Part shown: positions 1 through 37,458 of the stretch, piece by piece
Numbering within the stretch: the first letter of the stretch is position 1
How the letters are laid out: each line of letters starts with the position of its first letter
Virus record (IMG/VR): IMGVR_UViG_2541047873_000006
Reading direction: 5' to 3' (one strand)
Origin: a virus
Taxonomy: Duplodnaviria > Heunggongvirae > Uroviricota > Caudoviricetes
Length of the DNA: 37,458 nucleotides
Translations under genes and position numbers: made by a program
Notes under the pieces: model-generated
Databases searched by the model: none
Told to the model about the DNA's origin: nothing
What the model saw: the letters and a program-made list of their open reading frames with translations, nothing else

Positions 1-1005
1 TTAATCCCCCGTGGACACTGCGTGGACACTCACGCCACCTTTCAGCGGATTAAGGGCCACCGCATCCTGCAGGTAATCCGGTGCAAAATGTGCATATGCC
101 ATTGTTTGCTGAATGGTTGCGTGGCCAAGAATCTTCTGAAGCGCAATAATGTTTCCTCCGTTCATCACAAAATGGCTGGCGAACGTATGCCGCAGCACAT
201 GTGCAGCCTGGCCTTTTGGCAAATCGGGCTTAACTCTTTTCAGCGCCAAGCAGAATTCCCGGTACTTCACCTCAAACAAGCCGCCTGTTTCTCTGGTTTT
301 GATCGCCTCACAAACTGCCTGCGAAATTGGCACTGTTCTCTTTCGGCCATTTTTGGTTTCAAGAAACGTTACACGGTTATGAACTATCTGTTCACCACGA
401 AGCTTACAGGCTTCACTCCAGCGCGCCCCCGTGCTTAAACACAAAAGCGCAACACGCCAGTAATCGCCCTCCAGTGTATCGAGCAATAACGCCACTTCCT
501 TCTGGGACAGGAAAGCCATTTCTCGTGGAGATACATAAAGAATAGAAATTCCCCTTACCGGATGTTCTGCATCCCAGAGGCCTATTTTCTTCAGTACGGT
601 AAACATTCCGGATAACCGATTCATGTATCTGTTAGCAGATGACGGTTTCAATCCATCAGCTATCTTTTGAGAACGCCACGCGATAATTTTTAGCTTATCA
701 AGATCCACAGCCTGCATATCAGCGCCAAGCTCATTGATTATGTTGCGCAGTTGTTTTCGGTCTTCTTCCGCCTTACGCCTGTGCTGGCCGTGATACATCC
801 ACCACAACTCAAGCAAATCATTTAGCGTTCGACGATCACGGTAGCCCTGTATATATTCCCGCTTTTCAGCGTTCGCCATGATGTAGCGTTCAGTGGCCAC
901 CGCTACCGATTTTTTGTCAAATACCTTACGCACGCGCTTTCCCTTGCGTCCGTTCGGCCTGATGTCCAGCAAATAACGACCATCTTCGAGCTTCTTAATC
1001 GACAT
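1..1005 (-). CDS. int: Tyrosine integrase (P2 Int-like), 334 aa
   Basis: Track ORF 1..1020 minus; first ATG (MSIKK...) at 1005-1003 with GGAGGG Shine-Dalgarno 8 nt upstream; C-terminal HxxR (VLRHTFASH) and tyrosine (MAYAHF) motifs typical of tyrosine recombinases; sits beside the C repressor as in P2. Confidence 0.9.
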   Translation of the reverse strand: MSIKKLEDGRYLLDIRPNGRKGKRVRKVFDKKSVAVATERYIMANAEKREYIQGYRDRRTLNDLLELWWMYHGQHRRKAEEDRKQLRNIINELGADMQAVDLDKLKIIAWRSQKIADGLKPSSANRYMNRLSGMFTVLKKIGLWDAEHPVRGISILYVSPREMAFLSQKEVALLLDTLEGDYWRVALLCLSTGARWSEACKLRGEQIVHNRVTFLETKNGRKRTVPISQAVCEAIKTRETGGLFEVKYREFCLALKRVKPDLPKGQAAHVLRHTFASHFVMNGGNIIALQKILGHATIQQTMAYAHFAPDYLQDAVALNPLKGGVSVHAVSTGD

Positions 1006-1101
1006 TGCGAAGCCCTCCAATGAACCGCTCTACAATTTCTCCAGCCTCTTTCCAGCAATAATCAGACCAGACAAAAAGCAGGTCTAACCAGTTTTCTGGC
1101 C

Positions 1102-1422
1102 TCAGCGGGATAATTTTTGGATTGTTTCGGTTGAAACACGATCTCCCTCCGAATTGCAGGAACCATCAAGAGAGAGAGCCGGAGAAATTTGCCCAACCTC
1201 CGGCATCGTTTCATCTGTTGATAACCAATAAGCATATTTCTTAAATTTAGGGTGTTTCGTAACCTTAAGTAAGGCACCCTCTGTTACTTGCTTCCCCCTC
1301 ACCTCATAGTTAGTTACCGTCCCATAAGGCAGCCCAACACAATCCGCAAACTCCTGGCGGGTCATACCTTCTGCTTCACGAATCAGGCGAAATTTTTCAC
1401 CCATGCTTGACAAAGATGCCAT
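1102..1422 (-). CDS. C: Immunity repressor C (P2 C-like), about 106 aa
   Basis: Track ORF 1102..1476 minus; start chosen at MASLSS (ATG 1422-1420) with GGAGGA 10 nt upstream; EKFRLIREAEGMTRQEFADCVGLPYGTVTNYE aligns with the recalled P2 C helix-turn-helix region; divergent from cox. Confidence 0.8.
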   Translation of the reverse strand: MASLSSMGEKFRLIREAEGMTRQEFADCVGLPYGTVTNYEVRGKQVTEGALLKVTKHPKFKKYAYWLSTDETMPEVGQISPALSLDGSCNSEGDRVSTETIQKLSR

Positions 1423-1535
1423 ATCGGGCATATCCTCCATCGCAACATGCCACATCGGGCACAAACATAAAAACACTCAAATAAGCCGATATAAGCCATT
1501 TTGAGCCATTCGAACGAATTAGGGAGATTACCACA
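1416..1535. promoter_or_regulatory. Lysis/lysogeny switch region between C and cox (expected Pe/Pc promoters and operators)
   Basis: Divergent C/cox arrangement as in P2; imperfect 15-bp direct repeat ATGCCAYATCGGGCA at about 1416-1430 and 1447-1461; tandem ATAAGCC at 1481-1487 and 1491-1497; TTGAGC hexamer at 1501-1506. Promoter assignment is by analogy only. Confidence 0.45.
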
Positions 1536-1823
1536 ATGAGCGAATCAGAGCTTGGGGGCTTCATTCAGGTAGCACCATATCCACTTGAAGCGGTGCCATA
1601 TCAACTATTCGCCAAGATGATCGGCCGCAAGGAATCCACAGTCAGAACCATGATTGACGCAGCAAAGCTACCGACAATTGACTTTGTGAAACCAGGTTCA
1701 GTAAAGACGCGTGCATCAGAAAACTGGGTATATCTGCCAGCATTTAACGAAGGCATGCGCAAAGCGTTTTTTGAGCAACCGAAAGAACGCCGCGATGCAT
1801 GGTTGTTGTGGCTGGGGCTTTAG
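1536..1823 (+). CDS. cox: Cox-like excisionase / early repressor of Pc, 95 aa
   Basis: Track ORF; GGGAGA Shine-Dalgarno; VPYQLFAKMIGRKESTVRTMIDAAKLPTIDF...WVYLPAFNEG...WLLWLGL matches the recalled P2 Cox (IPYQEFAKLIG...WVYLPAWNNG...WLMWLGL). Confidence 0.85.
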   Translation: MSESELGGFIQVAPYPLEAVPYQLFAKMIGRKESTVRTMIDAAKLPTIDFVKPGSVKTRASENWVYLPAFNEGMRKAFFEQPKERRDAWLLWLGL

Positions 1824-1829
1824 TCATAA

Positions 1830-2036
1830 ATGACCAGCCATATCATCAGCGCCATTCTGACCCTTGTTTTTATTGAGACAGGCGTAATAGCGATCTATTT
1901 GTTTCGTAAGTTAACGGGACATGAAGAACGCTTTATTGAACTCAGCATTGAATATATCGCCGCTTATACCAAAGGGCTTTTCCCGGCAGCTATTGGGGCG
2001 ATGTTTATAGCGTTTGTTATCTGGTTTATCGGGTGA
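1830..2036 (+). CDS. Hypothetical small membrane protein (68 aa), early operon
   Basis: Track ORF directly after cox; two hydrophobic stretches; position corresponds to P2 orf78 but no similarity claimed. Confidence 0.5.
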   Translation: MTSHIISAILTLVFIETGVIAIYLFRKLTGHEERFIELSIEYIAAYTKGLFPAAIGAMFIAFVIWFIG

Positions 2037-2288
2037 GAAACCTGATAAACCACAACTACTGCAATGAGGGTAATTATGTGTGGCATGGACAAATTGGACC
2101 TTATGTTAATTGTAATACTATCAATTAACTTCGGTTACCTCTTAAGCGGCGTAATTCTCATGTGCGGAGGCAAACGAAAATGAACCAGCAGTCCGCACAA
2201 CGTGAAAACAATGCGATGCGATTTAATCGCAAATATTTTGAGTTCGGCCGCTATGCCGGAATAATTAAATCTGTACAGAGTCTTTAAC

Positions 2289-2630
2289 ATGAAACAGCAA
2301 CGTAATTCACGCTTTCGTAATGGTGCTGAACGTCACGCTAACCGTTTCGCTACCAGTGCATCACGCAGCAACATCCGCTACAGCCTGAGTGATACACACG
2401 CAACGCCGGATGGCTACCCAGTAAAACAAATCGGCGAGCATGCCTGGCTGATTGAGAAAGCTGGAATCGTGGTCCACAAATGCCCACGCAATCCGTTTAC
2501 TGGAAACCGCATTTTTGCTCTAAGCAGCGGCGAAAATCAGTTCGGGCAGGATTTCACATTATACGAAGCACTACGCACGGTTGATCGTCTGCTTCGCGGA
2601 CAAAGTTTTATTAAACAGGCTGATTTATAA
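2289..2630 (+). CDS. Hypothetical early-operon protein (113 aa)
   Basis: Track ORF co-oriented with cox; no family recognised. Confidence 0.5.
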   Translation: MKQQRNSRFRNGAERHANRFATSASRSNIRYSLSDTHATPDGYPVKQIGEHAWLIEKAGIVVHKCPRNPFTGNRIFALSSGENQFGQDFTLYEALRTVDRLLRGQSFIKQADL

Positions 2631-2640
2631 CAGGTGCTTT

Positions 2641-2928
2641 ATGACCAAAGACCATGCACAAGGTGTATTTATCCGTTTTATTGATTTTCGCGGTGAACTG
2701 TTATTACGCGCATCCGCTATTGATGGAGTGGCTCCGGCGGGTAAAAACGGAGCCGACGAAGCCACTTACGTTTATCTGAACGGCACGCGACTGCTTGTGG
2801 AACTTCCGTACCAGACCGTACGAGAAATCATTAGCAAAGCTGAAAAAGCGCGCCAGGCTAATGGCAATGAACCCTATATCGAAATTATTTGCATGGATTC
2901 AGAAGCTGAAATTCAGAAAGCAGATTAA
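2641..2928 (+). CDS. Hypothetical early-operon protein (about 95 aa)
   Basis: Track ORF 2581..2928; start moved to ATG 2641 (MTKDHAQ...) with AGGTG upstream so it does not overlap the preceding ORF. Confidence 0.5.
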   Translation: MTKDHAQGVFIRFIDFRGELLLRASAIDGVAPAGKNGADEATYVYLNGTRLLVELPYQTVREIISKAEKARQANGNEPYIEIICMDSEAEIQKAD

Positions 2929-2939
2929 AGGGTGTTGCA

Positions 2940-3182
2940 ATGGACAAAGAATATAAAACACTCATCAACAAAGCACTTGAGCGTTTTTATTTTCGCTTAA
3001 GTGCATCAGGCTCTCATGCTGAACGTGCAGCCCGTGACTCATTGACCAGGGCAATCCGGAGTCTGTATGACGTGGCTTTTTACGCTGATGATCTGGATGC
3101 ACTTAACGAACTTTCCGAGCTGATCTGTGCCGCAGAATGCGGAGAACATATTGAACCGTATAAGCTGGGGAATATCGCATGA
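2940..3182 (+). CDS. Hypothetical early-operon protein (80 aa)
   Basis: Track ORF; a further about 37-codon hydrophobic mini-ORF follows at about 3179-3292 with ATGA overlap. Confidence 0.5.
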   Translation: MDKEYKTLINKALERFYFRLSASGSHAERAARDSLTRAIRSLYDVAFYADDLDALNELSELICAAECGEHIEPYKLGNIA

Positions 3183-3385
3183 GTATATTTATCTCATGGC
3201 TTGTTCTGATTATTTCGGTGGCCTGCGCCATTGGGATTATGCGAATTATTAATTCAGTGAAAAAGATCGAGCGTTTTTTCTCTGATGAATAACGATACAA
3301 ATAAAACATCAAATCAAATAAGAAAACGTGAAAACCATCCGTATTAACGGAGGTATTCGCACACGCAAATAACGGAGATACAAAA

Positions 3386-3796
3386 ATGCACGCAAAAGAA
3401 GAAGGTATCATCAGAGCACTGAAAGAAATTTCAAAGATGGAAAGCGAAGTAGCGAAAAAAGCCGTGGCCAATGCTCACATGGACGTCGCAACCCACACAA
3501 TGATAGTCGCAAAAGTCACGGCAGAGGCTGCCAAAATCATCGAAGAACAGGGTGTGGAACTTGCGCTTCTCAAAACTAAACCAGTCACCGGACTGGATTT
3601 ATCTGACACCGGACGCCTTATTTACACTATTGGCTCGGAGCCACAGCGATACACCATTATCGCCGGATTACAGAACAAATACCTGATCACTCCTCACCCC
3701 ATAAGGGAATCAGCGCTTCTGACAAATCTCCGCCTGATAGAGCGCTCTCAAGTTGCATTCATTGATGACGCCCGACACACCGTATTTAACGCATAG
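3386..3796 (+). CDS. Hypothetical protein (136 aa)
   Basis: Track ORF preceded by GGAGAT; no family recognised. Confidence 0.55.
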   Translation: MHAKEEGIIRALKEISKMESEVAKKAVANAHMDVATHTMIVAKVTAEAAKIIEEQGVELALLKTKPVTGLDLSDTGRLIYTIGSEPQRYTIIAGLQNKYLITPHPIRESALLTNLRLIERSQVAFIDDARHTVFNA

Positions 3797-3819
3797 GGTT
3801 ACTGGACAAAGGGGGTGCA

Positions 3820-4023
3820 ATGGCAATTAAGCATTTTCCCGTCGTTCGCTTTACCTCCAGAGGGCGCGAATACGAGGTCGACGAACGCCTGATTACCACT
3901 ATCGACAAACATCGTTCGGAAAAGGATGCACACCACATCTACCTCACTGACGGTACTTACTTCTGCGCCACCAACGTGGCGCGGGTGAATCTTATCCGAC
4001 AGGTACAGGAGCCACGCAGATGA
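3820..4023 (+). CDS. Hypothetical protein (67 aa)
   Basis: Track ORF; stop overlaps the next start (ATGA), suggesting translational coupling. Confidence 0.45.
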   Translation: MAIKHFPVVRFTSRGREYEVDERLITTIDKHRSEKDAHHIYLTDGTYFCATNVARVNLIRQVQEPRR

Positions 4024-4286
4024 CCATTCTGGACTACATCGCTACTCATCCGGGTTGTAGCGGCGGAGAGATCGCCGCAGCACTGAATACTCCAACCACA
4101 GCCATTAATGCTGAGTTACGCCAACTTTGGCGCGGCGGCTTAGTCATCAGAACAAACCGCAGCACAGGTGGTCGCGCTCGCAAAACTGGAGGCCAGGCTT
4201 CTTACCACGTAAACCCGATGCCGTTCGGGTGTAGCAATCCACTTACTCACATGTTTAACCAGCTACTAAAGGAAGCCAGAACATGA
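4020..4286 (+). CDS. Hypothetical protein, possible winged-helix DNA-binding fold (88 aa)
   Basis: Track ORF; LDYIATHPGCSGGEIAAALNTPTTAINAELRQLWRGGLV resembles a winged-helix recognition unit (impression by eye only). Confidence 0.45.
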   Translation: MTILDYIATHPGCSGGEIAAALNTPTTAINAELRQLWRGGLVIRTNRSTGGRARKTGGQASYHVNPMPFGCSNPLTHMFNQLLKEART

Positions 4287-4582
4287 GCACCATCAACCAC
4301 CAGAAGCTACGCGAACTGGCATTTGCCCTGCAACGAATGGCAACGCCTCAAAAATTACTGGCATTTCGCGCAATGCTCTCGCCGTCTGCTGTGCTGGCAC
4401 TGCTGGATGAGCTGGAGCACGCCAGAACCACGGCTCCTGCCATTCGCCTGACACTCCATCATGAAATCGCTGATTTCTGCGCGACGTTGGAGGCACCAGG
4501 CGAACCGGAAACGCCGGAAGCAATACAGCAAGAGCTGCTGCAACGCATTGACAAGGTTTTTGATTTTTTTCTGAACCAGTAA
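4283..4582 (+). CDS. Hypothetical protein (99 aa)
   Basis: Track ORF; ATGA overlap with the previous ORF. Confidence 0.5.
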   Translation: MSTINHQKLRELAFALQRMATPQKLLAFRAMLSPSAVLALLDELEHARTTAPAIRLTLHHEIADFCATLEAPGEPETPEAIQQELLQRIDKVFDFFLNQ

Positions 4583-4673
4583 GAAACCAGAACATGCACA
4601 CACAAAAAAACCGCTTGCCATGCCGCAATCAGTCAGGTTACATTTCCGCTGCACCTCATAAAACGGGTGCCGG

Positions 4674-4897
4674 GATTCTCAACCCGATACAGAGCAAAGC
4701 GCATAACCGCGCCAGCGGTTTTTTTGTGCGTACTGTATTGCCACGTCTTTTTCGCGTCAGAATTATGGCGGGGCGTACGGGGCCGACTTCGGTCGGGCCG
4801 GATTCTTTGCTCTCCGGTGTTGAGAACCCTGTACGTCTCGCCACCCCGAGATTCTCAACTCTGGATGGTGAGCTATTTCTATCACCGAGCAAAGAGG
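4674..4897 (+). other. Structured, repeat-containing leader/intergenic element (candidate cis-regulatory RNA or small RNA)
   Basis: Motif pair TTCTCAAC...GAGCAAAG at about 4676-4699 and 4853-4893, with its exact inverse CTTTGCTC...GTTGAGAA at about 4805-4826; a cUUCGg tetraloop hairpin at about 4779-4800; the third copy overlaps the AAAGAGG ribosome-binding site of the 70-aa ORF. Confidence 0.35.
4704..4727 (+). terminator. Candidate intrinsic terminator or attenuator inside the early operon
   Basis: AACCGC-GCCA-GCGGTT stem-loop followed by a run of seven T. Confidence 0.4.
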
Positions 4898-4904
4898 CCA
4901 CACC

Positions 4905-5117
4905 ATGGCAAACCGCAAACAACAGCGCGCATACGCTGCGCGTCGTCACATCCAGACTGAAATCAACCGTAGACTTTTCCGCGCATCACGCGTCGCGCAA
5001 ATCATGCACATCAATATGCTGCATGAGCGCAGCCACGCGCTATCGAACATCTATTCCGCCTCTGTTTTCAGCTATCTGGCGGATGATCTGCGCGAGCTGC
5101 AACAACTCTTCCAGTAG
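4905..5117 (+). CDS. Hypothetical basic protein (70 aa)
   Basis: Track ORF with AAAGAGG 8 nt upstream; Arg/Lys-rich N-terminus. Confidence 0.45.
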   Translation: MANRKQQRAYAARRHIQTEINRRLFRASRVAQIMHINMLHERSHALSNIYSASVFSYLADDLRELQQLFQ

Positions 5118-5207
5118 CAAAACAAACTCCATTAATTCCTGTTCCGGGCCTTTCCTGCACCTTGCGGCGGGAGGCCTTCGCACATCTGTAGTAAAGAGAA
5201 TTGCAGC

Positions 5208-5597
5208 ATGATTGACGCTCATGACTTCACAAGATGGGTGCGCACACAGGACACCCGTCTGGCTCCCGTTCTTCAGGGATTATTTGATCTCTACATCCGT
5301 GGTCGTGACAACAGAGCACGCACCACAAAACCAGAGAATGCAGACACCCTTTATTTCACAGTAGACGACTGCTACCGCGTGGACTTCACACCACACGGGC
5401 TGGCGTTGCACTGCCTGACACCACACGGAGAATCACTGCTGGCGTATTACGACTCCCCGGCCTCCGTATTTGCGGCAATGCTGGCGCATCGCACTGCTGG
5501 CGGGTGTGCCTCGCTGAGTGAATACACCGCTGAATTTAACCGCCTTTCTGCCCTCTTCTCGCAGGAGTGGCAGCGCGTGACGGGATACCAGCCATGA
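5208..5597 (+). CDS. Hypothetical protein (129 aa) immediately upstream of A
   Basis: Track ORF; its TGA stop overlaps the ATG of gene A (ATGA). Confidence 0.55.
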   Translation: MIDAHDFTRWVRTQDTRLAPVLQGLFDLYIRGRDNRARTTKPENADTLYFTVDDCYRVDFTPHGLALHCLTPHGESLLAYYDSPASVFAAMLAHRTAGGCASLSEYTAEFNRLSALFSQEWQRVTGYQP

Positions 5598-8434
5598 GTG
5601 AGTTTGCATGGAGCTGGAATGAACCACGGCCAGCCATTGATCCGGCCAGATTTACGGAGCACAGGCAGGAAACTGAAACCGACCTGCAACGCGCCATCCG
5701 TTACTACCTTGAGGCGGACAAAAAGGCCCGGGAAGAACAGGAAGCGAAGGAGGAAGCCTTTTTCGCACAATCCGCCATGGGTAAAAAACTCATGGCATCC
5801 CTTGAGGAAGCCGGACAGCGTGAAAAGCTGGCACAGAGCATCATCAGTAAGCGCCGGGCAACAGAACAAGACCCGGTGGCCCGTGCCTTTGCCACACTGA
5901 AGGCGCTTCCCGTTTATCTGCGAGAACCTCTGAGCCGCCACCTCTCTTTCCTGCGCAAGAAGCAGGAAGCCGATCGTCAGAAAGGCAAAAAGAGCTGGCA
6001 GGCGGAACGCTATGCACGCGGAACCCTGCGCAAAATATTCGAACGTCTGGACCGCACCGACAGCCGCTGGCTGACACCGGGTTATCGCTCCCTTGCCGGA
6101 CGCGAACGCCTGGACGATTTGCTTTACCTGCCGCAGCTCAACAAACACCAGATACAGACGCTGGCCACCATGACGGCGGCGATGTTCAGCAGCACCTTCG
6201 AAAAACTCTGCGATGGCTTTGGCGCGACTGATGGCGAACTGACCATGGATGTAACGCTGAAGGCGTATCAGATGCTGGCCCGCATGGCGTTACACCTGCA
6301 CGCCATGCCTCCACATTATGACGCACTGACAACAGACAAAGACCGGAGGAACGAACCGGACACGGAGCTGCTGCCGGGCGCAATCCTTCGCCTGACCTGT
6401 GCGGAATGGTGGAAACGCAAACTGTGGCTGTTACGTTGCGAGTGGAGAGAAGAACAACTCCGCGCCGCCTGTCTGGTTTCCAGAAAAACATCACCCTATC
6501 TGAGCCAGGACGCGTTAAGCGAGTTTCGCGCACAGCGCGAGAAAACACGCGATTTCCTGAAAAGTTTTATGCTGGAAAACGAAGACGGGTTCACGATTGA
6601 TCTCGAAACAGTGTATTACGCGGGAGTAAGTAACCCGGTTCACCGTAAGGCAGAAATGATGGCCACCATGAAGGGGCTGGAACTTCTGGCCGAAGCCCGT
6701 GGCGACAAAGCGGTGTTTCTGACTGTCACCTGCCCGTCAAAATACCACGCCACAACAGAGAACGGTCATCCGAATCCCAAATGGAACGGGGCCACCATGC
6801 GCGACTCCAGCGATTACCTGGTTAACACGTTTTTTGCGGCGGTCCGCAAGAAACTGAACCGCGACGGCCTGCGCTGGTATGGCATCCGCACGGTGGAGCC
6901 TCACCATGACGGCACCGTGCACTGGCATATGATGGTCTTTGCTCATCCGGAAGAAATCGACACCATTGTGTCCCACACCCGCGATATTGCCATTCAGGAA
7001 GATCGTCACGAGCTGGGTGATGATATTACCCCACGCTTTAAGGCGGAGTACGTCGACGGCTCAAAAGGTACGCCAACCAGCTACATCGCCACCTACATCG
7101 GAAAGAACCTGGACAGCCGCGCCGTGGATGGCATCGACCCGAAAACGGGCAAGCCACGCGTTGACCACGAAACCGGAAAATCAATGGCCGAGAGCGTGGA
7201 ACGCGCCATCGGCTGGGCGCGCCTTCACCGTGTCCGCCAGTTCCAGTTCTTTGGTATCCCCTCCCGTCAGGTGTGGCGTGAACTCCGCCGCCTTGCCAGC
7301 CAGATGGCACGCAACCCGGAAGGCCCGCAACGGCTGAAGGATGACGCAATGGATGCGGTACTCGCTGCCGCTGATGCCGGATGTTTTGCCACCTACATAG
7401 AGAAACAGGGCGGCGTACTTGTTCCACGCAAAGACTACCTGATTCGCACCGCCTACGACCTCGCAGATGAGCTGAACGATTACGGCGAACAGAGTGTACA
7501 GATTTACGGGATCTGGTCGCCGCTCATCGGGGAATCCTCCCGTGTGTGCACGCATCCGGATAACTGGAAGCTGGTAAGACGTAAACCGGAAGTGGAAGAC
7601 AGCGCCCGCGAAAATGGTTTTGACCTTCAGGGCGGCCCTGCCGCCCCTTGGACTCGTGGCAATAACTGTCCCCGTGTACAGGAAACGGACAACAACGGGA
7701 CAGAACAGCCGGAAGAACGGCCAGCACCGTGGCCGCAGCTTCCTGACGGCATTGAAGTGAACGAATGGATGCGCTCACTGAAACGGCACGAACGCCGGGC
7801 GCTGATGCGTTCGCTTCGTGACAAACAGGCAAAAAACAGCAGTGATGAAATGCAGAGCTGGACACAGAGCCGCAAACAGCAGCGGCCTTTGCCTGATAAC
7901 CACGAATTACTCGCTAGAGAATGGCGGGAGTCTGCTGAATCTCTCGGCCTGCATATCGGTGAACAACAAATGCAGCACCTGTTACGGGGCGGCAGTCTGT
8001 ACGTTGACGGCAGCATCATTGCACCGCAGGGATTTGAAATTGTACGCAAACCGGATACCCGCCCGGACAGCCGAATCACGCAGCTCTGGCAACGCCTGAG
8101 CCGTAATCACGGCGTAAGCAGCACGGAGATCCGCCATAACCCGGTCGCCAGCTATCTGGAACAGCTGGGGGCATCAGACCCTGAAGCCGCCGCACGCCTG
8201 GCATCCACACTTCAGCAGGACCAGAACACCATGAAAACACCCGTTACCGTGCTTTCTGACATGCTGCGCGCCATCCGCGACGCAGAGCACGCACAGAGAA
8301 TCAGTGAAACCACTGAACGCGCCCGCCGCAAAGCAGACCTGCTGCGGGGTGGCCTGACCAGTGGAAACAAAAAACAGACAGAAACGGGATTCACAAATCC
8401 CGTAAATGAGCAAAAAACGCGCCGCGATATATGA
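5594..8434 (+). CDS. A: Rolling-circle replication initiator / replication endonuclease (P2 gpA-like), about 946 aa
   Basis: Track ORF 5567..8434 (GTG); ATG 5594 preferred because of the ATGA coupling. HUH motif in EPHHDGTVHWHMMVF and catalytic tyrosine motif in YIATYIGKN; the first 760 aa are collinear with the recalled P2 A protein. Confidence 0.9.
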   Translation: MSEFAWSWNEPRPAIDPARFTEHRQETETDLQRAIRYYLEADKKAREEQEAKEEAFFAQSAMGKKLMASLEEAGQREKLAQSIISKRRATEQDPVARAFATLKALPVYLREPLSRHLSFLRKKQEADRQKGKKSWQAERYARGTLRKIFERLDRTDSRWLTPGYRSLAGRERLDDLLYLPQLNKHQIQTLATMTAAMFSSTFEKLCDGFGATDGELTMDVTLKAYQMLARMALHLHAMPPHYDALTTDKDRRNEPDTELLPGAILRLTCAEWWKRKLWLLRCEWREEQLRAACLVSRKTSPYLSQDALSEFRAQREKTRDFLKSFMLENEDGFTIDLETVYYAGVSNPVHRKAEMMATMKGLELLAEARGDKAVFLTVTCPSKYHATTENGHPNPKWNGATMRDSSDYLVNTFFAAVRKKLNRDGLRWYGIRTVEPHHDGTVHWHMMVFAHPEEIDTIVSHTRDIAIQEDRHELGDDITPRFKAEYVDGSKGTPTSYIATYIGKNLDSRAVDGIDPKTGKPRVDHETGKSMAESVERAIGWARLHRVRQFQFFGIPSRQVWRELRRLASQMARNPEGPQRLKDDAMDAVLAAADAGCFATYIEKQGGVLVPRKDYLIRTAYDLADELNDYGEQSVQIYGIWSPLIGESSRVCTHPDNWKLVRRKPEVEDSARENGFDLQGGPAAPWTRGNNCPRVQETDNNGTEQPEERPAPWPQLPDGIEVNEWMRSLKRHERRALMRSLRDKQAKNSSDEMQSWTQSRKQQRPLPDNHELLAREWRESAESLGLHIGEQQMQHLLRGGSLYVDGSIIAPQGFEIVRKPDTRPDSRITQLWQRLSRNHGVSSTEIRHNPVASYLEQLGASDPEAAARLASTLQQDQNTMKTPVTVLSDMLRAIRDAEHAQRISETTERARRKADLLRGGLTSGNKKQTETGFTNPVNEQKTRRDI

Positions 8435-8480
8435 AGCGCGCACAAAACAGGCAAAAACGGGATTTCAGAATCCCGTAAAC
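8371..8480. repeat. Two about 38-bp direct repeats, each with an ACGGGATT-N4-AATCCCGT palindrome; candidate parC-like centromere / ParR operator
   Basis: Copies at about 8371-8408 (inside the last codons of A) and about 8443-8480 (30 bp upstream of parM) differ at about 5 positions; located where parC lies in R1-type parMRC loci. Confidence 0.4.
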
Positions 8481-8510
8481 GATTAATTAATCAACATAAG
8501 GAAAAGCGAC

Positions 8511-9470
8511 ATGAAAATTTGTATCGACGACGGCTCCACCAACATCAAGCTGGCATGGACTGAGAACGGCGAACGCCGCAACGCCATCAGCCCGAACAGC
8601 TTCAAGTCGGAATGGTCTGCGCCGTTCGGTGGCACGCAGCCCGCGAACTACATGCTTGATGGCGTGCGCTATGGTTTTGATCCGGTCAGCGATCGCTTTG
8701 TCCAGACGACCGACACGCAATACCAGTACAGCGATGTGAATGTCATTGCCATTCATCACGCGCTGGTCAAATCAGGCATCACGCCACAGGAGGTGGATGT
8801 GGTTGTCACCCTGCCACTGAGCGAGTATTTCGACACAAACGCACAGCCGGACATGGCCAACATCAACCGCAAAAAAGCGAACGTTATGCGCCCGGTGGAG
8901 TACCAGAACGGCGAAGCATTCACTATCCGTAACGTGCGGGTTATGCCTGAATCCATTCCGGCTGGCTTTAAGGCACTGGCTGACATGAGTCCGTTTGAAT
9001 CCCTGCTGATTGTGGATTTAGGCGGAACCACGCTGGATGTGGCAAAGGTTCAGGGGCAACTGGCAGGTATCAGCCAGGTGTTTTGCGATCCACACGTAGG
9101 CGTTTCCCTGATGGCCGATGCCGTGCTGTCGGTGATGGCCGCTAACGGTATGCGTACCAGTCACCACATCGCCAATACCATTATCGAACATCGCCATGAT
9201 GAAGCCTGGTTGCGCCAACACATCCACAATGACGCGCATTACGCCAGCCTGATGGCGGTTATTCGTGAAAAGGAAGAAACACTGAAACAACGCGTGATCC
9301 GCGCGCTGGCGGGTTTTTCGGGTTACGGACGGGTGATGGTTGTCGGTGGCGGGGCGGAGATTGTGGCACCCGCTATCCGCGAAGCCTGCGGAGTTAATGC
9401 GACTTTCATCGCGGACGGGGTGCCACAGTTTGCTCTGGTTAATGGGCTGTACGCAATGGACAAGGAGTAA
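8511..9470 (+). CDS. parM: Actin-like segregation ATPase ParM/StbA family, 319 aa
   Basis: MKICIDDGSTNIKLAW...ISPNSFK...YQYSDVNV...MPESIPAG...LIVDLGGTTLDV...VMVVGGGAE is collinear with the recalled plasmid R1 ParM (MLVFIDDGSTNIKLQW...); AAGGA Shine-Dalgarno. Confidence 0.9.
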   Translation: MKICIDDGSTNIKLAWTENGERRNAISPNSFKSEWSAPFGGTQPANYMLDGVRYGFDPVSDRFVQTTDTQYQYSDVNVIAIHHALVKSGITPQEVDVVVTLPLSEYFDTNAQPDMANINRKKANVMRPVEYQNGEAFTIRNVRVMPESIPAGFKALADMSPFESLLIVDLGGTTLDVAKVQGQLAGISQVFCDPHVGVSLMADAVLSVMAANGMRTSHHIANTIIEHRHDEAWLRQHIHNDAHYASLMAVIREKEETLKQRVIRALAGFSGYGRVMVVGGGAEIVAPAIREACGVNATFIADGVPQFALVNGLYAMDKE

Positions 9471-9474
9471 ACCA

Positions 9475-9789
9475 ATGACGACACCAACCAGACGGATAAG
9501 TTTCTATCTGAAGCCCGCCGCCGTCAATAGTGAACGGAAGGCGTGTAATTACCTCGACAGCCTGCCAGCCTCTGAACGCAGCCGCGCGCAACGCGCGGCC
9601 TTTCTGGCCGGGCTGGCACTCATAAAACGCGATCCTGCATTTGCCTATTGGTTGGCCGAATGGCCGGAAGAAGGAGCTGCGCCAGCAAAGAATAATATTC
9701 AGAGTAAATATGCCAGCACACCTGCCACCGGAAGCAATCACAGCACTAGCGAGATAAGAAAGAACATTCAGTCATTTTTCCCGGAGTGA
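9475..9789 (+). CDS. parR: ParR/StbB-like ribbon-helix-helix centromere-binding adaptor, 104 aa
   Basis: ATG 9475 with CAAGGAG 7 nt upstream, in frame with track ORF 9340..9789; ISFYLKPAAVNSERKACNYLDSLPASERSRAQRAAFLAGLAL matches the recalled R1 ParR N-terminus (IAFKLNPDVNQTDKIVCDTLDSIPQGERSRLNRAALTAGLAL). Confidence 0.8.
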   Translation: MTTPTRRISFYLKPAAVNSERKACNYLDSLPASERSRAQRAAFLAGLALIKRDPAFAYWLAEWPEEGAAPAKNNIQSKYASTPATGSNHSTSEIRKNIQSFFPE

Positions 9790-9808
9790 AAACAGGAGAG
9801 GTGCATCT

Positions 9809-10240
9809 ATGGCAACTATTCCCAAAAAATGGTTACAACGCAAAATCGCAGACCTTGAATCGTGTCGTGAAGACATCCCATTTGGCCTTGATGAAAACGA
9901 TCACAATATGTTAATCGCACTGAAAATCGCACTCACATCGCTGGAAGCGAAACCTGTTGCATGGACTGATGATGAGGAACTGCGTGATGTCAAGCAGTAT
10001 GGTTTCGGTGAGATATTTCAGTGTCCGCCAGATAAATACGCGGATCCGCGCCGTGTTATCCCTATGTATCAAGAGCCGCCAGCGCCAGCAGTACCAGATG
10101 GGCTGGTTAGAGCGGTGCGTTTCTATGAACAGGTTAAGCGTGAAAATCCGCCAGCCGAAACCGGAGCATGGAAAGACGCTGTTGACTGGGTGCTCAAAGA
10201 GGCCTGCCAAGTTGTAAACACTGGCATCAAAGGAGACTGA
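9809..10240 (+). CDS. Hypothetical protein (143 aa), first of three small cargo ORFs after parR
   Basis: Track ORF with AGGAGA Shine-Dalgarno; carries an IAL-x-SLEA-x-PVAW motif shared with the ORF at 10448..10708. Confidence 0.5.
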   Translation: MATIPKKWLQRKIADLESCREDIPFGLDENDHNMLIALKIALTSLEAKPVAWTDDEELRDVKQYGFGEIFQCPPDKYADPRRVIPMYQEPPAPAVPDGLVRAVRFYEQVKRENPPAETGAWKDAVDWVLKEACQVVNTGIKGD

Positions 10241-10241
10241 T

Positions 10242-10451
10242 ATGGCTATTGCCGCAAGTTACACCATGCATCTCTATTGTGATTGCCTCCAGTGTACAGA
10301 TGGCAAATATAAGTCGCCAGACTTCGGTGAGTATATAGGTACGTCATGGGCTGGCTGTGCAAAAGAGGCGCGCAAGGATGGCTGGCGAATAAGCAAAGAC
10401 AAAACGCGTGCTTTTGCGCCCGGGCATAAAGTTTTGAGGATTAACAAATGA
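10242..10451 (+). CDS. Hypothetical Cys-rich small protein (69 aa)
   Basis: Track ORF; Cys cluster CDCLQC plus a distal Cys suggests a possible metal-binding knuckle. Confidence 0.4.
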   Translation: MAIAASYTMHLYCDCLQCTDGKYKSPDFGEYIGTSWAGCAKEARKDGWRISKDKTRAFAPGHKVLRINK

Positions 10452-10708
10452 CCACTTTAACCGACAAAGAACTGATTAAAGAAATCAAAGAGCGCATAGG
10501 CAGCCTAGACGTGAGAGACAATATTGAACGCCGTGCTTATGAAATTGCTCTGGTATCGCTGGAAGCAGAGCCAGTAGCATGGATGCATGTAAATAACGGC
10601 ATCGGAATACCAGCAATAACAAGGAGTAAAGAGGTTGCAGAGAGTTGGTTATCAAAAGGCTGGTATGTCCAACCCTTACATCTAGCCCAGCCTGCATCAA
10701 AGCTATAG
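10448..10708 (+). CDS. Hypothetical protein (86 aa), paralogous motif with the 9809 ORF
   Basis: Track ORF with ATGA overlap; the shared motif is also visible in DNA (TCGCTGGAAGC in both genes). Confidence 0.5.
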   Translation: MTTLTDKELIKEIKERIGSLDVRDNIERRAYEIALVSLEAEPVAWMHVNNGIGIPAITRSKEVAESWLSKGWYVQPLHLAQPASKL

Positions 10709-10717
10709 AAATGAGCC

Positions 10718-10746
10718 AAAACGCCCTCTTCCAGGGCGTTTATTTC
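10718..10746 (+). terminator. Intrinsic terminator ending the A/parMR accessory operon
   Basis: AACGCCCT-CTTCC-AGGGCGTT stem-loop followed by TATTTC, 10 nt after the stop at 10708. Confidence 0.6.
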
Positions 10747-11199
10747 AATGCACAATAGTGCACAAATTTGCACAATTTTTTTGAACGACTTTTTGCCCTT
10801 CCGGCCCGCGGGGCGACTGGATCCGTCAAGGATCCGTGCGTGCACAAAAAAACGCGCTTTTTCTGCGCGCAGGTGACGGGGGAACAGCCCGCGTTTCAGG
10901 GGGTAAATAGCATTCCCTGAACGATGTCGCAGAGATACAACAGAATGGCTGTATTTCTCACGCTGAGCGTGAAAAAGACGTGAGGGCTTTTGATTTGATG
11001 GGGTGAAAGGTAAGGCCGTCAAAATCGCACTGAGACGGCGAGAACATGCAGCCAACGCGGTGGGATTGCGTAAGAGTCTGGCTGTCGATGATGGCAATAA
11101 GCAGGAAAGCGTCGTGAAATTATCTGATTGATACAGGAGCTGGAGAGTCGGGGCATAAATTTTTTATGCCCCGGCGAAGCAGCAGACAAGCGAAGCGCG
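10747..11199. other. Non-coding region adjacent to portal 3' end: candidate cos / packaging region
   Basis: Position corresponds to cos in a P2-type prophage map; GC-rich stretch GGTGACGGGGGAACAGCCC at about 10872-10890 loosely resembles the recalled P2 cohesive end; three TGCACAA copies at exact 10-bp phasing (10749, 10759, 10769). Confidence 0.3.
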
Positions 11200-12246
11200 T
11201 CAGGATGTGGGCTGGGTGTCCAGCAGTGCATAAGGGTTAAAGCGGATCACCTCTTCGCCAAGCCAGTCATTGATGTGCTTCATGGCCTCCATGACGGGCA
11301 TCAGTTCGTTAATTGCGTAAACCCGCGCGGCCTTCTCCACATCACCAAACGCACTTTTTTCGCCCGGCATCGCCCCCATCAGTTGCGGCGGAACGCGGTG
11401 CGCAGCCAGCACATCATCACGGGATGCCGCCTTGACATTCATGAACTCATCCTTTGCAGTGATCTGCTGGAACGGCAAAATTTGCACACCTTCTTTGCCC
11501 CCGTTGGGCGCATGAATGAGCACGTTTTTAAACGCACCACCACCACGTGCACCCTGTAACGTTTCTTTCAGGGAGTCCATGCTTTCGCGGTTTACCTGCG
11601 CTGCACCGATGTAGATGATGCACCCGGCGTGGGATCCGTTGTCGTAATACAGTTTTCTGAACATGTCCGCCGAATGAGACAGGCTGGCCGAGAGTAATGC
11701 GCCGAGATATTCCGGCATGCCGTAGATTTCCTGGTTAATATCCGGATTCATCAGGTGGCACACTTTGCCAGGGCGAAACTGGAACGCGTCCTTGCCATCC
11801 TGCACATACCACCATGATTCAAGATCGCTTCCGCGTCGCATGTATTTCGCCAGGGCGTGCCGTAATTTAAGCGGTTCACCGAGCATATTGCTTCGAAGCT
11901 CAAGGAATGCGTTACCGAACACAAACCAGTCCAGCGCCAGCGCCGAGAAATCCTGCCGGGAAAGCAGCGGGTGCGGAATATAGCAACCGAGCAATACATT
12001 GCGCTTAAAGTAAAGCGCAGACTGATGCCAGGACGTTTGCCGGGCAGCTCTTGCCAGACCGTACCAGTCCACCGGGGTTTCATACCACCGCCCGTTATCA
12101 GCACAGTACATATTGTCCAGCAGGTCATGCCCGGTCAGGCGATAAGGACCATCAAATGTGAATGCGCTGAGCGATGATTCTTTCCTGAGCGCATCAGCGA
12201 GATCAATGCGTGAACTCATGCGCACTTTTTTATTTTTTCTGCTCAT
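11200..12246 (-). CDS. Q: Portal protein (P2 gpQ-like), 348 aa
   Basis: Track ORF; size and position as P2 Q; ATG overlaps the TGA of upstream terminase P (ATGA coupling). Confidence 0.85.
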   Translation of the reverse strand: MSRKNKKVRMSSRIDLADALRKESSLSAFTFDGPYRLTGHDLLDNMYCADNGRWYETPVDWYGLARAARQTSWHQSALYFKRNVLLGCYIPHPLLSRQDFSALALDWFVFGNAFLELRSNMLGEPLKLRHALAKYMRRGSDLESWWYVQDGKDAFQFRPGKVCHLMNPDINQEIYGMPEYLGALLSASLSHSADMFRKLYYDNGSHAGCIIYIGAAQVNRESMDSLKETLQGARGGGAFKNVLIHAPNGGKEGVQILPFQQITAKDEFMNVKAASRDDVLAAHRVPPQLMGAMPGEKSAFGDVEKAARVYAINELMPVMEAMKHINDWLGEEVIRFNPYALLDTQPTS

Positions 12247-13997
12247 CAGAACTCCATAACCGTGAAACGCTCGTTTTCTCCTTCGCCGCCAATCGGTTCG
12301 TTAATGACAGCAAGCATGGTCGCCCACGCAAGGTCGCCGTGGCTGATCCCCCTAGCGCGGTCCGTTTCGTAAGTGATAAAGCCGCCCGGTGTTTTCACCT
12401 TACGCACGGCGTTAAAGGCCGCGACCAGTTCGCGTTCGGCGCGATCGTATTCCCACCGCCCGGCACGCATTATTTGCAGCATTTTCAGTACCAGCGACCG
12501 TTTTGATGACAGCGTGAAGGTGTACGGAATAGCAGCAGGGAAAAACCGTTTCACTATCTGATAAACAGCCTCCCCGTTCCCGCCCGTCACATCAATGCCG
12601 ATGTGTTCCACGTTGTAGCGACACGTGAACTCTTCAATGACTCTGGCCTGTTCTTCAAACTCCAGCCCCTGAACGCGTCGCGTCTCCACCGTTCGAAAAC
12701 GGCCACCAGGAACAGCCGGAGGAACCACCACGGACACAGCGCCGCTGTCGCCGTTGCCACTGCTGCCGTTTGCGTCATACCCAATCCATACCGGACGATT
12801 TCCCATCGGGCGGGGAGCAAAAGGTTTCCAGTCTTTCCAGTCGTCGTATCCGTCAACGCCGCAGCCAATCAGGATATTCAGGTTAAATGCCGATTCCCCT
12901 TCGCGGACAAACTCACACATGTAGAGATTGAGGAACTCGTCTTCGGTGTTTTCATCGCGGATTTCGTCAATATCGGTGTGTTTCCAGCCGTAATTAACCA
13001 CATCTTCCAGCGTGACAATCTGCCGCCATGTCCGGTCAGGGCAGATAAGTCCGTTATGCAGCGTTTTCCAGTCCACAGAAAAACGCTGGCGTTTATGCGA
13101 GGCCTTTTTCTCGTTCCAGCGGTCGCCGTTCCAGTAGGCGTATGCCTCGTGCGTTTCGGTGGATGGCGTGGAGAAGTAGGTGCGCCGCAGTCCGCTGAGG
13201 GTTGCCATAGCGCCAGCCACCTTGCGCAGTTCAGCAAAGCGACTGACCCAGAAAAATTCATCAAAATAAAAATTGCCCGTATAGGACTGTGCCGACGCAG
13301 CAGAAGTGCCGAGAAAATGCAGCTCTGCGCCGTTGGAGAGGATGATTTTATCGCCCCCTTTCAGCTCCACATCAACTTCAGCCGCGGCCTTCTGAATAAT
13401 GCTTTTAAACTGGAACGCCTGACGACGCGACGCAGACAAAAAAATCTGGTTACGCTGGTAAGGTTGCGCCACATCGTCACGCAGCGCCATCAGCAGTGCT
13501 TCCTGTGCAAAATACCAGGTCGCCCCAATCTGTCGGGATTTCAGGATCATCCTGTTACGTATCCCGGCTTCCCTGCAAAGGGTCAGGGAGTCAAACCAGC
13601 CCCGCTGATGCCACTCCAGCCTGCTGATGATTTTTTCCCGCAGTGCGGCAATCTGTTCCGGCGTGAAATGATTTTTGAGTTTTTTCGCCCGGCCTTTCTT
13701 TCCTGCGGCCATCACATCCGGCTGGCCATCATGCAGCTTTTTAAGCTGCCGGGTCAGCAGGTCTATTTCCTTAAAGTCACCGCCTGTTTTATTCTGTTTT
13801 TCAGTAAGCTGGATGAGGCGCGCATCAATGGACTGCGTGACACGCTGCACGGGTGGCGTTTCATCCCACTGGTCGCGTTTTTTCCACGCATAAATCGTGT
13901 TCGGGTTTATTCCCATCAGACGTGATATTTCTGCGGGCGGATAACCCTGCCAGTAAAGTTGCCGCGCACGCTGGCGCACAAAAGCGTCCTGAATCAT
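12246..13997 (-). CDS. P: Terminase large (ATPase) subunit (P2 gpP-like), 583 aa
   Basis: Track ORF; GGGGGAG Shine-Dalgarno; size and P-then-Q order match the leftward P2 late operon. Confidence 0.85.
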   Translation of the reverse strand: MIQDAFVRQRARQLYWQGYPPAEISRLMGINPNTIYAWKKRDQWDETPPVQRVTQSIDARLIQLTEKQNKTGGDFKEIDLLTRQLKKLHDGQPDVMAAGKKGRAKKLKNHFTPEQIAALREKIISRLEWHQRGWFDSLTLCREAGIRNRMILKSRQIGATWYFAQEALLMALRDDVAQPYQRNQIFLSASRRQAFQFKSIIQKAAAEVDVELKGGDKIILSNGAELHFLGTSAASAQSYTGNFYFDEFFWVSRFAELRKVAGAMATLSGLRRTYFSTPSTETHEAYAYWNGDRWNEKKASHKRQRFSVDWKTLHNGLICPDRTWRQIVTLEDVVNYGWKHTDIDEIRDENTEDEFLNLYMCEFVREGESAFNLNILIGCGVDGYDDWKDWKPFAPRPMGNRPVWIGYDANGSSGNGDSGAVSVVVPPAVPGGRFRTVETRRVQGLEFEEQARVIEEFTCRYNVEHIGIDVTGGNGEAVYQIVKRFFPAAIPYTFTLSSKRSLVLKMLQIMRAGRWEYDRAERELVAAFNAVRKVKTPGGFITYETDRARGISHGDLAWATMLAVINEPIGGEGENERFTVMEF

Positions 13998-14151
13998 TGC
14001 TCCCCCTGAGTAATTACAGGAAGATTACCCGCGCGCGAAACCGTTCTCCTTAACCCCCTGTTCTGGCCGTTTTCTTACAACAAAAGCCCTTTGTATCAGC
14101 CTGTTACGCTTTGCCATCATGACTGAAGAACCAGTCAGAGGGGCAAAAACT
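13998..14151. promoter_or_regulatory. Divergent late promoter region between P and O
   Basis: By analogy with P2 P_P/P_O; a canonical TGT-N12-ACA Ogr dyad was not found by eye. Confidence 0.35.
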
Positions 14152-14988
14152 ATGGCTAATGAAAAAAAGACATCCCGCAAAAAGTTTCGCGTGGCTGTCT
14201 CCGGATCAACTGTTGATGGCCGCGAAATCAGTCCGGTACATCTGCGTGAAGCCGCCGAGAACTTCAACCCGGATGTTTACGCTGCCCGCGTGAACGTTGA
14301 GCACTATCTCTCGCCATGCCCGTCAAGCGAATTTTCCGCAATGGGCGATGTCACCGCGCTGAGTACGGAAGATATTACGGAAGGCCCGCTGGCCGGACGT
14401 ACTGCGCTGTATGCAGAAATCGAACCGACCGAGCGCATGAAGCAGCTTGTCGCTGACGGCAAGAAAATCTATTCCAGTATCGAACTGCACCCGCAGTTCT
14501 CCGTTAACGGGCGCGCCTATCTGGTCGGGCTGGCGATGACCGACACCCCGGCAAGCCTGGGCACTGAGCGCCTGAAATTCACGGCACAGCAACGTCAGGC
14601 GGTGATGACGTTCAACAGTGTCCAGGGTGAAGCACCGCTTATCTCCGAAGCCATCGAGTCTGAAATCATCGAAATGGCAGAACAACGCCAGGAAGAAGGC
14701 ACCCAGTGGTTTAACCGCGTAATGGGGATTATTGGCCGTGGCCGCAAAGCGGATGACGCCAGTTTCTCCCGCATTCAGGAAGCGGTGGAAGGCGTCGCAA
14801 CGTCACAGGCCGACATTATCGACCGTTTTAATGCACTGGAAACCCGCCATCAGCAGGACAGCCAGAAAATCACTTCACTGACCACAGAGCTGGCAGCACT
14901 GAAGGAAAAACTGCGCACGCAGGACGGCGATCCGCAGAACCGGTTCACCGCAACGGGCGCAGCCTCCGACCAGCTGGCTGACTTCTGA
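14152..14988 (+). CDS. O: Capsid scaffolding protein (P2 gpO-like)
   Basis: Track ORF 14119..14988; start at MANEKK (ATG 14152, GAGGGG upstream); KKFRVAVSGSTVDGREISPVHLREAAENFNP...AYLVGLAMTDTPASLGTE aligns with the recalled P2 O. Confidence 0.85.
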   Translation: MANEKKTSRKKFRVAVSGSTVDGREISPVHLREAAENFNPDVYAARVNVEHYLSPCPSSEFSAMGDVTALSTEDITEGPLAGRTALYAEIEPTERMKQLVADGKKIYSSIELHPQFSVNGRAYLVGLAMTDTPASLGTERLKFTAQQRQAVMTFNSVQGEAPLISEAIESEIIEMAEQRQEEGTQWFNRVMGIIGRGRKADDASFSRIQEAVEGVATSQADIIDRFNALETRHQQDSQKITSLTTELAALKEKLRTQDGDPQNRFTATGAASDQLADF

Positions 14989-15011
14989 TAAGACAAAGGA
15001 GCAAATTTTTT

Positions 15012-16064
15012 ATGAATCTGGTGATGTCAGATATTACCCGCAACAAGCTGGGTTGCTATATGGCGCAGCAGGCGTCGCTTAACAATATCCCGGTTTCCGC
15101 ACTGGTATCGCGATTTACCGTGGAACCCTCGGTACAGCAGCGTTTTGAAAACGCCTCAAAGGAAAGCACCGAATTTACAAAAAGAATTAACGTGATCGGC
15201 GTGACCGACCAGAAAGGCGAAAAAATCCTCCTGGATACCACCGGGCCGATTGCGCGCACGAATACCAGTTATGACGGCACAAAACGCCGTAACCCGAATA
15301 ACGTGGTTGATCTGAAAAACCGCAAATACCAGTGCGAACAGGTGAACTACGACACGTTTATTTCATATCCGCAGCTTGATGCCTGGGCGGCACACCCTGA
15401 TTTTCAGTCCCGCATCAGCGCACAGATTGCCCGACAGGTGGCACTTGACCGCATCATGATCGGTTTCAACGGCACGTCTCACGCGGATGAGTCTAACTTC
15501 AGCACCAACAAGTTGCTTCAGGACGTTAACGTGGGCTGGCTGGAGCACATCAGAACCGACGCCAGCGAACGCGTTATGAATGACGTGACGCTGACCTCCC
15601 GTAACATGGACAACACCGTGGCGCACGCGGGTAAGTATGCGAACGCTGATGCACTGGTACAGGACGCGCGCTCATCCCTGCTGGATGAATGGCACAAGGA
15701 AGCTGACGACCTCGTGGTGATTATGGGGCGCAACCTGTTTAACTCGCTGCGTCTGCCCGTGCTGAACAGCATCAGCGGCCAGAATCCCAATGCGGAATTA
15801 CTCGCCGGGCAGCTCATTCTGTCATCGCGCACCATTGGCGGGCTGGGCGTGTTCCTTGCGCCGTTCTTCCCGGATTCAACGATGCTGATCACCTCGTTCA
15901 ACAACCTGTCGATTTACTGGCAGAAAGGTTCAATGCGTCGTCTGATGAAAGACGAACCGGAATACAACCGCATCGCCACCTACCAGTCCATCAATGACGC
16001 TTATGTCGTTGAAGACTATGGCAAGTGCGCGATGGTCACTGGCCTGAAGTTCGCCGACAGCTAA
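15012..16064 (+). CDS. N: Major capsid protein (P2 gpN-like)
   Basis: Track ORF; SRFTVEPSVQQ...KGEKI...MIGFNGT...VGWLE...LVVIMGRNL...NLSIYWQ aligns with the recalled P2 N; alternative start at 15024. Confidence 0.9.
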   Translation: MNLVMSDITRNKLGCYMAQQASLNNIPVSALVSRFTVEPSVQQRFENASKESTEFTKRINVIGVTDQKGEKILLDTTGPIARTNTSYDGTKRRNPNNVVDLKNRKYQCEQVNYDTFISYPQLDAWAAHPDFQSRISAQIARQVALDRIMIGFNGTSHADESNFSTNKLLQDVNVGWLEHIRTDASERVMNDVTLTSRNMDNTVAHAGKYANADALVQDARSSLLDEWHKEADDLVVIMGRNLFNSLRLPVLNSISGQNPNAELLAGQLILSSRTIGGLGVFLAPFFPDSTMLITSFNNLSIYWQKGSMRRLMKDEPEYNRIATYQSINDAYVVEDYGKCAMVTGLKFADS

Positions 16065-16073
16065 TCAACTCAC

Positions 16074-16092
16074 GGCGGGCATCATGCCCGCC
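16074..16092 (+). other. Stable stem-loop directly after the major capsid gene
   Basis: Perfect palindrome GGCGGGCAT-C-ATGCCCGCC 10 nt after the N stop; no T-run follows. Confidence 0.35.
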
Positions 16093-16109
16093 TGTAACGG
16101 AGAGAAAAA

Positions 16110-16910
16110 ATGATTACTCCTGCACAACAACACTGGCAGAACGTGATGGCACAGCGCGCAGGCCGGGCGAATGAAGGCGTGGACCACGCCGCGCGTACCG
16201 CGCATGAAGAGGTGCTGTATCGTCTGCGTCTGGCACAGGCCCGGCTTAAGGGCGTACAGGCCAGAAGCGCGAAAGCCGCCATCAAAAAAGAGTTGTTGCC
16301 GGATTTTTTCGGCTGGATTGAGGGAACGCTGGAGGCTGACGGCGGGCAGCAGGATGAAGTGATTGCCACGCTGATGGTGTGGGCGATTGACTGCGGCGAT
16401 CTTCCGCTTGCGTTGCGTATTGGTGCGTATGTGGTCCGTCATAACCTCATCATGCCGGATAACTTTGGCCGTACTGCTGCCACGGTACTGACCGAAGAAA
16501 TCTGCAACCCGGTACTGACGCAGGCCGGGACGGATGCTGACGCGGATTTGTCCGCCTTTATCGAACCACTGGACACCCTCCGGGAGATTGTCACAGACCA
16601 GGACATGCCGGACGAAGTGCGCGCCAAATTATGCAAGGCGTGCGCCTTTGCCCGTCGTGGTCTGACCGATGCAGACAACATGGCCTTATCACTGAAGCTG
16701 CTGCGCGAAGCGATGCACCTGAACCCGAACGCAGGTGTGAAACGCGAGATTGCAACCCTTTCCCGCGCCCTGAAAAAAGCCGATTCCGCAGCCGAACCAG
16801 AAGACGCCAGCGCACAGCAGGCGCAGGACGAAAGCAGCAAAAGTAAAAAGACAACGCGGAAGCCTGCAACACGAAAAACCACCGCGACGCAGAAGGCGAA
16901 GCGCGGTTAA
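16110..16910 (+). CDS. M: Terminase small (endonuclease) subunit (P2 gpM-like), 266 aa
   Basis: Track ORF; GGAGAG Shine-Dalgarno; size and position as P2 M; basic Lys/Thr-rich C-terminus. Confidence 0.8.
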   Translation: MITPAQQHWQNVMAQRAGRANEGVDHAARTAHEEVLYRLRLAQARLKGVQARSAKAAIKKELLPDFFGWIEGTLEADGGQQDEVIATLMVWAIDCGDLPLALRIGAYVVRHNLIMPDNFGRTAATVLTEEICNPVLTQAGTDADADLSAFIEPLDTLREIVTDQDMPDEVRAKLCKACAFARRGLTDADNMALSLKLLREAMHLNPNAGVKREIATLSRALKKADSAAEPEDASAQQAQDESSKSKKTTRKPATRKTTATQKAKRG

Positions 16911-16925
16911 CGACTGACCCCGTCA

Positions 16926-16999
16926 GCGGGCGGCGTGCGCGGTGTTCCGGTTTGACTCCGTGACCGTTTACACCGCGCACCCACCGCCCGATTTTTTTC
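16926..16999 (+). terminator. Candidate intrinsic terminator/attenuator between M and L
   Basis: CGGGCGGCGTGCGCGGTG pairs with CACCGCGCACCCACCGCCCG, followed by ATTTTTTT. Confidence 0.45.
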
Positions 17000-17003
17000 A
17001 GGA

Positions 17004-17507
17004 GTGAACCCCATGAGTATGGTTGCCAGAACTGAACCCAGACCCGCAGAGGACGACATCACCGATACCGATGATGGCGATACCCGCATTTCAGCGGGTG
17101 CATTCTGGCCGGATATTGTGTTGCGCGAGCTGCGTCTGGCGGTACGACTGCCGGGGCGCGTGACCACCTCCCGCCTGCTGCATACCGCCACCGGAGCTGT
17201 GGCACACGTTACCCGCGAGCTGGAAGCATGGCAGCAGGAACAGCAGGCGGCTGGCCATCAGACGCTGGCCGATGTTCCAGCACCCGTAATTAACGGAGAA
17301 AGCGTCAATCTCTGGCACTGGCGCAATGCTGTTTATACCGCCACGCGCGCCCTGATTCTGGAGCGTTATCGTGATGCAGACACAACGGACAAGGGCGACC
17401 GCCGGGCGGACGCTCTGGATATACAGACATCGGATTTGTGGCGTGATGTGAGCTGGGCCATCTCTGACATTCTGTGCCGCCCGCGAATCTTTGCGGAGTT
17501 GTGCTGA
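17004..17507 (+). CDS. L: Head completion/stabilisation protein (P2 gpL-like), 167 aa
   Basis: Track ORF; AGGAGTG Shine-Dalgarno; size and order as P2 L. Confidence 0.8.
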   Translation: MNPMSMVARTEPRPAEDDITDTDDGDTRISAGAFWPDIVLRELRLAVRLPGRVTTSRLLHTATGAVAHVTRELEAWQQEQQAAGHQTLADVPAPVINGESVNLWHWRNAVYTATRALILERYRDADTTDKGDRRADALDIQTSDLWRDVSWAISDILCRPRIFAELC

Positions 17508-17707
17508 TGAAAGTGAAGGCACTGGAAGGCGACACCGTGGATTCGCTCTGTTTCCGGTACTACGGCACGACGCAGGGCGTCACCGAAAAGGTGCTGGATG
17601 CCAACCCCGGACTCTGTCAGCAGGTATTTCTGGATGCCGGGCAGGAAGTGGAGATGCCGGAGCCGGAGAAGAAGAAACGAGAAATGATTCAGTTGTGGGG
17701 GGAGTAG
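17507..17707 (+). CDS. X: Tail protein X (P2 gpX-like), 66 aa
   Basis: ATG 17507 overlaps the L stop (ATGA), in frame with track ORF 17474..17707; MKVKALEGDTVDSLCFRYYGTTQGVTEKVLDANPGL matches the recalled P2 X. Confidence 0.8.
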   Translation: MKVKALEGDTVDSLCFRYYGTTQGVTEKVLDANPGLCQQVFLDAGQEVEMPEPEKKKREMIQLWGE

Positions 17708-17709
17708 CA

Positions 17710-18033
17710 GTGAGCACCATTCAAACAGGGATCACAGAGCAGGTTATTGCGTGGCTCTTTGACCACCTGCCAACGGTGTATGCAGTAGGCGCGGCGGTCA
17801 GCATTTCCGCGCTGATGAGTCTTTATGACGGACGAACACTGGTTCAGACCGTAACGGGATCGCTGGCGTGCGGCGTTCTTGCCATGGCCGTGGCCGGGTC
17901 GTTGCGCTTCTTCGGTTTTCCTGAAGATGCCGTGACGTTTATCGGCGCATCAATCGGTTTTATGGGCGCAGAGAAAGCACGCGACAAGGTTATTGCGGCC
18001 TTTAATCGCAGGGTGAAGGAGAAGGACGAATGA
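17710..18033 (+). CDS. Y: Holin (P2 gpY position), about 107 aa
   Basis: GTG 17710 with GGGGGGAG upstream, in frame with track ORF 17491..18033; hydrophobic helices and a charged C-terminus; directly precedes the endolysin. Confidence 0.6.
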   Translation: MSTIQTGITEQVIAWLFDHLPTVYAVGAAVSISALMSLYDGRTLVQTVTGSLACGVLAMAVAGSLRFFGFPEDAVTFIGASIGFMGAEKARDKVIAAFNRRVKEKDE

Positions 18034-18422
18034 GCAACACATTTAAATTCAGCAGCCGGAGCGAAAAGAATTTGCAGGGCGTAAATCCTGATCTGGTGAA
18101 AGTGACCCGACGGGCACTGGAAATCTCGGAAGTGGATTTTGGTATCACCGAAGGGTTGCGCAGCCGTTACCGCCAGAAGCAACTTGTGGCCACAGGTAAG
18201 AGCCAGACCATGAACAGCCGCCACCTTACGGGGCATGCCGTGGATGTTGTGGCTTATGTCGGCAGCCAGGTGTCATGGGAATGGCCGCTGTACGAAAAAA
18301 TCGCAGCAGCATTCAGACAGGCCAGCCGGGAGCTGAATATTCCGGTGGAATGGGGCGGCGACTGGAAGACCCTGAAAGACGGACCGCATTTTCAGTTGCC
18401 ACACGGAGCCTATCCGGCATGA
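18030..18422 (+). CDS. Endolysin, peptidase M15 (VanY-like) family, 130 aa
   Basis: Track ORF; SRHLTGHAVD and DGPHFQL zinc-ligand motifs; ATGA overlap with holin stop; differs from the P2 K lysozyme type. Confidence 0.7.
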   Translation: MSNTFKFSSRSEKNLQGVNPDLVKVTRRALEISEVDFGITEGLRSRYRQKQLVATGKSQTMNSRHLTGHAVDVVAYVGSQVSWEWPLYEKIAAAFRQASRELNIPVEWGGDWKTLKDGPHFQLPHGAYPA

Positions 18423-18826
18423 AGCTCTGGCCCACGCTTGGCGTCGCTTTCCTTCTGATTGCCGCATGGGGAACATCCATGCGTCTGTCGTGGTCGCTGG
18501 GCAGGGAGAACGCCAGAAACGAAGCGCAGGCCAGCGCCCTGAAAAGTACCGTCGACACCCTGAATATCATCAGCGCTGGGGTACAGGATATGCAGCAGGT
18601 GCTGGCGCAACTCCGCGTGGAAAATCAGCAACGCAATCAGGACGGAGAGGCAAGACGTGAACAGCTACGCAACGATATTGCAAAAGATGAATGCGCCCAC
18701 GCTTTGCCTGACGCTCGTTTTACTGACAGGCTGCGCAGGCACGCAGAACGCGCCACTGCCAGCGCCGTCAGTCCGGCTTATACCGCAAACGCTGACCATA
18801 CCGGTAACGCCTCCCCCCTTCCCTGA
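18419..18826 (+). CDS. lysB: Inner-membrane spanin (Rz / P2 LysB-like)
   Basis: ATG 18419 overlaps the endolysin stop, in frame with track ORF 18275..18826; N-terminal membrane helix then a Gln/Arg-rich coiled-coil-like region. Confidence 0.65.
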   Translation: MKLWPTLGVAFLLIAAWGTSMRLSWSLGRENARNEAQASALKSTVDTLNIISAGVQDMQQVLAQLRVENQQRNQDGEARREQLRNDIAKDECAHALPDARFTDRLRRHAERATASAVSPAYTANADHTGNASPLP

Positions 18827-18977
18827 CACTCCCACATGGGGAAATCTCGGTATATGGGGCGACCGCCTTCTGGATGCACTGGAAACCTGTAACGCGGATA
18901 AACGGGCCATTGAATTACTGGAACAGCGCAGGCTGCAACGACTGAACAACAAGGACAACAACCATGCTGAAAACTGA
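18657..18977 (+). CDS. lysC: Outer-membrane lipoprotein spanin (Rz1 / P2 LysC-like), embedded out of frame in lysB
   Basis: Track ORF in the +1 frame inside lysB; lipobox LLTGC; Pro-rich; start may be the internal ATG at 18687. Confidence 0.55.
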   Translation: MNSYATILQKMNAPTLCLTLVLLTGCAGTQNAPLPAPSVRLIPQTLTIPVTPPPFPDTPTWGNLGIWGDRLLDALETCNADKRAIELLEQRRLQRLNNKDNNHAEN

Positions 18978-19431
18978 TTCCCTGCGTGAAGCCATGACCC
19001 GTTCATGCCGATGGTGTCAGGCCAACCCGGAAAAATTCACCATTTTCGTGGAGAGCGGCAACATTGAAACGACAGGAGAAACCCCATCGTTTGTTTACCG
19101 CTATCAGATGGTGATGTTTGTCATGGATTACGCCGGGGAGCTGGACGACCTCACGCTGCCGCTGCTGGCGTGGTTATCCGAAAATCAGCCACAGTTGTTG
19201 CTCAACCCTGAGCGTAATCAGGACATCAAATTCTCCGCCGTTATCAATGACGATGACAGCGCCGATCTCCTGTTTACGCTCCCCCTGCGGGAACGCGTTC
19301 GCATCACGCGCAGCAGTCAGGGCACACCGCAGGCAGAACACCTGCCTGAGCCAAAACCCCGCCTGCCATCTTCCGAAGGCGACTGGTCGCATGTATTCCA
19401 GGATGTGACGTGGGGTGAAAGCGATGGATAA
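18964..19431 (+). CDS. R: Tail completion protein R (P2 gpR-like), 155 aa
   Basis: Track ORF; size and position as P2 R. Confidence 0.8.
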   Translation: MLKTDSLREAMTRSCRWCQANPEKFTIFVESGNIETTGETPSFVYRYQMVMFVMDYAGELDDLTLPLLAWLSENQPQLLLNPERNQDIKFSAVINDDDSADLLFTLPLRERVRITRSSQGTPQAEHLPEPKPRLPSSEGDWSHVFQDVTWGESDG

Positions 19432-20059
19432 GGCATTCACCCGCGTGGATGAAACCTTTGAGGCCATCCGCGACAGCCTGAATCAGCAGGCCATCAATAA
19501 CATCGCCAGAAAGCTGGCACAGGATTTACGCCGCGCCCAGCAGGCGCGTATCCGGTCACAGAAAGCGCCGGACGGGACCGCGTGGACACCACGCAGACGC
19601 CGCGTAACCCGGATACAGGAACGCATTCGCTTTATCTGGAATAACGAAGCACGCACGCTGAAAAACTGGCATCACGACACGGGGAAATACGGGCGAACCA
19701 TTACCGGGTGGGATGAGGATAAAAACAATATCCGCACGTTTTACCGGGATGACATCGACCGTTTTCTGGAAATACGCACCCGGCGCATCAACCAGGACAG
19801 CACAAAGCGCGTCCCCATGTTTGTAAAACTGCGCACCGCCCGCTACCTGAAAGCCCGTGCAGATGCTTCCGGTGTGACGGTGGGTTACAGCGGCGTGGCC
19901 GCACGTATTGCACGCGTTCATCAGTTCGGTGAGCGCGATCAGGTTGCGCCGGGCATTTTCACCGATTACCCGGTACGTGAGCTGCTGGGCATCAGCCAGG
20001 CAGATGAGCGCCTGATTTATAACACGGTGCTGGGCCGGATTGCGGAGGCTGTACGGTGA
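19424..20059 (+). CDS. S: Tail completion / virion morphogenesis protein S (P2 gpS-like)
   Basis: ATG 19424 overlaps the R stop, in frame with track ORF 19415..20059; about 60 aa longer than recalled P2 S. Confidence 0.7.
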   Translation: MDKAFTRVDETFEAIRDSLNQQAINNIARKLAQDLRRAQQARIRSQKAPDGTAWTPRRRRVTRIQERIRFIWNNEARTLKNWHHDTGKYGRTITGWDEDKNNIRTFYRDDIDRFLEIRTRRINQDSTKRVPMFVKLRTARYLKARADASGVTVGYSGVAARIARVHQFGERDQVAPGIFTDYPVRELLGISQADERLIYNTVLGRIAEAVR

Positions 20060-20637
20060 GCGCAGAACTCATGCGACTGCTGAGCAATATCATCCGCACC
20101 GGGATCATCTCTGAAGTTGATGAGGAATCCTGGTGCGTGCGCGTTCGCAGCGGCGAACTGGAAACAGGCTGGCTGCGCTGGAACACCACGCGCGCGGGAG
20201 CCTTCAATGTGTGGTTGCCGCCATCACCCGGCGAACAGGTGGTAATTGCCTGCATCGGCGGCAACCCGGAAACAGCCATGATAATTGGCAGCCTGTGGAG
20301 TGATGCCAATCCGGCCCCCGGCAAAAGCCTGAAAGAAATCGTGGTCAGCGCGCCGGATGGCGCGGTGTTCCGCTACGACGCAGACGCAGGCGCACTGAGC
20401 GCCAGCGGCATGAAAACAGCCACCCTGCAGGCATCCGTCAGCGTGACACTGGACACGCCTGTCGTGGAATGCACAGACCTTCTGAGAACAGCGACGCTTG
20501 ACGTCACAAAAGGGGGAACGATGAGCGGCAATATCACGCACAGCGGCGGCGACTTCACCTCAAACGGCATCACAGTGCATACGCATAAGCACGGTGGCGT
20601 TAAAGGTGGCAGCGATTCGACAGGAGGCCCGCAGTGA
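20056..20637 (+). CDS. V: Baseplate assembly/spike protein V
   Basis: Track ORF; ATGA overlap with S; size and order as P2 V. Confidence 0.85.
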   Translation: MSAELMRLLSNIIRTGIISEVDEESWCVRVRSGELETGWLRWNTTRAGAFNVWLPPSPGEQVVIACIGGNPETAMIIGSLWSDANPAPGKSLKEIVVSAPDGAVFRYDADAGALSASGMKTATLQASVSVTLDTPVVECTDLLRTATLDVTKGGTMSGNITHSGGDFTSNGITVHTHKHGGVKGGSDSTGGPQ

Positions 20638-20984
20638 CAACCCGCTACACAGGAATGAATCCGGACGGGACGGGAAACCTGAACGATATGGAGCACCTGA
20701 AACAGTCAGTCAGGGACATCCTGACCACCCCGCTGGCAAGCCGGGTTATGCGACGGGAATATGGCAGCCTTGTGCCTGATTTGATTGACGAACCCATGAA
20801 TAACACCACGCGTCTGCAATGCATGAGTGCTGCCGTGATTGCGCTGACACGATGGGAACCCCGCATTGCCCTGGATGCCATCGACGTTGTCTGGAAAGCG
20901 GGAGGCCGCGCCGGGGTGACGCTGTCGGGCACTGTCATGCAGACCATGCAGAATGTTGAATTAACCATCACGCTGAGGGAGTAA
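20634..20984 (+). CDS. W: Baseplate protein W (gp25-like)
   Basis: Track ORF; 116 aa; overlap with V stop. Confidence 0.85.
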   Translation: MTTRYTGMNPDGTGNLNDMEHLKQSVRDILTTPLASRVMRREYGSLVPDLIDEPMNNTTRLQCMSAAVIALTRWEPRIALDAIDVVWKAGGRAGVTLSGTVMQTMQNVELTITLRE

Positions 20985-20987
20985 ATC

Positions 20988-21884
20988 ATGCCCGCCGTTG
21001 ACCTTTCACAGTTACCGGACCCCGCCATCATCGCGGAACCTGACTTTGAGGCAATTCTGGCTGACACAAAGGCCATGATGATTGCGGCTTATCCCGCCGA
21101 ACAGCGTGAAGCCGTCTCCGCCGCGCTGGAGCTGGAATCGGAACCCCTGAACGTTATCGCCCAGACAACAGCGTTTCGTGAAATGCTGTTACGCCAGCGG
21201 GTCAATGAGGGGGCACGCGCCTGCATGTTAAGCCACAGCGCCGGGACAGACCTGGACAACCTCGCGGGCAATATGAACACAAAGCGCCTGACCATCACTC
21301 CGGCAACGGATACCACCGACGCGGTGATGGAGAGTGACACCTCGCTGAGACTGCGGGCGCAGCGGGCGTACGACGGCCTGAGTGTTGCTGGCCCGTCAGG
21401 TGCATACGAGTATTTTGCCCGCAGCGCCAGCGGTCTGGTGCGTGATGCGCGGGCTATCAGTCCGTCTCCGGCCAACGTGACGGTTTCCATCCTGTCCACT
21501 GAAGGCGACGGCACAGCAACGGAGGCGTTGCTTAATACCGTTCGTGCCGTTCTGAATGCAGAGGATACCCGCCCGGTGGCCGACCGCCTGACCGTACAGA
21601 GTGCCAGAATCGTGACATGGCGGCTGAATGCAAAACTGTACTTTTATCCCGGCCCGGAATCCGAACCTATTCTGGCTGCGGCTGAATCGTCGTTCAGGAA
21701 GTGGCTGGCTGAGCAGGGGCTTATCGGTCAGGACGTGGCGTTGTCCGCCATTGCTGCCGCATTGCATGTGCACGGTGTTCAACGCGTGGAGATAATCGAA
21801 CCCACACAGAATATGGCCATCAGCGACATACAGGCGGCGCGCTGTGAGTCATTCACCATCAGCGAAGGTGGGCGTAATGAGTAA
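20988..21884 (+). CDS. J: Baseplate protein J
   Basis: Track ORF; 298 aa; order V-W-J-I. Confidence 0.85.
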   Translation: MPAVDLSQLPDPAIIAEPDFEAILADTKAMMIAAYPAEQREAVSAALELESEPLNVIAQTTAFREMLLRQRVNEGARACMLSHSAGTDLDNLAGNMNTKRLTITPATDTTDAVMESDTSLRLRAQRAYDGLSVAGPSGAYEYFARSASGLVRDARAISPSPANVTVSILSTEGDGTATEALLNTVRAVLNAEDTRPVADRLTVQSARIVTWRLNAKLYFYPGPESEPILAAAESSFRKWLAEQGLIGQDVALSAIAAALHVHGVQRVEIIEPTQNMAISDIQAARCESFTISEGGRNE

Positions 21885-22404
21885 TTCACTGTTACCGCCA
21901 TCAGCCAGCAATTTCATGCGTTGCGCCGAAGCTGTCGGAGCGCGCATTACAGACATTCCGGTAGACCTCAACACGCTGTGGTCGCCGGACACCTGCCCGG
22001 TGCATCTGCTGCCTTATCTCGCCTGGGCATTTTCCGTTGACCGCTGGGATCGCAACTGGCCGGAAGAGACAAAGCGACAGGTGATTCGTGATGCATGGCT
22101 GATACACCGACACAAGGGAACCATCAGCGCACTGCGCCGGGCCATTGAGCCGCTGGGATATCTCATTCGTGTGTCTGAGTGGTGGGAGTTCGACGGCGAA
22201 CCCGGAACATTCAAGGTTGATGTTGGCACGCTGGACAGTGGTGTGACCGAGGAAATGTATCTGGAAATGGAACGGCTGATTGCCGATGCCAAACCCGCAA
22301 GTCGCCACCTTATCGGCCTGAACATTATCCAGGACATTCCCGGCTATCTGTATACAGGCGGTGTGGTCTGTGATGGTGATGTTATTACTGTTTATCCCGG
22401 ATAA
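21877..22404 (+). CDS. I: Baseplate/tail protein I
   Basis: ATG 21877 (MSNSLLPPS...) overlapping the J stop, in frame with track ORF 21844..22404. Confidence 0.8.
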   Translation: MSNSLLPPSASNFMRCAEAVGARITDIPVDLNTLWSPDTCPVHLLPYLAWAFSVDRWDRNWPEETKRQVIRDAWLIHRHKGTISALRRAIEPLGYLIRVSEWWEFDGEPGTFKVDVGTLDSGVTEEMYLEMERLIADAKPASRHLIGLNIIQDIPGYLYTGGVVCDGDVITVYPG

Positions 22405-22414
22405 GTGAGAAACA

Positions 22415-25150
22415 ATGAGCACGAAATTTAAAACCGTTATCACTACTGCCGGAGCCGCAAAGCTGGCTGCCGCCACTGTCCCCGGCGGGAAAAAAGTAAA
22501 CCTGTCTGCAATGGCCGTGGGTGACGGTAATGGCAAATTACCGGTGCCGGATGCCGGTCAGACGAAACTGGTGCATGAGGTCTGGCGTCACGCTCTGAAT
22601 AAAGTCAGTGTGGATAATAAGAATAAAAACTATATTGTGGCTGAACTGGTTGTTCCGCCAGAAGTGGGCGGCTTCTGGATGCGTGAGCTTGGTCTGTATG
22701 ACGATGCCGGAACACTGATTGCGGTATCCAACATGGCAGAAAGCTATAAGCCAGAACTGGCTGAAGGCTCCGGACGTGCGCAGACCTGCCGCATGGTTAT
22801 TATTCTCAGCAACGTGGCGTCCGTTGAGCTGAGTATTGATGCCAGCACAGTGATGGCTACGCAGGATTACGTCGATGACAAAATCGCAGAGCATGAGCAG
22901 TCCCGCCGCCATCCTGACGCCACGCTGACAGAAAAAGGTTTTACTCAGTTAAGCAGTGCAACAAACAGCACCAGTGAAAAGCTGGCGGCAACGCCAAAAG
23001 CGGTCAAGGCTGCGAATGACAACGCAAATTCACGTCTGGCGAAAAATCAGAACGGTGCAGATATCCAGGATAAATCAGCTTTTCTGGACAATGTTGGCGT
23101 TACCAGCCTGACGTTTATGAAAAACAATGGCGAAATGCCGCTTGATGCTGATCTGAATACGTTTGGTCCTGTTAAGGCTTATTCAGGTATCTGGTCTAAA
23201 GCAACATCCACCAACGCAACACTGGAGAAAAATTTCCCGGAAGATAATGCTGTCGGTGTGCTTGAGGTTTTTGCTGCCGGCAATTTTGCAGGTACGCAAC
23301 GCTTTACCACGAGAGACGGCAATGTATACATGCGTAAACTCGCCAATAAGTGGAATGGCACTGATGGTCCGTGGGGCGTATGGCGTCACACTCAATCTGC
23401 TACCCGCCCTTTGAGTACGACTATAGACCTGAATACGCTTGGAGCCGCCGAGCATCTTGGTTTATGGCGTAACAGTAGCTCAGCTATAGCTTCATATGAA
23501 CGCAATTATCCAGAGGAAGGCGGCTTTGCTCAGGGGATGCTTGAGATCCTCGAAGGCGGAAATTATGGAAGAACGCAACGTTATACCACTCGCCGTGGAA
23601 ATATGTACGTCCGCTGCCTTGCGGCAAGCTGGGATGCATCAAATCCGCAGTGGGAACCGTGGTTAAGAGTCGGTCATCAGTCAGAGAGTCGTTATTACGA
23701 CGGGGATTTGAATGATGTGACTTCACCAGGTATTTACAGCGTTACAGGTAAAGCGAGCAACGGTCCAATACTGGATGGAAACGGCGTGACAGTCCTCGGT
23801 ATTCTGGAAGTGTTGAGGCGCTTTGATGGTGTTAACGTATGGCAGCGTTATACAACTGCCGGAACAGGTACAACCCTTAAAGGTCGCACGTTTGAGCGCG
23901 TTTTTACCGGCAGCTCATGGAGCGAATGGCGGGAAGTTTACACATCTTATTCACTTCCCCTGAATCTGGGTATCGGCGGCGCAGTAGCAAAACTATCCAG
24001 TCTGGACTGGCAGACCTACGATTTTGTGCCGGGCAGTCTGATAACCGTTCGGCTTGATAATATGACCAACATTCCCGACGGTATGGACTGGGGCGTCATT
24101 GATGGCAACCTGATAAACATCGCAGTTGGTCCGAGTGATGATTCCGGTACGGGGCGCTCAATGCATGTATGGCGCAGCACTGTAAGTAAAGCGAACTACC
24201 GCTTTTTTATGGTGCGTATTTCAGGAAATCCGGGAAGCCGCACGATCACAGCAAGACGAGTACCAATCATTGACGAAGCCCAGACATGGGGCGCGAAACA
24301 GACATTCAGTGCTGGCCTTTCTGGTGAACTGTCCGGCAATGCGGCGACAGCAACAAAGCTGAAAACAGCCCGTAAAATTAATAACGTTTCGTTTGATGGG
24401 ACATCAGATATTAACCTGACGCCGAAAAATATTGGTGCATTTGCTTCAGGAAAAACAGGAGACACCGTTGCGAATGATAAAGCCGTTGGATGGAACTGGA
24501 GTAGCGGAGCCTATAACGCAAATATTGGTGGGGCATCAACGTTAATTCTTCATTTTAATATCGGTGAAGGAAGTTGCCCCGCCGCCCAGTTCCGCGTTAA
24601 TTATAAGAACGGCGGTATTTTTTATCGTTCTGCTCGTGACGGTTACGGATTCGAGGCTGACTGGTCTGAGTTTTATACCACAACGCGAAAACCTACAGCG
24701 GGAGATGTCGGTGCACTGCCGTTATCTGGTGGTCAATTGAATGGTGCTCTGGGTATAGGAACATCCAGTGCTCTTGGCGGTAATTCGATTGTTTTGGGTG
24801 ATAATGACACGGGCTTTAAACAAAATGGTGATGGTAATCTGGATGTTTATGCTAATAGCGTCCATGTTATGCGCTTTGTCTCCGGAAGCGTTCAAAGTAA
24901 TAAAACCATAAATATTACGGGGCGTGTTAATCCCTCGGATTACGGTAACTTTGATTCCCGTTATGTGAGAGATGTCAGACTTGGCACACGTGTTGTCCAG
25001 GTCATGCAGAAAGGGGTGATGTATGAGAAAGCAGGCCATGTAATTACCGGGCTTGGCATTGTCGGCGAAGTTGATGGCGACGATCCGGCAGTATTCAGAC
25101 CAATACAAAAGTTAATTAACGGAACGTGGTACAACGTGTCACAGGTGTAA
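22415..25150 (+). CDS. H: Tail fibre protein (P2 gpH-like), 911 aa
   Basis: Track ORF; conserved N-terminal block MSTKFKTVITTAGAAKLAAA...WMRELGLYDDAGTLIAVSNMAESYKPELAEGSG as in P2 H; large variable C-terminal part with internal repeats. Confidence 0.85.
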   Translation: MSTKFKTVITTAGAAKLAAATVPGGKKVNLSAMAVGDGNGKLPVPDAGQTKLVHEVWRHALNKVSVDNKNKNYIVAELVVPPEVGGFWMRELGLYDDAGTLIAVSNMAESYKPELAEGSGRAQTCRMVIILSNVASVELSIDASTVMATQDYVDDKIAEHEQSRRHPDATLTEKGFTQLSSATNSTSEKLAATPKAVKAANDNANSRLAKNQNGADIQDKSAFLDNVGVTSLTFMKNNGEMPLDADLNTFGPVKAYSGIWSKATSTNATLEKNFPEDNAVGVLEVFAAGNFAGTQRFTTRDGNVYMRKLANKWNGTDGPWGVWRHTQSATRPLSTTIDLNTLGAAEHLGLWRNSSSAIASYERNYPEEGGFAQGMLEILEGGNYGRTQRYTTRRGNMYVRCLAASWDASNPQWEPWLRVGHQSESRYYDGDLNDVTSPGIYSVTGKASNGPILDGNGVTVLGILEVLRRFDGVNVWQRYTTAGTGTTLKGRTFERVFTGSSWSEWREVYTSYSLPLNLGIGGAVAKLSSLDWQTYDFVPGSLITVRLDNMTNIPDGMDWGVIDGNLINIAVGPSDDSGTGRSMHVWRSTVSKANYRFFMVRISGNPGSRTITARRVPIIDEAQTWGAKQTFSAGLSGELSGNAATATKLKTARKINNVSFDGTSDINLTPKNIGAFASGKTGDTVANDKAVGWNWSSGAYNANIGGASTLILHFNIGEGSCPAAQFRVNYKNGGIFYRSARDGYGFEADWSEFYTTTRKPTAGDVGALPLSGGQLNGALGIGTSSALGGNSIVLGDNDTGFKQNGDGNLDVYANSVHVMRFVSGSVQSNKTINITGRVNPSDYGNFDSRYVRDVRLGTRVVQVMQKGVMYEKAGHVITGLGIVGEVDGDDPAVFRPIQKLINGTWYNVSQV

Positions 25151-25153
25151 TTT

Positions 25154-25681
25154 ATGCAGCATTTAAAAAACATTGTCGCCGGCAATCCAAAAACCGTTGA
25201 GCAATATCAGCTAACAAAAAATTTTAATGTTGCCTGGCTGTGGTCAGAAGACGGAAAAAACTGGTATGAGGAAGTGAAGAACTTTCAGCCGGACACAATA
25301 AAAATTCTTTACGACGAGAACAATATTATTGTGGCTGTAACCAGAGACGCTTCAACACTGGACCCTACAGGCTACAGCGTTGTCGAAGTTCCCGATATCA
25401 CCGCCAATCGTCGCGCCGACGATTCAGGAAAGTGGCTGTTTAAGGACGGAGCTGTGGTTAAACGGATTTATACGGCAGACGAGCAGCAACAGCAGGCCGA
25501 ATTACAAAAGGCCGCATTGCTTTCCGAAGCTGAATCAGTCATCCAGCAGCTGGAACGCGCTGTCAGGCTGAATATGGCGACGGATGAGGAGCGCACACGA
25601 CTGGAAGCCTGGGAACGCTACAGCGTTCTGGTCAGCCGTGTGGATACAGCAAAGCCCGAATGGCCACAAAAGCCTGAGTAA
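25154..25681 (+). CDS. G: Tail fibre assembly chaperone (P2 gpG-like), 175 aa
   Basis: Track ORF directly after H; size as P2 G. Confidence 0.8.
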
Positions 25682-25895
25682 AAATTAAGCTCCGATATCG
25701 GGCCTTCTCTCATTCTGGTTGTTCGGGAAACGTTACTGGCAGGCCGGAGGTGTCTGTGGATTCGACTTTCTACGCGTAGAGCATCCATTCGGTTAATTTT
25801 TGTTTATTCTCGTCGGAAATGATGCCCAGCCGTAGCTGTGAGCACCATAGGCGATATACAGACTGAAGAAACAACCAGGCAGATCCAGGAAAAAG

Positions 25896-25928
25896 AAAAC
25901 CGCTAATCTGAACATTAGCGGTTTTTTG
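25896..25928. terminator. Bidirectional intrinsic terminator between convergent G and U
   Basis: AACCGCTAAT-CTGAAC-ATTAGCGGTT stem-loop flanked by an A-run on the left and TTTTTT on the right. Confidence 0.65.
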
Positions 25929-25935
25929 CGTTAAT

Positions 25936-26430
25936 TCAGAACAGCCCTTTAACTGAACTGGTTGCGCTGTTAAGAGATGATGTCACCTTATCTTTGAAGC
26001 CGGACAGCATATCGCTGAACGATGAGGATTGCAGGCGCTCCCGCAAATCCTCATCACAGCGTTCAAGGGTCAGTGAAAATTCTATCTTTTTCGCCTTACC
26101 GTAGCGATCAAACTCGGAACGGGTCGTATTCGTTTCGGTCAGAACATACATGCCGTAAATCTGCCCGACGCCATCAATAAGAGGCCAGGGGCGTCCTGTA
26201 TACGCCTGCGTGGTCAGCAGCGACAGTGACACTTCACCACCTGTAATTTCAGGATAAAGCACACCAGAAAGAACAATACGATCATCGCCTGCCCCGATAT
26301 ACTGCCAGCTTGCTGAACGGTTAACGCGTTCATTTTTCACATGCCGCCAGCTTTTATTTTGCTGTAACTGCTGATGCGGCAACGTGCGCAGCTCAAAAAC
26401 AAACATGCCGTAGATCATCATCATGGCCAT
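25936..26430 (-). CDS. U: Tail protein U (P2 gpU-like), 164 aa
   Basis: Track ORF; N-terminus MAMMMIYGMFVFELRT resembles P2 U (MMMVLG-FVF-LRT as recalled); directly downstream of the tape measure gene on the same strand. Confidence 0.75.
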   Translation of the reverse strand: MAMMMIYGMFVFELRTLPHQQLQQNKSWRHVKNERVNRSASWQYIGAGDDRIVLSGVLYPEITGGEVSLSLLTTQAYTGRPWPLIDGVGQIYGMYVLTETNTTRSEFDRYGKAKKIEFSLTLERCDEDLRERLQSSSFSDMLSGFKDKVTSSLNSATSSVKGLF

Positions 26431-26436
26431 GACTCC

Positions 26437-29280
26437 TCAATCTTTATCGTAAAAACTGCCACGTCCGGCACGGGCGCGCCGTTCCATCTCTGCCCTGACC
26501 ATTTCACCGACCAGTTTCGCCAGTTCGCGGGGATTCTGCGTAACAACGTTATGCAGATGAACATGAATTTCACCACCAAATCCGGAGGCAACAGGCTCCC
26601 GGTTACGGGAAGTTACAGGAACTGATGCCACTGGAGATCGTATGGCCTCCGCCACCGGGCGGGAGCTGGCCGCAACAACAGGGACCAGCGCCGGAGGCAG
26701 CGGAGCCGGGACCACGGGTGTGATATTAATTGCGGGGGCAGGCTTACTGACCTGTGCAATCTTCCGCTCCTGCCACTCCCCACGAACAGCAAGTGCGCGG
26801 GGCAGGTTCTTAAAGACAATATCGCCGGGGCCAATGCGTTTTTTCGTCTCATCAACCAGCTTACCTGTGTTATCAGCAATTTTGCTGAGTCTGCGTAGCG
26901 TCCCGGTATTGCTGTCTGTGAGCGGTTTGTTGTCTTTGGGTTTATGACCTCCGGTGCCATTGCCATTTTCCACAGGCTTCGGCGGATTGATTTTCGCAAG
27001 GTCCCCCTGAAGCAAGGCAACCTTGTCCTGAAGAATGGCCGCACGCTGTGCGTCTTCGATTTTCTTGCGCGCCCTTTCCGCTTCATCCGGAAGAACACCG
27101 AGTTTTTCAAGTATCCACGCCAGCGTATCCAGCAACATTTTTGCAGGCGTCATAACAAGCTGTAACGCGCCACCAAGAACGTTACCGAATATCTCGCCAG
27201 CACTGGTACATTTATCCAGCGTTTCCTTGCTGGACTCCATCGGTGACAGCAGCAATTTAAACCAGTTAAACACCTGGCTGATCCCGCTTCCGATTGCGTC
27301 AAAAACAGGGCCAAACCGTTCAAAGGTTTCACGCAACGGGTTCAGCCTTTCCATAATCCCGCTGAACACCCCGGCAAAAAATGCCCTGATGGGATCCCAG
27401 TATTTCCAGATAAGTACGGCAGCTCCGGCAAGCGCAGCCACGATAAGACCAACCGGACTGAACAGCGCCCCGATAGCGCCTCCCAGCAAAGAAACGGAAC
27501 CCGTCAGCATTCCCCACAGCGCAGGCAACACCCTGACGACATTCATTGACCGGGTAAGAATGTCAAAACCAAGACGCAGGGTGGCCAGCTTTCCGTAAAG
27601 CACCCCAATAACCAGCGACAACGAGCCAATCGTTGCAGTCATTGCCAGCAACGCACCGCCTGCTATCAGTAGCTGGCGCGTCAGTACCGGATGGGCCTGC
27701 GCCAGCGAGGTGATTTTTTCAAGCACCCGCGTGAGCCACTGCGTGACAGAACGCAGCGGACCGTCAACCAGATCACTGATGCGAATACGAAGACCTTCCC
27801 ATGCGCTGTCGAGATTTTTCAGGTCCCCATCAAGATTATCGGCCATTACTTTTGCAACGCGATCGGCCTCTCCCCTTGCCCCCTGCAGTTCTCTGGTCAG
27901 TTTTTGCAGCTCTCCTGAACCAGCCGCCGCAACAAGCGTCTGCAAACCAACGAACGCCTCTTCTCCGGCGATGTCCTTGAAGAAGGAGACCTGGTCCACC
28001 TGTCCGTATTTTTGTGTCGCCTTATAGAGATCAAGCAGCACATCCTCCATCGGGCGCATTTTGCCTCTGGCGTCAGCAACTGACACCCCCAGCTCTTTCA
28101 GTGCATCAGCCGCAGCTTTTGGCGGTGATGCAAGGCGGGACAGACTTGCGCGCATGGCCGTGCCAGCATCGCTTCCGCGAAGACCATTATTGGCAAGCAT
28201 CCCGGCCATGGCCGCCGCTTCTTCAAGACTGATACCAAGTTTTGCGGCAACCGGACCGGTATACTTCATGGTTTCGCCCAGCGCGCGTAAATCAGTATTG
28301 GTCCGGGTAAATGCTGCTGTCAGCGTATCGCCCACCCGGTCCATTTGATCGGCTGTCAGGTTGAACTGTGTGAGGATATTGGAGCCTATATCCGCCGTCT
28401 CGCCGAGTTCGACGCCACCTGCCAGCGCCATATTAAGAACACCGGGCAATGCGGCCTGAATGGCCTGCGGAGTAAAACCAGCCATTGCCAGAAAGCTCTG
28501 CCCACTGGCGGCATCACTCGCAGTAAACTGTGTTTCAGAGCCAAGTTTTAACGCCTGCTCACGCAGCGCCTTAAACTGCGGGCTGTTTTTGTCGATTCGC
28601 GTCAGTGCCTGAACGCGGGACATCTCTTTGCCGAACCCGAGCGCAGGCTGCAAAAAACGCCCGGCAGCATAGCCGCCCGCCGCTGCCGCACCAATTGCCA
28701 GCGCACCACCTGTTTTCAGTTTTCCCGCGGTTTCCTGCGCGCGCGAATACCGCTCACGCGCCCGCGTTACACGCGCAAGCGCCTGCCGTTCGCGTTCAAG
28801 CTGGTTGTTGTACTGTTCGGTGCGTCTGATGGCCTGCTGGATGGTGTTATCGCTGCCTGTCAGGGAAATGCCGTGGCGTTTCAGCTCTCCGCCAAGCTCC
28901 CGCATTTTCTGAATTTCCCGTGTGCGCGATTCATTCAGGCGTTCAAGCCGGGTGCTTAACTGCTGCATCAGCTTTTGTTGTTTTTCGCTGAGCACTGTAC
29001 CCGTGCGTTGTAACTGATTAAGGGCGTTAAGCTGGCGTCGTGCTTTCACGATACCCGCATCCGCTTTACTGACAGCGTCGCGGGCGCGCTCAAATGATCG
29101 CGCCTGACGCTCGAGATTTTTGATCGCCCCCTGCGTTCGCTGGATGGAGTCACCAAACTGCCCCATCAGGCGGCGGGCGTTTTCGGCAGGCCGGGTCAGC
29201 CTGTCAACGGCGCTGAAAGCGACCCGGATATCAAGAGTCTTCATTGTCTGCATTCCCGCTGCGAAGTGCCGCCCGCTCAC
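26437..29280 (-). CDS. T: Tail tape measure protein (P2 gpT-like), 947 aa
   Basis: Track ORF; long Ala/Gly/Leu-rich coiled-coil and hydrophobic segments; follows E/E'. Confidence 0.85.
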   Translation of the reverse strand: MSGRHFAAGMQTMKTLDIRVAFSAVDRLTRPAENARRLMGQFGDSIQRTQGAIKNLERQARSFERARDAVSKADAGIVKARRQLNALNQLQRTGTVLSEKQQKLMQQLSTRLERLNESRTREIQKMRELGGELKRHGISLTGSDNTIQQAIRRTEQYNNQLERERQALARVTRARERYSRAQETAGKLKTGGALAIGAAAAGGYAAGRFLQPALGFGKEMSRVQALTRIDKNSPQFKALREQALKLGSETQFTASDAASGQSFLAMAGFTPQAIQAALPGVLNMALAGGVELGETADIGSNILTQFNLTADQMDRVGDTLTAAFTRTNTDLRALGETMKYTGPVAAKLGISLEEAAAMAGMLANNGLRGSDAGTAMRASLSRLASPPKAAADALKELGVSVADARGKMRPMEDVLLDLYKATQKYGQVDQVSFFKDIAGEEAFVGLQTLVAAAGSGELQKLTRELQGARGEADRVAKVMADNLDGDLKNLDSAWEGLRIRISDLVDGPLRSVTQWLTRVLEKITSLAQAHPVLTRQLLIAGGALLAMTATIGSLSLVIGVLYGKLATLRLGFDILTRSMNVVRVLPALWGMLTGSVSLLGGAIGALFSPVGLIVAALAGAAVLIWKYWDPIRAFFAGVFSGIMERLNPLRETFERFGPVFDAIGSGISQVFNWFKLLLSPMESSKETLDKCTSAGEIFGNVLGGALQLVMTPAKMLLDTLAWILEKLGVLPDEAERARKKIEDAQRAAILQDKVALLQGDLAKINPPKPVENGNGTGGHKPKDNKPLTDSNTGTLRRLSKIADNTGKLVDETKKRIGPGDIVFKNLPRALAVRGEWQERKIAQVSKPAPAINITPVVPAPLPPALVPVVAASSRPVAEAIRSPVASVPVTSRNREPVASGFGGEIHVHLHNVVTQNPRELAKLVGEMVRAEMERRARAGRGSFYDKD

Positions 29281-29467
29281 GCCAGCTAACCACTTCGCCG
29301 GGCGTCATCATGAAGATTTCGGCGGGCGACCAGTTAAAAATGGCGGCAATATCCGCCACAAAGTCTTCTATGTGCTCAAAGCACACAACCGTGATCAGGC
29401 TTCCGTCGCCTGTTCGTTCTTCCCGCCAGAGTCCGCACCGCTCAAAAAATTTACGGCAACCACACAT
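29231..29467 (-). CDS. E': E' frame: -1 frameshift extension of tail assembly chaperone (E+E' fusion)
   Basis: Track ORF in the -1 frame overlapping the 3' end of E and the start of T; slippery heptamer inferred from both protein frames. Confidence 0.6.
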   Translation of the reverse strand: MCGCRKFFERCGLWREERTGDGSLITVVCFEHIEDFVADIAAIFNWSPAEIFMMTPGEVVSWRERAALRSGNADNEDS

Positions 29468-29760
29468 AACTGAATAAAGTCACGGGATGCCATTTTTTTG
29501 ATCGTCACTTCATCCAGTCGCGGTGATGTCACGCGTGACAGCAGCGTAAACATGGATTCCGCTTTCAGATTCAGCACATCAGACAGCGACAAATCTCGCA
29601 GAGATCCAGCCTGCTCAATAGCCCCGGTGATCTCCACATACGTGATTTTTTCGCCGCCTCGCTCAATTGGTTGGGTAAGTTTTACGCCACGCTCACTGGT
29701 TTCTTTCACAGTGTCAGTAACTACCATGTTTTCGGTATCGATGTTTTTCGTCTCTTTCAT
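29395..29760 (-). CDS. E: Tail assembly chaperone E (P2 gpE-like), 121 aa
   Basis: Track ORF between tail tube FII and tape measure T. Confidence 0.8.
   Translation of the reverse strand: MKETKNIDTENMVVTDTVKETSERGVKLTQPIERGGEKITYVEITGAIEQAGSLRDLSLSDVLNLKAESMFTLLSRVTSPRLDEVTIKKMASRDFIQLCVVAVNFLSGADSGGKNEQATEA
29443..29449 (-). other. Programmed -1 ribosomal frameshift slippery site T-TTT-TTG
   Basis: E frame reads ...A V N F L (GTA AAT TTT TTG) and the E' frame reads K F F E (AAA TTT TTT GAG) over the same DNA. Confidence 0.55.
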
Positions 29761-29814
29761 CAGGAAACTCCTTTCAGTCAGAGGCGACGCACTGCGCCGC
29801 CTGCATATTACTTA

Positions 29815-30327
29815 TCAGCCAAGCCCGAGCGCGGAACGGATGCGATCGGGCACAATGTCCTTGCCGTCCTTCCGGTAAATGAAGTTCAGCAGGTCAATCT
29901 CCCACAACGGGCGATCGTTAACACTCAGCTTGTAGTAGGTGTTTTTAATGGCGTAAGTGTGTGATGTGGCTTCGCCCTGTTTGGCTTCCCCCATATCAAT
30001 TTCCGTCACACGTCCGCGCATTTCGACTTCATACAGGTCGCTTTCTGCATCGGTGTAGTATTCACCCGCAAAACGCAGCAGCGTGCCGTCAATCGTGCCG
30101 CCATACTTAAGGAACAGCTCACGAACTGCGCCCCCCATGACAAAGCTCGCATCAAGCGCGGAGTCGTCCAGACCGAGATCAATACTTACCGCACCCATCA
30201 TGCCACCACCCCGGTAGCTGTCGGTTTTGCGCGTCAGCTTAGGTAGAGTGACAGACGTCACCTTACCCACTTCGTTTTCACCATCCACAAACAGCGTAAA
30301 AAAGCGAAGATGTTTTGGTACAGCCAT
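29815..30327 (-). CDS. FII: Tail tube protein (P2 gpFII-like), 170 aa
   Basis: Track ORF; size and position after the sheath gene. Confidence 0.85.
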   Translation of the reverse strand: MAVPKHLRFFTLFVDGENEVGKVTSVTLPKLTRKTDSYRGGGMMGAVSIDLGLDDSALDASFVMGGAVRELFLKYGGTIDGTLLRFAGEYYTDAESDLYEVEMRGRVTEIDMGEAKQGEATSHTYAIKNTYYKLSVNDRPLWEIDLLNFIYRKDGKDIVPDRIRSALGLG

Positions 30328-31511
30328 CAGGCACCTCCCAGCACCGCAAATGCGGGACCAAAGAATTCATCAGTAAACGACTGGTAAAGCTCCATGTCTT
30401 CCAGCGGGGGAACAGGCGTATATTTGTAGCGAATACGCACGCGCCCCTGACGTAAATTCGTGGTGCCGTTATCCACCACGTCATACCAGCACGACGCCCC
30501 AATCAGTTTCCCGGCAGTAACCAGTGAATCCAGTTTTGCCCTGATGGCACTGATAACATCTTTCACGTTCGCAGGCGTCAGTGGACTGTCGATGGTTTCA
30601 AACTGCGCTTCCGCAATTGAATCAGCCAGCACCTGTGCGGTTCGGGTATACACCTCAAAGATGTAGGCGTTCGTTTCCGGTGTGCGGTTGCCCCAGAAGC
30701 GGAACCCGTTGCGACGAATAATGGTCGTGATTTCTTTGTTGTTGAGGCTGTTGGCATCGCTGTCTTCGGCCTGCAACGACCAGAACACATGCCTGGACAT
30801 TCCCAGCACATTTTTAACCGGAACGTTGGACAGCGATTTGTGCCAGCCCTGCTCATGGTCAATGTACGCACGAAGACCGCACGCATAAGCAGGCGCGGGG
30901 AACGTTTCGTTTTTGCCACTTTTCGGGTTGTAGGCGATGAAGTCAGGCCATAAGAGCATCACCTCACGTTCGTTGAATTTCTGGCGGTAGGTAATCGCCT
31001 CAGCCATCGTGTTACAACCATGACATGTGGCATACACAAACGCGCGCAGTTTACCCGCAATCACGCACAGGGATTTTGTCACCGCCTCCGTGTCCAGCTC
31101 CGGCGCGGCCAGAATACGCGGACGGTATCCGATGCTTTCATCCTGCTCTGCAACAAGCAGCGCATACATCCCCGTATAGCTGCCGTCATCCTCAGAACCA
31201 CCGATAACCAGTTGATCCTGCGTCTTACCGTCTTCTCCTTTGTGTTCAGCCACGCGAACGACGATCACCTTTGTGCTCACCTGGTCTGCGATGGCCTTAA
31301 GCGCACGATAAAGCGTCCCCGTTGTTCCGCATTTTCCCAGCACGTCATTGACGCGGGTCAGCAGTGTGGGCTTGTTCAGCGGGAACAGCTTCGCGTCCGC
31401 ATCATCCGCCGTTGCCACGATACCGATAACGCTGGAATCAACATCGTTAATCGCTGTTACCAGGTCGGTATTTTCCGTAACACGGGCACCATGAAAACGA
31501 GTTTCACTCAT
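30327..31511 (-). CDS. FI: Contractile tail sheath protein (P2 gpFI-like), 394 aa
   Basis: Track ORF; ...FPLNKPTLLT...GTLYRALKAIADQ...KVIVVRVAE aligns with the recalled P2 FI N-terminus; overlaps FII start. Confidence 0.9.
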   Translation of the reverse strand: MSETRFHGARVTENTDLVTAINDVDSSVIGIVATADDADAKLFPLNKPTLLTRVNDVLGKCGTTGTLYRALKAIADQVSTKVIVVRVAEHKGEDGKTQDQLVIGGSEDDGSYTGMYALLVAEQDESIGYRPRILAAPELDTEAVTKSLCVIAGKLRAFVYATCHGCNTMAEAITYRQKFNEREVMLLWPDFIAYNPKSGKNETFPAPAYACGLRAYIDHEQGWHKSLSNVPVKNVLGMSRHVFWSLQAEDSDANSLNNKEITTIIRRNGFRFWGNRTPETNAYIFEVYTRTAQVLADSIAEAQFETIDSPLTPANVKDVISAIRAKLDSLVTAGKLIGASCWYDVVDNGTTNLRQGRVRIRYKYTPVPPLEDMELYQSFTDEFFGPAFAVLGGA

Positions 31512-31668
31512 AGCTTCAGCCCCTTGTATCCGTTAAATGATTCGGCAACAATCATCACCCACCACGCGCGTAATCTCACCCCTGCGCCGTTCTCCCGCCA
31601 CGGCGACAACAAAAAGCAGTAACCCCCTACGCACGCACATGCGACCATGCCGCACAGGGAGGGAACAG
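31512..31668. promoter_or_regulatory. Divergent promoter region between FI (minus) and D (plus)
   Basis: Both genes initiate from this 157-bp spacer; no canonical TGT-N12-ACA dyad seen by eye. Confidence 0.35.
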
Positions 31669-32778
31669 ATGACCGATACCACCATGCAATTGCTCAGTCA
31701 GAGCACAGACCCCGTGAAAATGCCGGATTTTGATATTCTCGCGGAGGGGGAAACACTGTCCGGCGTGGCAGAGCGCCTGATGAGCCTGTCACTGACCGAC
31801 AACCGGGGATTTGAAGCGGACCAGCTCACCATCACGCTGGATGATGCGGATGGTCAGTTGCAGCTACCGCCACGGGGCGCGCGCCTGACGGTTCTCATTG
31901 GCTGGAAAGGAGAACCGCTGACAGAAAAAGGCACTTACATTGTTGATGAAATCGCTCACGAAGGACCGCCGGACAGGCTGACGGTTTCAGCCAGAAGCGC
32001 AGATTTTCGGGATGAATTTAACGTTAAACGTGAGGTGTCCTGGCATGATGTGACCGTTGAGCGCGTGGTATCCGCCATCGCTCATCGGTATGGTCTGAAA
32101 CCGCAAATCAGCGAAATGCTGATGGATATCGAAATCGACCACGCCGACCAGACTGAAGAAAGCGACATGTCCTTCCTTACGCGCATGGCGGAAATGCTGG
32201 GCGCAATCACCACGGTAAAAAGCGGTAATCTGTTATTCATCATGCCCGGCGGTGGCGTGAACGCACAGAGCCAGCCGTTGCCATCGTTCGCCATCACACG
32301 CAGCAGCGGCGATCGCCATCAGTTCCGCATTGCTGACCGCGAGGCGTATACGGGGGTACGCGCTTACTGGCTTGATCTTAATTACGGGAAAAAGAAAAAA
32401 GTCAGCGTGAAACGCCGCAAACCGCCAAAACCCAAAAAGGAGAAAAGCATCAGCCGTGAAGGTGATTATATGGAAGGCGCGGAAGGCAATGTGTTTGTGT
32501 TACGCAAGACTTATCAGAACGAGCAGGCAGCAAGACGCGCAGCGGCGGCAAAGTGGCAGCAGCTACAACGCGGAGCCGCATCATTTTCCATCACGCTGGC
32601 GCGTGGACGTGCAGAACTCTACCCCGAAATGCATGGCACGGTAACAGGATTTAAAAGCGAGATTGATAATCAGGACTGGATTATTGCGAAAGCCGAGCAC
32701 ACCATTGATAACAGCGGCTTTACCACACAGCTTGAGCTTGAGGCAAAAATCCCGGAATGGATAGCAGAAACAGAGTGA
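31669..32778 (+). CDS. D: Tail protein / late control protein D (P2 gpD-like), about 369 aa
   Basis: Track ORF 31537..32778; start at MTDTTMQ (ATG 31669) with GGGAGGG Shine-Dalgarno; size as P2 D. Confidence 0.8.
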   Translation: MTDTTMQLLSQSTDPVKMPDFDILAEGETLSGVAERLMSLSLTDNRGFEADQLTITLDDADGQLQLPPRGARLTVLIGWKGEPLTEKGTYIVDEIAHEGPPDRLTVSARSADFRDEFNVKREVSWHDVTVERVVSAIAHRYGLKPQISEMLMDIEIDHADQTEESDMSFLTRMAEMLGAITTVKSGNLLFIMPGGGVNAQSQPLPSFAITRSSGDRHQFRIADREAYTGVRAYWLDLNYGKKKKVSVKRRKPPKPKKEKSISREGDYMEGAEGNVFVLRKTYQNEQAARRAAAAKWQQLQRGAASFSITLARGRAELYPEMHGTVTGFKSEIDNQDWIIAKAEHTIDNSGFTTQLELEAKIPEWIAETE

Positions 32779-32845
32779 GCAACTTAGACATATTAGCTCA
32801 AACTTAAACTGGCAAGTTTACAGTATAGAATTAAACATAAACGAC

Positions 32846-32876
32846 GGTCCGCTCCGTGTCAGAAGCGGACTTTGTC
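32846..32876 (+). terminator. Candidate terminator after D
   Basis: GTCCGCT...AGCGGAC stem-loop followed by TTTGTC; weak. Confidence 0.3.
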
Positions 32877-32898
32877 ATCCCTATGTAAGGTTGATTGC

Positions 32899-33921
32899 TT
32901 AATACGCATTTAATTTAAATTTGTATTTGCCTTCTATGTAATGGATAAATTCAATTATGCTTTTTTCTATCGCATCTAATATATGAATATATCCATCCCG
33001 ATTTAAGGTCCTATCCAACTCAAAGTGATGAACTATCCCATGTCTATATTGTATGATTTCAGAAATTCGATTCTCAAGAAAATCAACTGATTTTCCAATT
33101 CTTTTTTTCTTATAAAGAATCGCTCTCACATCTATATCCAGCCACTCTTTATATGCTTTGTTTAGGTGGGTTAAGTTTTGAAAAGTGTAATTTCTTGCAA
33201 TAACACTTTCTATTGAAATATTTCCTTTCTCTATCTCAAGCAGAATATCAAAATCAACTTTTTGCTTATACGATGTTCTTTTTGCTATTGCGAAAGGATC
33301 GTACTTTATAAGTATTTGAAAAGCTCTAGAGAAAAAGTATTCAAACATAGCAACCGCAAAAGGTACTAATCCATTATATATAACTCTACTGGGATCCATA
33401 CATTGCATGTAATCAAAGTATTCGGATAAGCCGCCATCTTCCGGTAGGTTTAATTTAATAGAAGGTTCAGGTAAGGCATGTTTAACAGCGGAAATCTCAT
33501 GATGGACATGATTAAATATTGAAGAAATGCCACGACTGATCGGACTACTAGAATCCTTCCATAGAGGAGCGTACCTATTTTTCCCATAATCACCTATAAG
33601 TGTTCCACCAAAAAGACTCCTTGCGCCTTTTAGAACATCATTAAGCATTTTTACATCATGCCAACTAGCGCTATATAAATTACGCACATGCAATGCCCAT
33701 TTATTACCAGATATGTGTAATTCGTCATTTGAAACAGGATATATATCAGCCGAAACTCCATCTGTAGATTTGAAGTCTGTATCATCAAACCAAGAGTAAT
33801 TCAACGTTCCTTGGGGCCATTCCCACAAATGTTTACACCTTTTAAAACCTAAATTTTCAAGGTAATTTTTAAGTTCGTTTCTAGTTGCTTTTTTAGGGTA
33901 CAGCGTTATATCTCTTCCCAT
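32899..33921 (-). CDS. AT-rich cargo gene between D and ogr; 340-aa protein with C-terminal HEPN-like R-x4-H motif (candidate abortive-infection/defence effector)
   Basis: Track ORF; visibly lower GC than the flanking phage genes; opposite strand to D and ogr; motif ...IIQYRHGIVHH... in a predicted helical C-terminal half. Confidence 0.65.
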   Translation of the reverse strand: MGRDITLYPKKATRNELKNYLENLGFKRCKHLWEWPQGTLNYSWFDDTDFKSTDGVSADIYPVSNDELHISGNKWALHVRNLYSASWHDVKMLNDVLKGARSLFGGTLIGDYGKNRYAPLWKDSSSPISRGISSIFNHVHHEISAVKHALPEPSIKLNLPEDGGLSEYFDYMQCMDPSRVIYNGLVPFAVAMFEYFFSRAFQILIKYDPFAIAKRTSYKQKVDFDILLEIEKGNISIESVIARNYTFQNLTHLNKAYKEWLDIDVRAILYKKKRIGKSVDFLENRISEIIQYRHGIVHHFELDRTLNRDGYIHILDAIEKSIIEFIHYIEGKYKFKLNAY

Positions 33922-34112
33922 GCTTTATTCACCTGATATACAATATTTTAAATTTTAACTATTATGAACGTATGAATTTTCACATTGGATGTATGGAAGT
34001 TCAACAACTATTGAAAGTTCAATTTTCACTCTTCGCACAGAGCGAGCTGTTAGTTGGAATTAGGGATCGTACAATCTAGAATAGCGGCAACACCACGTTA
34101 AGGGAGGTCGCT

Positions 34113-34373
34113 ATGTTCCGTTGTCCGCTTTGTGGCGCATCTGCCCGTATCCGCACAAGTCGTCCGGAAAATGATTCAAACACCGTGCGGCAAAAGTATT
34201 ACCAGTGTAACAATCTGGAATGCGGCGTATGCTTCTCAACACTGGAAGCTTTCCATAAATTCACATCGAAACACGCCTCCGGCGTTCACTCTTCAGAAGG
34301 TATCCCGTGGCATGAGCTACCAGCTTCACACAGGGGAAACAATCAGATGAGTTTGCCTTTACCTCAGAATTAA
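34113..34373 (+). CDS. ogr: Late gene activator Ogr/Delta-family zinc-finger protein, 86 aa
   Basis: MFRCPLCGASARIRTSR...YYQCNNLECGVCF matches the recalled P2 Ogr (MFHCPLCQHAAHARTSR...YHQCQNVNCSATF) with the same Cys spacing; GGGAGG Shine-Dalgarno. Confidence 0.8.
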   Translation: MFRCPLCGASARIRTSRPENDSNTVRQKYYQCNNLECGVCFSTLEAFHKFTSKHASGVHSSEGIPWHELPASHRGNNQMSLPLPQN

Positions 34374-34563
34374 CAAGCAGAATTGCCGGAGTAACAAAAA
34401 AGCGATAGATTACGCGCGGGTGCCTTTCGGCTGATGGTCGGAGGGAATACCCGAAGGCCAGATGTGGAAAGGCCCCGGAAAACACTTTTGTTTAACCGAG
34501 GCCCTAACCGTCTACCCTAAGCAAGTGAAAGGTTAGCGCCTCTCCGGAAAAGGAGCAAGTGCT

Positions 34564-34704
34564 ATGTCGCAAAAATCGCTTACAGCCATCACGTTCTGCG
34601 TGACGGTAATCCTCATCATCTGGATGTTGCACGGTTCGCTGTGCGAAATACGGATGAGTTTCTGGGGAGCGGAGTTTGCGGCGTTCTTACAGTGTAAGCA
34701 GTAA
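34564..34704 (+). CDS. Hok/Gef-family type I toxin (46 aa)
   Basis: Not in the ORF track (under 60 aa); ATG 34564 with AAGGAG 8 nt upstream; N-terminal transmembrane helix then ...SLCEIR...EFAAFLQCKQ, matching the Hok family signature (LCEIR...EVAAF). Confidence 0.6.
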   Translation: MSQKSLTAITFCVTVILIIWMLHGSLCEIRMSFWGAEFAAFLQCKQ

Positions 34705-34713
34705 GGAAACCGC

Positions 34714-34735
34714 GACGGGGGAGTAATCCCCCGTC
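34714..34735 (+). other. Perfect stem-loop 3' of the hok-like gene
   Basis: GACGGGGGA-GTAA-TCCCCCGTC; its right arm shares the 11-mer TAATCCCCCGT with window positions 2-12. Confidence 0.5.
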
Positions 34736-34964
34736 AATCGGTTGCCAGGGTAAGGTCGATAAGGCACCCTATCTCACGGCTCTAAATGCAAAAATTCCAT
34801 GAAACTGTGGGATTTTTGCATCACTACTGATACAGATCTGCCCTTCTATATGTCTCACTCTATACCAGCTAATCAATTGACACTTATCAATAAAAAAAAT
34901 CTGATAAAATCAAAATGTTTTGTAACAAATATCAACTCGTATTGATCCAAAGGAGGCGGATTAC

Positions 34965-35297
34965 ATGGCATTAATCAAATGTCCTGAATGCCAGAAAGAG
35001 GTGAGCGATTCAGCATTGTATTGCCCTGCTTGCGGTAAACAAATAAAAAAACTTAAGCGTTCATTTTTTGGAAAGCTCATTAAGTGGATATTTATATTAT
35101 TTAATATTTTTATGATCTATACGCTTTTAGTTGGACTGGGAGGCACTAGTGAAATAATAAATAATGCTACATCCGATGCCGAAAAAGCCGGTGCAGTTAT
35201 TGGTACAGGCTTAGGTTTAATTACCATTGGAAGTTTATGGGTTATTGGCGATATCATTATCGGAATTTTAGTATTTCTTACTAAACCAAAAGGATAA
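34965..35297 (+). CDS. Zinc-ribbon membrane protein (110 aa), AT-rich cargo
   Basis: Track ORF with AAAGGAGG Shine-Dalgarno; CPEC-x12-CPAC ribbon then two hydrophobic helices. Confidence 0.6.
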   Translation: MALIKCPECQKEVSDSALYCPACGKQIKKLKRSFFGKLIKWIFILFNIFMIYTLLVGLGGTSEIINNATSDAEKAGAVIGTGLGLITIGSLWVIGDIIIGILVFLTKPKG

Positions 35298-35301
35298 CAA
35301 A

Positions 35302-36195
35302 ATGAAAAATATAATTTTTTCTATAGGTGCATCATTTATATCAATTAGTGTACTGCCTGTTCACGCAGCAACTGAACATAATAACTTCAATGCAGTACTC
35401 CAGTGCCGAGCAATAGAAAATAATAAAGACAGACTTTCTTGTTACGATAAGTCAATACAACCGACTCGAACGAAAGTTGCTGAAAAATTCGAAAGCAGAG
35501 ATCAATGCCCTGATGAGAAAGATGATGACAGACGTTTATCTTGTTATGATCGTTTTTTTTCTCCAACATTTACTCCATCTGTAAACTCAAAATCTAAAAC
35601 GGAAAAGCCAGTAACAACAGAGGCTCAGCAACCAAATCTTTCTGAGATATCTAAATGCCGAGCAGAAAATGATAAAGAAGCCAGACTAAACTGCTACGAT
35701 AAACTATTCCCACAGGATAAAGCTGTTCAAGCTGAATCAAAATTAGAGAAAGCCACAGATGTAGGAAAATGGCACACATCCATTACTACATCGCCAATTG
35801 ATGATTCGAAAAATGTAATTTTATCGTTAGAAAGTGATGATTATATCAGAACTCCATTTGGAGAAGCGGTTACTCCCACTCTGTTTATAGCTTGCCGAGA
35901 AAAGAAAACCGAAGTATTTCTTAGTTGGGATGTATATTTAGGCCTTGAACAAACCAGCATGCTTTATCGTCTTGATAAACAGAAAGCAGTTGAGCGAAAC
36001 TGGCTAGTATCTACAGATACAAAGGCTGTTTTTTATAAAGGTAATGACATTGATTTCATCCGAAAACTAGCCAACTCAAACAAAATGTATACAAAAATAA
36101 CTCCTTATAATGAGAGCCCTGTAAGTGCAACTTTCAATTTAAACGGCCTGTCAAACGCGCTAAAACCACTTCAAGCTGCTTGTAACTGGAAATAG
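35302..36195 (+). CDS. Secreted protein with three Cys-pair repeats (297 aa), AT-rich cargo
   Basis: Track ORF; signal-peptide-like N-terminus; three repeats of C-x(7-9)-RL-x-CYD-[KR]; starts 5 nt after the previous stop. Confidence 0.65.
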   Translation: MKNIIFSIGASFISISVLPVHAATEHNNFNAVLQCRAIENNKDRLSCYDKSIQPTRTKVAEKFESRDQCPDEKDDDRRLSCYDRFFSPTFTPSVNSKSKTEKPVTTEAQQPNLSEISKCRAENDKEARLNCYDKLFPQDKAVQAESKLEKATDVGKWHTSITTSPIDDSKNVILSLESDDYIRTPFGEAVTPTLFIACREKKTEVFLSWDVYLGLEQTSMLYRLDKQKAVERNWLVSTDTKAVFYKGNDIDFIRKLANSNKMYTKITPYNESPVSATFNLNGLSNALKPLQAACNWK

Positions 36196-36221
36196 CATAA
36201 ATCATGTGGCTTAGCCACAAT

Positions 36222-36266
36222 CACAGATAACACAAAGCCCGTGAAAACGGGCTTTGTGTTATCTGT
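36222..36266 (+). terminator. Long perfect palindrome / terminator-like hairpin after the cargo operon
   Basis: CAGATAACACAAAGCCCG-TGAAAA-CGGGCTTTGTGTTATCTG, an 18-19 bp perfect stem; not followed by a clean T-run. Confidence 0.45.
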
Positions 36267-36276
36267 AACTCGAAAA

Positions 36277-36297
36277 TGTGGTCACTACGTGGACACG
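36277..36297. repeat. Candidate attR core (imperfect copy of sequence at window 10-30)
   Basis: TGTGGTCACTACGTGGACACG versus CGTGGACACTGCGTGGACACT at positions 10-30 (17 of 21 identical); similarity stops on both sides. Confidence 0.3.
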
Positions 36298-36462
36298 TGC
36301 TGATATAAATCCTTTTATATCAATAAATTAAATCATCATTTTTTTCATCAACAAGGATTTTCACGTTTGTGTTACCTGTATGAGACGAGAGTTAACCGGA
36401 CAAGTGTGCCATAATCTCGCGGCCAGGCATACTTGCGAAGATTTCAGGTATAAGGATACGTA

Positions 36463-37458
36463 ATGATACAACCTATTTCCGGCCCTCCTCCTGGGCAACC
36501 ACCAGGTCAGGGAGATAACCTGCCGTCTGGCGCGGGCAATCAGCCTTTATCCAGTCAGCAACGTACTTCGCTGGAAAGCTTAATGACGAAAGTGACCTCA
36601 CTGACGCAACAGCAAAGAGCAGAACTGTGGGCGGGTATCAGGCACGATATTGGTCTGTCGGGAGATTCACCGCTGCTTTCGCGTCACTTCCCTGCCGCTG
36701 AGCATAATCTGGCGCAACGTCTGCTGGCCGCGCAAAAAAGCCATTCTGCCCGCCAGCTTTTAGCGCAATTAGGGGAGTATCTACGTCTGGGGAATAATCG
36801 TCAGGCGGTCACGGATTATATCCGTCATAACTTTGGTCAGACGCCGCTGAATCAGCTCTCTCCGGAGCAATTAAAGACCATTCTCACCCTGTTGCAGGAA
36901 GGGAAGATGGTTATTCCGCAACCTCAGCAGCGCGAGGCGACCGACCGTCCGTTATTACCGGCGGAGCACAATGCGCTCAAACAGCTGGTGACCAAACTTG
37001 CGGCGGCAACGGGAGAACCCAGCAAGCAGATCTGGCAATCGATGCTGGAACTTTCCGGGGTGAAAGATGGCGAGTTAATTCCAGCGAAACTGTTTAACCA
37101 TCTGGTGACCTGGCTACAGGCGCGTCAGACGCTAAGCCAGCAAAATACGCCGACGCTTGAATCACTACAGATGGCGCTGAAACAACCTTTAGATGCCAGT
37201 GAACTGGCGGCGTTATCGGCATATATCCAGCAAAAATATGGTCTTTCTGCGCAATCATCGCTTTCTTCAGCCCAGGCCGAGGATATTCTTAATCAGCTTT
37301 ATCAACGGCGGGTTAAAGGGATTGATCCGCGTGATATGCAACCGCTGCTTAATCCTTTTCCACCGATGATGGACACGTTGCAAAATATGGCAACGCGTCC
37401 CGCGCTGTGGATACTGTTAGTCGCGATTATCCTGACGCTGGTCTGGCTGGTTCGTTAA
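36463..37458 (+). CDS. flk: Host gene resembling flagellar regulator Flk (C-terminally membrane-anchored), 331 aa
   Basis: Track ORF; Pro/Gly/Gln-rich N-terminus MIQPISGPPPGQPPGQ and a single C-terminal hydrophobic anchor (PALWILLVAIILTLVWLVR); identification is from memory. Confidence 0.55.
   Translation: MIQPISGPPPGQPPGQGDNLPSGAGNQPLSSQQRTSLESLMTKVTSLTQQQRAELWAGIRHDIGLSGDSPLLSRHFPAAEHNLAQRLLAAQKSHSARQLLAQLGEYLRLGNNRQAVTDYIRHNFGQTPLNQLSPEQLKTILTLLQEGKMVIPQPQQREATDRPLLPAEHNALKQLVTKLAAATGEPSKQIWQSMLELSGVKDGELIPAKLFNHLVTWLQARQTLSQQNTPTLESLQMALKQPLDASELAALSAYIQQKYGLSAQSSLSSAQAEDILNQLYQRRVKGIDPRDMQPLLNPFPPMMDTLQNMATRPALWILLVAIILTLVWLVR

Follow-up and report, generated by a model that had tools for sequence, protein, structure and literature searches.

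Putative arm-type integrase sites and a separate 20-bp attachment core in pdxB at the ends of a P2-like Escherichia coli prophage

Attachment sites of P2-like and related phages

In phage lambda, the attP of the heterobivalent Int carries arm-type sites that lie far from the core and are bridged to it by DNA bending, with IHF and Xis as accessory proteins. The phage studied here follows the same arm/core logic but differs in its arm consensus and in the number and arrangement of its sites, with Cox replacing Xis. The annotated attP of P2 (AF063097) contains, in order, the Int P arm, IHF, the core, Cox and the Int P' arm, and the same order was found here. The arm-site consensus of P2-type integrases is tgTGGaCa, and the residues that discriminate their arm-binding domain are Y, D and R, versus W, E and Y in the 186 type (PMC3448106). 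For Cox, the cox-box consensus is TTAAA(G/C)NC(A/C) (PMC3936717). The att site of phage PhiSM was determined experimentally in K-12 and lies in the 5' end of pdxB, whose start codon the phage has been proposed to replace (Magaziner 2019, PMC6456863).

The window, meaning the whole 37,458-nucleotide stretch that was analysed, is a P2-like E. coli prophage (P88/PhiSM-type, genus Xuanwuvirus) inserted beside flk, within the 5' end of pdxB; its features are listed in Table 1. PhiSM (Shae_phiSM, a Citrobacter phage of the genus Xuanwuvirus, OR565851) has the same att site, the published 17-bp PhiSM att ATCCTTGTTGATGAAAA being the reverse complement of the first 17 bp of the 20-bp core TTTTCATCAACAAGGATTTT found here. 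The attachment core and the pdxB site are thus already published, and nothing about them is new. PhiSM supplies pdxB with the same TTG start and AAGGAG Shine-Dalgarno sequence, its attP is near-identical, almost base for base, to the one reconstructed here, and its Hok, Zn-ribbon and VasI-like cargo is the same, with 96.7% identity at the DNA level. It differs in having a DNA invertase and in lacking the AT-rich 340-aa gene that lies between D and ogr here, and in C. rodentium it occupies a traF-like gene, not pdxB. An 8-bp duplication, ACAAGGAT, at the origin of the "circular" PhiSM record falls inside the core; it was regarded as artefactual, the record having been built from prophage ends. 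Two further relatives are Escherichia phage 500465-2 (NC_049343), which is 99.9% identical over 32800-36361, 340-aa gene included, and PhiR44_2 (PV340564), which lacks that gene, has a 99.4% identical Int, and has a record cut at the same core.

Table 1. Features of the window and the basis of each assignment
Feature	Position	Strand	Evidence
int, P2-type tyrosine integrase, 334 aa	1..1005	-	Pfam Phage_integrase, Int_N; window starts at its stop codon
int stop codon	1-3	-	
P' arm, two putative Int arm-type sites CGTGGACA	10..30 (8-mers 10-17, 21-28)	+	Consensus; offset of P2 "Int P' arm"
Immunity repressor (C-like, HTH)	1102..1422	-	
cox, excision directionality factor and Pc repressor	1536..1823	+	Pfam Phage_Cox 1.3e-22; 56% identical to P2 Cox
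AT-rich 340-aa accessory gene, between D and ogr	32899..33921	-	GC 0.31-0.37
ogr, late-gene activator	34113..34373	+	Pfam Ogr_Delta 5e-14
Hok/Gef-family toxin gene, 46 aa, cargo	34564..34704	+	Pfam HOK_GEF 30.1 bits, cutoff 22
Zinc-ribbon protein, 110 aa, AT-rich module gene 1, cargo	34965..35297	+	Pfam Zn_Ribbon_1; GC about 0.33-0.37
VasI/TagO-like protein, 297 aa, AT-rich module gene 2, cargo	35302..36195	+	Pfam VasI 2.6e-25
Hairpin, 12-bp stem (ACACAAAGCCCG-TGAAAA-CGGGCTTTGTGT)	36230..36259	+	Aligns with annotated P2 terminator preceding P arm
P arm, two putative Int arm-type sites TGTGGTCA, CGTGGACA	36277..36297 (8-mers 36277-36284, 36288-36295)	+	Aligns with P2 "Int P arm"
Candidate IHF consensus site TATCAATAAATTA	36318..36330	+	Between P arm sites and core
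attR core copy TTTTCATCAACAAGGATTTT	36342..36361	+	Empty-site versus lysogen comparison; both junctions of lysogens
Orphaned native pdxB start codon and pdxB-flk intergenic region, host DNA	36362..36462	-	198/200 versus empty site; pdxB annotation
Orphaned native pdxB start codon GTG	36362-36364	-	
flk, host gene	36463..37458	+	

The 21-bp repeats as putative integrase arm sites

The first-pass annotation had reported a 21-bp imperfect direct repeat, and the repeat is real: the copies at 10-30 (CGTGGACACTGCGTGGACACT) and 36277-36297 (TGTGGTCACTACGTGGACACG) are identical at 17 of 21 positions (4 mismatches), and their flanks are unmatched, as had been stated (0/9 on the left, 4/30 on the right). 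When both strands of the window were searched, 36277 was the sole match to the 21-mer at five or fewer mismatches, and 0 of 200 block shuffles gave a match with four or fewer. The resemblance between the two 21-mers exceeds chance. A detail absent from the earlier description is that each copy consists of two 8-mers (C/TGTGGA/TCA) 11 bp apart. The sequence GTGGWCAC has six matches in the window versus 1.96 expected, and four of the six fall in the two repeat copies.

We conclude that the 21-bp repeats are very probably arm-type Int sites, with strand exchange at the separate 20-bp core in pdxB. All four 8-mers (CGTGGACA twice in the left copy, TGTGGTCA and CGTGGACA in the right) match the P2-type consensus at 7 of 8 positions, and their spacing is 11 bp in the P' arm and in the P arm alike. 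In the reconstructed attP, the two arms flank the core, and each carries a pair of sites on the + strand. The P arm aligns column for column with the annotated P2 "Int P arm" TGTGGTCAATGTGTGGACG, and lies between the hairpin and the IHF site, as in P2. The 8-mers of P2 are nearly the same (TGTGGTCA/TGTGGACG in the P arm, TGTGGACA twice in the P' arm) and share the 11-bp spacing. From the first base of the int stop codon to the start of the P' arm there are 9 nt in P2 and 10 nt here, and in both phages the P' arm overlaps the last int codons (SVHTVST in P2, SVHAVST here). Here the P pair is 65 bp from the core, start to start; the corresponding figure for P2 is 59 bp. The P' arm exceeds that of P2 by about 100 bp, with 192 bp versus 89 bp from the end of the core to the P' sites; this greater length is a point against the arm-site explanation. 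In P2, ogr abuts the P arm directly, whereas 1.9 kb of cargo separates them here.

The integrase itself, whose gene has an annotated length of 1005 nt in identical lysogens, shares 50% identity with P2 Int along its full length. Its N-terminus MSIKKLEDGRYLLDIRP aligns with MAIKKLDDGRYEVDIRP of P2; Y11, D14 and R16 are kept, and the residues GRY..DIR are common to both proteins. The N-terminal domain would bind the 8-bp sites, two per arm, with the P' pair forming part of attL and the P pair part of attR. As a heterobivalent tyrosine integrase, Int would carry out strand exchange in TTTTCATCAACAAGGATTTT, apart from the arm sites; DNA bending by IHF, bound between the P sites and the core, would allow Int to bridge arm and core, and Cox would be expected on the long P' arm, directing excision. 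Judged from sequence and from homology with P2, Int, IHF and Cox probably bind these sequences in this phage.

The IHF consensus WATCAANNNNTTR has just two matches in the window, one of them at 36318, and the candidate site lies inside a block, ATAAATCCTTTTAT.TCAAT, that aligns with the annotated IHF site of P2; ATAAATCCTTTTAT is common to the two phages. The IHF motif is short and degenerate, and its assignment draws mainly on the P2 homology. The hairpin upstream of the P arm failed the T-tract rule of a simple terminator scan, and we describe it only as a hairpin located where P2 has its terminator.

Binding of the repeats by Cox, the C repressor or another protein instead of Int is very unlikely. 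The Cox-protected region of P2 (24399-24472) does abut, and slightly overlaps, the P2 P' arm (24470-24496), but the 8-mer is unlike the cox box (PMC3936717), it is present on both arms whereas P2 Cox is annotated on the P' side only, and it does not occur at the Pe/Pc switch, the region in which Cox and C function. When the 192-bp P' arm was scanned for the P2 cox box, there were four one-mismatch matches versus 0.8 expected (7 of 500 shuffles gave as many), and no match was found in the Pe/Pc region. The scan is insensitive, recovering only two matches in the footprinted region of P2 itself, and Cox sites therefore cannot be placed with confidence. An rCCATTT motif is common to the P' arm and the switch region and differs among lysogens.

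A resemblance without function, arising by chance or from coding constraint on the Int C-terminus, is scarcely credible. The copies match at only 17 of 21 positions and the left one is inside coding sequence, where, as the first-pass annotation had noted, it encodes the end of Int (..SVHAVST.. of the C-terminal tail). The right copy, however, is non-coding, no shuffle produced such a match, and the corresponding sequences of P2 are annotated as Int binding sites. Paired 8-mers with 11-bp spacing were also found at both homologous positions in six other P2-type phages whose Ints show 50-54% identity (P2, fiAA91-ss, 11W, P2_2H4, PhiSM and PhiR44_2), while shuffling gave an expectation of 0.8 such pairs per 37 kb.

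Position of the attachment core

The core was located by comparing an unoccupied E. coli site, a 6.1-kb locus, with two lysogens (L002 and L011). The sequence TTTTCATCAACAAGGATTTT occurs once in the empty site, at 2501-2520, where it spans codons 2-8 of pdxB, and once at each junction of the prophage, as a perfect 20-bp repeat exactly where host and phage DNA meet. Core copies were found at 2799-2818 in L002 and at 1299-1318 in L011. The host sequence is continuous across the core, its two flanks being identical to the empty site at 197/200 and 198/200 positions. In every sampled unoccupied genome, homology with the window starts at 36342, and a decayed, plasmid-borne phage remnant breaks off where the 17-bp part of the core ends. 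The attL copy of the core lies outside the window, 183-202 bp to the left of position 1. The core of P2, AAAAAATAAGCCCGTGTAAGGGAGATT, differs from TTTTCATCAACAAGGATTTT, as does the host site.

The 21-mers had been taken for the attL/attR cores of a prophage running from about 10 to 36297. Such a reading fits the imperfect direct repeat, which has one copy close to each end and unrelated flanks, but it is now practically untenable, since the att published for this type of phage is in pdxB, a perfect repeat sits exactly at the junctions, and the empty-site comparison, which had been proposed as the check, refuted it by placing the junctions elsewhere. The empty site has no copy of the 21-mer (best match 14/21 in 6.1 kb, far from the junction). 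Neither copy is at a host/phage junction: 44 bp of phage-only DNA (36298-36341) lie between the right repeat and the core, and 192 bp of phage DNA between the end of the attL core and the left repeat. The PhiSM and PhiR44_2 records contain both segments, which unoccupied genomes lack. The core assignment of the 21-mers is therefore wrong, and the true right end of the prophage is about 45-65 bp further right than had been proposed. In a broader sense, the repeats are still parts of attL and attR, being their P' and P arms and not their cores.

Cargo, pdxB expression and prophage annotation

The hok-like gene and the AT-rich two-gene module are inside the prophage, between ogr and att, as the first-pass annotation had placed them, and they travel with related phage genomes. 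In related records, the counterpart of 34564-34704 is annotated as Hok/Gef or MokW-like; Rfam gave no hok/sok family at the gathering score. The VasI/TagO-like protein has a TIGR03360 match below the cutoff. For the 340-aa protein, Pfam gave a weak, sub-threshold match to HEPN_RiboL-PSP, and no PADLOC or NCBIfam match was obtained; across the four cargo proteins, PADLOC had no match and NCBIfam sub-threshold matches only. From comparison of the genomes, the 340-aa gene is variable cargo, absent from CRE1540, PhiR44_2 and PhiSM.

The pdxB junction of the lysogens reads AAGGAGccttagaTTG, in frame with pdxB, with a phage-supplied TTG as candidate start codon and an AAGGAG Shine-Dalgarno sequence. 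In the attL region, a sigma-70 scan gave a single weak promoter-like site (9/12), which does not exceed the number in shuffles, and a simple scan between int and pdxB found no intrinsic terminator, the only strong hairpin being one without a T tract. We raise the possibility, which we consider doubtful, that the roughly 100 extra bp of the P' arm might re-express pdxB after integration, with transcription by read-through from the C-int operon of the prophage, since the scan showed no terminator on the way. If true, vitamin B6 synthesis of the host would be tied to the lysogenic state, and this regulatory coupling alone would be new.

The significance of these results is mainly for annotation. 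With the boundaries set correctly, the Hok toxin gene and the Zn-ribbon/VasI-like pair are confirmed as phage-carried, and the host pdxB is seen to receive its first codons and its expression signals from the phage. In P2-like prophages, an imperfect repeat close to both ends that overlaps the 3' end of int is a signature of arm sites and is unfit for setting boundaries; the real core can be at a distance of tens to hundreds of bases, and in this case one of its copies is outside the window.

The 21-bp repeat and the phage-host junctions

The window carries CGTGGACACTGCGTGGACACT at 10-30 and TGTGGTCACTACGTGGACACG at 36277-36297, with 17/21 bases identical and unrelated flanks (0/9 identical on the left, 4/30 on the right), as the first-pass annotation had described. 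The minus-strand integrase gene ends, with its stop codon, at the left edge of the window, which places the left copy within the last int codons (encoding ..GVSVHAVSTGD*). No other window position on either strand matched the 21-mer with five or fewer mismatches, 0/200 shuffles gave a match with four or fewer, and the resemblance is not due to chance. Each copy is a tandem pair of GTGGWCAC with an 11-bp period, which had previously gone unremarked.

The two 21-mers had been taken for the attL and attR cores. When 5,426 complete E. coli genomes were searched with window 35900-37458, the flk side was found in every genome and the phage side in only 225; in all sampled unoccupied genomes the alignment started at query position 443 (window 36342). 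A K-12-like empty site (L001) was compared with the right junction of the window and the left junctions of the lysogens CRE1540 (L002) and EcPF14 (L011), the latter being 100% identical and colinear over both window stretches searched (1-1500 and 32700-34200). The single perfect segment common to the empty site and the junctions was TTTTCATCAACAAGGATTTT, and host flanks at occupied and empty sites were 197/200 and 198/200 identical. The comparison thus puts the junctions at TTTTCATCAACAAGGATTTT instead of the 21-mers, and the empty-site check suggested along with the att-core interpretation refutes it. The attL core lies to the left of position 1 and is therefore outside the window. Phage DNA that is missing in the empty site and found in PhiR44_2 and PhiSM separates each repeat copy from its core, by 44 bp on the right and 192 bp on the left. 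The right boundary proposed at about 36297 was approximately correct in place but not as the exact end, which lies at the attR core, past that 44 bp. From attL core start to attR core end, the prophage is 36,563 bp long.

Coordinates of prophage features and of the attachment core
Feature	Location	Strand	Remarks
Integrase gene	1-1005	minus	window begins at its stop codon
isrK Rfam match	4651-4725	plus	62.8 bits
C4 antisense RNA Rfam match	4761-4848	plus	78.5 bits
ParM actin-like segregation gene	8511-9470		StbA_N, 1.8e-82
AT-rich 340-aa gene	32899-33921	minus	GC 0.31-0.37; between tail gene D and ogr
Hok/Gef-family gene	34564-34704
Zinc-ribbon protein gene	34965-35297
VasI/TagO-like gene	35302-36195
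Full IHF consensus TATCAATAAATTA	36318-36330		one of only two in window
Core TTTTCATCAACAAGGATTTT, attR copy	36342-36361		one copy in window
Core TTTTCATCAACAAGGATTTT, attL copy	183-202 bp left of window position 1		one copy at lysogen left junction
Core TTTTCATCAACAAGGATTTT, empty-site copy	L001 2501-2520		one copy in empty site

The attachment site in pdxB

The core falls in pdxB, within codons 2-8; in L001 this gene is on the minus strand, with its GTG start at 2521-2523. Random-primed PCR with sequencing on K-12 lysogens showed that the Citrobacter rodentium phage PhiSM integrates 6 bp inside pdxB, at the 17-bp ATCCTTGTTGATGAAAA (Magaziner et al. 2019, PMC6456863). Read as its reverse complement, this published sequence equals the first 17 bp of the core. 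PhiSM lysogens receive an in-frame TTG after AAGGAG from the phage and retain growth on minimal medium (PMC6456863). The same AAGGAGccttagaTTG, in frame with pdxB, was seen in the lysogens examined here, and the PhiSM attP region is almost base-for-base identical to the attP rebuilt from window 36196-36361 and the phage DNA left of the window. PhiSM is assigned to Xuanwuvirus, the P88-like Peduoviridae; Escherichia phage 500465-2 shares 99.9% identity with window 32800-36361.

On integration, pdxB loses its native start codon and promoter, and the P' arm gives AAGGAG-7 nt-TTG in frame (L011 1299-1345), a replacement start already proposed for PhiSM (PMC6456863). Automatic annotation of the gene differs, with 1158 nt from the phage TTG in CRE1540 and 1113 nt from Met9 in EcPF14. 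The native GTG (window 36362-36364) and seven codons are kept at attR and joined to phage DNA as a 14-codon stub.

Two other records touch on this site. In the 'circular' PhiSM record OR565851.1 (L009), 8 bp of the att core are duplicated at the record's origin (ACAAGGAT ACAAGGAT), most probably an artefact that arose when the record was closed from prophage ends. The 142-kb ETEC plasmid NZ_LR883008.1 (L008 3851-6470) holds the decayed right end of a window-type phage, with a D fragment, ogr, hok, Zn-ribbon, a split VasI-like gene, P arm sites and the IHF block. This remnant ends after TTTTCATCAACAAGGAT, followed by an N-terminally truncated topoisomerase-like gene, and appears to stem from an old insertion into a secondary site with the same 17-bp core.

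Cargo and other genes of the prophage

In P2, ogr and the P arm directly adjoin, whereas 1.9 kb lies between them in the window. The earlier view of the hok-like gene and the AT-rich two-gene module (zinc-ribbon and VasI/TagO-like; GC 0.33-0.39) as phage cargo between ogr and att was borne out, all three genes lying inside the core boundary and being carried by PhiSM, PhiR44_2, 500465-2 and P884B11. In the VasI/TagO-like protein, the Pfam VasI match is confined to residues 118-296. The N-terminal half of the protein contains repeated C-x(9-10)-RL-x-CYD units, two of which form a 47-nt direct repeat (window 35404-35450 and 35656-35702), with a third visible at about 35510-35555.

Only 65 E. coli genomes had the 340-aa gene (coverage of at least 80%), compared with about 225 that have the window-type prophage; CRE1540, PhiR44_2 and PhiSM lacked it. 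The sole match of its product was a sub-threshold HEPN_RiboL-PSP (22.5 bits, cutoff 28.4), with none in PADLOC or NCBIfam; the gene may have an accessory or defence role, so far uncharacterised, and occupy a variable slot.

The isrK and C4 matches, both above gathering score, lie in the early region, and the ORFs overlapping or following them (4594-5211 and 5208-5597) matched no Pfam family. The ParM gene, of plasmid type, is downstream of replication gene A. A 42-nt direct repeat precedes it, in two copies that lie 73 bp apart and each contain a small hairpin (window 8368-8482); together, gene and repeats may form a partition locus or centromere, here in a P2-like phage.

Arm-type sites and the proposed recombination

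Similar repeats occur in P2-type phages, with the consensus tgTGGaCa (Nilsson et al., PMC3448106), to which the four 8-mers here (CGTGGACA, CGTGGACA, TGTGGTCA, CGTGGACA) each match at 7/8 positions. The P2 GenBank record (AF063097) has the order ogr, terminator, Int P arm, IHF, core, Cox, Int P' arm, the last overlapping the int 3' end. The P2 arms, TGTGGTCAaTGTGTGGACG (P) and TGTGGACActgTGTGGACA (P'), have the same 11-bp spacing. The distance between the first base of the int stop codon and the start of the P' arm is 9 nt in P2, as against 10 nt in the window. On the P side, P2 and the window are colinear for a hairpin, the arm pair, the block ATAAATCCTTTTAT.TCAAT, which falls within the annotated P2 IHF site, and the core. 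Pairs spaced by 11 bp, expected by shuffling at about 0.8 per 37 kb, are present at the same two positions in fiAA91-ss, 11W, P2_2H4, PhiSM and PhiR44_2. Int is 50% identical to P2 Int (C-terminal SVHAVST here, SVHTVST in P2), and the two share the N-terminal GRY..DIR residues, proposed discriminators of P2 arm type (2011 paper, PMC3448106). We conclude from these sequence comparisons that the 21-bp repeat represents the P'/P arm-site pair of a heterobivalent integrase, which Int is predicted to bind.

By analogy with P2 and lambda, Int dimers would contact the arm pairs with their N-terminal domains during integration, the core being held by the core-binding and catalytic domains, and IHF at its consensus would bend the P arm. 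Exchange at the core would split attP into attL (pdxB'-core-P' arm-int) and attR (cargo-P arm-IHF-core-'pdxB start-flk). The Cox protein shares 56% identity with its P2 counterpart and would presumably bind the P' arm to direct excision; a scan for Cox sites could not place them. The P' arm, measured between the end of the core and the arm sites, extends over 192 bp, versus 89 bp in P2, and the extra DNA holds the replacement ribosome-binding site and start codon of pdxB.

The 192-nt int-to-pdxB spacer has a predicted fold of -53.6 kcal/mol (z = -3.9). Just downstream of the int stop, on the int/pdxB strand, is a perfect 13-bp stem, GGGCGAUACUGAA / UUCAGUAUUGCCC, with no T tract after it (L011 1440-1474, 26-60 bp left of window position 1), which may mark the 3' end of a transcript, serve in processing or belong to the Cox/Int architecture.

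Both P2-type integrase arm sites and the pdxB attachment site of a PhiSM-type phage are in the literature, and their occurrence in this prophage is ordinary.

Follow-up and report, generated by a model that had tools for sequence, protein, structure and literature searches.

What is the function of the structured, repeat-rich stretch of about 310 bp that precedes a small ORF of 70 codons in the early region of this prophage? The first-pass annotation of the window (the whole stretch of 37,458 nucleotides analyzed here) had proposed a riboregulator, an attenuator or a small RNA. The region is very probably a complete IsrK–C4 antisense-RNA immunity cassette ("immI"/P4-immunity type), located in the early operon of a P2/P88-like prophage, a reading for which Barquist et al. 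provide literature support. Most likely, an anti-repressor-like gene is silenced in the dormant phage by a small antisense RNA of the c4/CI type, flanked by two target sites. The cassette type is already described, being the c4/CI immunity module of P1, P7, P4 and Gifsy-1, and is not a new riboregulator. The setting in a P2/P88-like early operon, in contrast, appears uncharacterised: no feature is annotated under the RNA cassette in any RefSeq record examined, and no description of the cassette in P88 or other P2-like phages was found in the literature searched, though absence there is not proof.

P2/P88-like prophages carrying the cassette reside in 22% of complete E. coli genomes. Unlike P4, which is a satellite, the host element is a full phage, endowed with gpA, portal and other phage genes and with its own C/Cox switch; it does not have the gene content of P4-like satellites (alpha primase, sid/delta/psu, no structural genes).

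Two RNA families in canonical order

The features of the region are listed in Table 1. The Rfam families isrK and C4 are both matched above threshold and at full length, in canonical order and spacing, and the proposal of a regulatory RNA is thus sustained by a C4 match of 78.5 bits, a terminated IsrK/seqA-like RNA upstream, a covered Shine-Dalgarno sequence and co-varying pairings. Readings of the region as a tRNA-like element or a novel riboswitch were dropped, as both Rfam models scored above threshold.

Table 1. Features of the cassette and of the genes that follow it (positions in the window)
Feature	Position	Strand	Remarks
eta/Ash-like ORF, 205 codons	4594..5211	+	starts upstream of the internal promoter
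promoter-like site	4615..4644	+	promoter scan: TTGCCA, 18-nt spacer, TACATT
IsrK/seqA-like RNA	4651..4725	+	Rfam isrK RF01394, 62.8 bits vs. threshold 50, model 1-77, full length
isrK hairpin 1	4651-4670	+	
isrK hairpin 2	4671-4686	+	box a1 (4676-4683) mostly in loop
box b1	4691-4699	+	single-stranded
intrinsic terminator ("t1" equivalent)	stem 4705-4720, T7 run 4719-4725	+	terminator scan
C4/CI-type antisense RNA	4761..4848	+	Rfam RF01695, 78.5 bits vs. threshold 45, model 1-87 of 87, E = 6.5e-14
c4 closing helix	4766-4782 with 4827-4843	+	
c4 UUCG hairpin	4783-4796	+	
c4 hairpin 2	4797-4818	+	box b' (4804-4813) in loop
box a'	4819-4826	+	in c4 junction
downstream target (seqC equivalent)	4852..4897	+	
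box a2	4852-4859	+	
spacer hairpin between a2 and b2	4867-4886	+	
box b2	4887-4895	+	overlaps Shine-Dalgarno AAAGAGG 4891-4897
70-aa ORF, P4 epsilon derepression (anti-repressor) homologue	4905..5117	+	RBS covered by b2
orf129	5208-5597	+	same transcription unit
gpA replication endonuclease	about 5594-8434	+	same transcription unit

At -47.6 kcal/mol (z = -4.9), the minimum-energy fold of the C4 match coincides with the Rfam consensus structure, in which a long closing helix surrounds two hairpins, one with a tetraloop (the cUUCGg hairpin already noticed in the first pass) and one with a large loop. In 41 distinct homologues of the region all three helices are 100% paired; three pairs are changed on both sides, and there are many G-U pairs that fit only the + strand. 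Judging from its homology to the c4 annotated in P1, the mature form would span about 4767 to about 4846.

The isrK region has a fold with z = -2.5. It ends at the hairpin followed by a T7 run, rightly read before as a terminator, and all six pairs of the stem are invariant in the 41 sequences. The predicted promoter matches the consensus at 9 of 12 positions, both hexamers being invariant in the same set. Its -10 end lies 32 nt from a1, the distance found at the annotated P1 promoter P1c4, and in position the candidate promoter is the equivalent of P1 P51b (P1c4) and P4 PLE. The Rfam model c4-a1b1 (RF03163) scored 15.9 bits at 4638-4690, below its threshold of 46.7; the same stretch is captured by the isrK model, and P4 likewise remains just under the c4-a1b1 threshold (44.1 bits). 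At a permissive E-value, Rfam returned as extra matches only sub-threshold noise (CRISPR-DR33, STnc410, c4-a1b1).

A long-range inverted repeat (4598..4731, + strand) was also observed, the arms of which (4598-4618 and 4711-4731) are complementary at 19 of 21 positions. According to the predicted pairing, the 4598-4618 arm can replace the terminator hairpin in RNA starting upstream of the internal promoter. A similar antiterminator arm was sought in P1 and P4, and none was found.

The AAAGAGG motif lies 7 nt 5' of the ATG at 4905, and the overlap of the third repeat copy with this ribosome-binding site, claimed in the first-pass annotation, is borne out by the position of b2. The product of the 70-aa ORF matches Pfam PF25738 Derepression (31.6 bits, threshold 27) and is 30% identical to P4 epsilon over 66 aa (BLASTP, E = 3e-9); in some genomes RefSeq names it "derepression protein". 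NCBIfam gave no match for the 70-aa ORF, orf129 or gpA, and no homology was found between orf129 and P4 orf151. Between orf129 and gpA the annotation shows an overlap of 4 nt.

Repeat boxes: pairing, covariation and specificity

The sequence TTCTCAAC is found on the + strand at 4676-4683 and 4852-4859, and its complement at 4819-4826; similarly, GAGCAAAG is found at 4692-4699 and 4887-4894, its complement at 4805-4812. Three out of four TTCTCAAC and three out of five GAGCAAAG matches in the window fall within one 220-nt stretch, in matching order and orientation, while about 1.3-1.6 occurrences per 8-mer are expected by chance over the 37 kb. The lone copies found elsewhere in the window (34233, 6937, 23524) correspond to this chance expectation. 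The three bipartite motifs, including the inverted middle one, lie within 1 nt of where the first pass had placed them, as do the hairpins and the RBS overlap; the motifs are the classical boxes a1/b1, a'/b' and a2/b2. The a1/b1 boxes reside in the IsrK/seqA-like RNA, directly 5' of the terminator, the a'/b' boxes are unpaired parts of c4, and the a2/b2 boxes lie over the Shine-Dalgarno region of the 70-aa ORF.

It had been suggested that the middle copy may pair with either flank, and that folding and covariance analyses in relatives could decide on it. Both analyses speak for it: c4 folds into the family structure, and in the 41 homologues the two pairings are kept through compensatory changes. 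The boxes a1/b1 and a'/b' are paired in 96.4% of the alignment cells, and 10 of the 17 pairs show changes on both sides (183 cells); when the partner is slid by 1-3 columns, the proportion drops to 28-57%. The boxes a'/b' and a2/b2 are paired in 95.1% of the cells, 9 of 17 pairs being changed on both sides. Repeat pairings are thus far beyond chance. The scaffold is near-invariant, and variation is confined to the boxes.

Six a' and 11 b' types were distinguished, reassorted into 14 combinations. Duplexes between cognate boxes have energies of -22.6 (a2/b2) and -21.0 (a1/b1) kcal/mol, those between non-cognate boxes of -9.9 and -8.6 kcal/mol, respectively. By analogy with known systems, the variable a/b boxes most likely set specificity, and near-identical prophages would consequently split into many mutually orthogonal RNA-immunity groups. 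On whether identical box types exclude each other within a genome, the loci retrieved include only two same-genome pairs: in one the box types differ, while the second probably reflects a split assembly.

The pattern of variation bears on the idea that the region is a decaying remnant carried by P2-like prophages, devoid of present function. The lack of RefSeq annotation, and of an experimental record for P88-like phages in the literature searched, would suit a relic. Yet complementarity of the three box sets has survived at least 14 type switches, and scaffold, terminator, promoter hexamers and through-ORF are intact in the 22% of complete E. coli genomes mentioned above, which indicates ongoing selection and makes the idea hardly credible.

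The same data bear on a purely cis-acting leader or attenuator, in which the middle repeat is never released, and pairing of a'/b' with a2/b2 hides the RBS, that of a'/b' with a1/b1 frees it. The minimum-energy fold of 4651-4925 indeed pairs b'/a' with a2/b2 within the same molecule, with the Shine-Dalgarno sequence sequestered. However, the c4 domain has its own very stable closing helix, supported by covariation, and the many orthogonal box types fit selection on a trans-acting immunity, whereas a cis switch needs none. In P1 and P4 the c4 closing helix is an RNase P recognition feature, and both P1 c4 and P4 CI act in trans. Regulation in cis alone is therefore improbable. Of the alternative cis pairing put forward in the first-pass annotation, the ability of the middle copy to pair with either flank stands; the view of the element as merely an alternative cis fold has to be refined, since in the known c4/CI systems it is excised and acts in trans.

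A probably translated cassette and its proposed mode of action

The stretch had been described as lacking a convincing ORF. This is doubtful: the 205-codon ORF reads through isrK, c4, a2/b2 and, in a different frame, the epsilon-like ORF, and its stop overlaps the start of orf129 (ATGA). It is open in 39 of the 41 homologues. In a larger set of 67 distinct loci, about 62 feature the conserved ATG and a stop at the same position, the latter as an ATGA overlap with the start of the next gene in 61. Stop trinucleotides have 28 distinct occurrences in the other two frames vs. 3 in the frame of the ORF, the latter 3 being confined to two sequences (L052 and L058). Over isrK and c4 the codon phase is that of P4 eta, and the same phase is found in N15 gp32 and in the Ash-Rha anti-repressor ORFs of Stx phages and ST64B. 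Residues 12-105 match phrog_995 (7e-16) and phrog_6928, the P4 eta family (4.6e-14), and GenBank PV468777.1 labels the equivalent stretch "similar to ash family protein". The Pfam Phage_ASH score is 19.3 bits, under the threshold of 26, hence the homology of the peptide is weak, though the architecture is eta-like; the BLASTP match to P4 eta is marginal (E = 0.02-0.04), the relationship being carried by the profile matches and the shared codon phase only. Given that almost every relative keeps the ORF open and that its phase agrees with that of P4 eta (Pfam Ash), the cassette region is probably also translated.

Conservation could then reflect a 205-aa Ash/eta-like protein as the functional product, the repeats being by-products. 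In favour of this, the start of the ORF is conserved, its frame remains open up to the ATGA stop, and PHROG and, below threshold, Pfam Ash families are matched. Amino-acid constraint, however, cannot explain why reverse-complement repeats change in a compensatory way, G-U pairs included; the variable boxes freely alter the encoded peptide, two Rfam models score above threshold, and what counts in P4 is that eta is translated, rather than any known activity of its protein (PMC10111431). A protein as the sole reason for conservation is very unlikely indeed.

Under the preferred reading, that of an IsrK–C4 immunity cassette, a sequence of events can be proposed. From the characterised systems we infer promoter activity, processing, translation through the cassette, action in trans and polarity on orf129 and A; the sequence features on which these steps would depend are observed. 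The promoter inside the eta/Ash-like ORF would fire even in the lysogen, and most transcripts would end at the terminator (4705-4725), yielding a 75-nt IsrK/seqA-like RNA. Processing of read-through RNA would yield a stable c4 RNA about 80 nt long; for c4 and CI of P1 and P4, this processing is reportedly carried out by RNase P. The exposed boxes of c4, b' in the loop and a' in the junction, would pair in trans with a2/b2 and, as b2 covers the Shine-Dalgarno sequence, translation of the epsilon-like ORF would be blocked; the untranslated RNA would then probably be terminated before orf129 and the replication gene A. The same b'/a' boxes may also pair in trans with a1/b1, just 5' of the terminator. 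In P4, CI is said to stimulate termination at t1, thereby autoregulating the RNA, and seqA reportedly takes part in this CI-dependent termination and autoregulation; for RNase P processing and termination at t1, see Hartmann et al. 1995, Forti et al. and Briani et al. 2000.

With the early promoter active, translation of the 205-codon ORF would bring ribosomes in from upstream, across the terminator, c4 and the target sites, and on to orf129 and then A, via overlapping stop and start codons. Lytic transcripts would therefore escape the action of the RNA, as has been demonstrated for P4 eta (the eta/kil/CI/seqA logic is summarised in PMC10111431).

Known relatives of the cassette

The same two Rfam families occur in P4 in the same order, isrK corresponding to the seqA region (60.8 bits) and C4 to CI (74.9 bits), with epsilon following. 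The immunity region of P4 is made up of the PLE promoter, seqA, the terminator t1, the cI RNA, seqC, the nested eta/kil ORFs, epsilon, orf151 and alpha. As here, an intrinsic terminator separates the upstream target from the RNA gene, the promoter is located within a long ORF (eta/ORF199) reading through the cassette in the same codon phase, and epsilon and a replication gene lie downstream. Differences are also evident. The spacer between isrK and c4 is 35 nt here vs. 107 nt in P4, the downstream target is placed directly on the RBS of the epsilon-like ORF, unlike in P4, and no kil homologue was found here.

In P1 and P7, immI has the order P51b, a1 b1, c4, a2 b2, icd, ant1/2, and its geometry is almost identical to that described here, in terms of distance from promoter to a1, terminator after b1, and location of a2 a few nt past c4. 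A hairpin separates a2 from b2, b2 lies over the Shine-Dalgarno sequence of a first small ORF of about 70 aa, and the distance from b2 to the ATG is 9-10 nt both here and in P1. Near-identity in sequence (GAATTATGGYGGGGCGT) extends over the leader and the 5' end of c4. Box differences define heteroimmune types in P1/P7, as they are predicted to do here. The controlled genes are different: icd and ant in P1/P7, while no similarity was found between P1 Icd and the 70-aa ORF, which is not followed by an Ant gene. Moreover, P1 has a stop codon within c4 in the Ash phase, hence no through-ORF, and a second, C1-controlled promoter upstream, both unlike the locus analyzed here. As the controlled gene is neither icd/ant nor kil, the biological outcome could differ from those of P1 and P4.

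Closely related cassettes are embedded in phase in the long Ash-Rha ORFs of lambdoid, Stx and N15 phages, which carry isrK and C4; examples are the "antirepressor" of Stx2a_WGPS2, ST64B Sb41 ("similar to P4 ORF199") and N15 gp32. Both ncRNAs are explicitly annotated in one record of this type (LC710661.1). There, the through-ORF extends into a Rha-type anti-repressor domain; here it ends at orf129, and the anti-repressor-like gene, an epsilon homologue, stands apart in another frame.

The isrK-orf45-anrP region of Salmonella Gifsy-1 (with STnc1160), found in a lambdoid setting, includes a short RNA of the same isrK family and a read-through transcript; the latter bears a CI/c4-like RNA plus a small ORF that is translated, coupled to an anti-repressor, the cargo being AnrP, which leads to AntQ. 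IsrK has been called a structural homologue of the seqA of P4, and a CI-like RNA is located downstream of it (Hershko-Shalev et al. 2016, PMC4825925); experiments in Gifsy-1 identified it as an Hfq-binding sRNA which activates the read-through mRNA in trans. This raises the possibility that the short RNA bearing a1/b1 (4651-4725) acts in trans on the read-through transcript, or as a c4 decoy, freeing a2/b2 for translation of the epsilon-like ORF and prophage induction, the main output being activation by IsrK rather than repression by c4. The isrK model scores above threshold, in Gifsy-1 IsrK supplied in trans raises translation of the downstream ORFs more than 100-fold and is required for induction, and a1/b1 pair with a'/b' about as well as a2/b2 do (-21.0 vs. 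-22.6 kcal/mol), so that competition is plausible. On the other hand, the effect documented in Gifsy-1 is exerted via helices other than the a/b boxes (IsrK with the 3' end of orf45), and seqA, the same element in P4, serves in CI-dependent termination and autoregulation, not in activation (PMC10111431). Activation as the main output is possible but rather unlikely; it would more plausibly be superimposed on repression by c4 than replace it altogether.

The phage analyzed here is of the helper type, and combines an immunity RNA of the satellite kind with a homologue of a satellite protein for helper derepression. Compared with P4-like elements, its a box has inverted polarity, and two of the three a' types of P4-like satellites (UUCUCA, UUUCCA) are the exact sense of helper a1/a2 boxes. 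Helper c4 could consequently pair with satellite CI, or mimic its target; if so, one element, helper or satellite, could titrate or trigger the other. In the one genome of the sample hosting both elements the a' boxes are complementary. Cross-pairing between helper c4 and satellite CI involves the a box only, no b-box complementarity being found by inspection of box types. That the cassette takes part in an RNA-level arms race, or dialogue, between P2-like helpers and P4-like satellites is quite improbable.

The known principle is left unchanged, and these data therefore matter for annotation and comparison, not as a new concept. At least 14 RNA/target pairs on a constant scaffold, predicted to be orthogonal, form a natural library of candidate orthogonal translational repressors. 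An explanation is also obtained for 310 bp of sequence in a prophage family that about one in five complete E. coli genomes carry. To our knowledge, the classical P2 literature deals with the C/Cox protein switch only. The cassette places an epsilon-type anti-repressor of a helper-type phage under predicted antisense control, and predicts a second, RNA-based layer of immunity in P2/P88-like phages.

RNA families, boxes and hairpins of the cassette

Searched with Rfam at curated thresholds, the whole window gave exactly two matches, both full length and both inside the cassette, C4 antisense RNA (RF01695; 78.5 bits vs. a threshold of 45) and isrK (RF01394; 62.8 bits vs. 50). The riboregulator or small RNA suspected in the first-pass annotation is supported, and would comprise two members of already known families; the two matches identify the middle, inverted copy of the repeated motif as the recognition boxes of a c4-type RNA. 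Folded alone, c4 is predicted to adopt the family structure (-47.6 kcal/mol, z = -4.9), an energy equalled by no shuffled sequence. At its 5' edge (window 4765-4767; 'AuGG' in the Rfam consensus) c4 has an AUG in frame with the 205-codon ORF; annotated mature P1 c4 starts at the G of the corresponding AUG. For both N15 gp32 and Stx phage F004, the equivalent AUG is the first ATG of an ORF through c4, in the same phase.

The halves of the bipartite motif (TTCTCAAC and GAGCAAAG) were each found twice, with one complementary copy, as had been described. By chance, either 8-mer should occur about 1.3-1.6 times in all 37 kb of the window; within these 220 nt fall, in matching order, three of the four TTCTCAAC and three of the five GAGCAAAG matches. 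The terminator-like hairpin, the cUUCGg hairpin and the overlap of the third copy of the second box with the Shine-Dalgarno sequence are likewise present.

Features of the cassette and neighbouring genes (window coordinates)
Feature	Position	Remarks
Integrase, C-like repressor		minus strand; first in gene order
cox, series of small early genes		plus strand; after integrase/repressor
MarR-type gene	4020-4286	after cox/early genes
Ead/Ea22-like gene	4283-4582	immediately upstream of cassette region
Cassette region	4594-4904	between Ead/Ea22-like gene and 70-aa ORF; nothing in RefSeq annotation
205-codon ORF (eta/Ash-like)	4594-5211	
Inverted repeat	4598-4618 / 4711-4731	21-nt arms, 19/21 complementary; 3' arm = descending half of terminator and T-run
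isrK	4651-4725	RF01394
Box a1	4676-4683	TTCTCAAC; mostly within loop of IsrK hairpin 2
Box b1	4692-4699	GAGCAAAG; single-stranded stretch, 5 nt 5' of terminator
Terminator	4705-4720	stem; T7 run 4719-4725
c4	4761-4848	RF01695
cUUCGg hairpin	4783-4796	
Box b'	4804-4813	large loop of c4 hairpin 2; complement of GAGCAAAG at 4805-4812
Box a'	4819-4826	complement of TTCTCAAC; junction 5' of closing helix 3' strand in c4
Box a2	4852-4859	TTCTCAAC; small hairpin between a2 and b2
Box b2	4887-4894	GAGCAAAG; on ribosome-binding site
Shine-Dalgarno AAAGAGG	4891-4897	just 5' of ATG at 4905
70-aa ORF (epsilon-like)	4905-5117	downstream of cassette
orf129	5208-5597	after 70-aa ORF; 3' end shares 4 nt with gpA start
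gpA replication endonuclease		after orf129
ParM		after gpA

In the predicted minimum-energy fold of an RNA starting upstream (4594-4735; -50.3 kcal/mol, z = -4.4), the long-range helix formed by the arms of the inverted repeat takes the place of the terminator hairpin; RNA from the internal promoter is devoid of the 5' arm. In terms of such folds the repeat may be a promoter-dependent antiterminator. A counterpart was sought in P1 and P4, and not found.

Variation of the boxes among relatives

From eighty IMG/VR loci with a gene for the 70-aa protein, 42 distinct versions of a 327-nt region were obtained, 83-100% identical; 41 of these were aligned, and L018 was left out on account of its 17-nt duplication. 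A near-invariant scaffold is made up of the promoter hexamers, the IsrK hairpins, the terminator, the c4 helices and the Shine-Dalgarno sequence. Differences are concentrated in the a and b boxes, in each of the three copies, and these change jointly. Standard pairs between a1/b1 and a'/b' account for 96.4% of cells, with double-sided changes in 10 of 17 pairs (183 cells), vs. 28-57% when the partner is shifted by 1-3 columns; between a'/b' and a2/b2, 95.1% of cells are paired, and changes are double-sided in 9/17 pairs. The middle copy can pair with either flanking copy, as had been proposed, and both pairings covary; that the cassette is purely a cis switch is unlikely. The c4 helices are 100% paired and feature many G-U pairs; read from the opposite strand these would be A-C mismatches, so that the plus strand is the RNA.

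Six a' and 11 b' types are reassorted in 14 combinations. Duplexes between cognate boxes have computed energies of -22.6 and -21.0 kcal/mol, those between non-cognate boxes -9.9 and -8.6. Judged from the sequences compared, this pattern bears the mark of diversifying selection on a specificity code, as in the heteroimmune P1/P7 pair; that the cassette is an inactive relic is extremely improbable. In L018 (69-412; IMGVR_UViG_2582580934_000004), c4 has the loop and 3' stem of hairpin 2 duplicated in tandem (ATTCTTTGCTCTCCGGT), and so contains two b' boxes that differ, one as in the window, the other of the type found in locus L060; it may be a recombination intermediate, or an RNA of dual specificity.

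A reading frame through the cassette

The region had been described as lacking a convincing ORF, a view that is not borne out. The 205-codon ORF, called mechanically, crosses it entirely, and only two of the 41 distinct homologues do not keep it open. It starts 11 nt past the upstream gene's stop codon, 21 nt ahead of the -35 hexamer, traverses isrK, c4, a2/b2 and, in a different frame, the epsilon-like ORF, and ends where its stop overlaps the orf129 start as ATGA. The ATG and a stop at the same position are conserved in about 62 of 67 distinct loci (61 with the ATGA overlap), and the frame is kept despite several indels, the sum of which is a multiple of three. Distinct stop-trinucleotide occurrences number 28 in the two other frames; the 3 in this one all come from the two sequences with in-frame stops (L052 and L058). 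The cassette region is probably also translated; an explanation in terms of protein only is very improbable.

Residues 12-105 match PHROG families including P4 eta and lambdoid anti-repressors (E = 7e-16 to 5e-14). The Pfam Ash match is weak (19 bits, under the threshold of 26), and scores elsewhere are 82 bits for P4 eta, 55 for the Stx2a_WGPS2 anti-repressor and 43 for ST64B Sb41. The codon phase equals that of P4 eta/ORF199 over both isrK (phase 0) and c4 (phase 2), and is shared by N15 gp32 and the Stx F004 anti-repressor ORF; P1, with a stop within c4, is the exception. The Ash family amounts to a translation of this RNA cassette, and the label "similar to ash family protein" is given to the equivalent stretch in one GenBank record. 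In P4, a constitutive promoter resides inside eta, full-length Eta is produced only from an upstream promoter, and eta translation overrides CI-dependent termination (PMC10111431).

Relation to known immunity systems and proposed function

The prophage belongs to the P88-like P2 relatives (Xuanwuvirus, Peduoviridae), and is integrated beside pdxB in E. coli. Across 4283-5600 it matches strain EcPF14 at 100% identity, and phages P88 and PhiR44_2 at 90-94%. Directly 3' of gpA (about 8511-9800), this integrated P2-like prophage has plasmid-type segregation functions, namely ParM and a plasmid partition/stability gene.

The P1 GenBank record annotates promoter P1c4 (formerly P51b), a1, b1, c4 RNA, a2, b2 and icd, in a geometry nearly like that of the window. 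In both, a1 begins 32 nt past the -10 end, a terminator is 3' of b1, a2 is within a few nt of c4, a hairpin separates a2 from b2, and 9-10 nt separate the b2 end from the start codon; the leader and the c4 5' end (GAATTATGGYGGGGCGT) are almost identical. The 70-aa ORF was also compared with P1 Icd, and is unrelated. It belongs to the P4 epsilon family (PF25738, 31.6 bits vs. 27; 30% identity over 66 residues, E = 3e-9). By Rfam, P4 CI RNA is a C4 (74.9 bits) and the P4 seqA/t1 region an isrK (60.8 bits), followed by epsilon, orf151 and alpha. Both equivalences are published, and "IsrK-C4 immunity system" is in use for P4, P1, P7, N15 and some lambdoid prophages (PMC3632133; PMC4825925).

Sensitive blastn detected the cassette in 140 phage records, mainly Stx phages, but also N15, ST64B and mEp460, usually within or beside anti-repressor genes; one record annotates both ncRNAs. 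The same kind of combinatorial box variation (13 types) occurs at 80 loci of P4-like satellites. In their CI RNAs (L086-L165) a' is AUUCUCA, AUUCCUA or AUUUCCA, identical in sense to a1/a2 of the P2-like cassette, hence of inverted polarity relative to P1, the Rfam consensus and the window; no such inversion is seen in the b box. In the one genome of the sample housing both elements (L109 and L068), the a' boxes are complementary. The inverted polarity and this pair hint at RNA cross-talk between helper phage and satellite, rated improbable since the fit is limited to the a box.

In all, this is very likely a functional c4/CI-type immunity cassette controlling the epsilon-like gene, the individual steps being less certain than the whole. 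Family membership, structure, covarying three-way complementarity, Shine-Dalgarno overlap, terminator, epsilon homology, the conserved through-ORF and promoter-like hexamers at the homologous position are established here; expression-level steps are modelled on P1, P4 and Gifsy-1. Transcription from the internal promoter in the lysogen would give a short IsrK-like RNA; reading through, it would also give a precursor that is cut by RNase P and trimmed at the 3' end to c4. By pairing with a2/b2, c4 would block translation of the epsilon-like anti-repressor, and the untranslated RNA would terminate ahead of orf129 and A; on a1/b1, beside the terminator, it would feed back on its own synthesis. 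Once the early promoter is on, ribosomes in the 205-codon frame would melt these structures and couple into orf129 and A. IsrK-type activation is a possible, rather doubtful, added layer.

Of 5426 complete E. coli genomes, 1172 contain the cassette (4640-4904), in up to four copies each. Among the matches listed, RefSeq records with the whole cassette have no feature under it, and two of the eight rows listed, both partial matches, overlap an annotated CDS. In phage P88 (NC_026014; 5033-5221), the minus-strand hypothetical protein SF19_gp13, placed by RefSeq atop the c4/isrK RNAs, is probably a spurious call. The kind of cassette is well known, both RNAs being detected at default Rfam thresholds; its setting, inside the early operon of P2/P88-like phages, seems undescribed, a literature search for the cassette in these phages having found no paper. 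In P2/P88-like phages the cassette would be a second, RNA-based layer of immunity, guarding the epsilon homologue.

Follow-up and report, generated by a model that had tools for sequence, protein, structure and literature searches.

We identified a two-gene cassette, parM followed by parR, in a 37,458-nucleotide stretch of DNA (the window). The element in the window is a P88-like (Xuanwuvirus) prophage of the P2 family within the E. coli chromosome, inserted between flk and pdxB according to the RefSeq annotation. As anticipated by the original prediction of a P2-like prophage, its integrase, C, Cox and gene A precede the portal and terminase genes and capsid and tail genes of P2 type. Situated between A and the portal gene Q, the cassette is on the same strand as A and starts 76 nt 3' of it. 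The three small ORFs further downstream make up the variable part of the A-Q interval and differ among relatives. A set of convergent terminator-like hairpins closes both the plus-strand unit (A, parM, parR and the ORFs) and the minus-strand portal and terminase unit.

Both genes are already annotated in GenBank, RefSeq and PHROGs (phrog_691 and phrog_2515), so their identities are not new. We found no experiment on the cassette in the literature searched, and there is apparently no published functional work on what role a plasmid-type actin-like segregation system has for an integrating virus. The present analysis adds the linkage of the cassette to gene A, its shared direction with that gene, the selection acting on ParM, the synteny shared by relatives, and the recurrence of paired dyads 5' of parM.

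Table 1. Features of the cassette and the surrounding A-Q interval (positions within the window).
Feature	Position	Strand	Assignment	Basis
Gene A	5594..8434	+	Rolling-circle replication endonuclease (RefSeq annotation, 946 aa)	Pfam Phage_GPA 1.9e-131
Repeat 1 with dyad site 1 (ACGGGATTCACAAATCCCGT, 8384-8403)	8368..8409		Proposed distal parC half/ParR operator	Repeat search, relatives
Repeat 2 with dyad site 2 (ACGGGATTTCAGAATCCCGT, 8457-8476)	8441..8482		Proposed proximal parC half/ParR operator	Repeat search, relatives
parM	8511..9470	+	Actin-fold segregation ATPase, 319 aa	PDB 1mwk, Pfam, phrog_691
parR	9475..9789	+	Predicted centromere-binding adaptor, 104 aa	Pfam PF10784, PDB 2jd3, phrog_2515
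Three small ORFs (143, 69, 86 aa)	9809..10708	+	Function not assigned	No PADLOC or Pfam match
Convergent terminator-like hairpins	10758..10870			Sequence
Portal gene (Q homologue)	11200..12246	-		Annotation

The ParM and ParR proteins

The parM product aligns over its full length with ParM of plasmid R1 (PDB 1mwk, E 8.9e-93, residues 2-316). In Pfam, its matches to StbA_N (1.8e-82) and to the ParM C-terminal domain (2.6e-68) clear the curated cut-offs by a wide margin. In the alignment, the DDGSTN, MPESIPAG, DLGGTTLD and VGGGAE motifs match those of R1 ParM identically or nearly, and the motifs for nucleotide binding and hydrolysis (phosphate 1, catalytic Glu, phosphate 2 and adenosine loop) are kept. 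The catalytic residues are assigned from R1 ParM. The reading frame is intact at 319 aa in all 87 sampled loci, and a dN/dS of 0.052 indicates that strong purifying selection acts on ParM. Databases also contain shortened copies, in one cluster of 229 aa (649 members, frameshifted) and another of 188 aa (555 members), so some lysogens tolerate the loss of ParM.

The parR start codon lies 5 nt past the final base of the parM stop codon, leaving a gap of 4 nt. Its product matches Pfam PF10784 (Plasmid_stab_B) at 2.6e-26, and ParR/StbB of pB171 (PDB 2jd3, N-terminal domain) with an E value of 0.004 alone and 0.0024 as a profile. The homology searches thus strongly support both assignments made in the original prediction, which had placed a ParR homologue 5 nt downstream of a ParM homologue.

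In ParR, the N-terminal strand (RRISFYLKP) is invariant, helices and a hypervariable linker come next, and the C-terminal KNIxxFFPE helix is conserved. In the AlphaFold2 model of the monomer (pLDDT 61.8), helices at residues 19-29 and 32-52 follow an unstructured strand region, and a further helix is predicted at 90-101. A Foldseek search with this model gave no match. The modeled helices are compatible with an N-terminal ribbon-helix-helix domain, but it is the sequence of ParR that supports the fold itself. The motif [KQ]N[AI]xx[LF]FP is common to the C termini of phage ParRs from five genera and aligns with KKNAMKLIN in the C-terminal region of R1 ParR, which binds ParM. In the alignment, the E. 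coli phage ParR lacks a segment of ~19 aa that is found in the R1, Hafnia, Plesiomonas, Serratia and Enterobacter ParRs. Escherichia ParRs are 48-97% identical and form dozens of 90% clusters, while ParM there is 98-99% identical. The body of ParR differs by ~50% between alleles, and the dyads described below are conserved.

Paired dyads 5' of parM

A repeat search identified two copies of a 42-nt repeat, 81% identical and 73 bp apart from start to start. Repeat 1 is still within gene A, overlapping the last codons of its reading frame (the stop codon is at 8432-8434), and dyad site 2 ends 35 nt 5' of the parM ATG. Each repeat contains a 20-bp dyad, ACGGGATT-N4-AATCCCGT, with the sequence ACGGGATTcacaAATCCCGT at site 1 and ACGGGATTtcagAATCCCGT at site 2. 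Two palindromic repeats of 38 bp had been described here; the pair and its dyads are present where they were placed, as are both genes, but the repeat unit is 42 nt. Counting both strands of the 37.5-kb window, the exact octamer ACGGGATT occurs four times compared with a chance expectation of ~1, and all four occurrences are arms of the two dyads. The GGGAT/ATCC core is constant over 85 loci, and most changes affect either the 4-nt spacer or the bases at the outer edges.

In Hafnia and Plesiomonas, parM is likewise preceded by paired dyads with the same 18-bp span and a spacing of 72-73 bp, in another sequence. The positional equivalents of site 1 are at -129 to -112 (Hafnia) and -132 to -115 (Plesiomonas) from the parM ATG. 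Plasmid relatives have bipartite iteron clusters in the same place, 72-94 bp apart. An RNA hairpin at the dyads shows no conservation among the relatives compared, which argues that the dyads are a site in duplex DNA. The recurrence of paired dyads in Hafnia and Plesiomonas, together with the bipartite clusters of the plasmid relatives, supports the earlier suggestion that the repeats are parC-like, and they are candidate ParR-binding sites.

The dyads provide only four half-sites, which are inverted and not direct. R1 has ten iterons, and four half-sites may be too few for ParR to build a ring or a helical scaffold.

Classical ribbon-helix-helix operators are those of the Arc/Mnt/CopG type. 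Two dyads near a translation start, with just four half-sites and with site 2 ending 35 nt from the ATG, resemble an operator of this kind. The dyads could therefore be a transcriptional operator only, with ParR mainly an autorepressor or regulator and without centromere activity in the phage. However, this is unlikely, as the retention of a full-length ParM with its ATPase motifs and a dN/dS of 0.05 would be hard to explain without a DNA cargo. The putative ParM-binding motif at the C terminus of ParR is also conserved across genera. Additionally, the two roles are compatible, as in R1 parC, which is both operator and centromere.

A sequence scan of three genera found neither a plus-strand terminator nor a consensus promoter between A and parM, and no consensus promoter was found between the two dyad sites. 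Most likely, the transcript of the early operon (Cox to A) includes parMR, whose products would then be made when the phage circle exists. The timing of expression is read solely from these absent consensus signals.

Linkage to gene A and distribution

We surveyed related prophages for the cassette and found it in all 14 phage records with a P88-type gene A. Among 5,426 complete E. coli genomes, 1,277-1,304 (~1,300) contain the cassette compared with 1,322 that contain a P88-type gene A. The cassette behaves as a fixed partner of P88-type gene A, a core part of the replication module and not a variable accessory gene. The original prediction had assigned it to the accessory position held by tin and old in P2. 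It does lie between A and Q, but the correspondence is a map analogy only: the cassette is co-directional with A and fixed.

ParM relatives of 54-62% identity from Hafnia, Plesiomonas, Serratia and Enterobacter are all in an A-parM-parR-portal context; those of 53% identity or less are in plasmid or conjugative-element contexts. The truncated ParM variants in databases might suggest that the cassette has no function and descends from a single capture of a plasmid fragment that has been carried along since. However, the conservation data largely refute this very improbable reading: ParM has a dN/dS of 0.052 and is intact at 87 of 87 loci, synteny is kept down to 54% ParM identity across five genera, and the paired cis sites are conserved.

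In a collection of 50,697 phage records, a ParM homologue at E <1e-8 was otherwise present only in the phage-plasmid D6 (47.8% identity). The phage studied here also has a Hok/Gef toxin gene (34564-34704), and one PLSDB record, pZ1323PEC0009-2, is a circle of 34,461 bp that comprises the entire phage with its integrase, parM, parR and hok. These observations favor a facultative plasmid-like lysogeny, the phage-plasmid option, in which a low-copy circular episome would be kept over many generations by parMRC, perhaps with hok/mok. However, such a lifestyle is rather unlikely given that the chromosome accounts for 1,442 of the 1,444 places in complete E. coli genomes, and that integrase, C and Cox are retained in every member examined. 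No theta-type plasmid replicon was seen, only the rolling-circle protein A. The lone circular record could be an excised replicative form captured in assembly, and hok/mok is common in integrated Stx phages too. With its insertion between flk and pdxB, its integrase, C and Cox, and its chromosomal distribution, the element falls outside the phage-plasmid class of P1, N15 and D6.

The cassette could instead serve in lysogenic conversion or exclusion, with prophage ParR and parC destabilizing incoming plasmids, or related phages that superinfect, through a shared centromere (partition incompatibility), or in defense. The exclusion genes tin and old of P2 occupy the A-Q interval, and the range of Escherichia ParR identities (48-97%, compared with 98-99% for ParM) could reflect conflict. 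However, we consider this reading quite improbable. For ParM, ParR and the three small ORFs, a PADLOC search (E <=0.01) gave no match, the orientation and missing promoter are unlike those of tin and old, and the cassette is fixed, not variable. The nearest plasmid ParRs are only ~43% identical and their iterons differ, which makes cross-reaction with plasmids unlikely. Furthermore, the DNA-reading strand and the dyad cores are identical over all ParR allele classes, so ParR specificity is apparently unchanged by the diversification. Being co-directional with A, having no consensus promoter of its own and being present in 14 of 14 records, the cassette does not belong with P2-type lysogenic-conversion genes such as tin, old and fun.

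Proposed role and related systems

Based on its sequence and on analogy with known systems, we consider it somewhat probable (roughly 0.55) that the cassette is a genuine type II (ParMRC-family) module, set among the replication and early genes of P88-like and related P2-family temperate phages, that acts on circular extrachromosomal phage genomes. It would most likely position or segregate these circles while the early genes are on. ParR dimers would bind the four GGGAT/ATCCC half-sites through the N-terminal ribbon-helix-helix strand RRISFYLKP. Since 73 bp is about seven helical turns, the two dyads would be on the same face of the DNA. ParR bound there may assemble into a small partition complex, which would probably autoregulate the operon as well. 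The C-terminal KNIxxFFPE helix would then capture the ends of ATP-ParM filaments, and the growing filaments would push parC-bearing DNA molecules apart. The substrate would be the circular phage genome that exists after infection or excision and is copied by protein A, and not the integrated prophage.

Either or both of two benefits may be expected. Replicating circles could be spread and positioned for efficient replication and packaging, as by AlpAC in prophage CGP3. The other benefit would be that, while the cell still divides and neither integration nor lysis has taken place, the element passes to both daughters, as it does through srpMRC in SXT/R391. A lytic phage that kills its cell has no obvious need for segregation, and the benefit is thus conjectural.

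A more extended reading is possible, and we offer it tentatively. The cassette may represent a phage-specific ParMRC lineage that co-evolved with gene A across the P2-family phages of Enterobacterales, in which a minimal centromere of four half-sites organizes or partitions the monomeric circular genomes made by this phage family. If so, the cassette would be an actin-like spindle serving an integrative virus, and ParR diversification would reflect conflict, or the avoidance of cross-talk, among co-resident prophages or their satellites.

The ParMRC (parA/stb) locus of R1 and pB171 has the same gene order, parC-parM-parR, with the dyads as the putative parC of the phage. The phage and R1 ParMs align over their full length with ~48% identity (estimated from that alignment) and have the same ATPase motifs. 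The ParRs belong to the same Pfam family, with RRISFYLKP in the phage corresponding to RRTIAFKLNP in R1 and a similar C-terminal motif. Both systems have bipartite cis sites 5' of parM with a G/C-triplet core, GGGAT/ATCCC in the phage and AAACCCA in R1. However, the carrier here is an integrative P2-family myovirus and R1 is a plasmid. The phage has two inverted-repeat dyads (four half-sites) in contrast to two sets of five direct 11-bp iterons, and its ParR is 104 aa compared with 117 aa and lacks the internal ~19-aa helix. Additionally, site 1 of the phage is inside the coding end of gene A, and there is no consensus promoter between the sites.

Among phages, the record of the P1-like phage-plasmid D6 (91 kb) annotates a StbA-type plasmid stability protein. 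The D6 prophage persists as a plasmid, which requires partition, whereas the phage described here is integrative. The P2 genes orf91, tin and old map to the corresponding interval, from gene A to cos/Q. Of these, tin and old have their own promoter and mapped transcript starts on the opposite strand, are expressed in lysogens and act in exclusion, whereas parMR is co-directional with A, like orf91, and fixed in its lineage.

In SXT/R391 elements, the srpMRC locus stabilizes the excised form, and its expression occurs only together with that of int (PMC4489591). Like the phage cassette, it is a type II-like partition locus of a normally integrated element that undergoes rolling-circle replication once excised, and it is strictly conserved within its element family. 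Action on the transient excised circle only has been shown for srpMRC and is proposed for the phage. The relationship of SrpM and SrpR to ParM and ParR of R1 is only distant, and no ParR domain is recognizable in SrpR (PMC4489591), whereas the phage ParM and ParR are both clear family members. The srpMR genes are co-transcribed with int under SetCD, whereas the phage cassette follows the replication gene A, and the function of srpMRC has been shown, whereas the phage cassette is known from sequence.

The AlpC/AlpA/alpS system of C. glutamicum prophage CGP3 ties circular phage DNA to actin-like filaments and is needed for efficient replication (PMC4446434). It similarly combines, within an integrated prophage, an actin-like ATPase with a co-transcribed DNA-binding adaptor. 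The AlpA adaptor binds its own upstream sites and joins circular phage DNA to the filaments, and alpA and alpC are early-induced (PMC4446434, PMC5539076). However, the host (Corynebacterium glutamicum) is of another phylum, the phage is of another type and the gene order is alpA-alpC; for AlpAC, the role in replication efficiency has been shown experimentally.

Identity and constraint of ParM and ParR

The cassette, noted at 8371–9789, consists of a parM gene followed by a co-directional parR and preceded by two direct repeats. Both genes had originally been predicted as homologues of plasmid partition genes from the sequence alone, and database comparisons bear this out. The ParM protein aligns with that of plasmid R1 (PDB 1mwk) over residues 2–316 (E 8.9e-93), and both Pfam ParM domains match far over threshold. 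The phosphate-1 (IDDGSTNIKL) and phosphate-2 (DLGGTTLD) motifs are kept, as are MPESIPAG and VGGGAE. The ParR protein matches the Pfam ParR/StbB family (PF10784, 2.6e-26) and the N-terminal domain of pB171 ParR (PDB 2jd3; E 0.004, or 0.0024 as a profile). An AlphaFold2 model of the ParR monomer has low confidence (pLDDT 61.8), and a Foldseek search of the PDB gave no meaningful match. Both outcomes are as anticipated if ParR is an obligate intertwined dimer, and they are uninformative.

Positions of the cassette and of other features in the window
Feature	Position	Strand	Remarks
isrK RNA	4651-4725	+	Rfam, 62.8 bits
C4 antisense RNA	4761-4848	+	Rfam, 78.5 bits
Gene A	5594-8434	+	stop codon 8432-8434
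Direct repeat 1	8368-8409		repeat search; 81% identical to repeat 2, 73 bp apart
Direct repeat 2	8441-8482
parM	8511-9470	+	319 aa; R1 ParM match and Pfam ParM domains
parR	9475-9789	+	104 aa; 4-nt gap after parM; Pfam PF10784
143-aa ORF	9809-10240		downstream of parR
86-aa ORF	10448-10708		downstream of parR
Convergent terminators	~10758-10870		end of variable segment
Hok/Gef-family toxin gene	34564-34704	+	just beyond ogr
Prophage-end cargo	34965-36195		between hok and flk

The 87 loci in which constraint was examined comprise the window, 80 IMG/VR contigs, and three each of species-representative genomes and database records. In all of them ParM is 319 amino acids long, and the pairwise mean dN/dS of parM is 0.052 (72 distinct sequences). 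That the cassette is a dead passenger is essentially excluded by this constant length and low ratio, and by the retention of its context in four other genera. Shortened ParM clusters do exist in the protein database, namely a 229-aa form with a frameshifted tail (649 members) and a 188-aa form (555 members) that sits on a 5.1-Mb contig, which indicates that parM decays in some lysogens or heavily sequenced lineages. A ParM scan of species-representative genomes identified only three loci, all near-identical. A 226-kb contig labelled as a Firmicute, 'Vagococcus sp. WN89Y' (NZ_JBQPOM010000071.1), encodes a ParM 98% identical to that of the E. coli phages, and is probably contamination or a wrongly labelled assembly.

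The adaptor ParR evolves fast. In the sampled loci residues 1–17, including the predicted DNA-reading strand RRISFYLKP, are nearly invariant, and the NIxxxFPE motif at the C-terminus is also conserved. The helical body falls into allele classes with a mutual identity of only ~52%, the linker (~65–95) is hypervariable, and the neighboring ParM is 98–99% identical across these classes. In a large protein database Escherichia ParR forms dozens of 90% clusters, with identities from 97% down to 48%, compared with four for full-length phage ParM. A mosaic boundary lies within parR near position 9527; codons 1–17 are identical in P88-like phages and the remainder is ~52% identical between classes. 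The E. coli phage ParR lacks an internal helix of ~19 amino acids that is present in the ParRs of R1, Hafnia, Plesiomonas, Serratia and Enterobacter, and the absent segment aligns to TTFSDIVNILRSLFP of R1 ParR. The E. coli phage protein is a reduced ParR, just as its cis element seems to be reduced.

Paired dyads upstream of parM

Two palindromic repeats of 38 bp had been described upstream of parM. The pair and its dyads are present, but the repeat unit is 42 nt. Each repeat contains a 20-bp dyad, ACGGGATT-N4-AATCCCGT, and the octamer of these dyads occurs four times in the whole window, each time as a dyad arm. The first repeat overlaps the final codons of gene A. Searches with the exact or a loosened dyad pattern identified no candidate centromere sites besides these two.

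The arrangement of the dyads is conserved in relatives. In the window 18-bp YGGG...CCCR dyads lie at −126 to −109 and −53 to −36 from the parM ATG; the corresponding positions are −129 to −112 and −56 to −39 in Hafnia, and −132 to −115 and −60 to −43 in Plesiomonas. The dyad spacing is 72–73 bp in all three, and the inner sequence differs. At the equivalent position Serratia and Enterobacter have a single long inverted repeat, GGGAAC...ATAGAAAAAT / ATTTTTCT...GTTCCC. Among 85 loci of the E. coli type, the GGGAT/ATCC cores are retained, and the outermost bases and 4-nt spacer account for most of the variation. Dyad sequence shows no association with ParR allele class in the E. coli-type loci, and there is therefore no sign of co-varying specificity.

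As RNA, the E. coli dyads form hairpins of −11 kcal/mol (z −3.9), and on the minus strand they resemble terminators with a T-run behind. We rejected the interpretation of the dyads as an RNA hairpin or terminator, since the GGG...CCC span and the spacing persist in Hafnia and Plesiomonas although the fold does not (z −0.4 to −2.2), and the plus strand has no T-run. The conserved feature is a symmetric duplex site, of the kind that a dimeric DNA-binding protein would be expected to use. If the dyads served purely as an operator, the constraint on ParM would be left unexplained.

Plasmid relatives show two iteron clusters upstream of parM. In R1/pC15-1a the two clusters consist of 11-bp AAACCCA iterons and are 94 bp apart; in a Pantoea plasmid each cluster has three TTTCTCT iterons and the distance is 72 bp, and in another element it is 72–73 bp. 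Based on this similarity, the phage element resembles a bipartite parC in reduced form, each cluster consisting of two inverted half-sites. While R1 parC has ten ParR dimer sites, the phage element has a predicted four.

Genomic context and distribution

In the stretches searched, window positions 5916–9800 are 100% identical to a chromosomal prophage of E. coli EcPF14 located between flk and pdxB, which carries genes for an integrase, C-type repressor, Cox, gene A, portal, terminase, P2-type capsid and tail, and ogr. The prophage is P88-like (genus Xuanwuvirus, family Peduoviridae). The early region ahead of gene A contains matches to isrK and C4 antisense RNA, both above the Rfam gathering score. 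The P88-type gene A encodes 946–955 amino acids, compared with 761 for the P2 A protein; a Phage_GPA domain extends to ~residue 518 and is followed by a ~430-aa C-terminal extension without a Pfam match. The prophage-end cargo encodes a zinc-ribbon protein and another whose annotation is type VI secretion-associated TagO, and a T6SS VasI-family ORF1 is listed in the phiSM paper.

GenBank and RefSeq name the two proteins 'plasmid segregation protein ParM' and 'plasmid partitioning/stability family protein', and PHROGs places them in the 'partition protein' families 691 and 2515. Both genes are thus already named in public databases, and as an annotation the finding is nothing unusual. In the literature on ParM in P2-like, Peduoviridae, Xuanwuvirus or P88 prophages we found no functional study of the cassette, only passing annotation mentions.

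The cassette was originally assigned to an accessory position. Its distribution contradicts this assignment, as parMR belongs to the core genes of an integrative phage lineage and is conserved and strongly constrained. In the phage collection the 14 records with a P88-type gene A are the same 14 that carry parMR. At ≥80% coverage, 1,322 of 5,426 complete E. coli genomes contain the P88-type gene A and 1,277 contain the cassette (1,304 counting any match), a ratio of approximately 1:1. Carriers amount to about a quarter of these genomes and include O104:H4, O157:H7 and O145 strains.

Distant ParM relatives were taken from the protein database together with their contigs. ParM identity is 91–99% in the Escherichia group, followed by Hafnia and Plesiomonas (62% each), Serratia (58–59%) and Enterobacter (54%). 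At all four loci examined in these other genera parM follows gene A, with at most two small ORFs between them, and parR, a variable stretch and the portal and terminase genes come next; the Plesiomonas contig also contains integrase, repressor and Cox genes. Homologous cassettes occupy the same position in P2-like prophages of at least four further genera. The examined relatives with ≤53% identity adjoin Rep3, ParAB or Tra genes, which are plasmid or conjugative-element contexts. In a quick neighbor-joining tree without support values, the prophage ParMs separate from those of plasmids. Besides the Xuanwuvirus records, just one phage record, that of the P1-like phage-plasmid D6, has a ParM homologue at E <1e-8.

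The parM gene starts 76 nt past gene A on the same strand. In contrast, the A-to-cos interval of P2 contains orf91, co-directional with A, and then tin and old, which run in the opposite direction and whose separate transcript starts have been mapped. Consensus scans of the A-to-parM interval in the window, Plesiomonas and Serratia identified no plus-strand terminator and no sigma-70-like promoter, and a sigma-70 promoter scan of 8100–11300 found nothing. By eye only, a weak promoter candidate overlaps the dyad in the second repeat. The variable segment extends from parR codon 18 through small ORFs to convergent terminators, and the set of ORFs downstream of parR varies among related phages. 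The 143-aa and 86-aa ORFs are paralogous, as N-terminal PHROG families 660, 5117, 60 and 3323 are common to both. In the Serratia relative (locus L091, 7390–8084) parR is followed by a strong promoter-like site and the toxin-antitoxin pair hicAB, and in the Enterobacter relative (L092, 7411–8757) a KAP NTPase gene follows on the opposite strand; the variable hotspot therefore starts directly after parR elsewhere too. A role in exclusion or incompatibility fits this map interval and the diversification of ParR. However, it is weakened by the orientation and fixation of the cassette, by a defence-system search that returned no hits, and by the distance between plasmid ParR/parC pairs and the phage pair.

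One circular 34,461-bp 'plasmid' record (PLSDB NZ_CP148288.1, pZ1323PEC0009-2), which is the whole phage, hints at a stable episomal lifestyle. However, chromosomal locations are overwhelming, accounting for 1,442 of 1,444 cassette places in complete E. coli genomes. A chromosomal 'plasmid segregation protein ParM' annotation should be read as a marker of a P2-like prophage and not as evidence of a plasmid. The circular record, from a cat E. coli isolate, comprises all of a P88-like phage, integrase, parM, parR and hok included. It encodes the same Hok/Gef protein as the window, where the gene lies within the phage genome. In addition, mok/hok is annotated in P88, P884B11, Chuche and phage 500465-2, and phiSM and PhiR44_2 match the hok region. 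The hok gene is a second plasmid R1-style stability module on the phage, and related hok loci are common in Stx phages too.

Proposed role and precedents

Partition systems are usually regarded as plasmid equipment, and here one is the core pair of an integrative phage lineage. This parMRC system is uncharacterised, widespread and strongly constrained, and it has a reduced centromere-like element. We propose that ParR would bind the dyads, that its C-terminal helix would engage ParM, and that ParM filaments would move the dyad-bearing DNA. The parMR genes would be transcribed with the early operon, and their target would therefore be the phage circle that exists outside the chromosome once infection or excision has taken place. 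Replication of the P2 type produces monomeric circles, which serve as the substrate for packaging. Such circles would be plasmid-like cargo for a ParMRC machine. If this is correct, the phage would provide a naturally minimal ParR–parC complex in which to ask what minimum number of adaptor dimers suffices to engage a ParM filament.

Action on the extrachromosomal circle is the most economical reading because there are two experimentally studied precedents. The srpMRC locus of SXT/R391 elements stabilizes the excised form, which replicates by rolling circle, and is expressed only with int (PMC4489591). In the Corynebacterium glutamicum prophage CGP3, the AlpC/AlpA/alpS system tethers circular phage DNA to actin-like filaments and is required for efficient replication (PMC4446434). 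Were the cassette to work on the circle present after excision or infection, temperate myoviruses would be a further case, alongside integrative conjugative elements and CGP3, of integrated elements whose DNA has to be actively positioned in a brief extrachromosomal phase.

Follow-up and report, generated by a model that had tools for sequence, protein, structure and literature searches.

In the record of phage P2 (AF063097), the late genes V, W, J, I, H and G are followed by the oppositely oriented fun(Z) and then by the F operon, in which the promoter pF precedes FI, FII, E, E', T, U and D, with ogr further downstream. The genes for these seven products make up a single rightward operon that runs in the direction of V-G, U overlaps D, and E' is reached from E by an annotated −1 frameshift on TTTTTTG. 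The late promoters of P2 and their TGT-N12-ACA consensus are summarized in PMC3931495. At pF, this dyad lies about 83 nt (82.5 nt) upstream of the FI start codon, with its perfect TGT half distal to FI. At the divergent promoters pP and pO, the two start sites (3016 and 3127) lie 111 bp apart around a single annotated site (3057-3087).

A different arrangement is found in phage P88 (Xuanwuvirus; NC_026014/KP063541) and its close relatives PhiR44_2, P884B11, 500465-2 and Citrobacter phage phiSM: H and G are followed by U, T, E', E, FII and FI on the opposite strand, and then by D and ogr, with a spacer of 157 bp between FI and D. Likewise, Salmonella phages SEN4 and SEN5 (Senquatrovirus) and Klebsiella phage Kp4871-3 (Reginaelenavirus) have an inverted FI-U block and a divergent D. 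The inverted order itself is already known from phages of this clade; an explicit description of the inversion is absent from the papers on P88, SEN4/5, phiSM and Serratia PP4, and it likewise goes unmentioned in a comparison of Burkholderia P2-like phages, a paper on the classification of Myoviridae and a survey of P2-like viruses from 2026.

Here, we describe a stretch of 37,458 nucleotides from the IMG/VR virus record IMGVR_UViG_2541047873_000006 (Caudoviricetes), referred to in its full length as the window. Over the 8-kb region 25000-33000, to which the comparison applies, it is 93.7% identical to P88 at the nucleotide level across 97% of the positions. It shares the gene order and the 157-bp FI-D spacer of the P88 group, and differs from P88 in two respects: the stretch between G and U is about 2 kb longer in P88, where the extra sequence comprises an inverted G'-H' cassette and a DNA invertase gene, and D and ogr are separated in the window by a cargo gene of low GC content. 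From SEN4/SEN5 and Kp4871-3, the window is set apart by a gpD that is only 62-72% identical, as well as by genus, host and tail fibres. In our reading, which we consider highly probable, the window is a P88-like prophage in which a single ancient inversion, fixed in the ancestor of the clade, left one activator dyad to serve the divergent promoters pF and pD.

Gene content and orientation

The contractile tail set of the Peduoviridae is complete in the window, with FI, FII, T, gpU, gpD and Ogr/Delta each scoring above the Pfam gathering cut-off. On the plus strand, the tail-collar fibre gpH (22415-25150; Phage_tail_fib, Phage_fiber_2) is followed by the tail fibre assembly protein gpG (25154-25681; Caudo_TAP, E = 7.6e-36), the final gene of the rightward baseplate and fibre operon. 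The minus strand then carries the tail protein gpU (25936-26430; Phage_P2_GpU, E = 5.5e-39), the tape measure gpT (26437-29280; PhageMin_Tail), the tail assembly chaperone gpE (29395-29760), the tail tube gpFII (29815-30327; Phage_tube, E = 7.5e-47) and the tail sheath gpFI (30327-31511; Phage_sheath_1, Gp18_domIII_N, Phage_sheath_1C). The T reading frame opens at GTG 29280, but a length comparison with P88 suggests that the true start is probably ATG 29244 or 29253. gpE was assigned by its tblastn match to P2 E (32%), its position and its frameshift partner: the minus-strand E' extension (29231-29449, within the frame 29231-29467) matches Phage_P2_GpE and, as judged from the sequence and its translations, is reached as in P2 by a programmed −1 frameshift at a T-rich slippery heptamer upstream of T (T TTT TTG, 29449->29443).

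The baseplate hub or late control protein gpD (31669-32778; Phage_GPD) is encoded on the plus strand. Its start is most likely ATG 31669, which is kept in relatives and stands just behind the ribosome-binding site GGGAGGG; this choice gives the FI-D spacer its 157 bp. A longer in-frame reading of D from 31537 was rejected as not conserved, since the spacer lengths of relatives differ by non-multiples of three.

The whole FI-U block (25936-31511) is therefore inverted relative to P2, and D forms a separate divergent unit instead of abutting U. The block converges on G across an intrinsic terminator hairpin that a terminator scan places on both strands at 25894-25927, with folding energies of −16.6 (plus) and −15.7 (minus) kcal/mol, z-scores of −4.0 and −3.7, and T runs on either side. 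In these points, our analysis agrees with the first-pass annotation of the window, which had described the inversion, the convergence with G across a bidirectional terminator and the divergence of FI and D. It had also placed D alone on the plus strand; the strand is right, but D is not the only such gene, as an Ogr/Delta-family zinc-finger late activator (CX2C-X24-CX4C; 34113-34373; Ogr_Delta, E = 5e-14) is encoded in the same orientation downstream. Between D and this ogr homolog lies the minus-strand cargo gene of low GC content that P88 does not have, and a PADLOC search returned no match for it.

Distribution of the inverted order

The order U−, T−, E−, FII−, FI−, D+, Ogr+ is invariant among relatives. 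In a survey of 89 fetched loci, it is present in all 62 classifiable loci whose gpD is at least 60% identical to that of the window, while the canonical order is present in all 25 classifiable loci with gpD identities of at most 53%, among them P2, Wadgaonvirus, Felsduovirus and Firavirus. The inverted order occurs in three ICTV genera (Xuanwuvirus, Senquatrovirus and Reginaelenavirus), and P88, PhiR44_2, SEN5 and Kp4871-3 share the synteny of the window. The length of the FI-D spacer is likewise kept, at 140-162 bp. Trees of D and of FI, which are unrooted and were built by quick neighbour-joining from the best 80 of 340 genome hits, each contain a split that divides inverted from canonical loci.

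Given this distribution, the first-pass view of the order as unusual gives way to the alternative that it had itself foreseen, namely that the order is standard in the clade. Its concern about misassembly can also be laid to rest. Only the difference from P2 speaks for a misorientation of the FI-U block in this single assembly, to which we attach practically no probability: of 5426 complete Escherichia coli genomes, 1355, or about a quarter, contain a 757-bp query across the FI/D junction without a break (of the 1375 records that match it, 1357 do so over at least 80% of its length), the 8-kb region with both junctions is colinear in at least 1102 independent complete E. coli genomes, and the same order is shared by separately sequenced phages and by genomes of 58 other bacterial species. 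An assembly artefact is thereby already refuted. The order is an old, fixed rearrangement of a large, known phage clade, ordinary rather than anomalous, and it opens no long-standing question. For annotation, this means that minus-strand FI-U genes beside a plus-strand D are the normal state of a prophage type found in about one in four complete E. coli genomes, and should be taken neither for a misassembly nor for a sign of a degraded prophage. The order also provides a simple marker to tell the P88/SEN4/Reginaelenavirus lineage from P2, 186 and Fels-2-type phages.

A conserved, putative activator dyad between FI and D

An exact search of the window for TGT-N12-ACA returned no site in the late intergenic regions, which at first suggested a different activator motif. 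This idea was dropped, as an alignment of the clade reveals a variant of the same element: a TCT-N12-ACA dyad of the Ogr/Delta type at 31591-31608 (centre 31599.5), whose left half is TCT instead of TGT. The form T[GC]T-N12-ACA occurs at the aligned position in 54 of 59 distinct spacers, 34 of which have a perfect TGT-N12-ACA (3.2 expected from shuffles), and is missing in the other five; SEN5 has the perfect form within its 157-bp spacer. Across the clade, the dyad and the FI start codon are 83 ± 2.3 nt apart, much as at P2 pF, and the perfect half of the dyad, which is the best-conserved one, is likewise distal to FI. A CCGT-N9-ACGG palindrome at 31587-31603 was also considered as an operator and discarded, as it is conserved solely in the closest relatives.

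Further conserved elements hint at promoters on both sides of the dyad. In an alignment of 60 spacers, the NANNAT positions of a putative pF −10 element (GATGAT, 31551-31556, minus strand) are conserved throughout the clade, and would place the pF start site at about 31544. On the other side, the blocks ACAACAA, a CGCGCG-like box (31630-31637) and a second NANNAT are conserved between the dyad and D; the last of these is the putative −10 element of pD (GACCAT, 31643-31648, plus strand), with a predicted start site at about 31655. The −10 elements were picked by eye from the alignment, as were the start sites, and all are predictions. With them, the NANNAT hexamers on either side of the dyad centre (~55.5 nt) would give start sites 111 bp apart, the same distance as between pP and pO of P2, which also have one dyad midway. 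The two pairs differ in that pP and pO serve packaging and capsid genes and FI/D serve tail genes, for which the start sites and the dependence on Ogr are predicted; sequence homology between them was not detected beyond short motifs. Global alignments of pD with pP, pO or pF were no better than those of shuffled sequences, and the idea that pD is a duplicate of one of them was abandoned.

The divergent P/O spacer of the window shares a TCT-N12-ACAACAAAAG element with the FI-D spacer. This second dyad, TCT-N12-ACA(ACAAAAG) at 14062-14079, is the counterpart of the activator site shared by pP and pO in P2. A position weight matrix built from the FI-D spacers discriminates poorly within the window, where it ranks the P/O site fourth amid matches in coding regions.

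Together, these observations lend comparative support to the first-pass proposal that D has a promoter of its own and a control region in common with FI. Alternatively, D may have no activator-dependent promoter and be expressed from a constitutive or an antisense read-through transcript, with the dyad serving pF only. This would fit with the weak predicted −10 element GACCAT, with a D start site that is predicted rather than mapped, and with the looser distance between the dyad and D (72 ± 5 nt) than between the dyad and FI. Yet a read-through transcript would have to run antisense for 5.6 kb and pass a strong two-way terminator to reach D, and the three conserved blocks between the dyad and D would be superfluous for pF. 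Moreover, a single site already serves a divergent pair of late promoters in P2, and D, an essential tail protein in P2, should be required simultaneously with the other tail genes. We therefore regard an activator-independent D as unlikely, and suggest instead that a single Ogr-type site drives FI and D divergently.

We further lean, with some reservation, towards the view that a second Ogr-dependent late promoter working in both directions resides in the FI-D spacer, born when the inversion placed gpD next to the distal half of the pF dyad. If so, D became a late transcription unit of its own, and late transcription in the clade is controlled from two such bidirectional regions, P/O and FI/D. 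In the literature that we searched, no paper describes this bidirectional FI/D architecture or its conservation across the clade.

Origin of the arrangement

We propose that the window represents a P88-like (Xuanwuvirus-type) prophage of the P2 family, and that one ancient inversion of FI-FII-E/E'-T-U was fixed in the ancestor of an Enterobacterales-wide clade of Peduoviridae. The inversion would have cut D away from U and carried pF along with FI and the activator site, so that pF ended up back-to-back with D. From the middle of the spacer, the dyad would then activate the leftward pF, with transcription of FI, FII, E, E', T and U stopping at the two-way terminator behind U, as well as a new rightward pD for D; one central site could serve both promoters because the Ogr-type site is a dyad. 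The activator would be the Ogr homolog encoded downstream of D, as an Ogr-family activator is in P2, and the design would be the one that P2 already employs for pP and pO. The trees of D and FI fit a single origin of the inversion, which we infer from them, and the canonical order of the more distant P2-like phages suggests, given unrooted trees, that this order is the ancestral one. On a modest scale, the locus would illustrate how, in nature, an operon can be split and inverted with both halves staying under the same late regulator, thanks to the dyad symmetry of the activator site.

Since phages exchange tail modules, the block could also be a foreign module that was inserted in the opposite orientation, and the split in the FI tree by itself cannot separate replacement from inversion. 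However, D, which lies outside the block, yields the same split. At the protein level, the FI-U products are 32-46% identical to those of P2 (FI, FII and U 44-46%), gpD 48% and J 55%; the block is thus about as diverged as D and J, which fits an inversion in place rather than the import of foreign genes. Furthermore, the dyad retains both the distance to the FI start codon and the polarity seen in P2, as expected if pF was carried along by an inversion in place. We accordingly consider a module swap very unlikely and favor the in-place inversion.

Another possibility is that the block is phase-variable and still changes its orientation at present, through a site-specific DNA invertase, in the manner of the neighboring Gin/Cin-type tail-fibre switch of P88. 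A DNA invertase gene does stand at the left breakpoint in P88 and some of its relatives, where 42-63 bp separate it from the 3' end of U, and an invertase is found just upstream of FI in canonical-order phages. In the window, by contrast, there is no invertase homolog, and in inverted-type loci, the gene occupies this place in only 4 of 51 cases. As the first-pass annotation had noted for the junctions, no pair of inverted repeats links 25682-25935 with 31512-31668, so crossover repeats are missing. In addition, a single orientation is seen in the 62 loci and the 1355 E. coli genomes. Finally, D is equipped with a conserved ribosome-binding site of its own, predicted promoter elements and a clade-specific N-terminus, which argues that the state is fixed. 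Ongoing inversion is consequently extremely improbable, and the neighboring invertase was also rejected as the cause of the original event, as the window and 47 of the 51 related loci lack it, and there are no crossover repeats. A single, fixed inversion remains our preferred reading.

A cassette remnant between G and U

The G-U junction retains a trace of the material that P88 carries at this place. In a blastn comparison with the P88 locus (L001), positions 25100-25850 of the window correspond to 3079-3829 and positions 25886-26100 to 5823-6037. According to the P88 annotation, the end of the first match (25710-25850, minus strand) is what remains of the 3' end of G', a second tail-fibre-assembly gene in inverted orientation, and the cassette of about 2 kb that contains G', H' and the DNA invertase gene in P88 has been lost from the window.

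Gene order of the tail region

In the annotated P2 record, V W J I H G are followed by fun(Z) on the opposite strand and then by FI FII E E' T U D, read rightward from the late promoter pF, and by ogr. In the window, Pfam matches place H (22415-25150) and G (25154-25681) on the plus strand, U (25936-26430), the tape measure gene T (26437-29280), the tube gene FII (29815-30327) and the sheath gene FI (30327-31511) on the minus strand, and D again on the plus strand. E (29395-29760, minus) is placed between T and FII, where the Pfam GpE domain lies on the -1 frame; a slippery heptamer, T TTT TTG (29449->29443), gives access to this frame, as it does in P2. The comparison of strands thus bears out the first-pass annotation, in which the FI-U block (25936-31511) is inverted relative to P2. 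The most plausible start of D is ATG 31669, preceded by GGGAGGG, which agrees with the 157-bp FI-D spacer proposed there; relatives do not keep a longer in-frame ORF that begins at 31537. A hairpin in the gap between G and U (25894-25927), flanked on each side by T runs, shows good folding on both strands. No inverted repeats joining this left junction with the FI-D spacer were found in the window.

The suspicion that this arrangement reflects misassembly is not borne out, as both junctions recur in many E. coli genomes and the order in the phages P88 and PhiR44_2. The window represents a prophage of the P2 family, and its positions 25000-33000 are 100% identical to the E. coli EcPF14 chromosome. 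The closest phages are P88, PhiR44_2, P884B11, 500465-2 and Citrobacter phiSM; P88 (Xuanwuvirus) matches the 8-kb query with 93.7% identity at 97% coverage, and the P88 and PhiR44_2 annotations have the same order and strands as the window. The 8-kb region is found in one colinear piece in at least 1102 of 5426 complete E. coli genomes. Within the same collection, 1355 genomes match a 757-bp FI/D junction probe without interruption; only 18 of the 1375 records matching it have less than 80% coverage, the sole one among the matches listed being a 36-nt match. The inverted block is neither an artefact nor a peculiarity of this prophage.

Distribution of the inverted order

In tblastn searches of phage records, identity to the gpD of the window falls in steps, from 95-99% in P88-like phages to 62-72% in Klebsiella and Salmonella phages and below 54% in all others, including P2. 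Among the records fetched, SEN5 (Senquatrovirus) and Kp4871-3 (Reginaelenavirus) carry the inverted block, while 500465-1 (Wadgaonvirus), RE2010 (Felsduovirus), vB_YenM_42.18 (Firavirus), Kp4852-2 and P2 are canonical. We extended this comparison to bacterial loci (the best 80 of 340 genome hits, in a scan with one genome per species), assigning each arrangement by tblastn with the tail proteins of the window. All 62 classifiable loci with a gpD at least 60% identical to that of the window, a count that takes in phage loci and the window itself, read U- T- E- FII- FI- D+ Ogr+; all 25 classifiable loci at or below 53% are canonical. Hosts of the inverted type include Salmonella, Edwardsiella, Symbiopectobacterium, Serratia, Erwinia, Pantoea, Enterobacter, Klebsiella, Kosakonia, Brenneria, Xenorhabdus, Photorhabdus, Providencia, Morganella, Yersinia and Hafnia. 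Quick, unrooted neighbour-joining trees, one for D and one for FI, both have a split that parts the two arrangements completely. The P2 order has been described as retained in remoter P2-like phages: D, U and T share one strand in Burkholderia KS5, and the structural genes of phiCTX and RSA1 are overall in P2-like order.

The simplest reading of these sequence comparisons would be one ancient inversion that defines a clade. The FI-U proteins (32-46% identity to P2), D (48%) and J (55%) have diverged similarly from P2, which fits an inversion in place better than the import of a foreign module. The inverted block, rightly read in the first-pass annotation, is thus real yet ordinary, since a common and known phage clade has it as its normal gene order, and its implied unusualness is not borne out. 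Public annotations of phages in recognised genera (P88, SEN4/5, Reginaelenavirus) clearly show this order. We found no comment on it in the papers on P88, SEN4/5, phiSM and Serratia PP4, in a comparison of Burkholderia P2-like phages, in a classification of the Myoviridae or in a 2026 survey of P2-like viruses worldwide.

A proposed divergent control region between FI and D

Across the clade, the FI-D spacer measures 140-162 bp, and an alignment of 60 distinct spacer-region sequences reveals conserved blocks. The central one, T(G/C)T-N12-ACA(ACAA), corresponds to TGT-N12-ACA, the P2-family late promoter element for Ogr-type zinc-finger activators (consensus per PMC3931495). This dyad is present in 54 of 59 distinct spacers and perfect (TGT-N12-ACA) in 34, against 3.2 expected from shuffled spacers; in the window it reads TCT-N12-ACA (31591-31608), so an exact TGT search has no match there. 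Measured from its centre, the distance to the FI ATG is 83 +/- 2.3 nt and that to the D ATG 72 +/- 5 nt; for the P2 pF site, the corresponding distance to the FI ATG is 82.5 nt. The perfect half of the dyad is the FI-distal one, a polarity shared with P2 pF and expected if pF and its site travelled with FI in the inversion. The dyad is flanked by -10-like hexamers, GATGAT towards FI (minus strand, 31556->31551) and GACCAT towards D (plus strand, 31643-31648), whose A2, A5 and T6 are conserved. From these we predict start sites near 31544 (FI) and 31655 (D), which are 111 bp apart and both some 55.5 nt away from the centre of the dyad. The small 'hypothetical protein' calls that annotation pipelines often make in the spacer (31491-31622 in the window; P88 gp50; many PGAP/E. 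coli RefSeq records) are probably spurious, given the promoter-like elements and the indels in the spacer, whose lengths are not divisible by 3.

The same geometry is known from P2, where one activator site (3057-3087) is annotated for both pP and pO, the late promoters of P and O, whose start sites at 3016 and 3127 are likewise 111 bp apart. The P/O spacer of the window carries a TCT-N12-ACAACAAAAG element at 14062-14079 that matches the one between FI and D. The longest ORF of the scaffold gene O opens at 14119, with a second Met at 14152 (MANEKKTSRKKFRV...); O probably starts at the latter, which suits the predicted pO geometry better, as the start site predicted from this dyad is at ~14127. 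At 34113-34373, the window also encodes an Ogr-family protein with the pattern CX2C-X24-CX4C.

An inversion of FI-U would have cut D off from the operon that formerly transcribed it, and read-through from G could reach D only past the terminator hairpin and through 5.6 kb of antisense sequence, so that D would need a promoter within the spacer. We conclude that the FI-D spacer, with its conserved dyad and geometry, is probably a bidirectional late control region like that of pP/pO, with predicted start sites and a putative dependence on Ogr. The shared FI/D control region proposed in the first reading is thereby supported. The bidirectional-promoter logic was established earlier for the P2 pP/pO pair; the small novelty would be that the same dyad serves D as well as FI.

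The left junction and the tail-fibre cassette

We set positions 25682-25935 against P88 (L001, 3830-5822), which has ~2 kb more between G and U, comprising a DNA invertase and the tail-fibre cassette G'-H' in inverted orientation. Of G', the window retains only the 3' end (~140 bp, about 25710-25850). This Gin/Cin-type invertible cassette (G', H', invertase) stands between G and U in P88 and many E. coli prophages and is missing in the window and PhiR44_2. The S/U tail-fibre genes of Mu, D108, P1 and P7 share 82-87% identity with the C-terminal portion of H and with the whole of G. Just 4 of 51 inverted-type loci have an invertase between G and U, and this gene cannot be linked to the proposed ancient inversion. 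FI-U is itself not a switchable segment, as the window showed no crossover repeats and a single orientation occurs across the 62 loci and the 1355 E. coli genomes.

Other loci in the window

The tail-completion gene S (19415-20059) overlaps, at 20056-20059, an ORF (20056-20637) that by position and length should be the baseplate gene V. This leaves no room for a separate pV promoter or a P2-style orf30-type cargo locus, and V-G may be transcribed together with the O operon in this clade. D and ogr adjoin each other in P88, but in the window an insert (32779-34112) lies between them and contains a 340-aa ORF (32899-33921, minus; GC ~0.34) with a sub-threshold Pfam match to HEPN_RiboL-PSP (E=1.2e-4) and no match in PADLOC. 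Just 65 of 5426 E. coli genomes have the insert, compared with 1355 for the FI/D junction, so that the ORF probably represents a cargo or defence-type gene that varies at a hotspot between D and ogr. Downstream of ogr (34965-37458) lie genes for a zinc-ribbon protein (34965-35297) and a VasI (type VI secretion) domain protein (35302-36195, E=2.6e-25), and a last ORF that extends to the window end; the former two also occur in the PhiR44_2 record and therefore seem to belong to the phage cargo and not to the host. Finally, two Rfam matches above the gathering score, the Hfq-binding RNA isrK (4651-4725, plus, 62.8 bits) and the C4 antisense RNA (4761-4848, plus, 78.5 bits), fall in the early/immunity region of the prophage.

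What the first reader, a model, noticed from the sequence alone, without database searches (positions are those of the whole stretch)
32779..34112. AT-rich single-gene cargo between D and ogr encoding a 340-aa protein with a HEPN-like R-x4-H motif
A visibly AT-rich gene on the opposite strand to D and ogr is inserted where P2 has D directly followed by ogr. The C-terminal half is predicted helical and contains RHGIVHH, matching the R-x(4-6)-H signature of HEPN RNases found in many abortive-infection and toxin proteins. The N-terminal half of about 180 aa has no recognisable family. This is a strong candidate for an undescribed single-gene anti-phage or toxin system carried as a moron.
Basis: inference. 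Interest (0 to 1): 0.7.

Follow-up and report, generated by a model that had tools for sequence, protein, structure and literature searches.

The report
Prophage-borne single-gene HEPN RNase candidate
An AT-rich gene slotted between the tail gene D and the regulator ogr of a P2-like E. coli prophage encodes a stand-alone protein with an uncharacterised N-terminal domain and a HEPN ribonuclease domain; it sits at a swappable cargo site that in sister prophages holds known anti-phage genes, so it is a good but untested candidate for a new single-gene phage-defence system.

Summary
A 340-aa ORF (32899-33921, minus strand, 33.5% GC against 52-54% around it) lies between D and ogr.

The HEPN call also holds, but not because of the motif. 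R-x4-H appears in 51% of shuffles of this protein. The real evidence:
- R293 and H298 are invariant down to ~20% identity.
- 30 of 36 diverse relatives match Pfam PF18735 (RiboL-PSP-HEPN). This protein is sub-threshold.

No partner gene is conserved in 34 loci, and no RNA antitoxin was found.

New here: D-ogr is a cargo hotspot in this phage lineage. It is usually empty (42 bp). Otherwise it holds this gene (65 of 5426 complete E. coli genomes), bSEFIR, PDC-S31/DUF2971 or an unknown 221-aa protein, all between shared flanks. The two P2 hotspot papers I read do not mention it.

Best reading: a single-protein, autoinhibited HEPN RNase acting in abortive infection. Function is untested. I rate it a new variant of a known kind, with moderate interest.

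The parts
32899..33921 (-). CDS, 340 aa: N-terminal alpha/beta domain + HEPN domain (identical to WP_000532200.1, annotated 'hypothetical protein')
   Evidence: The start is confirmed by the invariant MGRD N-terminus in homologues.
33472..33921 (-). N-terminal domain, aa 1-150: beta-alpha-beta3-alpha-beta core plus a long helix. Family-wide conserved residues are G55, S86, D89, N94, F104-G105-G106 and G113. No sequence family; TBP-like-class fold.
32917..33396 (-). HEPN domain, aa 176-335 (RiboL-PSP-HEPN type, PF18735). Invariant residues are E194, F247-Q248 and R293/H298.
33028..33045 (-). Codons for R293-H-G-I-V-H298, the R-x4-H catalytic signature
   Evidence: invariance
32789..34080 (.). 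Inserted cargo cassette (1292 bp, 34% GC) relative to the empty D-ogr junction
32780..32788 (+). Left copy of an imperfect 9-bp direct repeat, CAACTTAGA, at the cassette boundary
34072..34080 (+). Right copy of the direct repeat, CAATCTAGA (7 of 9 identical). It is preceded by the flank ATCAGTTGGA.TTAG shared by all four cassette types.
32847..32870 (.). G+C-rich hairpin GTCCGCTCCGTGTCAGAAGCGGAC between the convergent D and cargo genes. It looks like a terminator on both strands and is conserved in the HEPN, bSEFIR and DUF2971 cassettes.
33929..33934 (-). Shine-Dalgarno AGGTGA, 7 nt upstream of the ATG
33976..34004 (-). Weak sigma-70-like promoter candidate for the cargo gene: TTGAAC-17-GAAAAT with a TG-extended -10. 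Consensus match only.
34054..34082 (+). Promoter-like site TTGGAA-17-TAGAAT in front of ogr, spanning the right cassette junction
31537..32778 (+). Left flank: gpD-like tail/late control protein
34113..34373 (+). Right flank: ogr late-gene activator

Best explanation
The gene encodes a self-contained, single-protein HEPN ribonuclease carried as exchangeable cargo at a D-ogr hotspot of a P2-like prophage. It is probably expressed from its own promoter in the lysogen, antisense to the late genes. Proposed mechanism, by analogy and not shown: in uninfected cells the protein rests in an inactive state in which the N-terminal TBP-like domain holds or occludes the HEPN domain. A cue from a superinfecting phage lets two HEPN domains form the canonical dimer that juxtaposes the two R293-x4-H298 motifs, with E194 assisting. 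The enzyme then cuts RNA (tRNA, rRNA or mRNA) without metal, leaving 2',3'-cyclic phosphate ends. Translation stops and the infection aborts, which protects the clonal lysogen population and therefore the prophage. The N-terminal domain may also anchor the RNA substrate, as TBP1 does in RnlA. Shown here: the domain make-up, the conserved catalytic signature, the stand-alone status, the mobility, and the hotspot location alongside known defence genes. Inferred: RNase activity, dimer switching, the trigger, and the defence phenotype.
For: HEPN domain:
- PF18735 matches at E 1.2e-4 over aa 181-329, covering 161 of 191 profile positions.
- 30 of 36 relatives down to ~20% identity match PF18735, best E 5e-9.
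- Many close homologues carry a precomputed PF18735 assignment.
- R293 and H298 are invariant. H294 is near-invariant (N in a few), fitting the R-[NHD]-x3-H pattern. E194 and F247-Q248 are also invariant or near-invariant.

Architecture:
- The two-domain form of ~320-360 aa is kept across 284 clusters at 50% identity.

Stand-alone status:
- No neighbour is shared across lineages in 34 loci.
- The cassette has only ~110 bp and ~160 bp outside the CDS, with no Rfam hit and no tandem repeats.

Cargo and defence context:
- All 65 E. coli carriers have the D-cargo-ogr arrangement.
- The same junction is empty in most sister prophages. Others carry bSEFIR (PADLOC E 1e-43), PDC-S31/DUF2971 (E 6e-27) or an unknown 221-aa protein, between shared flanks.
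- Other homologues sit at the end of a lambdoid prophage, next to tail-fibre assembly genes of a P2-like phage, after lambda-P-like replication genes, and in integrase-bearing or integrative elements.
- PF18735-type HEPN domains are listed in the validated systems PD-T4-2, PD-T4-5, PD-T7-3 and ApeA (PMC10952713).
Against: - No experiment supports activity or defence.
- This protein's own Pfam score (22.5 bits) is below the gathering threshold (28.4).
- The model is least confident exactly at the catalytic motif (pLDDT below 50 at 292-298, drawn as strands).
- All structural matches are modest (Z no higher than 8.2). Generic helical bundles and alpha/beta sandwiches score similarly.
- No PADLOC model matches, including PD-T4-5, ApeA and the Abi families.
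- Outside E. coli the immediate neighbours are mostly housekeeping genes. Only one or two loci have Hachiman next door, so the classical defence-island signal is weak.
- Sequence conservation of 57-73% across at least 10 phyla is unusually high for an immune gene. It could point to a different, conserved cellular role.
- A free-standing toxic RNase with no antitoxin needs an autoinhibition mechanism for which there is no direct evidence.
Confidence: 0.6

Rival explanations
1. It is an addiction or stabilisation toxin rather than an immune gene. A HEPN RNase toxin would be neutralised in cis by its own N-terminal domain, or by an unrecognised labile factor, and would penalise loss of the prophage or element that carries it.
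For: HEPN RNases are common toxin-antitoxin toxins; 7ae2, 5yep and RnlA are among the structural matches. The same prophage already carries a hok/sok-type module next to ogr. The gene is spread across many element types.
Against: No antitoxin gene is present or conserved, and there is no RNA antitoxin signature. A cis-fused antitoxin cannot give post-segregational killing unless the two parts differ in stability. The site's alternative occupants are defence genes, not TA modules. Many toxin-antitoxin systems are themselves abortive-infection systems, so this rival overlaps the main explanation.
Confidence: 0.12
2. It serves the phage's own life cycle or inter-element conflict rather than host defence. 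Examples would be degrading host or satellite (P4-like) transcripts during P2-type lytic growth, or modulating late-gene (ogr-dependent) expression.
For: It lies immediately next to ogr, the late activator that P4 satellites exploit. The gene is found in several unrelated temperate phages.
Against: It is absent from most sister prophages, so it is dispensable for the phage. It is antisense to the late operons and has its own SD and promoter-like region. Many homologues are in non-phage chromosomal contexts.
Confidence: 0.08
3. It is a conserved cellular RNA-processing or nucleotide-binding protein that happens to be horizontally mobile, not a conflict system.
For: Conservation is unusually high, at 57-73% identity across at least 10 phyla. 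Most non-E. coli neighbours are housekeeping genes.
Against: The distribution is extremely patchy: 65 of 5426 E. coli genomes, and 36 loci among about 186,000 species representatives with the patterns used. The gene has atypical GC. Every lineage has a different neighbourhood. It resides in prophages and islands.
Confidence: 0.07
4. It is a catalytically inactive HEPN-like scaffold or sensor whose effect, if any, does not involve RNA cleavage.
For: Some HEPN families are non-catalytic, according to the table in Anantharaman 2013. The model is unsure around the motif.
Against: R293, H298 and E194 are invariant across the whole family. That pattern marks active HEPN families.
Confidence: 0.05

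Closest known systems
RiboL-PSP-HEPN family (Pfam PF18735; Anantharaman et al. 2013, PMC3710099)
   Same: The C-terminal domain matches this profile. It has the R-x4-H motif with a polar residue after the R. The family is described as distantly related to AbiD/AbiF and predicted to target mRNA.
   Different: The founding members are fused to an endoRNase L-PSP domain or lie in an operon with ParB. Here the N-terminal domain shows no L-PSP match and no ParB neighbour. This protein scores below the Pfam gathering threshold.
AbiD/AbiD1/AbiF (Abi_2) and PD-T4-5 (Vassallo et al. 2022, PMC9519451)
   Same: All are single-gene, mobile-element-borne HEPN proteins giving abortive infection. PD-T4-5 is described as a distant relative of AbiF/D and is listed with a PF18735-type HEPN.
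   Different: No Abi_2 Pfam hit and no PADLOC hit to the Abi or PD-T4-5 models at E up to 1. The N-terminal domain is different. PD-T4-5 is plasmid-borne.
RnlA/LsoA toxins (PMC8266594)
   Different: There is one N-terminal domain instead of two, and no RnlB/LsoB-type antitoxin gene. A family profile found no sequence similarity to any PDB chain, RnlA included, at E up to 10. The fold match is weak.
ApeA (Gao et al. 2020) and other single-protein HEPN defence systems
   Same: A stand-alone HEPN protein with a non-catalytic N-terminal region, presumed to be autoinhibited until infection. ApeA is listed with a PF18735-type HEPN.
   Different: No PADLOC ApeA match. Size and N-terminal region differ.
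P2-like prophage defence hotspots: A-Q (old/tin) and Z/fun (Rousset 2022, PMC9122126; Vassallo 2022, PMC9519451)
   Same: A variable slot between conserved phage core genes, holding alternative small defence cassettes including known systems. One homologue (L055) sits beside the tail-fibre assembly gene, which is the Z/fun-type position.
   Different: The slot here is the D-ogr junction, which neither paper mentions ('ogr' has 0 occurrences in both). It is empty in most prophages and so far has been seen only with single-gene cassettes.

Membership tests
HEPN superfamily / RiboL-PSP-HEPN (PF18735) | Profile match at Pfam's curated threshold | tested here: inconclusive
   This protein scores 22.5 bits against a cut-off of 28.4 (E 1.2e-4), covering profile positions 29-189 of 191. 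30 of 36 diverse relatives match at E up to 0.1, best 5e-9. Many close homologues carry a precomputed PF18735 assignment.
HEPN superfamily / RiboL-PSP-HEPN (PF18735) | Conserved R-x4-6-H motif with a polar residue (N/H/D) after the R | tested here: met
   R293 and H298 are invariant and H294 is at least 90% conserved (N in a few) across 36 sequences down to ~20% identity. The bare motif alone is not significant.
HEPN superfamily / RiboL-PSP-HEPN (PF18735) | All-alpha helical-bundle HEPN fold | tested here: met
HEPN superfamily / RiboL-PSP-HEPN (PF18735) | Fusion to an endoRNase L-PSP domain or operon with ParB (origin of the family name) | tested here: not met
   No L-PSP/YjgF Pfam hit in this protein or in 36 relatives. 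ParB does not appear among the most frequent neighbour families.
HEPN superfamily / RiboL-PSP-HEPN (PF18735) | Metal-independent RNase activity through a canonical HEPN dimer | not testable with these tools
   Needs biochemistry or a multimer model.
AbiD/AbiF (Abi_2) / PD-T4-5 | Sequence-profile membership | tested here: not met
   No Abi_2 hit in Pfam at E up to 1. No PADLOC model hit at E up to 1.
AbiD/AbiF (Abi_2) / PD-T4-5 | Single gene sufficient, borne on a mobile element | tested here: met
   No conserved neighbour. Found in prophage and island contexts. Sufficiency itself is untested.
AbiD/AbiF (Abi_2) / PD-T4-5 | Abortive-infection phenotype | not testable with these tools
   Needs phage challenge.
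RnlA/LsoA | TBP-like N-terminal domain(s) preceding the HEPN domain | tested here: inconclusive
RnlA/LsoA | Adjacent antitoxin gene (rnlB/lsoB) | tested here: not met
   The cassette holds one ORF, and no neighbour is conserved.
RnlA/LsoA | Sequence homology | tested here: not met
   The family profile found no PDB chain at E up to 10.
Prophage defence-hotspot cargo | Variable slot between conserved core genes, with an empty state and alternative occupants between shared flanks | tested here: met
Prophage defence-hotspot cargo | Alternative occupants include recognised defence systems | tested here: met
   bSEFIR E 1.2e-43; PDC-S31 E 5.6e-27, which is a candidate system.
Prophage defence-hotspot cargo | Anti-phage phenotype of this occupant | not testable with these tools
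   Needs cloning and phage challenge.

The most novel reading that the evidence does not exclude
The D-ogr junction is a third, so far undescribed defence hotspot of P2-like phages. Its commonest occupant among those found would be the founding member of a pan-bacterial, unusually conserved family of antitoxin-free TBP-like-HEPN immune ribonucleases. These would switch from a resting to a canonical HEPN dimer on sensing infection, acting as a minimal one-gene version of RnlA logic.
Probability: 0.4. Interest if true: 0.6.

Novelty: new variant of a known kind. Interest (0 to 1): 0.5.

Why it matters
If confirmed, this adds a new single-gene HEPN defence family, found from Enterobacterales to Bacteroidota, Cyanobacteria and Patescibacteria, to the known immune repertoire. 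It would also provide a compact model, at 340 aa with no partner gene, for how a toxic HEPN RNase is kept silent and then triggered. Separately, recognising D-ogr as a cargo slot gives a third place to mine P2-like prophages for defence genes. An unknown 221-aa protein occupies it in 58 E. coli genomes. The cassette is small and self-contained, so cloning it and testing it against phages is simple.

Tried and rejected
- **Family libraries.** PADLOC, NCBIfam and PHROGs gave nothing for the protein.
- **PDB sequences.** The family profile matched no chain at E up to 10.
- **L-PSP fusion.** I looked for the endoRNase L-PSP domain implied by the Pfam name. It is absent.
- **Partner or antitoxin gene.** All-against-all comparison of ORFs within 4 kb in 34 loci found only three syntenic Saccharibacteria genomes sharing neighbours.
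- **RNA antitoxin or known RNA in the cassette.** Rfam at E up to 1 matched only the sok-like RNA downstream of ogr. There are no tandem repeats and only trivial repeats.
- **Defence-island enrichment outside E. coli.** Of 114 pooled neighbour ORFs, only HamA/HamB, PDC-M23B and SngC hits appeared, in one or two loci. The rest are housekeeping genes, so I treated this as weak evidence.
- **Sharper identity for the N-domain.** The domain-only model matched the PDB at Z no higher than 8.2 and matched nothing significant in BFVD. The AFDB library was not available.
- **Broader sampling.** The locus search with the diverse alignment failed for lack of a conserved stretch. The second homologue search, with the diverse profile, mostly returned the same close subfamily, so the structure alignment stayed shallow.
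- **Prior description.** Searches for WP_000532200, PF18735, RiboL-PSP and ogr with anti-phage terms found no description of this protein or of a D-ogr hotspot. The library lacks many subscription papers, and I could not run a current DefenseFinder.
- **Prophage defect.** I first took the sheath(-)/D(+) arrangement for a rearrangement defect. I dropped that idea because the same layout occurs in prophages at three different att sites.

Full report
**1. What is in the sequence**

The window carries a P2-like prophage integrated between pdxB and flk. At 32899-33921 on the minus strand there is a 340-aa ORF. It lies between a gpD-like gene (31537-32778 +, Phage_GPD E 9e-17) and ogr (34113-34373 +, Ogr_Delta E 5e-14).

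The ORF is 33.5% GC (GC3 26%). D is 53.7%, ogr 48.3% and the window 51.9%. A good Shine-Dalgarno (AGGTGA) lies 7 nt upstream of the ATG, and the MGRD N-terminus is invariant in close homologues, so the start is secure. Upstream on the same strand there are only weak promoter-like matches. A G+C-rich hairpin at 32847-32870 lies between the convergent D and cargo genes.

RHGIVH is residues 293-298.

**2. Is the motif meaningful?**

Not by itself. R-x4-H turns up in 51% of shuffles of this protein, and R-x4-6-H in 88%. It also occurs a second time at residue 308. Three other lines make the HEPN call credible.

- **Profile match.** Pfam PF18735 (RiboL-PSP-HEPN) matches aa 181-329 over nearly the whole profile at E 1.2e-4. 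That is 22.5 bits against a gathering threshold of 28.4. Of 36 relatives spanning 62% down to ~19% identity, 30 match PF18735 (best E 5e-9). Many close homologues have the domain precomputed or are named 'RiboL-PSP-HEPN domain-containing protein'.
- **Conservation.** In that 36-sequence alignment the only invariant residues are G55, D89, E194, F247, R293 and H298. H294 and Q248 are near-invariant. The second R-x4-H is not conserved.

**3. The N-terminal half**

Residues 1 to ~150 match nothing in Pfam, NCBIfam, PHROGs, PADLOC or PDB sequences. Even so, this half is the more conserved part of the close subfamily. Its own family-wide conserved residues are G55, S86, D89, N94, FGG104-106 and G113.

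An exhaustive HMMER scan of 1.8 billion cluster representatives found 284 clusters. Full-length hits keep the same two-domain architecture of ~320-360 aa down to ~22% identity. N-only or C-only hits are short and look like fragments.

**4. Stand-alone and mobile**

ORFs within 4 kb of the gene were compared all-against-all in 34 loci from different lineages. No neighbour family is shared beyond three syntenic Saccharibacteria genomes. The cassette leaves about 110 bp and 160 bp outside the CDS. These stretches contain no Rfam match, no tandem repeats and only trivial repeats. There is therefore no protein antitoxin and no evident RNA antitoxin.

The close subfamily (57-73% identity) occurs in Gamma- and Betaproteobacteria, Desulfobacterota, Bacteroidota, Acidobacteriota, Latescibacterota, Cyanobacteria, Patescibacteria and Spirochaetia. 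More distant members are in Actinomycetota and Saccharibacteria. It is nonetheless rare: 36 loci among about 186,000 species representatives with the two strict peptide patterns used.

Contexts include:
- a lambdoid prophage next to lambda-P-like replication genes, in Pantoea;
- the end of a lambdoid prophage after tail fibres and umuDC (L054);
- beside the tail-fibre assembly gene of a P2-like myovirus (L055), the Z/fun-type position;
- an island with an integrase, in Hafnia;
- a Pseudomonas integrative element with a DUF927 primase and MvaT;
- small chromosomal islets.

Pooled immediate neighbours are otherwise mostly housekeeping genes, with Hachiman next door in one or two loci. The classical defence-island signal is therefore weak outside E. 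coli.

**5. The D-ogr junction is a cargo hotspot**

A query made of D plus ogr-hok with the cargo removed finds about 850 complete E. coli genomes with both flanks. In most sampled rows D and ogr are contiguous. In the empty state 42 bp separate the D stop from the ogr ATG. Other prophages of the same lineage, integrated at serS, ihfA or pdxB-flk, carry a different single gene at exactly this point.

| Occupant | Size, strand | Identification | Complete E. coli genomes |
|---|---|---|---|
| HEPN gene (this finding) | 340 aa, minus | PF18735 (sub-threshold) | 65, all in the D-cargo-ogr context |
| Unknown protein | 221 aa, plus | no Pfam or PADLOC hit | 58 |
| DUF2971 protein | 261 aa | PADLOC PDC-S31, E 5.6e-27 | 16 |
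| TIR/SEFIR protein | 302 aa | PADLOC bSEFIR, E 1.2e-43 | 5 |

Alignment of the junctions shows the HEPN cassette is 32789-34080 (1292 bp). It is bounded by an imperfect 9-bp direct repeat, CAACTTAGA at the left and CAATCTAGA at the right. The different cassettes share a left flank (the first ~11 bp in all four cassettes; the terminator hairpin in three) and a right flank (ATCAGTTGGA.TTAG...CTAGA). That pattern fits exchange by recombination between common flanks. A promoter-like TTGGAA-17-TAGAAT for ogr spans the right junction.

Rousset et al. 2022 describe the A-Q (old/tin) hotspot, and Vassallo et al. 2022 add the Z/fun locus. Neither text contains 'ogr'. My other searches found no description of a D-ogr hotspot or of this protein. 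The library is incomplete, so prior description elsewhere cannot be excluded.

**6. Most likely function and mechanism**

I think this is a single-protein HEPN ribonuclease that protects the lysogen by abortive infection. The nearest functional analogues are AbiD/AbiF, PD-T4-5 ('a distant relative of AbiF/D') and ApeA. A review lists all of these, with PD-T4-2 and PD-T7-3, as carrying PF18735-type HEPN domains.

By analogy with RnlA, the N-terminal domain may do two things. It may hold the HEPN domain in a resting state, and it may anchor the RNA substrate. Activation would then mean forming the canonical HEPN dimer that juxtaposes the two R293/H298 motifs.

- **Shown:** domain make-up, conserved catalytic signature, stand-alone status, mobility, and hotspot location with defence genes.
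- **Inferred:** RNase activity, dimer switch, trigger, target and phenotype.

My confidence that it is a HEPN-family protein is about 0.85-0.9. That its role is anti-phage or abortive-infection-type toxicity, about 0.6. That the specific regulatory model is right, about 0.35.

**7. Rivals**

- **Addiction toxin with cis or unknown neutralisation (0.12).** This overlaps with abortive infection. No antitoxin was found.
- **A phage-serving RNase, or a role in P2/P4 conflict (0.08).** The gene is dispensable in most sister prophages and antisense to the late genes.
- **A mobile but cellular RNA-processing protein (0.07).** The unusually high cross-phylum conservation and the housekeeping neighbours favour it. 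The extreme patchiness and atypical GC argue against it.
- **An inactive HEPN scaffold (0.05).** The invariant E, R and H argue against it.

**8. Membership**

It is a member of the HEPN superfamily at the level of the PF18735 domain. The motif and fold criteria are met. The Pfam threshold is met by relatives but not by this sequence.

It does not have the L-PSP fusion that gave the family its name. It is not a detectable member of Abi_2, PD-T4-5, ApeA or RnlA/LsoA by sequence, and it lacks the RnlB-type partner. It works like those systems on paper. It should not be filed as any of them.

**9. Novelty and score**

Single-gene HEPN defence proteins in prophage hotspots are an established kind. 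What is new is this particular full-length family (unassigned N-domain plus RiboL-PSP-type HEPN, absent from PADLOC 2023) and the D-ogr slot.

A specialist would find it plausible rather than startling. The unusual points are the very high conservation across phyla and the lack of any partner. I rate it 'new variant of a known kind', with interest 0.5.

Noticed in passing
L060:2774-3439 (+), same D-ogr slot as window 32789-34080: A 221-aa protein with no Pfam or PADLOC match occupies the D-ogr junction in 58 complete E. coli genomes, nearly as many as carry the HEPN gene. It is another untested cargo or defence candidate.
   Followed up: partly
window ~25900-31511 (minus strand) versus 31537-34373 (plus): The tail block FI-FII-E-E'-T-U runs opposite to D/ogr and to the O..G late genes, so it is inverted relative to the canonical P2 order as I recall it. 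The same layout is seen in prophages at serS, ihfA and pdxB-flk, so it is a lineage feature and not damage. A tail-fibre-assembly pseudogene fragment sits next to U.
   Followed up: partly
window 34418-34704: A hok/gef CDS (34564-34704) with an upstream sok-like RNA (Rfam RF01794, 51.9 bits, below the gathering score of 59, E 3.6e-10) follows ogr. It is present in all sister prophages examined at three att sites, so the prophage carries its own hok/sok-type module.
   Followed up: partly
window 34965-36195: AT-rich genes for a zinc-ribbon membrane protein (34965-35297) and a TagO-like protein (35302-36195) lie between the prophage end and flk. They are also present beside an empty-site prophage at the same att site but absent at the serS and ihfA sites. 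They therefore appear to be a separate host islet rather than prophage cargo.
   Followed up: partly
L003:28926-31123 (EcPF14 copy of this prophage; between replication gene A and portal Q): The classical A-Q (old/tin) hotspot of this prophage carries ParM/ParR-like partition genes plus three small hypothetical ORFs. This matches Rousset et al.'s remark that about a quarter of P2-like phages carry a partition system there.
   Followed up: no
window 31537-32778: RefSeq/PGAP annotates gene D as a 267-aa 'VgrG/Pvc8 family' protein plus an overlapping pseudogene fragment, although the ORF is 369-413 aa. Other records call it 'phage late control D family protein'. This is probably a start-site annotation artefact.
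   Followed up: no
L015 (DEQA01000038.1, 'Planococcaceae bacterium UBA3378' MAG): A 4.2-kb contig assigned to a Firmicutes MAG carries HEPN and hok copies 100% identical to the E. coli prophage, in the same hok-ogr-HEPN-D order (ogr 74%, D 99% identical). It is most likely a mis-binned E. coli contig.
   Followed up: no
family-wide (L028, L030, L031, L036, P0272 and others): The close subfamily keeps 57-73% amino-acid identity between Enterobacterales and Bacteroidota, Patescibacteria, Acidobacteriota, Latescibacterota and Cyanobacteria. That is unusually high for a presumed immune gene, and it implies recent wide horizontal transfer, very strong constraint, or both.
   Followed up: partly
L008:7121-10167: In Pseudomonas the homologue lies next to a convergently oriented UvrD-helicase protein (739 aa) plus a 276-aa protein with no Pfam family, inside an integrative element with a DUF927 primase and MvaT. 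This may be another defence pair.
   Followed up: no

Follow-up and report, generated by a model that had tools for sequence, protein, structure and literature searches.

A putative hok/sok-type module with no recognizable mok leader frame in a P2-like prophage of Escherichia coli

Hok toxin loci receive automatic annotation, and their enrichment in prophages is established; the hok locus considered here is such an ordinary, already annotated feature, whose sole unusual trait is the apparent lack of a mok leader frame. It raises the question of how much of the R1 hok/sok paradigm is essential, for which a cluster seemingly free of mok offers a natural test. The window, that is, the whole stretch of DNA analyzed (37,458 nucleotides; IMG/VR record IMGVR_UViG_2541047873_000006), is E. 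coli DNA, and a preliminary description, made from its letters alone, had placed a Hok/Gef-type toxin locus near the right prophage end. What the present analysis adds is the regulatory anatomy of the cluster with its coordinates, for which no earlier description was found in the literature examined, together with the delimitation of the unit, placed by conserved sequence at 34383–34772, and the apparent absence of mok throughout the cluster.

The toxin is encoded by the only Hok-like ORF in the whole window:

34564–34704, plus strand: hok coding sequence, 46 amino acids, with one transmembrane helix, Cys27 and Cys44

Its product is MSQKSLTAITFCVTVILIIWMLHGSLCEIRMSFWGAEFAAFLQCKQ, and the 46-codon ORF with a Shine–Dalgarno sequence and a transmembrane helix described beforehand was recovered in full, with AAGGAG at 34550–34555, 8 nt 5′ of the hok ATG, and a hydrophobic stretch at residues 6–22 (Kyte–Doolittle mean of 2.58). 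The earlier assignment to the Hok/Gef family is upheld by a Pfam HOK_GEF (PF01848) match spanning residues 7–44 (30.1 bits, E 3.7e-7; curated gathering score of 22 bits) and by RefSeq, which calls the identical sequence a ‘Hok/Gef family protein’; the peptide also matches PHROG 251 (82.8 bits). Given these Pfam and PHROG matches, the Rfam leader match described below, and conservation in hundreds of genomes and phages, the Hok call is not due to chance. In 24 relatives, L26-C27-E28 and C44 vary little or not at all, and these positions match the conserved ones (the L-C-E motif and the second, C-terminal Cys/Tyr) reported in 10.1101/2025.08.07.668861. The 46-codon frame is kept in all 43 sequences of an alignment of non-redundant copies (67–97% identical) from E. 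coli, Salmonella, Citrobacter, Klebsiella, and IMG/VR contigs. An N-terminally extended Hok was considered and rejected, the longer database entries all being C-terminal read-throughs that begin with MSQKSL. At the nucleotide level, the start region of hok (34564–34578, AUGUCGCAAAAAUCG) pairs with a coding segment at 34668–34682 (CGGAGUUUGCGGCG), 98.7% paired with no two-sided changes, and this helix may be the cause of the near-invariant nucleotides in the MSQKS and GAEFAAF codons.

The family assignment and the prophage association were already known from annotation and from a published catalogue. Identical DNA is annotated as WP_000078920.1, under the RefSeq name given above, in many E. coli genomes, where it adjoins an ogr/Delta zinc-finger gene. 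The catalogue (Escalera-Maurer et al., 2026 bioRxiv preprint, 10.1101/2025.08.07.668861) contains 32,532 hok loci, enriched in prophages, and lists cluster 72 as high-abundance, with two peptides in its Table S2; the window Hok differs from one of them, 72_1621, by a single residue (V15 for A15), and the other, 72_1589, is identical to the copy found in Stx phages. In the same work, 42 of 45 Hok homologues were toxic on overexpression, and the three non-toxic ones that it names include neither of the cluster-72 peptides; 72_1621, the one-residue variant of the window Hok, is thereby reported to be toxic on arabinose induction. That study deals with coding sequences only, and Mok, Sok, and the mRNA elements were explicitly left out. 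The locus is, in this respect, of a known kind: automatically annotated, with its peptide cluster catalogued and toxicity-tested.

The cluster is widely spread over E. coli, P2-like and Stx phages, and Salmonella. Of 5426 complete genomes, 1186 cover at least 80% of the 501-bp stretch 34300–34800, and many match it with 100% identity, so that roughly one complete E. coli genome in five has the hok locus. At 94–100% identity, the module (34380 to about 34775) also occurs in several P2-like (Peduoviridae) phages, namely P88, in which the homology stops at 34775, Chuche, P884B11, PhiR44_2, and Citrobacter Shae_phiSM, and about 170 Stx-converting lambdoid phages carry an 82% identical copy over 34397–34769, a separate 46-aa gene beside lom. 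A profile search with the Hok alignment returned only seven genome loci, including evident contaminants (contigs labeled Planococcaceae, Vagococcus, and Xanthomonas).

Some Salmonella copies depart from the single intact module. Two contigs, L013 (1501–1641 and 1991–2131) and L014 (1501–1641 and 1995–2135), carry two tandem hok modules, about 490 nt apart and mutually diverged. In L015 and L016 (about 1310–1500), near phage tail-fibre genes, the promoter and tac are replaced by unrelated sequence and the ORF and fbi are kept, an example of a decaying hok copy. In L017 and L018 (1501–1641), a member of the cluster with 72% identity has a TraI-type relaxase gene about 750 nt away, which places the cluster on conjugative elements as well.

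The locus had been regarded as prophage-linked cargo near the right end, and its position bears this out, since the P2-like phages P88 and PhiR44_2 have it too and since it lies within the bounds that the 20-bp att repeat sets to the prophage. The relevant features of the setting are:

36342–36361: attR, a 20-bp direct repeat, whose second copy in strain DEC5A falls in the int–pdxB interval, about 200 bp to the left of window position 1
34965–36195, plus strand: two further cargo genes, one encoding a zinc-ribbon membrane protein of 110 aa and the other a 297-aa product that has a VasI / type VI secretion TagO-like domain
32899–33921, minus strand: 340-aa ORF between the gpD tail gene and ogr

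Homology to K-12 and other element-free genomes starts at 36342, and the insertion site lies between pdxB and flk; the window begins at the integrase stop codon and hence contains no attL. The hok module is thus inside the att-bounded prophage, between ogr and attR and about 1.6 kb from the latter, and the gene order of PhiR44_2 is the same as that of the window (D, ogr, hok, zinc-ribbon gene, and TagO-like gene), which identifies the three genes lying rightward of ogr as phage cargo. The 297-aa protein matches Pfam VasI with 89.6 bits, and its gene is frameshifted in strain DEC5A. The slot of the 340-aa ORF holds no annotated gene in P88 or PhiR44_2, in the latter of which D is directly followed by ogr, and this points to a variable cargo site; the ORF is possibly a defence gene, with a sub-threshold match to HEPN RiboL-PSP (22.5 bits vs. 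a cutoff of 28.4) and no PHROG or PADLOC match. PADLOC gave no match for Hok or for any of the three neighboring cargo genes. In the early region of the same prophage, isrK (4651–4725, 62.8 bits) and C4 antisense RNA (4761–4848, 78.5 bits), both above the Rfam gathering score, lie side by side on the plus strand (4651–4848).

The extent of the unit follows from its putative promoter and from the conserved block of the cluster, which runs from GGGTGCC (34418) to AAGGCACCC (34761–34769) and has a −10 of the TAGATT type and a −35 of the TTG type ahead of it:

34383–34411, plus strand: putative hok promoter, −35 TTGCCG (34383–34388), 17-nt spacer, −10 TAGATT (34406–34411)
34418–34772, plus strand: putative full-length hok mRNA of about 355 nt, with the 5′ end set by R1 analogy and the 3′ end just past fbi
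34786–34821, plus strand: AT-rich 15-bp hairpin 3′ of fbi, a possible weak terminator

Among relatives, the −10 hexamer reads TAGATT, TAAATT, or TAGAAT, always 6–7 nt 5′ of the conserved GGGTGCC. A consensus promoter scan of 34250–34950 flagged neither this promoter nor that of the Sok-like RNA, both being weak by consensus, so that promoter placement relies on homology and conservation. The Rfam model RF01794 ‘sok’ (hok leader) matches the sense strand over its full length at 34418–34577 (E 1.2e-10), with 51.9 bits, below the gathering score of 59. Two earlier estimates need revision: the leader, given as 180 nt, measures 146 nt (34418–34563), and the end of the unit, set at 34740, is moved to about 34772, as the fold-back element lies beyond that position. 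Directly after fbi (34778–34830), the window departs from the P88 and Salmonella copies, whose terminator (CCCGCAG..CTGCGGG; CCCGCAGCGTAAAAACTGCGGG and a T-run) is replaced in the window by the hairpin at 34786–34821.

Within these limits, the predicted RNA elements of the module are:

34418–34432, plus strand: tac element at the 5′ end, GGGUGCCUUUCGGCU, pairing with fbi in the full-length RNA or with ucb in the truncated RNA
34466–34478, plus strand: ucb / anti-SD box, GGAAAGGCCCCGG, with GAGGCC as its partner in the full-length RNA and tac as its partner once the RNA is truncated
34498–34542, plus strand: Sok-target hairpin, GAGGC (34498–34502) with GCCUC (34538–34542), 97.7% paired
34540–34555, plus strand: anti-SD CUCUCC (34540–34545) and hok Shine–Dalgarno AAGGAG, a local hairpin in the full-length fold
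34714–34735, plus strand: 3′ stem-loop GACGGGGGA-GUAA-UCCCCCGUC, nine perfect pairs with a GUAA (GNRA) loop
34738–34752, plus strand: second fold-back segment, pairing with the loop of the Sok-target region (34513–34528) in the full-length RNA
34754–34769, plus strand: fbi (fold-back inhibitory) element, GGUCGAUAAGGCACCC, with its core at 34761–34769

Alignment with hok/sok loci, proposed beforehand as the way to locate the fold-back elements, placed tac, fbi, and ucb at these coordinates together with the predicted folds, and both alternative pairings covary. The full-length RNA has a minimum free energy of −160.1 kcal/mol (z −7.4) with its 5′ and 3′ ends paired; on the 43 relatives, 92.2% of the cells in this structure are paired, vs. 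about 40% with the partners slid, and 30 pairs have two-sided changes (164 such cells vs. 56.6 in shuffles). The tac/fbi pairing, 15 bp in the minimum free energy fold and found independently by RNAalifold, is 95.3% paired, with four pairs showing two-sided changes, and the Stx-phage homology ends exactly at the end of fbi, 34769. When the RNA is truncated (34418–34740), tac pairs instead with ucb (GGAAAGGCCCC) and GAGGC pairs with GCCUC; the tac/ucb helix is paired in 97% of cells, and the truncated leader structure as a whole in 94.1% vs. 29–56% in slid controls. Columns 10–11 of tac change together with columns 370–371 of fbi in ten sequences and with columns 52–53 of ucb in eight, and such coupled covariation of tac with both partners is reportedly, after work by Gultyaev et al. 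in 1997, characteristic of hok mRNAs.

The remaining helices differ in what they contribute. The perfect 9-bp hairpin noted earlier 3′ of the ORF is present at 34714–34735 and is the best-supported helix, 99.5% paired with two-sided changes in five of nine pairs; by analogy with the last stem-loop in R1 (PMC9841398), its probable role is to shield the truncated mRNA at the 3′ end. The second fold-back helix, also found independently by RNAalifold, is 83% paired, with two-sided changes in six of 13 pairs. The tac–fbi core, the GAGGC/GCCUC pairing, and the Shine–Dalgarno hairpin (91.8% paired, no two-sided changes) are invariant or vary on one side only and consequently say little either way.

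The leader had been expected to hold both a mok frame and an antisense Sok-like RNA. The second part of this expectation stands as a putative assignment, the antisense unit being placeable by position-for-position homology with R1, with both RNA ends set by analogy to R1 Sok; no mok frame, the first part, was found.

34530–34558, minus strand: putative Sok-like promoter, −35 TTGCTC (reverse complement of 34553–34558), 17-nt spacer, −10 TAACCT (reverse complement of 34530–34535)
34466–34522, minus strand: putative Sok-like RNA of about 55–57 nt, with an 18-nt 5′ tail, a hairpin GGGCCUCGG..CCGGGGCCU, and a UUUCC end

The Sok-like −35 overlaps the hok Shine–Dalgarno sequence, and the two hexamers match TTGCGC/TATCCT of the R1-type locus in position and in their 17-nt spacing; three relatives have TATCCT as well. 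The predicted hairpin of the antisense RNA is stable and terminator-like (z of about −3 to −3.8).

As regards mok, no ATG, GTG, or TTG ORF reads into the hok Shine–Dalgarno sequence in the window, except for a non-conserved 14-codon GTG ORF at −5, and in a leader-ORF scan of 15 relatives none consistently reaches it; the same scan detects mok in the R1-type locus (at −57) and, in hokA, an ORF in frame with the toxin. Two candidates were considered and rejected: the 28-aa ORF at 34434–34520 has no Shine–Dalgarno sequence, stops 44 nt before hok, and is without its ATG in Salmonella, Klebsiella, and Citrobacter, and the 14-codon frame from GTG 34559 is missing in 12 of 15 loci. A TAG at 34534–34536, in the hok frame and conserved in the 43-copy alignment, closes any upstream extension, and the Sok-target hairpin holds, without variation in the cluster, the SD-like GAGG found ahead of mok in R1, with no start codon after it in the window. 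From the lack of a conserved leader ORF, the conserved in-frame TAG, and the missing start codon, a mok frame appears to be absent from the window and its 43 relatives, and hok must then be initiated directly.

Direct initiation suggests that the fold itself may gate the hok Shine–Dalgarno sequence, GCCUCUCC pairing alternately with that sequence or with GAGGC. In the truncated fold, the CUCUCC segment is partly taken by the GAGGC/GCCUC pairing and the Shine–Dalgarno sequence is looser; its ensemble probability of being unpaired in the window is 0.002 in the full-length form and 0.14 in the truncated one. The medians over the 43 sequences are 0.003 and 0.057, respectively, and 0.002 with the Sok-complementary stretch blocked, and the direction of the change holds in 40–41 of the 43 sequences (truncated above full-length in 40), absolute values being low. 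The same ensemble calculation on the R1-type control did not reproduce the known R1 switch. Owing to these low values and to the failure of the control, direct gating is put forward as a hypothesis that the modeling weakly suggests. On this basis, it is tentatively proposed, at somewhat less than an even chance, that cluster 72 is a naturally mok-less branch of hok/sok in which the tac/fbi/ucb switch gates the Shine–Dalgarno sequence directly and the second fold-back helix hides the Sok target. If so, the leader-ORF coupling that is held to be integral to hok regulation would be dispensable; a literature search for mok-less hok loci returned nothing relevant, and a prior description may exist elsewhere.

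Taken as a whole, the locus is, with good confidence, a complete hok/sok-type type I toxin–antitoxin module, carried as accessory cargo by a P2-like prophage and controlled by an RNA switch of the following kind. The full-length mRNA (34418 to about 34772) would be locked, with its ends paired, the Sok-target loop held by the 3′ UTR, and the hok Shine–Dalgarno sequence held by CUCUCC; slow 3′ trimming to the GC hairpin at 34714–34735 would then remove fbi and the second fold-back segment, whereupon tac would take ucb, GAGGC would pair with GCCUC, and the Shine–Dalgarno sequence would loosen. The truncated mRNA would be bound by the short-lived antisense RNA (about 55 nt, 34522–34466, minus strand) and would then be cleaved or have its Shine–Dalgarno sequence closed again, and once the antisense supply ends, Hok would be made and the inner membrane damaged. 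Candidate roles for such a module are prophage retention, abortive infection, or help in lysis as reported for hokW-sokW.

The last of these roles leads to a narrower alternative, in which the module serves phage release at induction, as hokW-sokW of the Stx2 prophage Sp5 does, and neither addiction nor phage exclusion. The copies beside lom in Stx-converting phages would fit such a function, and in Sp5, deletion of hokW-sokW led to a later growth arrest after mitomycin C and to half the phage yield (PMC8621323); however, HokW is a different Hok, of 51 aa and beginning with MKQQKAM, none of the 141 retrieved loci contains its leader, and the sequence does not discriminate among the candidate roles, so that this alternative is a credible but unlikely one.

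A second alternative accepts the module as structurally intact and takes it to be silent, transcribed but never activated, like the chromosomal hokA/B/C loci tested by Pedersen and Gerdes, the loss of mok then being the loss of a translational activator, with Hok essentially never made. The absent mok frame and the conserved in-frame TAG would be expected under this explanation, as would the low predicted accessibility of the Shine–Dalgarno sequence even in the truncated form, and there are precedents, since chromosomal hok loci, as reported in 10.1101/2025.08.07.668861, gave neither post-segregational killing nor a rifampicin response, loci with all elements being among those cited there as unable to mediate such killing. 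Nevertheless, the ORF, both cysteines, and the RNA architecture are conserved, the latter with compensatory changes, across E. coli, Salmonella, Citrobacter, Klebsiella, and unrelated phage types, which makes a dead element unlikely, and real decay has another appearance, that of the longer database entries and the 5′-truncated Salmonella copy, whereas all 43 aligned copies keep the frame; silence is accordingly regarded as rather improbable.

A classical mok-dependent mechanism, acting through a non-canonical start or a missed frame, could draw on the invariant GAGG and on the remark of the authors of 10.1101/2025.08.07.668861 that identifying Mok is not trivial, but it is very improbable, as no start-like triplet lies 5–10 nt 3′ of GAGG in the window, the addition of the near-cognate starts CTG, ATT, ATC, and ATA still leaves four of the 15 loci without an ORF reaching the Shine–Dalgarno sequence, with those of the others differing in frame and position, and the window has UAC at the position of the GUG in the Rfam consensus leader. 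That GUG is presumably the start of mokC.

The complete, prophage-borne hok/sok-type module with its RNA switch, which remains the preferred reading, can finally be compared with the systems already described. The hokW-sokW locus of Sp5 (Takada et al. 2021, PMC8621323) is likewise a prophage-borne module of hok/sok type; identity with it was rejected on the differences in toxin and leader given above, and the hokW leader, as read from the published primers, starts with GGGTGCTTGAGGCTATC / GGGTGCTTGAGGCTATCTGCC, unlike that of the window. The database label ‘MokW-like host killing’ has been given to both hokW-sokW and the window cluster; for the latter it is a misleading misnomer and could carry the hokW-sokW phenotype over to a different gene. 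Among named toxins, HokA of the E. coli chromosome is the closest, with 42.5% identity and the best NCBIfam match, and both cysteines are encoded in each; identity with HokA was rejected as well, the NCBIfam equivalog NF007290 scoring 35.8 bits vs. a cutoff of 89. HokA has 50 residues vs. 46 in the window, and the hokA leader differs, with an in-frame upstream ORF annotated as mokA.

For R1 hok/sok (parB), the comparison was made through an R1-type IncFII locus (L021). In that locus (294–509), the mok ATG lies 57 nt 5′ of hok and in the same frame, predicting a Mok–Hok fusion reading frame; in the R1 numbering of PMC9841398, the offset is 58 nt, out of frame with hok. The two Hok toxins, of 46 aa in the window and 52 aa in R1, share 39% identity over 31 residues, including SLCEIR, the leaders measure 146 nt and 167 nt (R1-type locus), and the carriers are a prophage and a plasmid, respectively. 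The window differs from R1 in an additional covarying helix that joins the target loop to the 3′ UTR and in the lack of mok, the translation of which is required for hok translation in R1 (PMC9841398). Both have the tac/fbi end-pairing, the ucb box, the GAGGC...GCCUC target hairpin, and the GC-rich 3′ stem-loop, and the putative antisense −35 of the window, like that of R1, lies over the hok Shine–Dalgarno sequence with the −10 at a distance of 17 nt (TATCCT in R1 and TAACCT in the window). In summary, as far as alignment and predicted folds can tell, the prophage locus agrees with R1 hok/sok in every RNA element that could be tested, with the exception of mok.

Follow-up and report, generated by a model that had tools for sequence, protein, structure and literature searches.

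An AT-rich gene pair at the right end of P2-like prophages encodes a predicted zinc-ribbon membrane protein and a predicted exported VasI/TagO-family protein, a candidate envelope module of the lysogen

Introduction

Small inner-membrane or periplasmic proteins that exclude other phages from an infected or lysogenic cell include Imm and Sp of phage T4, SieA of P22, and gp15 of HK97. The genes for such envelope exclusion proteins are often found beside the repressor or are themselves morons, with RexAB of phage lambda as the example of a post-repressor location. Genes located after a repressor or at the end of a prophage can equally be fitness or virulence genes. [quoted passage not shown]

The VasI/TagO family (PF11319; TIGR03360) includes VCA0118 of Vibrio cholerae and EDL933_RS01165 of the Escherichia coli T6SS-2, encoded in type VI secretion system (T6SS) clusters between tssH/vasH and tssA. 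Its function in the T6SS is listed as unknown (PMC13584744). In SDIC4 of Serratia, found in mobile or defence contexts of Enterobacterales, the small secreted protein SDIC4B is described by the authors as having a VasI-like fold and alone gives 10–200-fold phage resistance; the partner, SDIC4A, is a secreted 151-aa protein, and subtype II includes small membrane proteins (bioRxiv 10.1101/2024.01.28.577318). Two further proteins are relevant here, the invasion-associated locus B protein of Bartonella, IalB (PF06776; PDB 3DTD), and DrpB (YedR), a non-essential divisome protein of E. coli with two transmembrane (TM) helices.

Here, a viral stretch of 37,458 nt (IMG/VR record IMGVR_UViG_2541047873_000006; the window) was analysed around two adjacent genes, gene 1 (34965–35297) and gene 2 (35302–36195), which are inside a P2-like E. 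coli prophage inserted between pdxB and flk.

Results and Discussion

Prophage setting and cargo slot

A first-pass annotation, made from the sequence alone, had described two adjacent, AT-rich genes. Both ORFs are confirmed, with a GC content of 35.7 % for the pair, compared to 54.4 % for the prophage structural region and 52.8 % for flk; the gap between them, given as 5 nt, is 4 nt (CAAA). The genes are in a variable cargo slot (34778–36341; 35.5 % GC) at the right end of the prophage, which extends from the ogr–hok block to attR. The conserved genes to the left of the slot (34113–34704) are ogr, the P2 late activator (34113–34373, + strand; Ogr_Delta, E 5e-14), and a hok/Gef toxin gene (34564–34704, + strand; HOK_GEF, E 3.7e-7), both of which are annotated in RefSeq. 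In further P2-like prophages of E. coli, the match to ogr and hok stops at approximately 34777, and in other prophages the same slot is either empty or has different cargo. The right boundary of the prophage is the 20 nt attR core TTTTCATCAACAAGGATTTT (36342–36361). An identical 20-mer, at attL, adjoins the start of pdxB in a related lysogen, and host homology in prophage-free genomes starts exactly at 36342. The pair is thus prophage moron or accessory cargo, being within the att-delimited element, absent at empty sites, and optional among related prophages. A defective prophage, suggested by the truncated gpD of the RefSeq annotation, was rejected due to the full-length gpD ORF in the window, which ends at 32778.

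It had been suggested at first pass that these genes are prophage cargo with envelope products, as opposed to a core host gene pair also present in prophage-free strains. The pair does adjoin the host gene flk and is located beyond ogr, the usual end of the P2 genome, as would be the case for an ordinary host core or island pair merely adjoining the prophage. However, the att core repeat is to the right of the pair, sequenced phage genomes contain it, and it recurs at the ends of prophages that occupy different att sites or are found in further genera. In prophage-free E. coli, pdxB is directly beside flk, the window is matched only from 36342, and the pair is missing, therefore the host-pair reading is refuted and has next to no probability.

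Gene 1, a zinc-ribbon membrane protein

Gene 1 (ZnR; + strand) encodes a predicted inner-membrane zinc-ribbon protein of 110 aa. The CPEC…CPAC ribbon and two TM helices read from the sequence are supported by a match to Pfam Zn_Ribbon_1 (PF13240; residues 5–26, E 1.8e-7, 31.2 bits against a gathering score of 25), with the ribbon being C6PEC9…C20PAC23, and by two hydrophobic segments in the hydropathy plot, at approximately residues 37–57 and 79–105. The charges are positive-inside (N-terminal region +4, loop −2, C-terminal tail +2). The predicted topology is therefore given as a cytoplasmic four-cysteine ribbon, TM1, a periplasmic loop of approximately 20 aa, TM2, and a short cytoplasmic tail, which terminates in TKPKG. 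Gene 1 matches phrog_6586 (E 7e-43), and its homologues, from Enterobacterales and Haemophilus, are always approximately 110 aa and are 64–76 % identical. Among 27 homologues, C6, C20, and C23 never vary and C9 hardly does. Based on dN/dS values of 0.19–0.23 for gene 1 and 0.12–0.15 for gene 2, both are under purifying selection and are therefore genuine coding genes, not chance ORFs; these coarse dN/dS values show no sign of diversifying selection in either gene.

Over its whole length, the two-TM half of gene 1 can be aligned with DrpB, with an RS..GK..W start and a TRPK/R end in common, although DrpB is without the zinc ribbon. Gene 1 scores 22.1 bits (E 1.4e-4) against NF038392 (DrpB), under the 50-bit cutoff, with hhalign giving E 0.0017; the resemblance may be real but remote. 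A lysogenic-conversion factor that serves host fitness or virulence, and not an anti-phage function, could be envisaged, influencing envelope physiology through a DrpB-like role in division or septal processes or through an IalB-like interaction with host cells. Homologues of gene 1 have weak precomputed matches to PF28000, and solitary, apparently fixed ZnR genes persist in Haemophilus and, between cueR and copA, in the Pantoea chromosome, which suggests a host-beneficial role apart from the phage. A study of Citrobacter rodentium prophages also gives the PhiSM copy as ‘virulence’ cargo, based on annotation only (PMC6456863). Such a role is nonetheless rather unlikely. With an hhalign probability of 15.6 %, the DrpB similarity is under every threshold, IalB has no established molecular role of its own, carrier hosts span commensal, plant-pathogen, and environmental bacteria as well as pathogens, and placement directly after phage repressors, described below, is more typical of exclusion genes.

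Gene 2, a VasI/TagO-family protein

Gene 2 (+ strand) encodes a predicted exported VasI/TagO-family protein of 297 aa. As first annotated, it has a signal peptide and three cysteine repeats: a single N-terminal hydrophobic segment is followed by VHA/A, with the predicted signal peptide at approximately residues 1–22, and there are exactly three C-x8-RL-x-CYD-[KR] repeats, from residues 35, 69, and 119. These are predicted to form three disulfide-clamped helical hairpins (C35/C47, C69/C81, and C119/C131) on disordered linkers. The C-terminal domain, which had been put at about 150 aa, is at approximately residues 155–297 in the predicted structure (pLDDT >90) and is predicted to be an IalB-like beta domain with conserved cysteines C198 and C294. 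Overall, gene 2 has four conserved cysteine pairs in addition to the signal peptide.

No family had been recognised at first pass, however gene 2 clearly belongs to Pfam VasI (PF11319), scoring 89.6 bits against a gathering score of 26.5, with residues 118–296 aligned to positions 1–184 of the 184 in the model. RefSeq names it TagO, and PHROG families exist for both gene 1 and gene 2. The VasI architecture is present in gene 2, comprising the signal peptide, a C-x8-RL-x-CYD hairpin, a cysteine-paired beta domain, and a C-terminal C-x-W.

The beta domain superposes on IalB, supporting a common fold at 19 % identity and below the Pfam gathering score, although IalB has neither the cysteine hairpins nor a ZnR partner. 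Because the mechanism of IalB is unknown, the match gives a fold and not a function. In view of the lack of a catalytic signature, the beta domain is probably a binding module. A sequence search of the PDB with the family profile gave chance matches only, and a BFVD fold search returned only uncharacterised viral proteins. The fold of gene 2 is also found in uncharacterised proteins of the virulent T4-like phages RB16, KP15, and Aeromonas 65.2.

Promoter, palindromes, and terminator

The imperfect palindrome noticed upstream of the pair, ATGCAAAAATTCCA-N8-TGGGATTTTTGCAT (34786–34821), is present at the left edge of the cargo, with 14 nt arms (34786–34799 and 34808–34821) that are 93 % complementary. 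It was not found in the module copies compared from Klebsiella, Dickeya, Pantoea, and Haemophilus, and was rejected as a conserved operator because of its absence from these four other-genus copies. The TTGACA hexamer that had also been noticed is present at 34877–34882, but it is not the conserved promoter element and was rejected as the −35; the conserved block is instead TTGTCA/TTATCA-N15–16-TAAAAT, which precedes ZnR in the Klebsiella, Pantoea, and Dickeya copies and at the fusion locus described below. In the window, this block (34884–34910, + strand), with the −35 element TTATCA at 34884–34889, the −10 element TAAAAT at 34905–34910, and a TG at 34902–34903 making an extended −10, is likely to be the sigma-70 promoter of the pair. 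It was not called in a strict consensus promoter scan. Just 3′ of the −10 element, a small dyad, TTTGTAACAAA (34919–34929), is kept in the window and in the Klebsiella and Pantoea copies and is a possible operator.

Downstream of gene 2 there is a perfect hairpin with a 20 bp stem and a GAAA loop (36223–36266), the palindrome for which arms of 18–19 had been given and which has arms of 20 nt. It folds at −43.4 kcal/mol (z = −10.4 against shuffles). With an inner stem of AAAGCCCGT/ACGGGCTTT followed by TTTGTGTT, it is probably a bidirectional intrinsic terminator that closes the pair; it escaped a strict terminator scan because its T-run sits inside the extended stem. As judged from these motifs, the pair is a cassette with its own promoter-like and terminator-like signals and a deviant base composition.

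These signals bear on a role in the lytic cycle of the phage itself, such as keeping progeny phage off cells that are lysing or already infected, or adjusting lysis or passage through the envelope. The predicted periplasmic and membrane locations would fit, and the occurrence of the gene 2 fold in virulent T4-like phages counts for this role, as does the homologue located among the tail genes of Pasteurella phage Pmp14. However, the P2 late operons do not include the pair, which is AT-rich, carries a sigma-70-like promoter and a terminator of its own, and is optional cargo of otherwise similar prophages; the P2 lysis cassette is found elsewhere in related prophages. A lytic-cycle role is therefore very unlikely.

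Distribution and linkage of the two genes

The pair is carried by 237 out of 5426 complete E. coli genomes (approximately 4 %), including ST131 isolates, and the ogr–hok–pair–attR–flk context is complete in 236 of these carriers. Intact pairs are present in P2-like phage genomes of Escherichia, Citrobacter, and Klebsiella, and the order gpD–ogr–ZnR–VasI–end is also seen in Dickeya, Klebsiella, and Salmonella, at different att sites. Many prophages of Klebsiella, Salmonella, Citrobacter, Dickeya, and Pectobacterium also carry the pair.

Among 35 IMG/VR loci whose ZnR is at least 61 % identical, 29 have VasI directly downstream. A functional link between the two genes is supported by their 4 nt spacing and by a natural fusion, in which ZnR residues 1–54 (the ribbon and TM1) are joined to the VasI domain; the fusion also fixes the topology. 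The alternative neighbour, a TM2-domain protein, likewise combines a zinc ribbon with two TM helices. The two genes do not make up an established obligate machine, because either can be found alone: besides the solitary ZnR genes, marine bacteria have solitary VasI homologues, and a search for a ZnR partner beside these marine homologues found none.

Relationship to type VI secretion and to SDIC4

Gene 2 is homologous to T6SS VasI over the whole of the VasI model, shares with it the signal peptide, hairpin, beta domain, and C-terminal C-x-W, and is likewise predicted to be periplasmic. It differs in having three hairpins, compared to one, and is 26 % identical to the E. coli T6SS-2 VasI (E 5e-11). 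For TIGR03360, which has a curated equivalog cutoff of 124.2 bits, gene 2 scores 75.9 bits and its phage-clade relatives 35–57 bits, compared to 257 bits for the E. coli T6SS-2 VasI. The contexts also differ: rather than being located between tssH/vasH and tssA, gene 2 is flanked by ogr/hok and attR, with its relatives at the ends of P2 prophages or in non-T6SS contexts, and it is paired with a zinc-ribbon membrane protein, unlike in the E. coli T6SS-2 cluster examined. A genome-wide scan for homologue loci returned 15 loci. At nine non-enterobacterial homologue loci there are no T6SS Pfam families within 6 kb, and the neighbours include type I restriction-modification, SIR2, Abi_2, TerB, and FRG genes. 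T6SS membership of gene 2 was rejected on the basis of the TIGR03360 cutoff and gene context, and by sequence it is best assigned to a phage-borne clade of the VasI family that is not a T6SS component. In databases, gene 2 carries a type VI secretion label, and it has been counted as T6SS or virulence cargo in at least one paper; these comparisons indicate that the label is over-propagated.

The prophage VasI paralogue might still have a T6SS-related role, modulating the T6SS of the host or guarding the periplasm of the lysogen against T6SS attack in the manner of an orphan immunity protein. P2 tails and the T6SS are related contractile machines, and this kinship counts toward such a role, along with true homology to T6SS VasI in the cysteine hairpin, beta domain, and C-terminal C-x-W, the Pfam VasI score, and the RefSeq name. 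This is unlikely, as gene 2 is below the equivalog cutoff and is never in a T6SS cluster among the contexts sampled, there is no effector gene adjacent to the pair, the single T6SS cluster inspected (that of E. coli T6SS-2) has no ZnR partner, and the role of VasI/TagO in the T6SS is not itself established (PMC13584744). More speculatively, VasI-family proteins in general might act as guards in the periplasm, binding contractile injection machines at the tip or tube as these pass through it. P2-like phages, with their T6SS-related tails, would have captured one such protein, multiplied its disulfide-hairpin tether, and coupled it to a DrpB-like zinc-ribbon membrane anchor, making a new class of envelope-level exclusion against contractile-tailed phages and/or T6SS attack. 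This proposal is quite improbable; if true, it would provide the first function for the T6SS accessory protein VasI/TagO.

Comparison with SDIC4 is negative at the sequence level. Between gene 2 and SDIC4B (PF27224) there is no BLASTP match, and hhalign of the family profiles gives a probability of 1 %. Gene 1, as a zinc-ribbon two-TM protein, has no similarity to SDIC4A. Gene 2 was therefore rejected as a true SDIC4B homologue, given the negative BLASTP and hhalign results and the weak fold link.

A possible envelope module of the lysogen

The tentatively preferred reading, held at somewhat less than an even chance, is that the pair forms an envelope module, expressed in the lysogen, that serves superinfection exclusion or defence, in line with the first-pass suggestion of superinfection exclusion, envelope modification, or defence. 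Gene 1 would insert into the inner membrane with its ribbon cytoplasmic and its loop of approximately 20 residues periplasmic, while gene 2 would be exported by Sec and then oxidised in the periplasm, resulting in three disulfide-clamped helical hairpins, carried on flexible linkers, with a disulfide-locked IalB/VasI-type beta domain after them. Expressed together in the lysogen, the membrane protein might anchor or partner the periplasmic binder, and the module would hinder something that has to cross the periplasm, most likely the tail tip or DNA-ejection machinery of superinfecting phages. The outcome would be superinfection exclusion or envelope-level defence, functionally like that of Imm together with Sp in T4 or of the Sie proteins of the inner membrane. 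The likeness to T4 Imm and Sp, P22 SieA, and HK97 gp15 is one of proposed mode of action and placement.

Expression in the lysogen is suggested by position, since both families are found directly after CI-type repressors in other phages: the ZnR gene is directly 3′ of a CI/LexA-type repressor in other temperate phages, and Brucella phage BiPBO1 has a VasI-family gene immediately after its CI-type repressor. As a precedent, SDIC4B, with its reported VasI-like fold, confers phage resistance (bioRxiv 10.1101/2024.01.28.577318). Neither protein, nor the relatives P0048 and P0058, matched a defence protein model of PADLOC-DB 2.0 at E up to 0.1, and PADLOC found nothing for the alternative cargo of the same slot, therefore guilt by association within the slot is weak. 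The pair resembles the accessory genes and hotspot cargo of P2 in being AT-rich and optional at a fixed position, although its slot, ogr–attR, and its proteins are different, and published surveys of P2 defence hotspots list neither this slot nor this family. VasI/TagO is unmentioned in PMC13586616, and a zinc-ribbon cargo protein is unmentioned in PMC9122126 and bioRxiv 10.1101/2024.10.15.618418. No paper linking IalB to prophages or to superinfection exclusion came up in a literature search.

If the pair is an envelope-level exclusion system, the ogr–attR slot and a new protein family would join the P2 defence repertoire, with a bearing on phage therapy against ST131 and Klebsiella, and there would be a handle on the function of VasI/TagO and IalB-like proteins. 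Where ZnR follows a repressor in other temperate phages, the genes after it code for different secreted proteins, one of them an SNase-type nuclease. This recurring arrangement, in which a zinc-ribbon two-TM protein precedes a variable secreted partner beside a phage repressor, gives a simple rule, open to testing, for finding more modules of this kind.

Position of the cassette in the prophage

The cassette is optional cargo of the P2 family. Its products are a zinc-ribbon protein with two predicted transmembrane helices (gene 1, ZnR) and a VasI-family protein with a signal peptide (gene 2). It is carried by a P2-like prophage, in which the integrase at the left end is followed by replication, head, lysis and tail genes, and then by gpD and ogr. 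In related E. coli genomes, this element is inserted between pdxB and flk. A 20-nt direct repeat, TTTTCATCAACAAGGATTTT, is present at 36342-36361 and, in a related lysogen, beside the start of pdxB; in prophage-free E. coli, pdxB adjoins flk and the window is matched only from 36342 on. Other P2-like prophages have in common ogr and the Hok/Gef-family type I toxin gene directly after it (34564-34704), to approximately 34777, and diverge beyond this point. The att repeat, the empty site and these breakpoints delimit a cargo slot, 34778-36341, that separates the last conserved phage genes from attR. The ogr-hok block itself is common to many E. coli P2-like prophages, inserted at various att sites, with 80-96% identity.

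In other prophages the slot is either empty or contains a BRCT-domain protein, a small hypothetical protein, a Com/DNA methyltransferase pair, or a RES-domain protein plus the gene 1-gene 2 pair. Of 5426 complete E. coli genomes, 237 have the full pair, and all but one of these (236) retain the whole ogr-to-flk context. Prophage-free E. coli lack the pair, so that the observation named at first pass as a refutation, a core host pair in prophage-free strains, was not made, and its being a host gene pair is refuted.

The two genes and their putative expression signals

Gene 1 (34965-35297, + strand, 110 aa) and gene 2 (35302-36195, + strand, 297 aa) have a 4-nt gap (CAAA) between them, where 5 nt had first been reported. 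The AT-richness that had drawn attention to them is evident, the pair being 35.7% GC compared with 54.4% for the structural part of the prophage and 52.8% for the host gene flk. Most of the features read from the DNA at first pass are likewise present: in gene 1, the CPEC...CPAC ribbon (Pfam Zn_Ribbon_1, E 1.8e-7) and two hydrophobic segments for the proposed transmembrane helices; in gene 2, a signal-like N-terminal segment ending in VHA/A, exactly three C-x8-RL-x-CYD-[KR] repeats (residues 35, 69 and 119) and a C-terminal domain of ~145 residues, for which ~150 had been given; and upstream, an imperfect palindrome (34786-34821) and a TTGACA hexamer starting at 34877. The charge distribution of gene 1 predicts a cytoplasmic ribbon and C-terminus, with a periplasmic loop of ~20 residues. 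Purifying selection acts on both genes, with dN/dS of 0.19-0.23 in gene 1; in gene 2 it is 0.12-0.15 overall, 0.05-0.07 in the C-terminal domain and 0.21-0.33 in the repeat region.

Upstream of ZnR, a promoter block, TTGTCA/TTATCA-N15-16-TAAAAT, is kept across genera; the window copy has a TG-extended -10. Downstream, the perfect palindrome noted previously is present at 36223-36266, with a stem of 20 bp rather than 18-19 bp, and forms a hairpin of -43.4 kcal/mol (z = -10.4) that probably closes the transcription unit of the pair. Together, promoter block and closing hairpin would correspond to a moron layout, with transcription independent of the late operons; a role for the pair in the phage's own lytic cycle is highly improbable. 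A dyad, TTTGTAACAAA, at 34919-34929, directly downstream of the putative -10, is kept in the E. coli, Klebsiella and Pantoea copies and could be a candidate operator.

Gene 2 and the type VI secretion label

No family had been recognised for gene 2 at first pass; this was incorrect, since it matches the full-length model of Pfam VasI (PF11319; 89.6 bits, residues 118-296). In the AlphaFold model, residues 155-297 are confidently predicted (pLDDT >90) as a beta sandwich with two helices, and the three repeats as helical hairpins on disordered linkers. The conserved cysteines would fit one disulfide per hairpin plus C198-C294 in the domain. As there is no sign of an enzyme, the C-terminal domain looks like a periplasmic binding module. 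VasI homologues with one, two and three hairpins are ~210, 250 and 297 aa long, and the beta-domain family includes 3627 clusters at E up to 1e-3. BFVD matches to the model (mc8d4e374a222) show that this fold is also predicted in uncharacterised proteins of the virulent T4-like phages Escherichia RB16, Klebsiella KP15, Aeromonas 65.2 and Vibrio VH7D; the domain is therefore not limited to temperate phages.

A genuine T6SS-2 VasI is encoded between tssH and tssA in E. coli strain EDL933; it shares its architecture with gene 2, but only 26% identity. Against the NCBIfam equivalog TIGR03360, which has a cutoff of 124.2 bits, T6SS-2 VasI scores 257 bits, gene 2 scores 75.9 and its close relatives 35-57. 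All relatives with inspected context are at the right end of P2-like prophages or in non-T6SS neighbourhoods, and no T6SS Pfam families were found within 6 kb of nine non-enterobacterial homologue loci, where the neighbours include type I R-M, SIR2, Abi_2, TerB and FRG genes. From these sub-cutoff scores and contexts, gene 2 is judged to be a true VasI-family member belonging to a distinct phage-borne clade, and was rejected as a T6SS component. The T6SS label is over-propagated: the PhiSM copy, for example, was counted as T6SS or virulence cargo in a prophage survey on annotation alone (PMC6456863). What VasI/TagO does in T6SS is itself given as unknown (PMC13584744). A function of the pair in guarding against or modulating T6SS is unlikely. 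Solitary VasI homologues occur in Vibrio, Photobacterium, Shewanella and others; a copy in Photobacterium phosphoreum (L016 8001-9513) has the gene of an LprI-domain protein (PF07007, lysozyme-inhibitor-like) as its neighbour, and is outside any T6SS cluster.

Gene 1 and its linkage to VasI homologues

Gene 1 belongs to phrog_6586, and its homologues in Enterobacterales and a Haemophilus are almost always 110 aa, with 64-76% identity. Sequenced P2-like phages of Escherichia, Citrobacter and Klebsiella carry the intact pair (identity is 73% and 64% for the Klebsiella copies), which also recurs in Dickeya, Klebsiella/Raoultella and Salmonella, at various att sites. Among 35 IMG/VR loci with ZnR of at least 61% identity, 29 have the order gpD-ogr-(hok)-ZnR-VasI, after which the contig ends. 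A natural fusion, P0052 (L015 6001-6732), joins ZnR residues 1-54 (ribbon and first transmembrane helix) to a VasI domain, which fits the predicted topology of gene 1 and a physical link between the proteins; it is known from one metagenomic contig, beside copA at the end of a P2-like prophage.

Where another neighbour replaces or joins the 110-aa protein, it is again a zinc-ribbon two-transmembrane protein, of the TM2-domain type. This second type is 98 aa, with a ribbon and a TM2 domain (PF05154; L005 7830-8126, L023 6713-7006, L024 8542-8835). In Salmonella and Izhakiella the 110-aa protein is present as well; in the E. coli case, a prophage at the ytfP site, VasI is encoded on the strand opposite to that of the 98-aa protein.

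Solitary copies of ZnR are also seen, between cueR and copA on many Pantoea contigs (L012-L014), where the promoter block is shared, and between uvrB and leuB in Haemophilus paracuniculus (L011). Such chromosomal copies may be domesticated prophage remnants. In one Pantoea genome, a P2-like integrase is right after the solitary ZnR. The two-transmembrane half of gene 1 has a sub-threshold resemblance to the divisome protein DrpB/YedR. This resemblance, that of gene 2 to IalB and the putatively domesticated Pantoea copy could point to a host-fitness or virulence conversion function, which is considered somewhat unlikely.

Proposed function of the pair

In non-P2 temperate phages, ZnR is directly downstream of a CI/LexA-type repressor (HTH and Peptidase_S24) and is followed by secreted proteins: Excalibur-domain proteins (L071 3274-5017, L057 3134-4622), a 115-aa protein and one SNase-type nuclease (L083 3315-4779). 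From the order at these three loci, a ZnR protein with a variable periplasmic partner may be a general design. Likewise, in Brucella phage BiPBO1 (gp68-gp67; L121 2629-4046), a VasI-family gene (PF11319, 64 bits) directly follows a CI-type repressor gene (HTH_3 and Peptidase_S24), starting 9 nt past it. The post-repressor position is the classical place of lysogen-expressed exclusion genes, such as lambda rexAB.

The ribbon is predicted to be cytoplasmic, and gene 2 to be periplasmic and disulfide-bonded, with an IalB-like binding domain on a flexible three-hairpin tether. The pair would be expressed in the lysogen, where the two proteins may act together at the inner membrane and periplasm to obstruct something crossing the periplasm. 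The entry apparatus of a superinfecting phage is tentatively proposed as the most likely target, so that the pair would provide superinfection exclusion or envelope-level defence. A secreted protein with a VasI-like fold according to its authors, SDIC4B, alone gives 10-200-fold phage resistance (bioRxiv 10.1101/2024.01.28.577318). PADLOC gave no match for the pair or for the other cargo of the slot.

For gene 2, the family, the database name and the occurrence in prophages are already on record. The ogr-attR slot is not named in the P2 hotspot papers, and the literature searched contains no description of its delimitation, the split of the phage clade from T6SS VasI, the hairpin expansion in VasI relatives, the recurrent zinc-ribbon two-transmembrane partner including the fusion, or the pattern of ZnR with a variable secreted partner beside phage repressors.

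Other variable regions of the prophage

A second AT-rich cargo gene (32899-33921, - strand, 340 aa, 33.5% GC) is between gpD and ogr. Its product shows weak, sub-threshold similarity to HEPN_RiboL-PSP (E 1.2e-4) and was matched by neither PADLOC nor PHROG; in other prophages this position is taken by a 384-aa hypothetical protein, a YecA-family protein or an alpha/beta hydrolase. The classical gpA-portal hotspot (8511-11097) contains no recognised defence system, and encodes a ParM actin-like segregation protein (8511-9470), a Plasmid_stab_B protein (~9340-9789) and two ORFs without Pfam matches (9809-10240 and, on the - strand, 10537-11097). Four stretches (3366-5915, 9527-10749, 18912-19006 and 22307-25848) have no counterpart in the prophage of strain 266917_2, which is otherwise 94-97% identical; the element thus has a mosaic structure at several more positions, the tail-fibre region among them.
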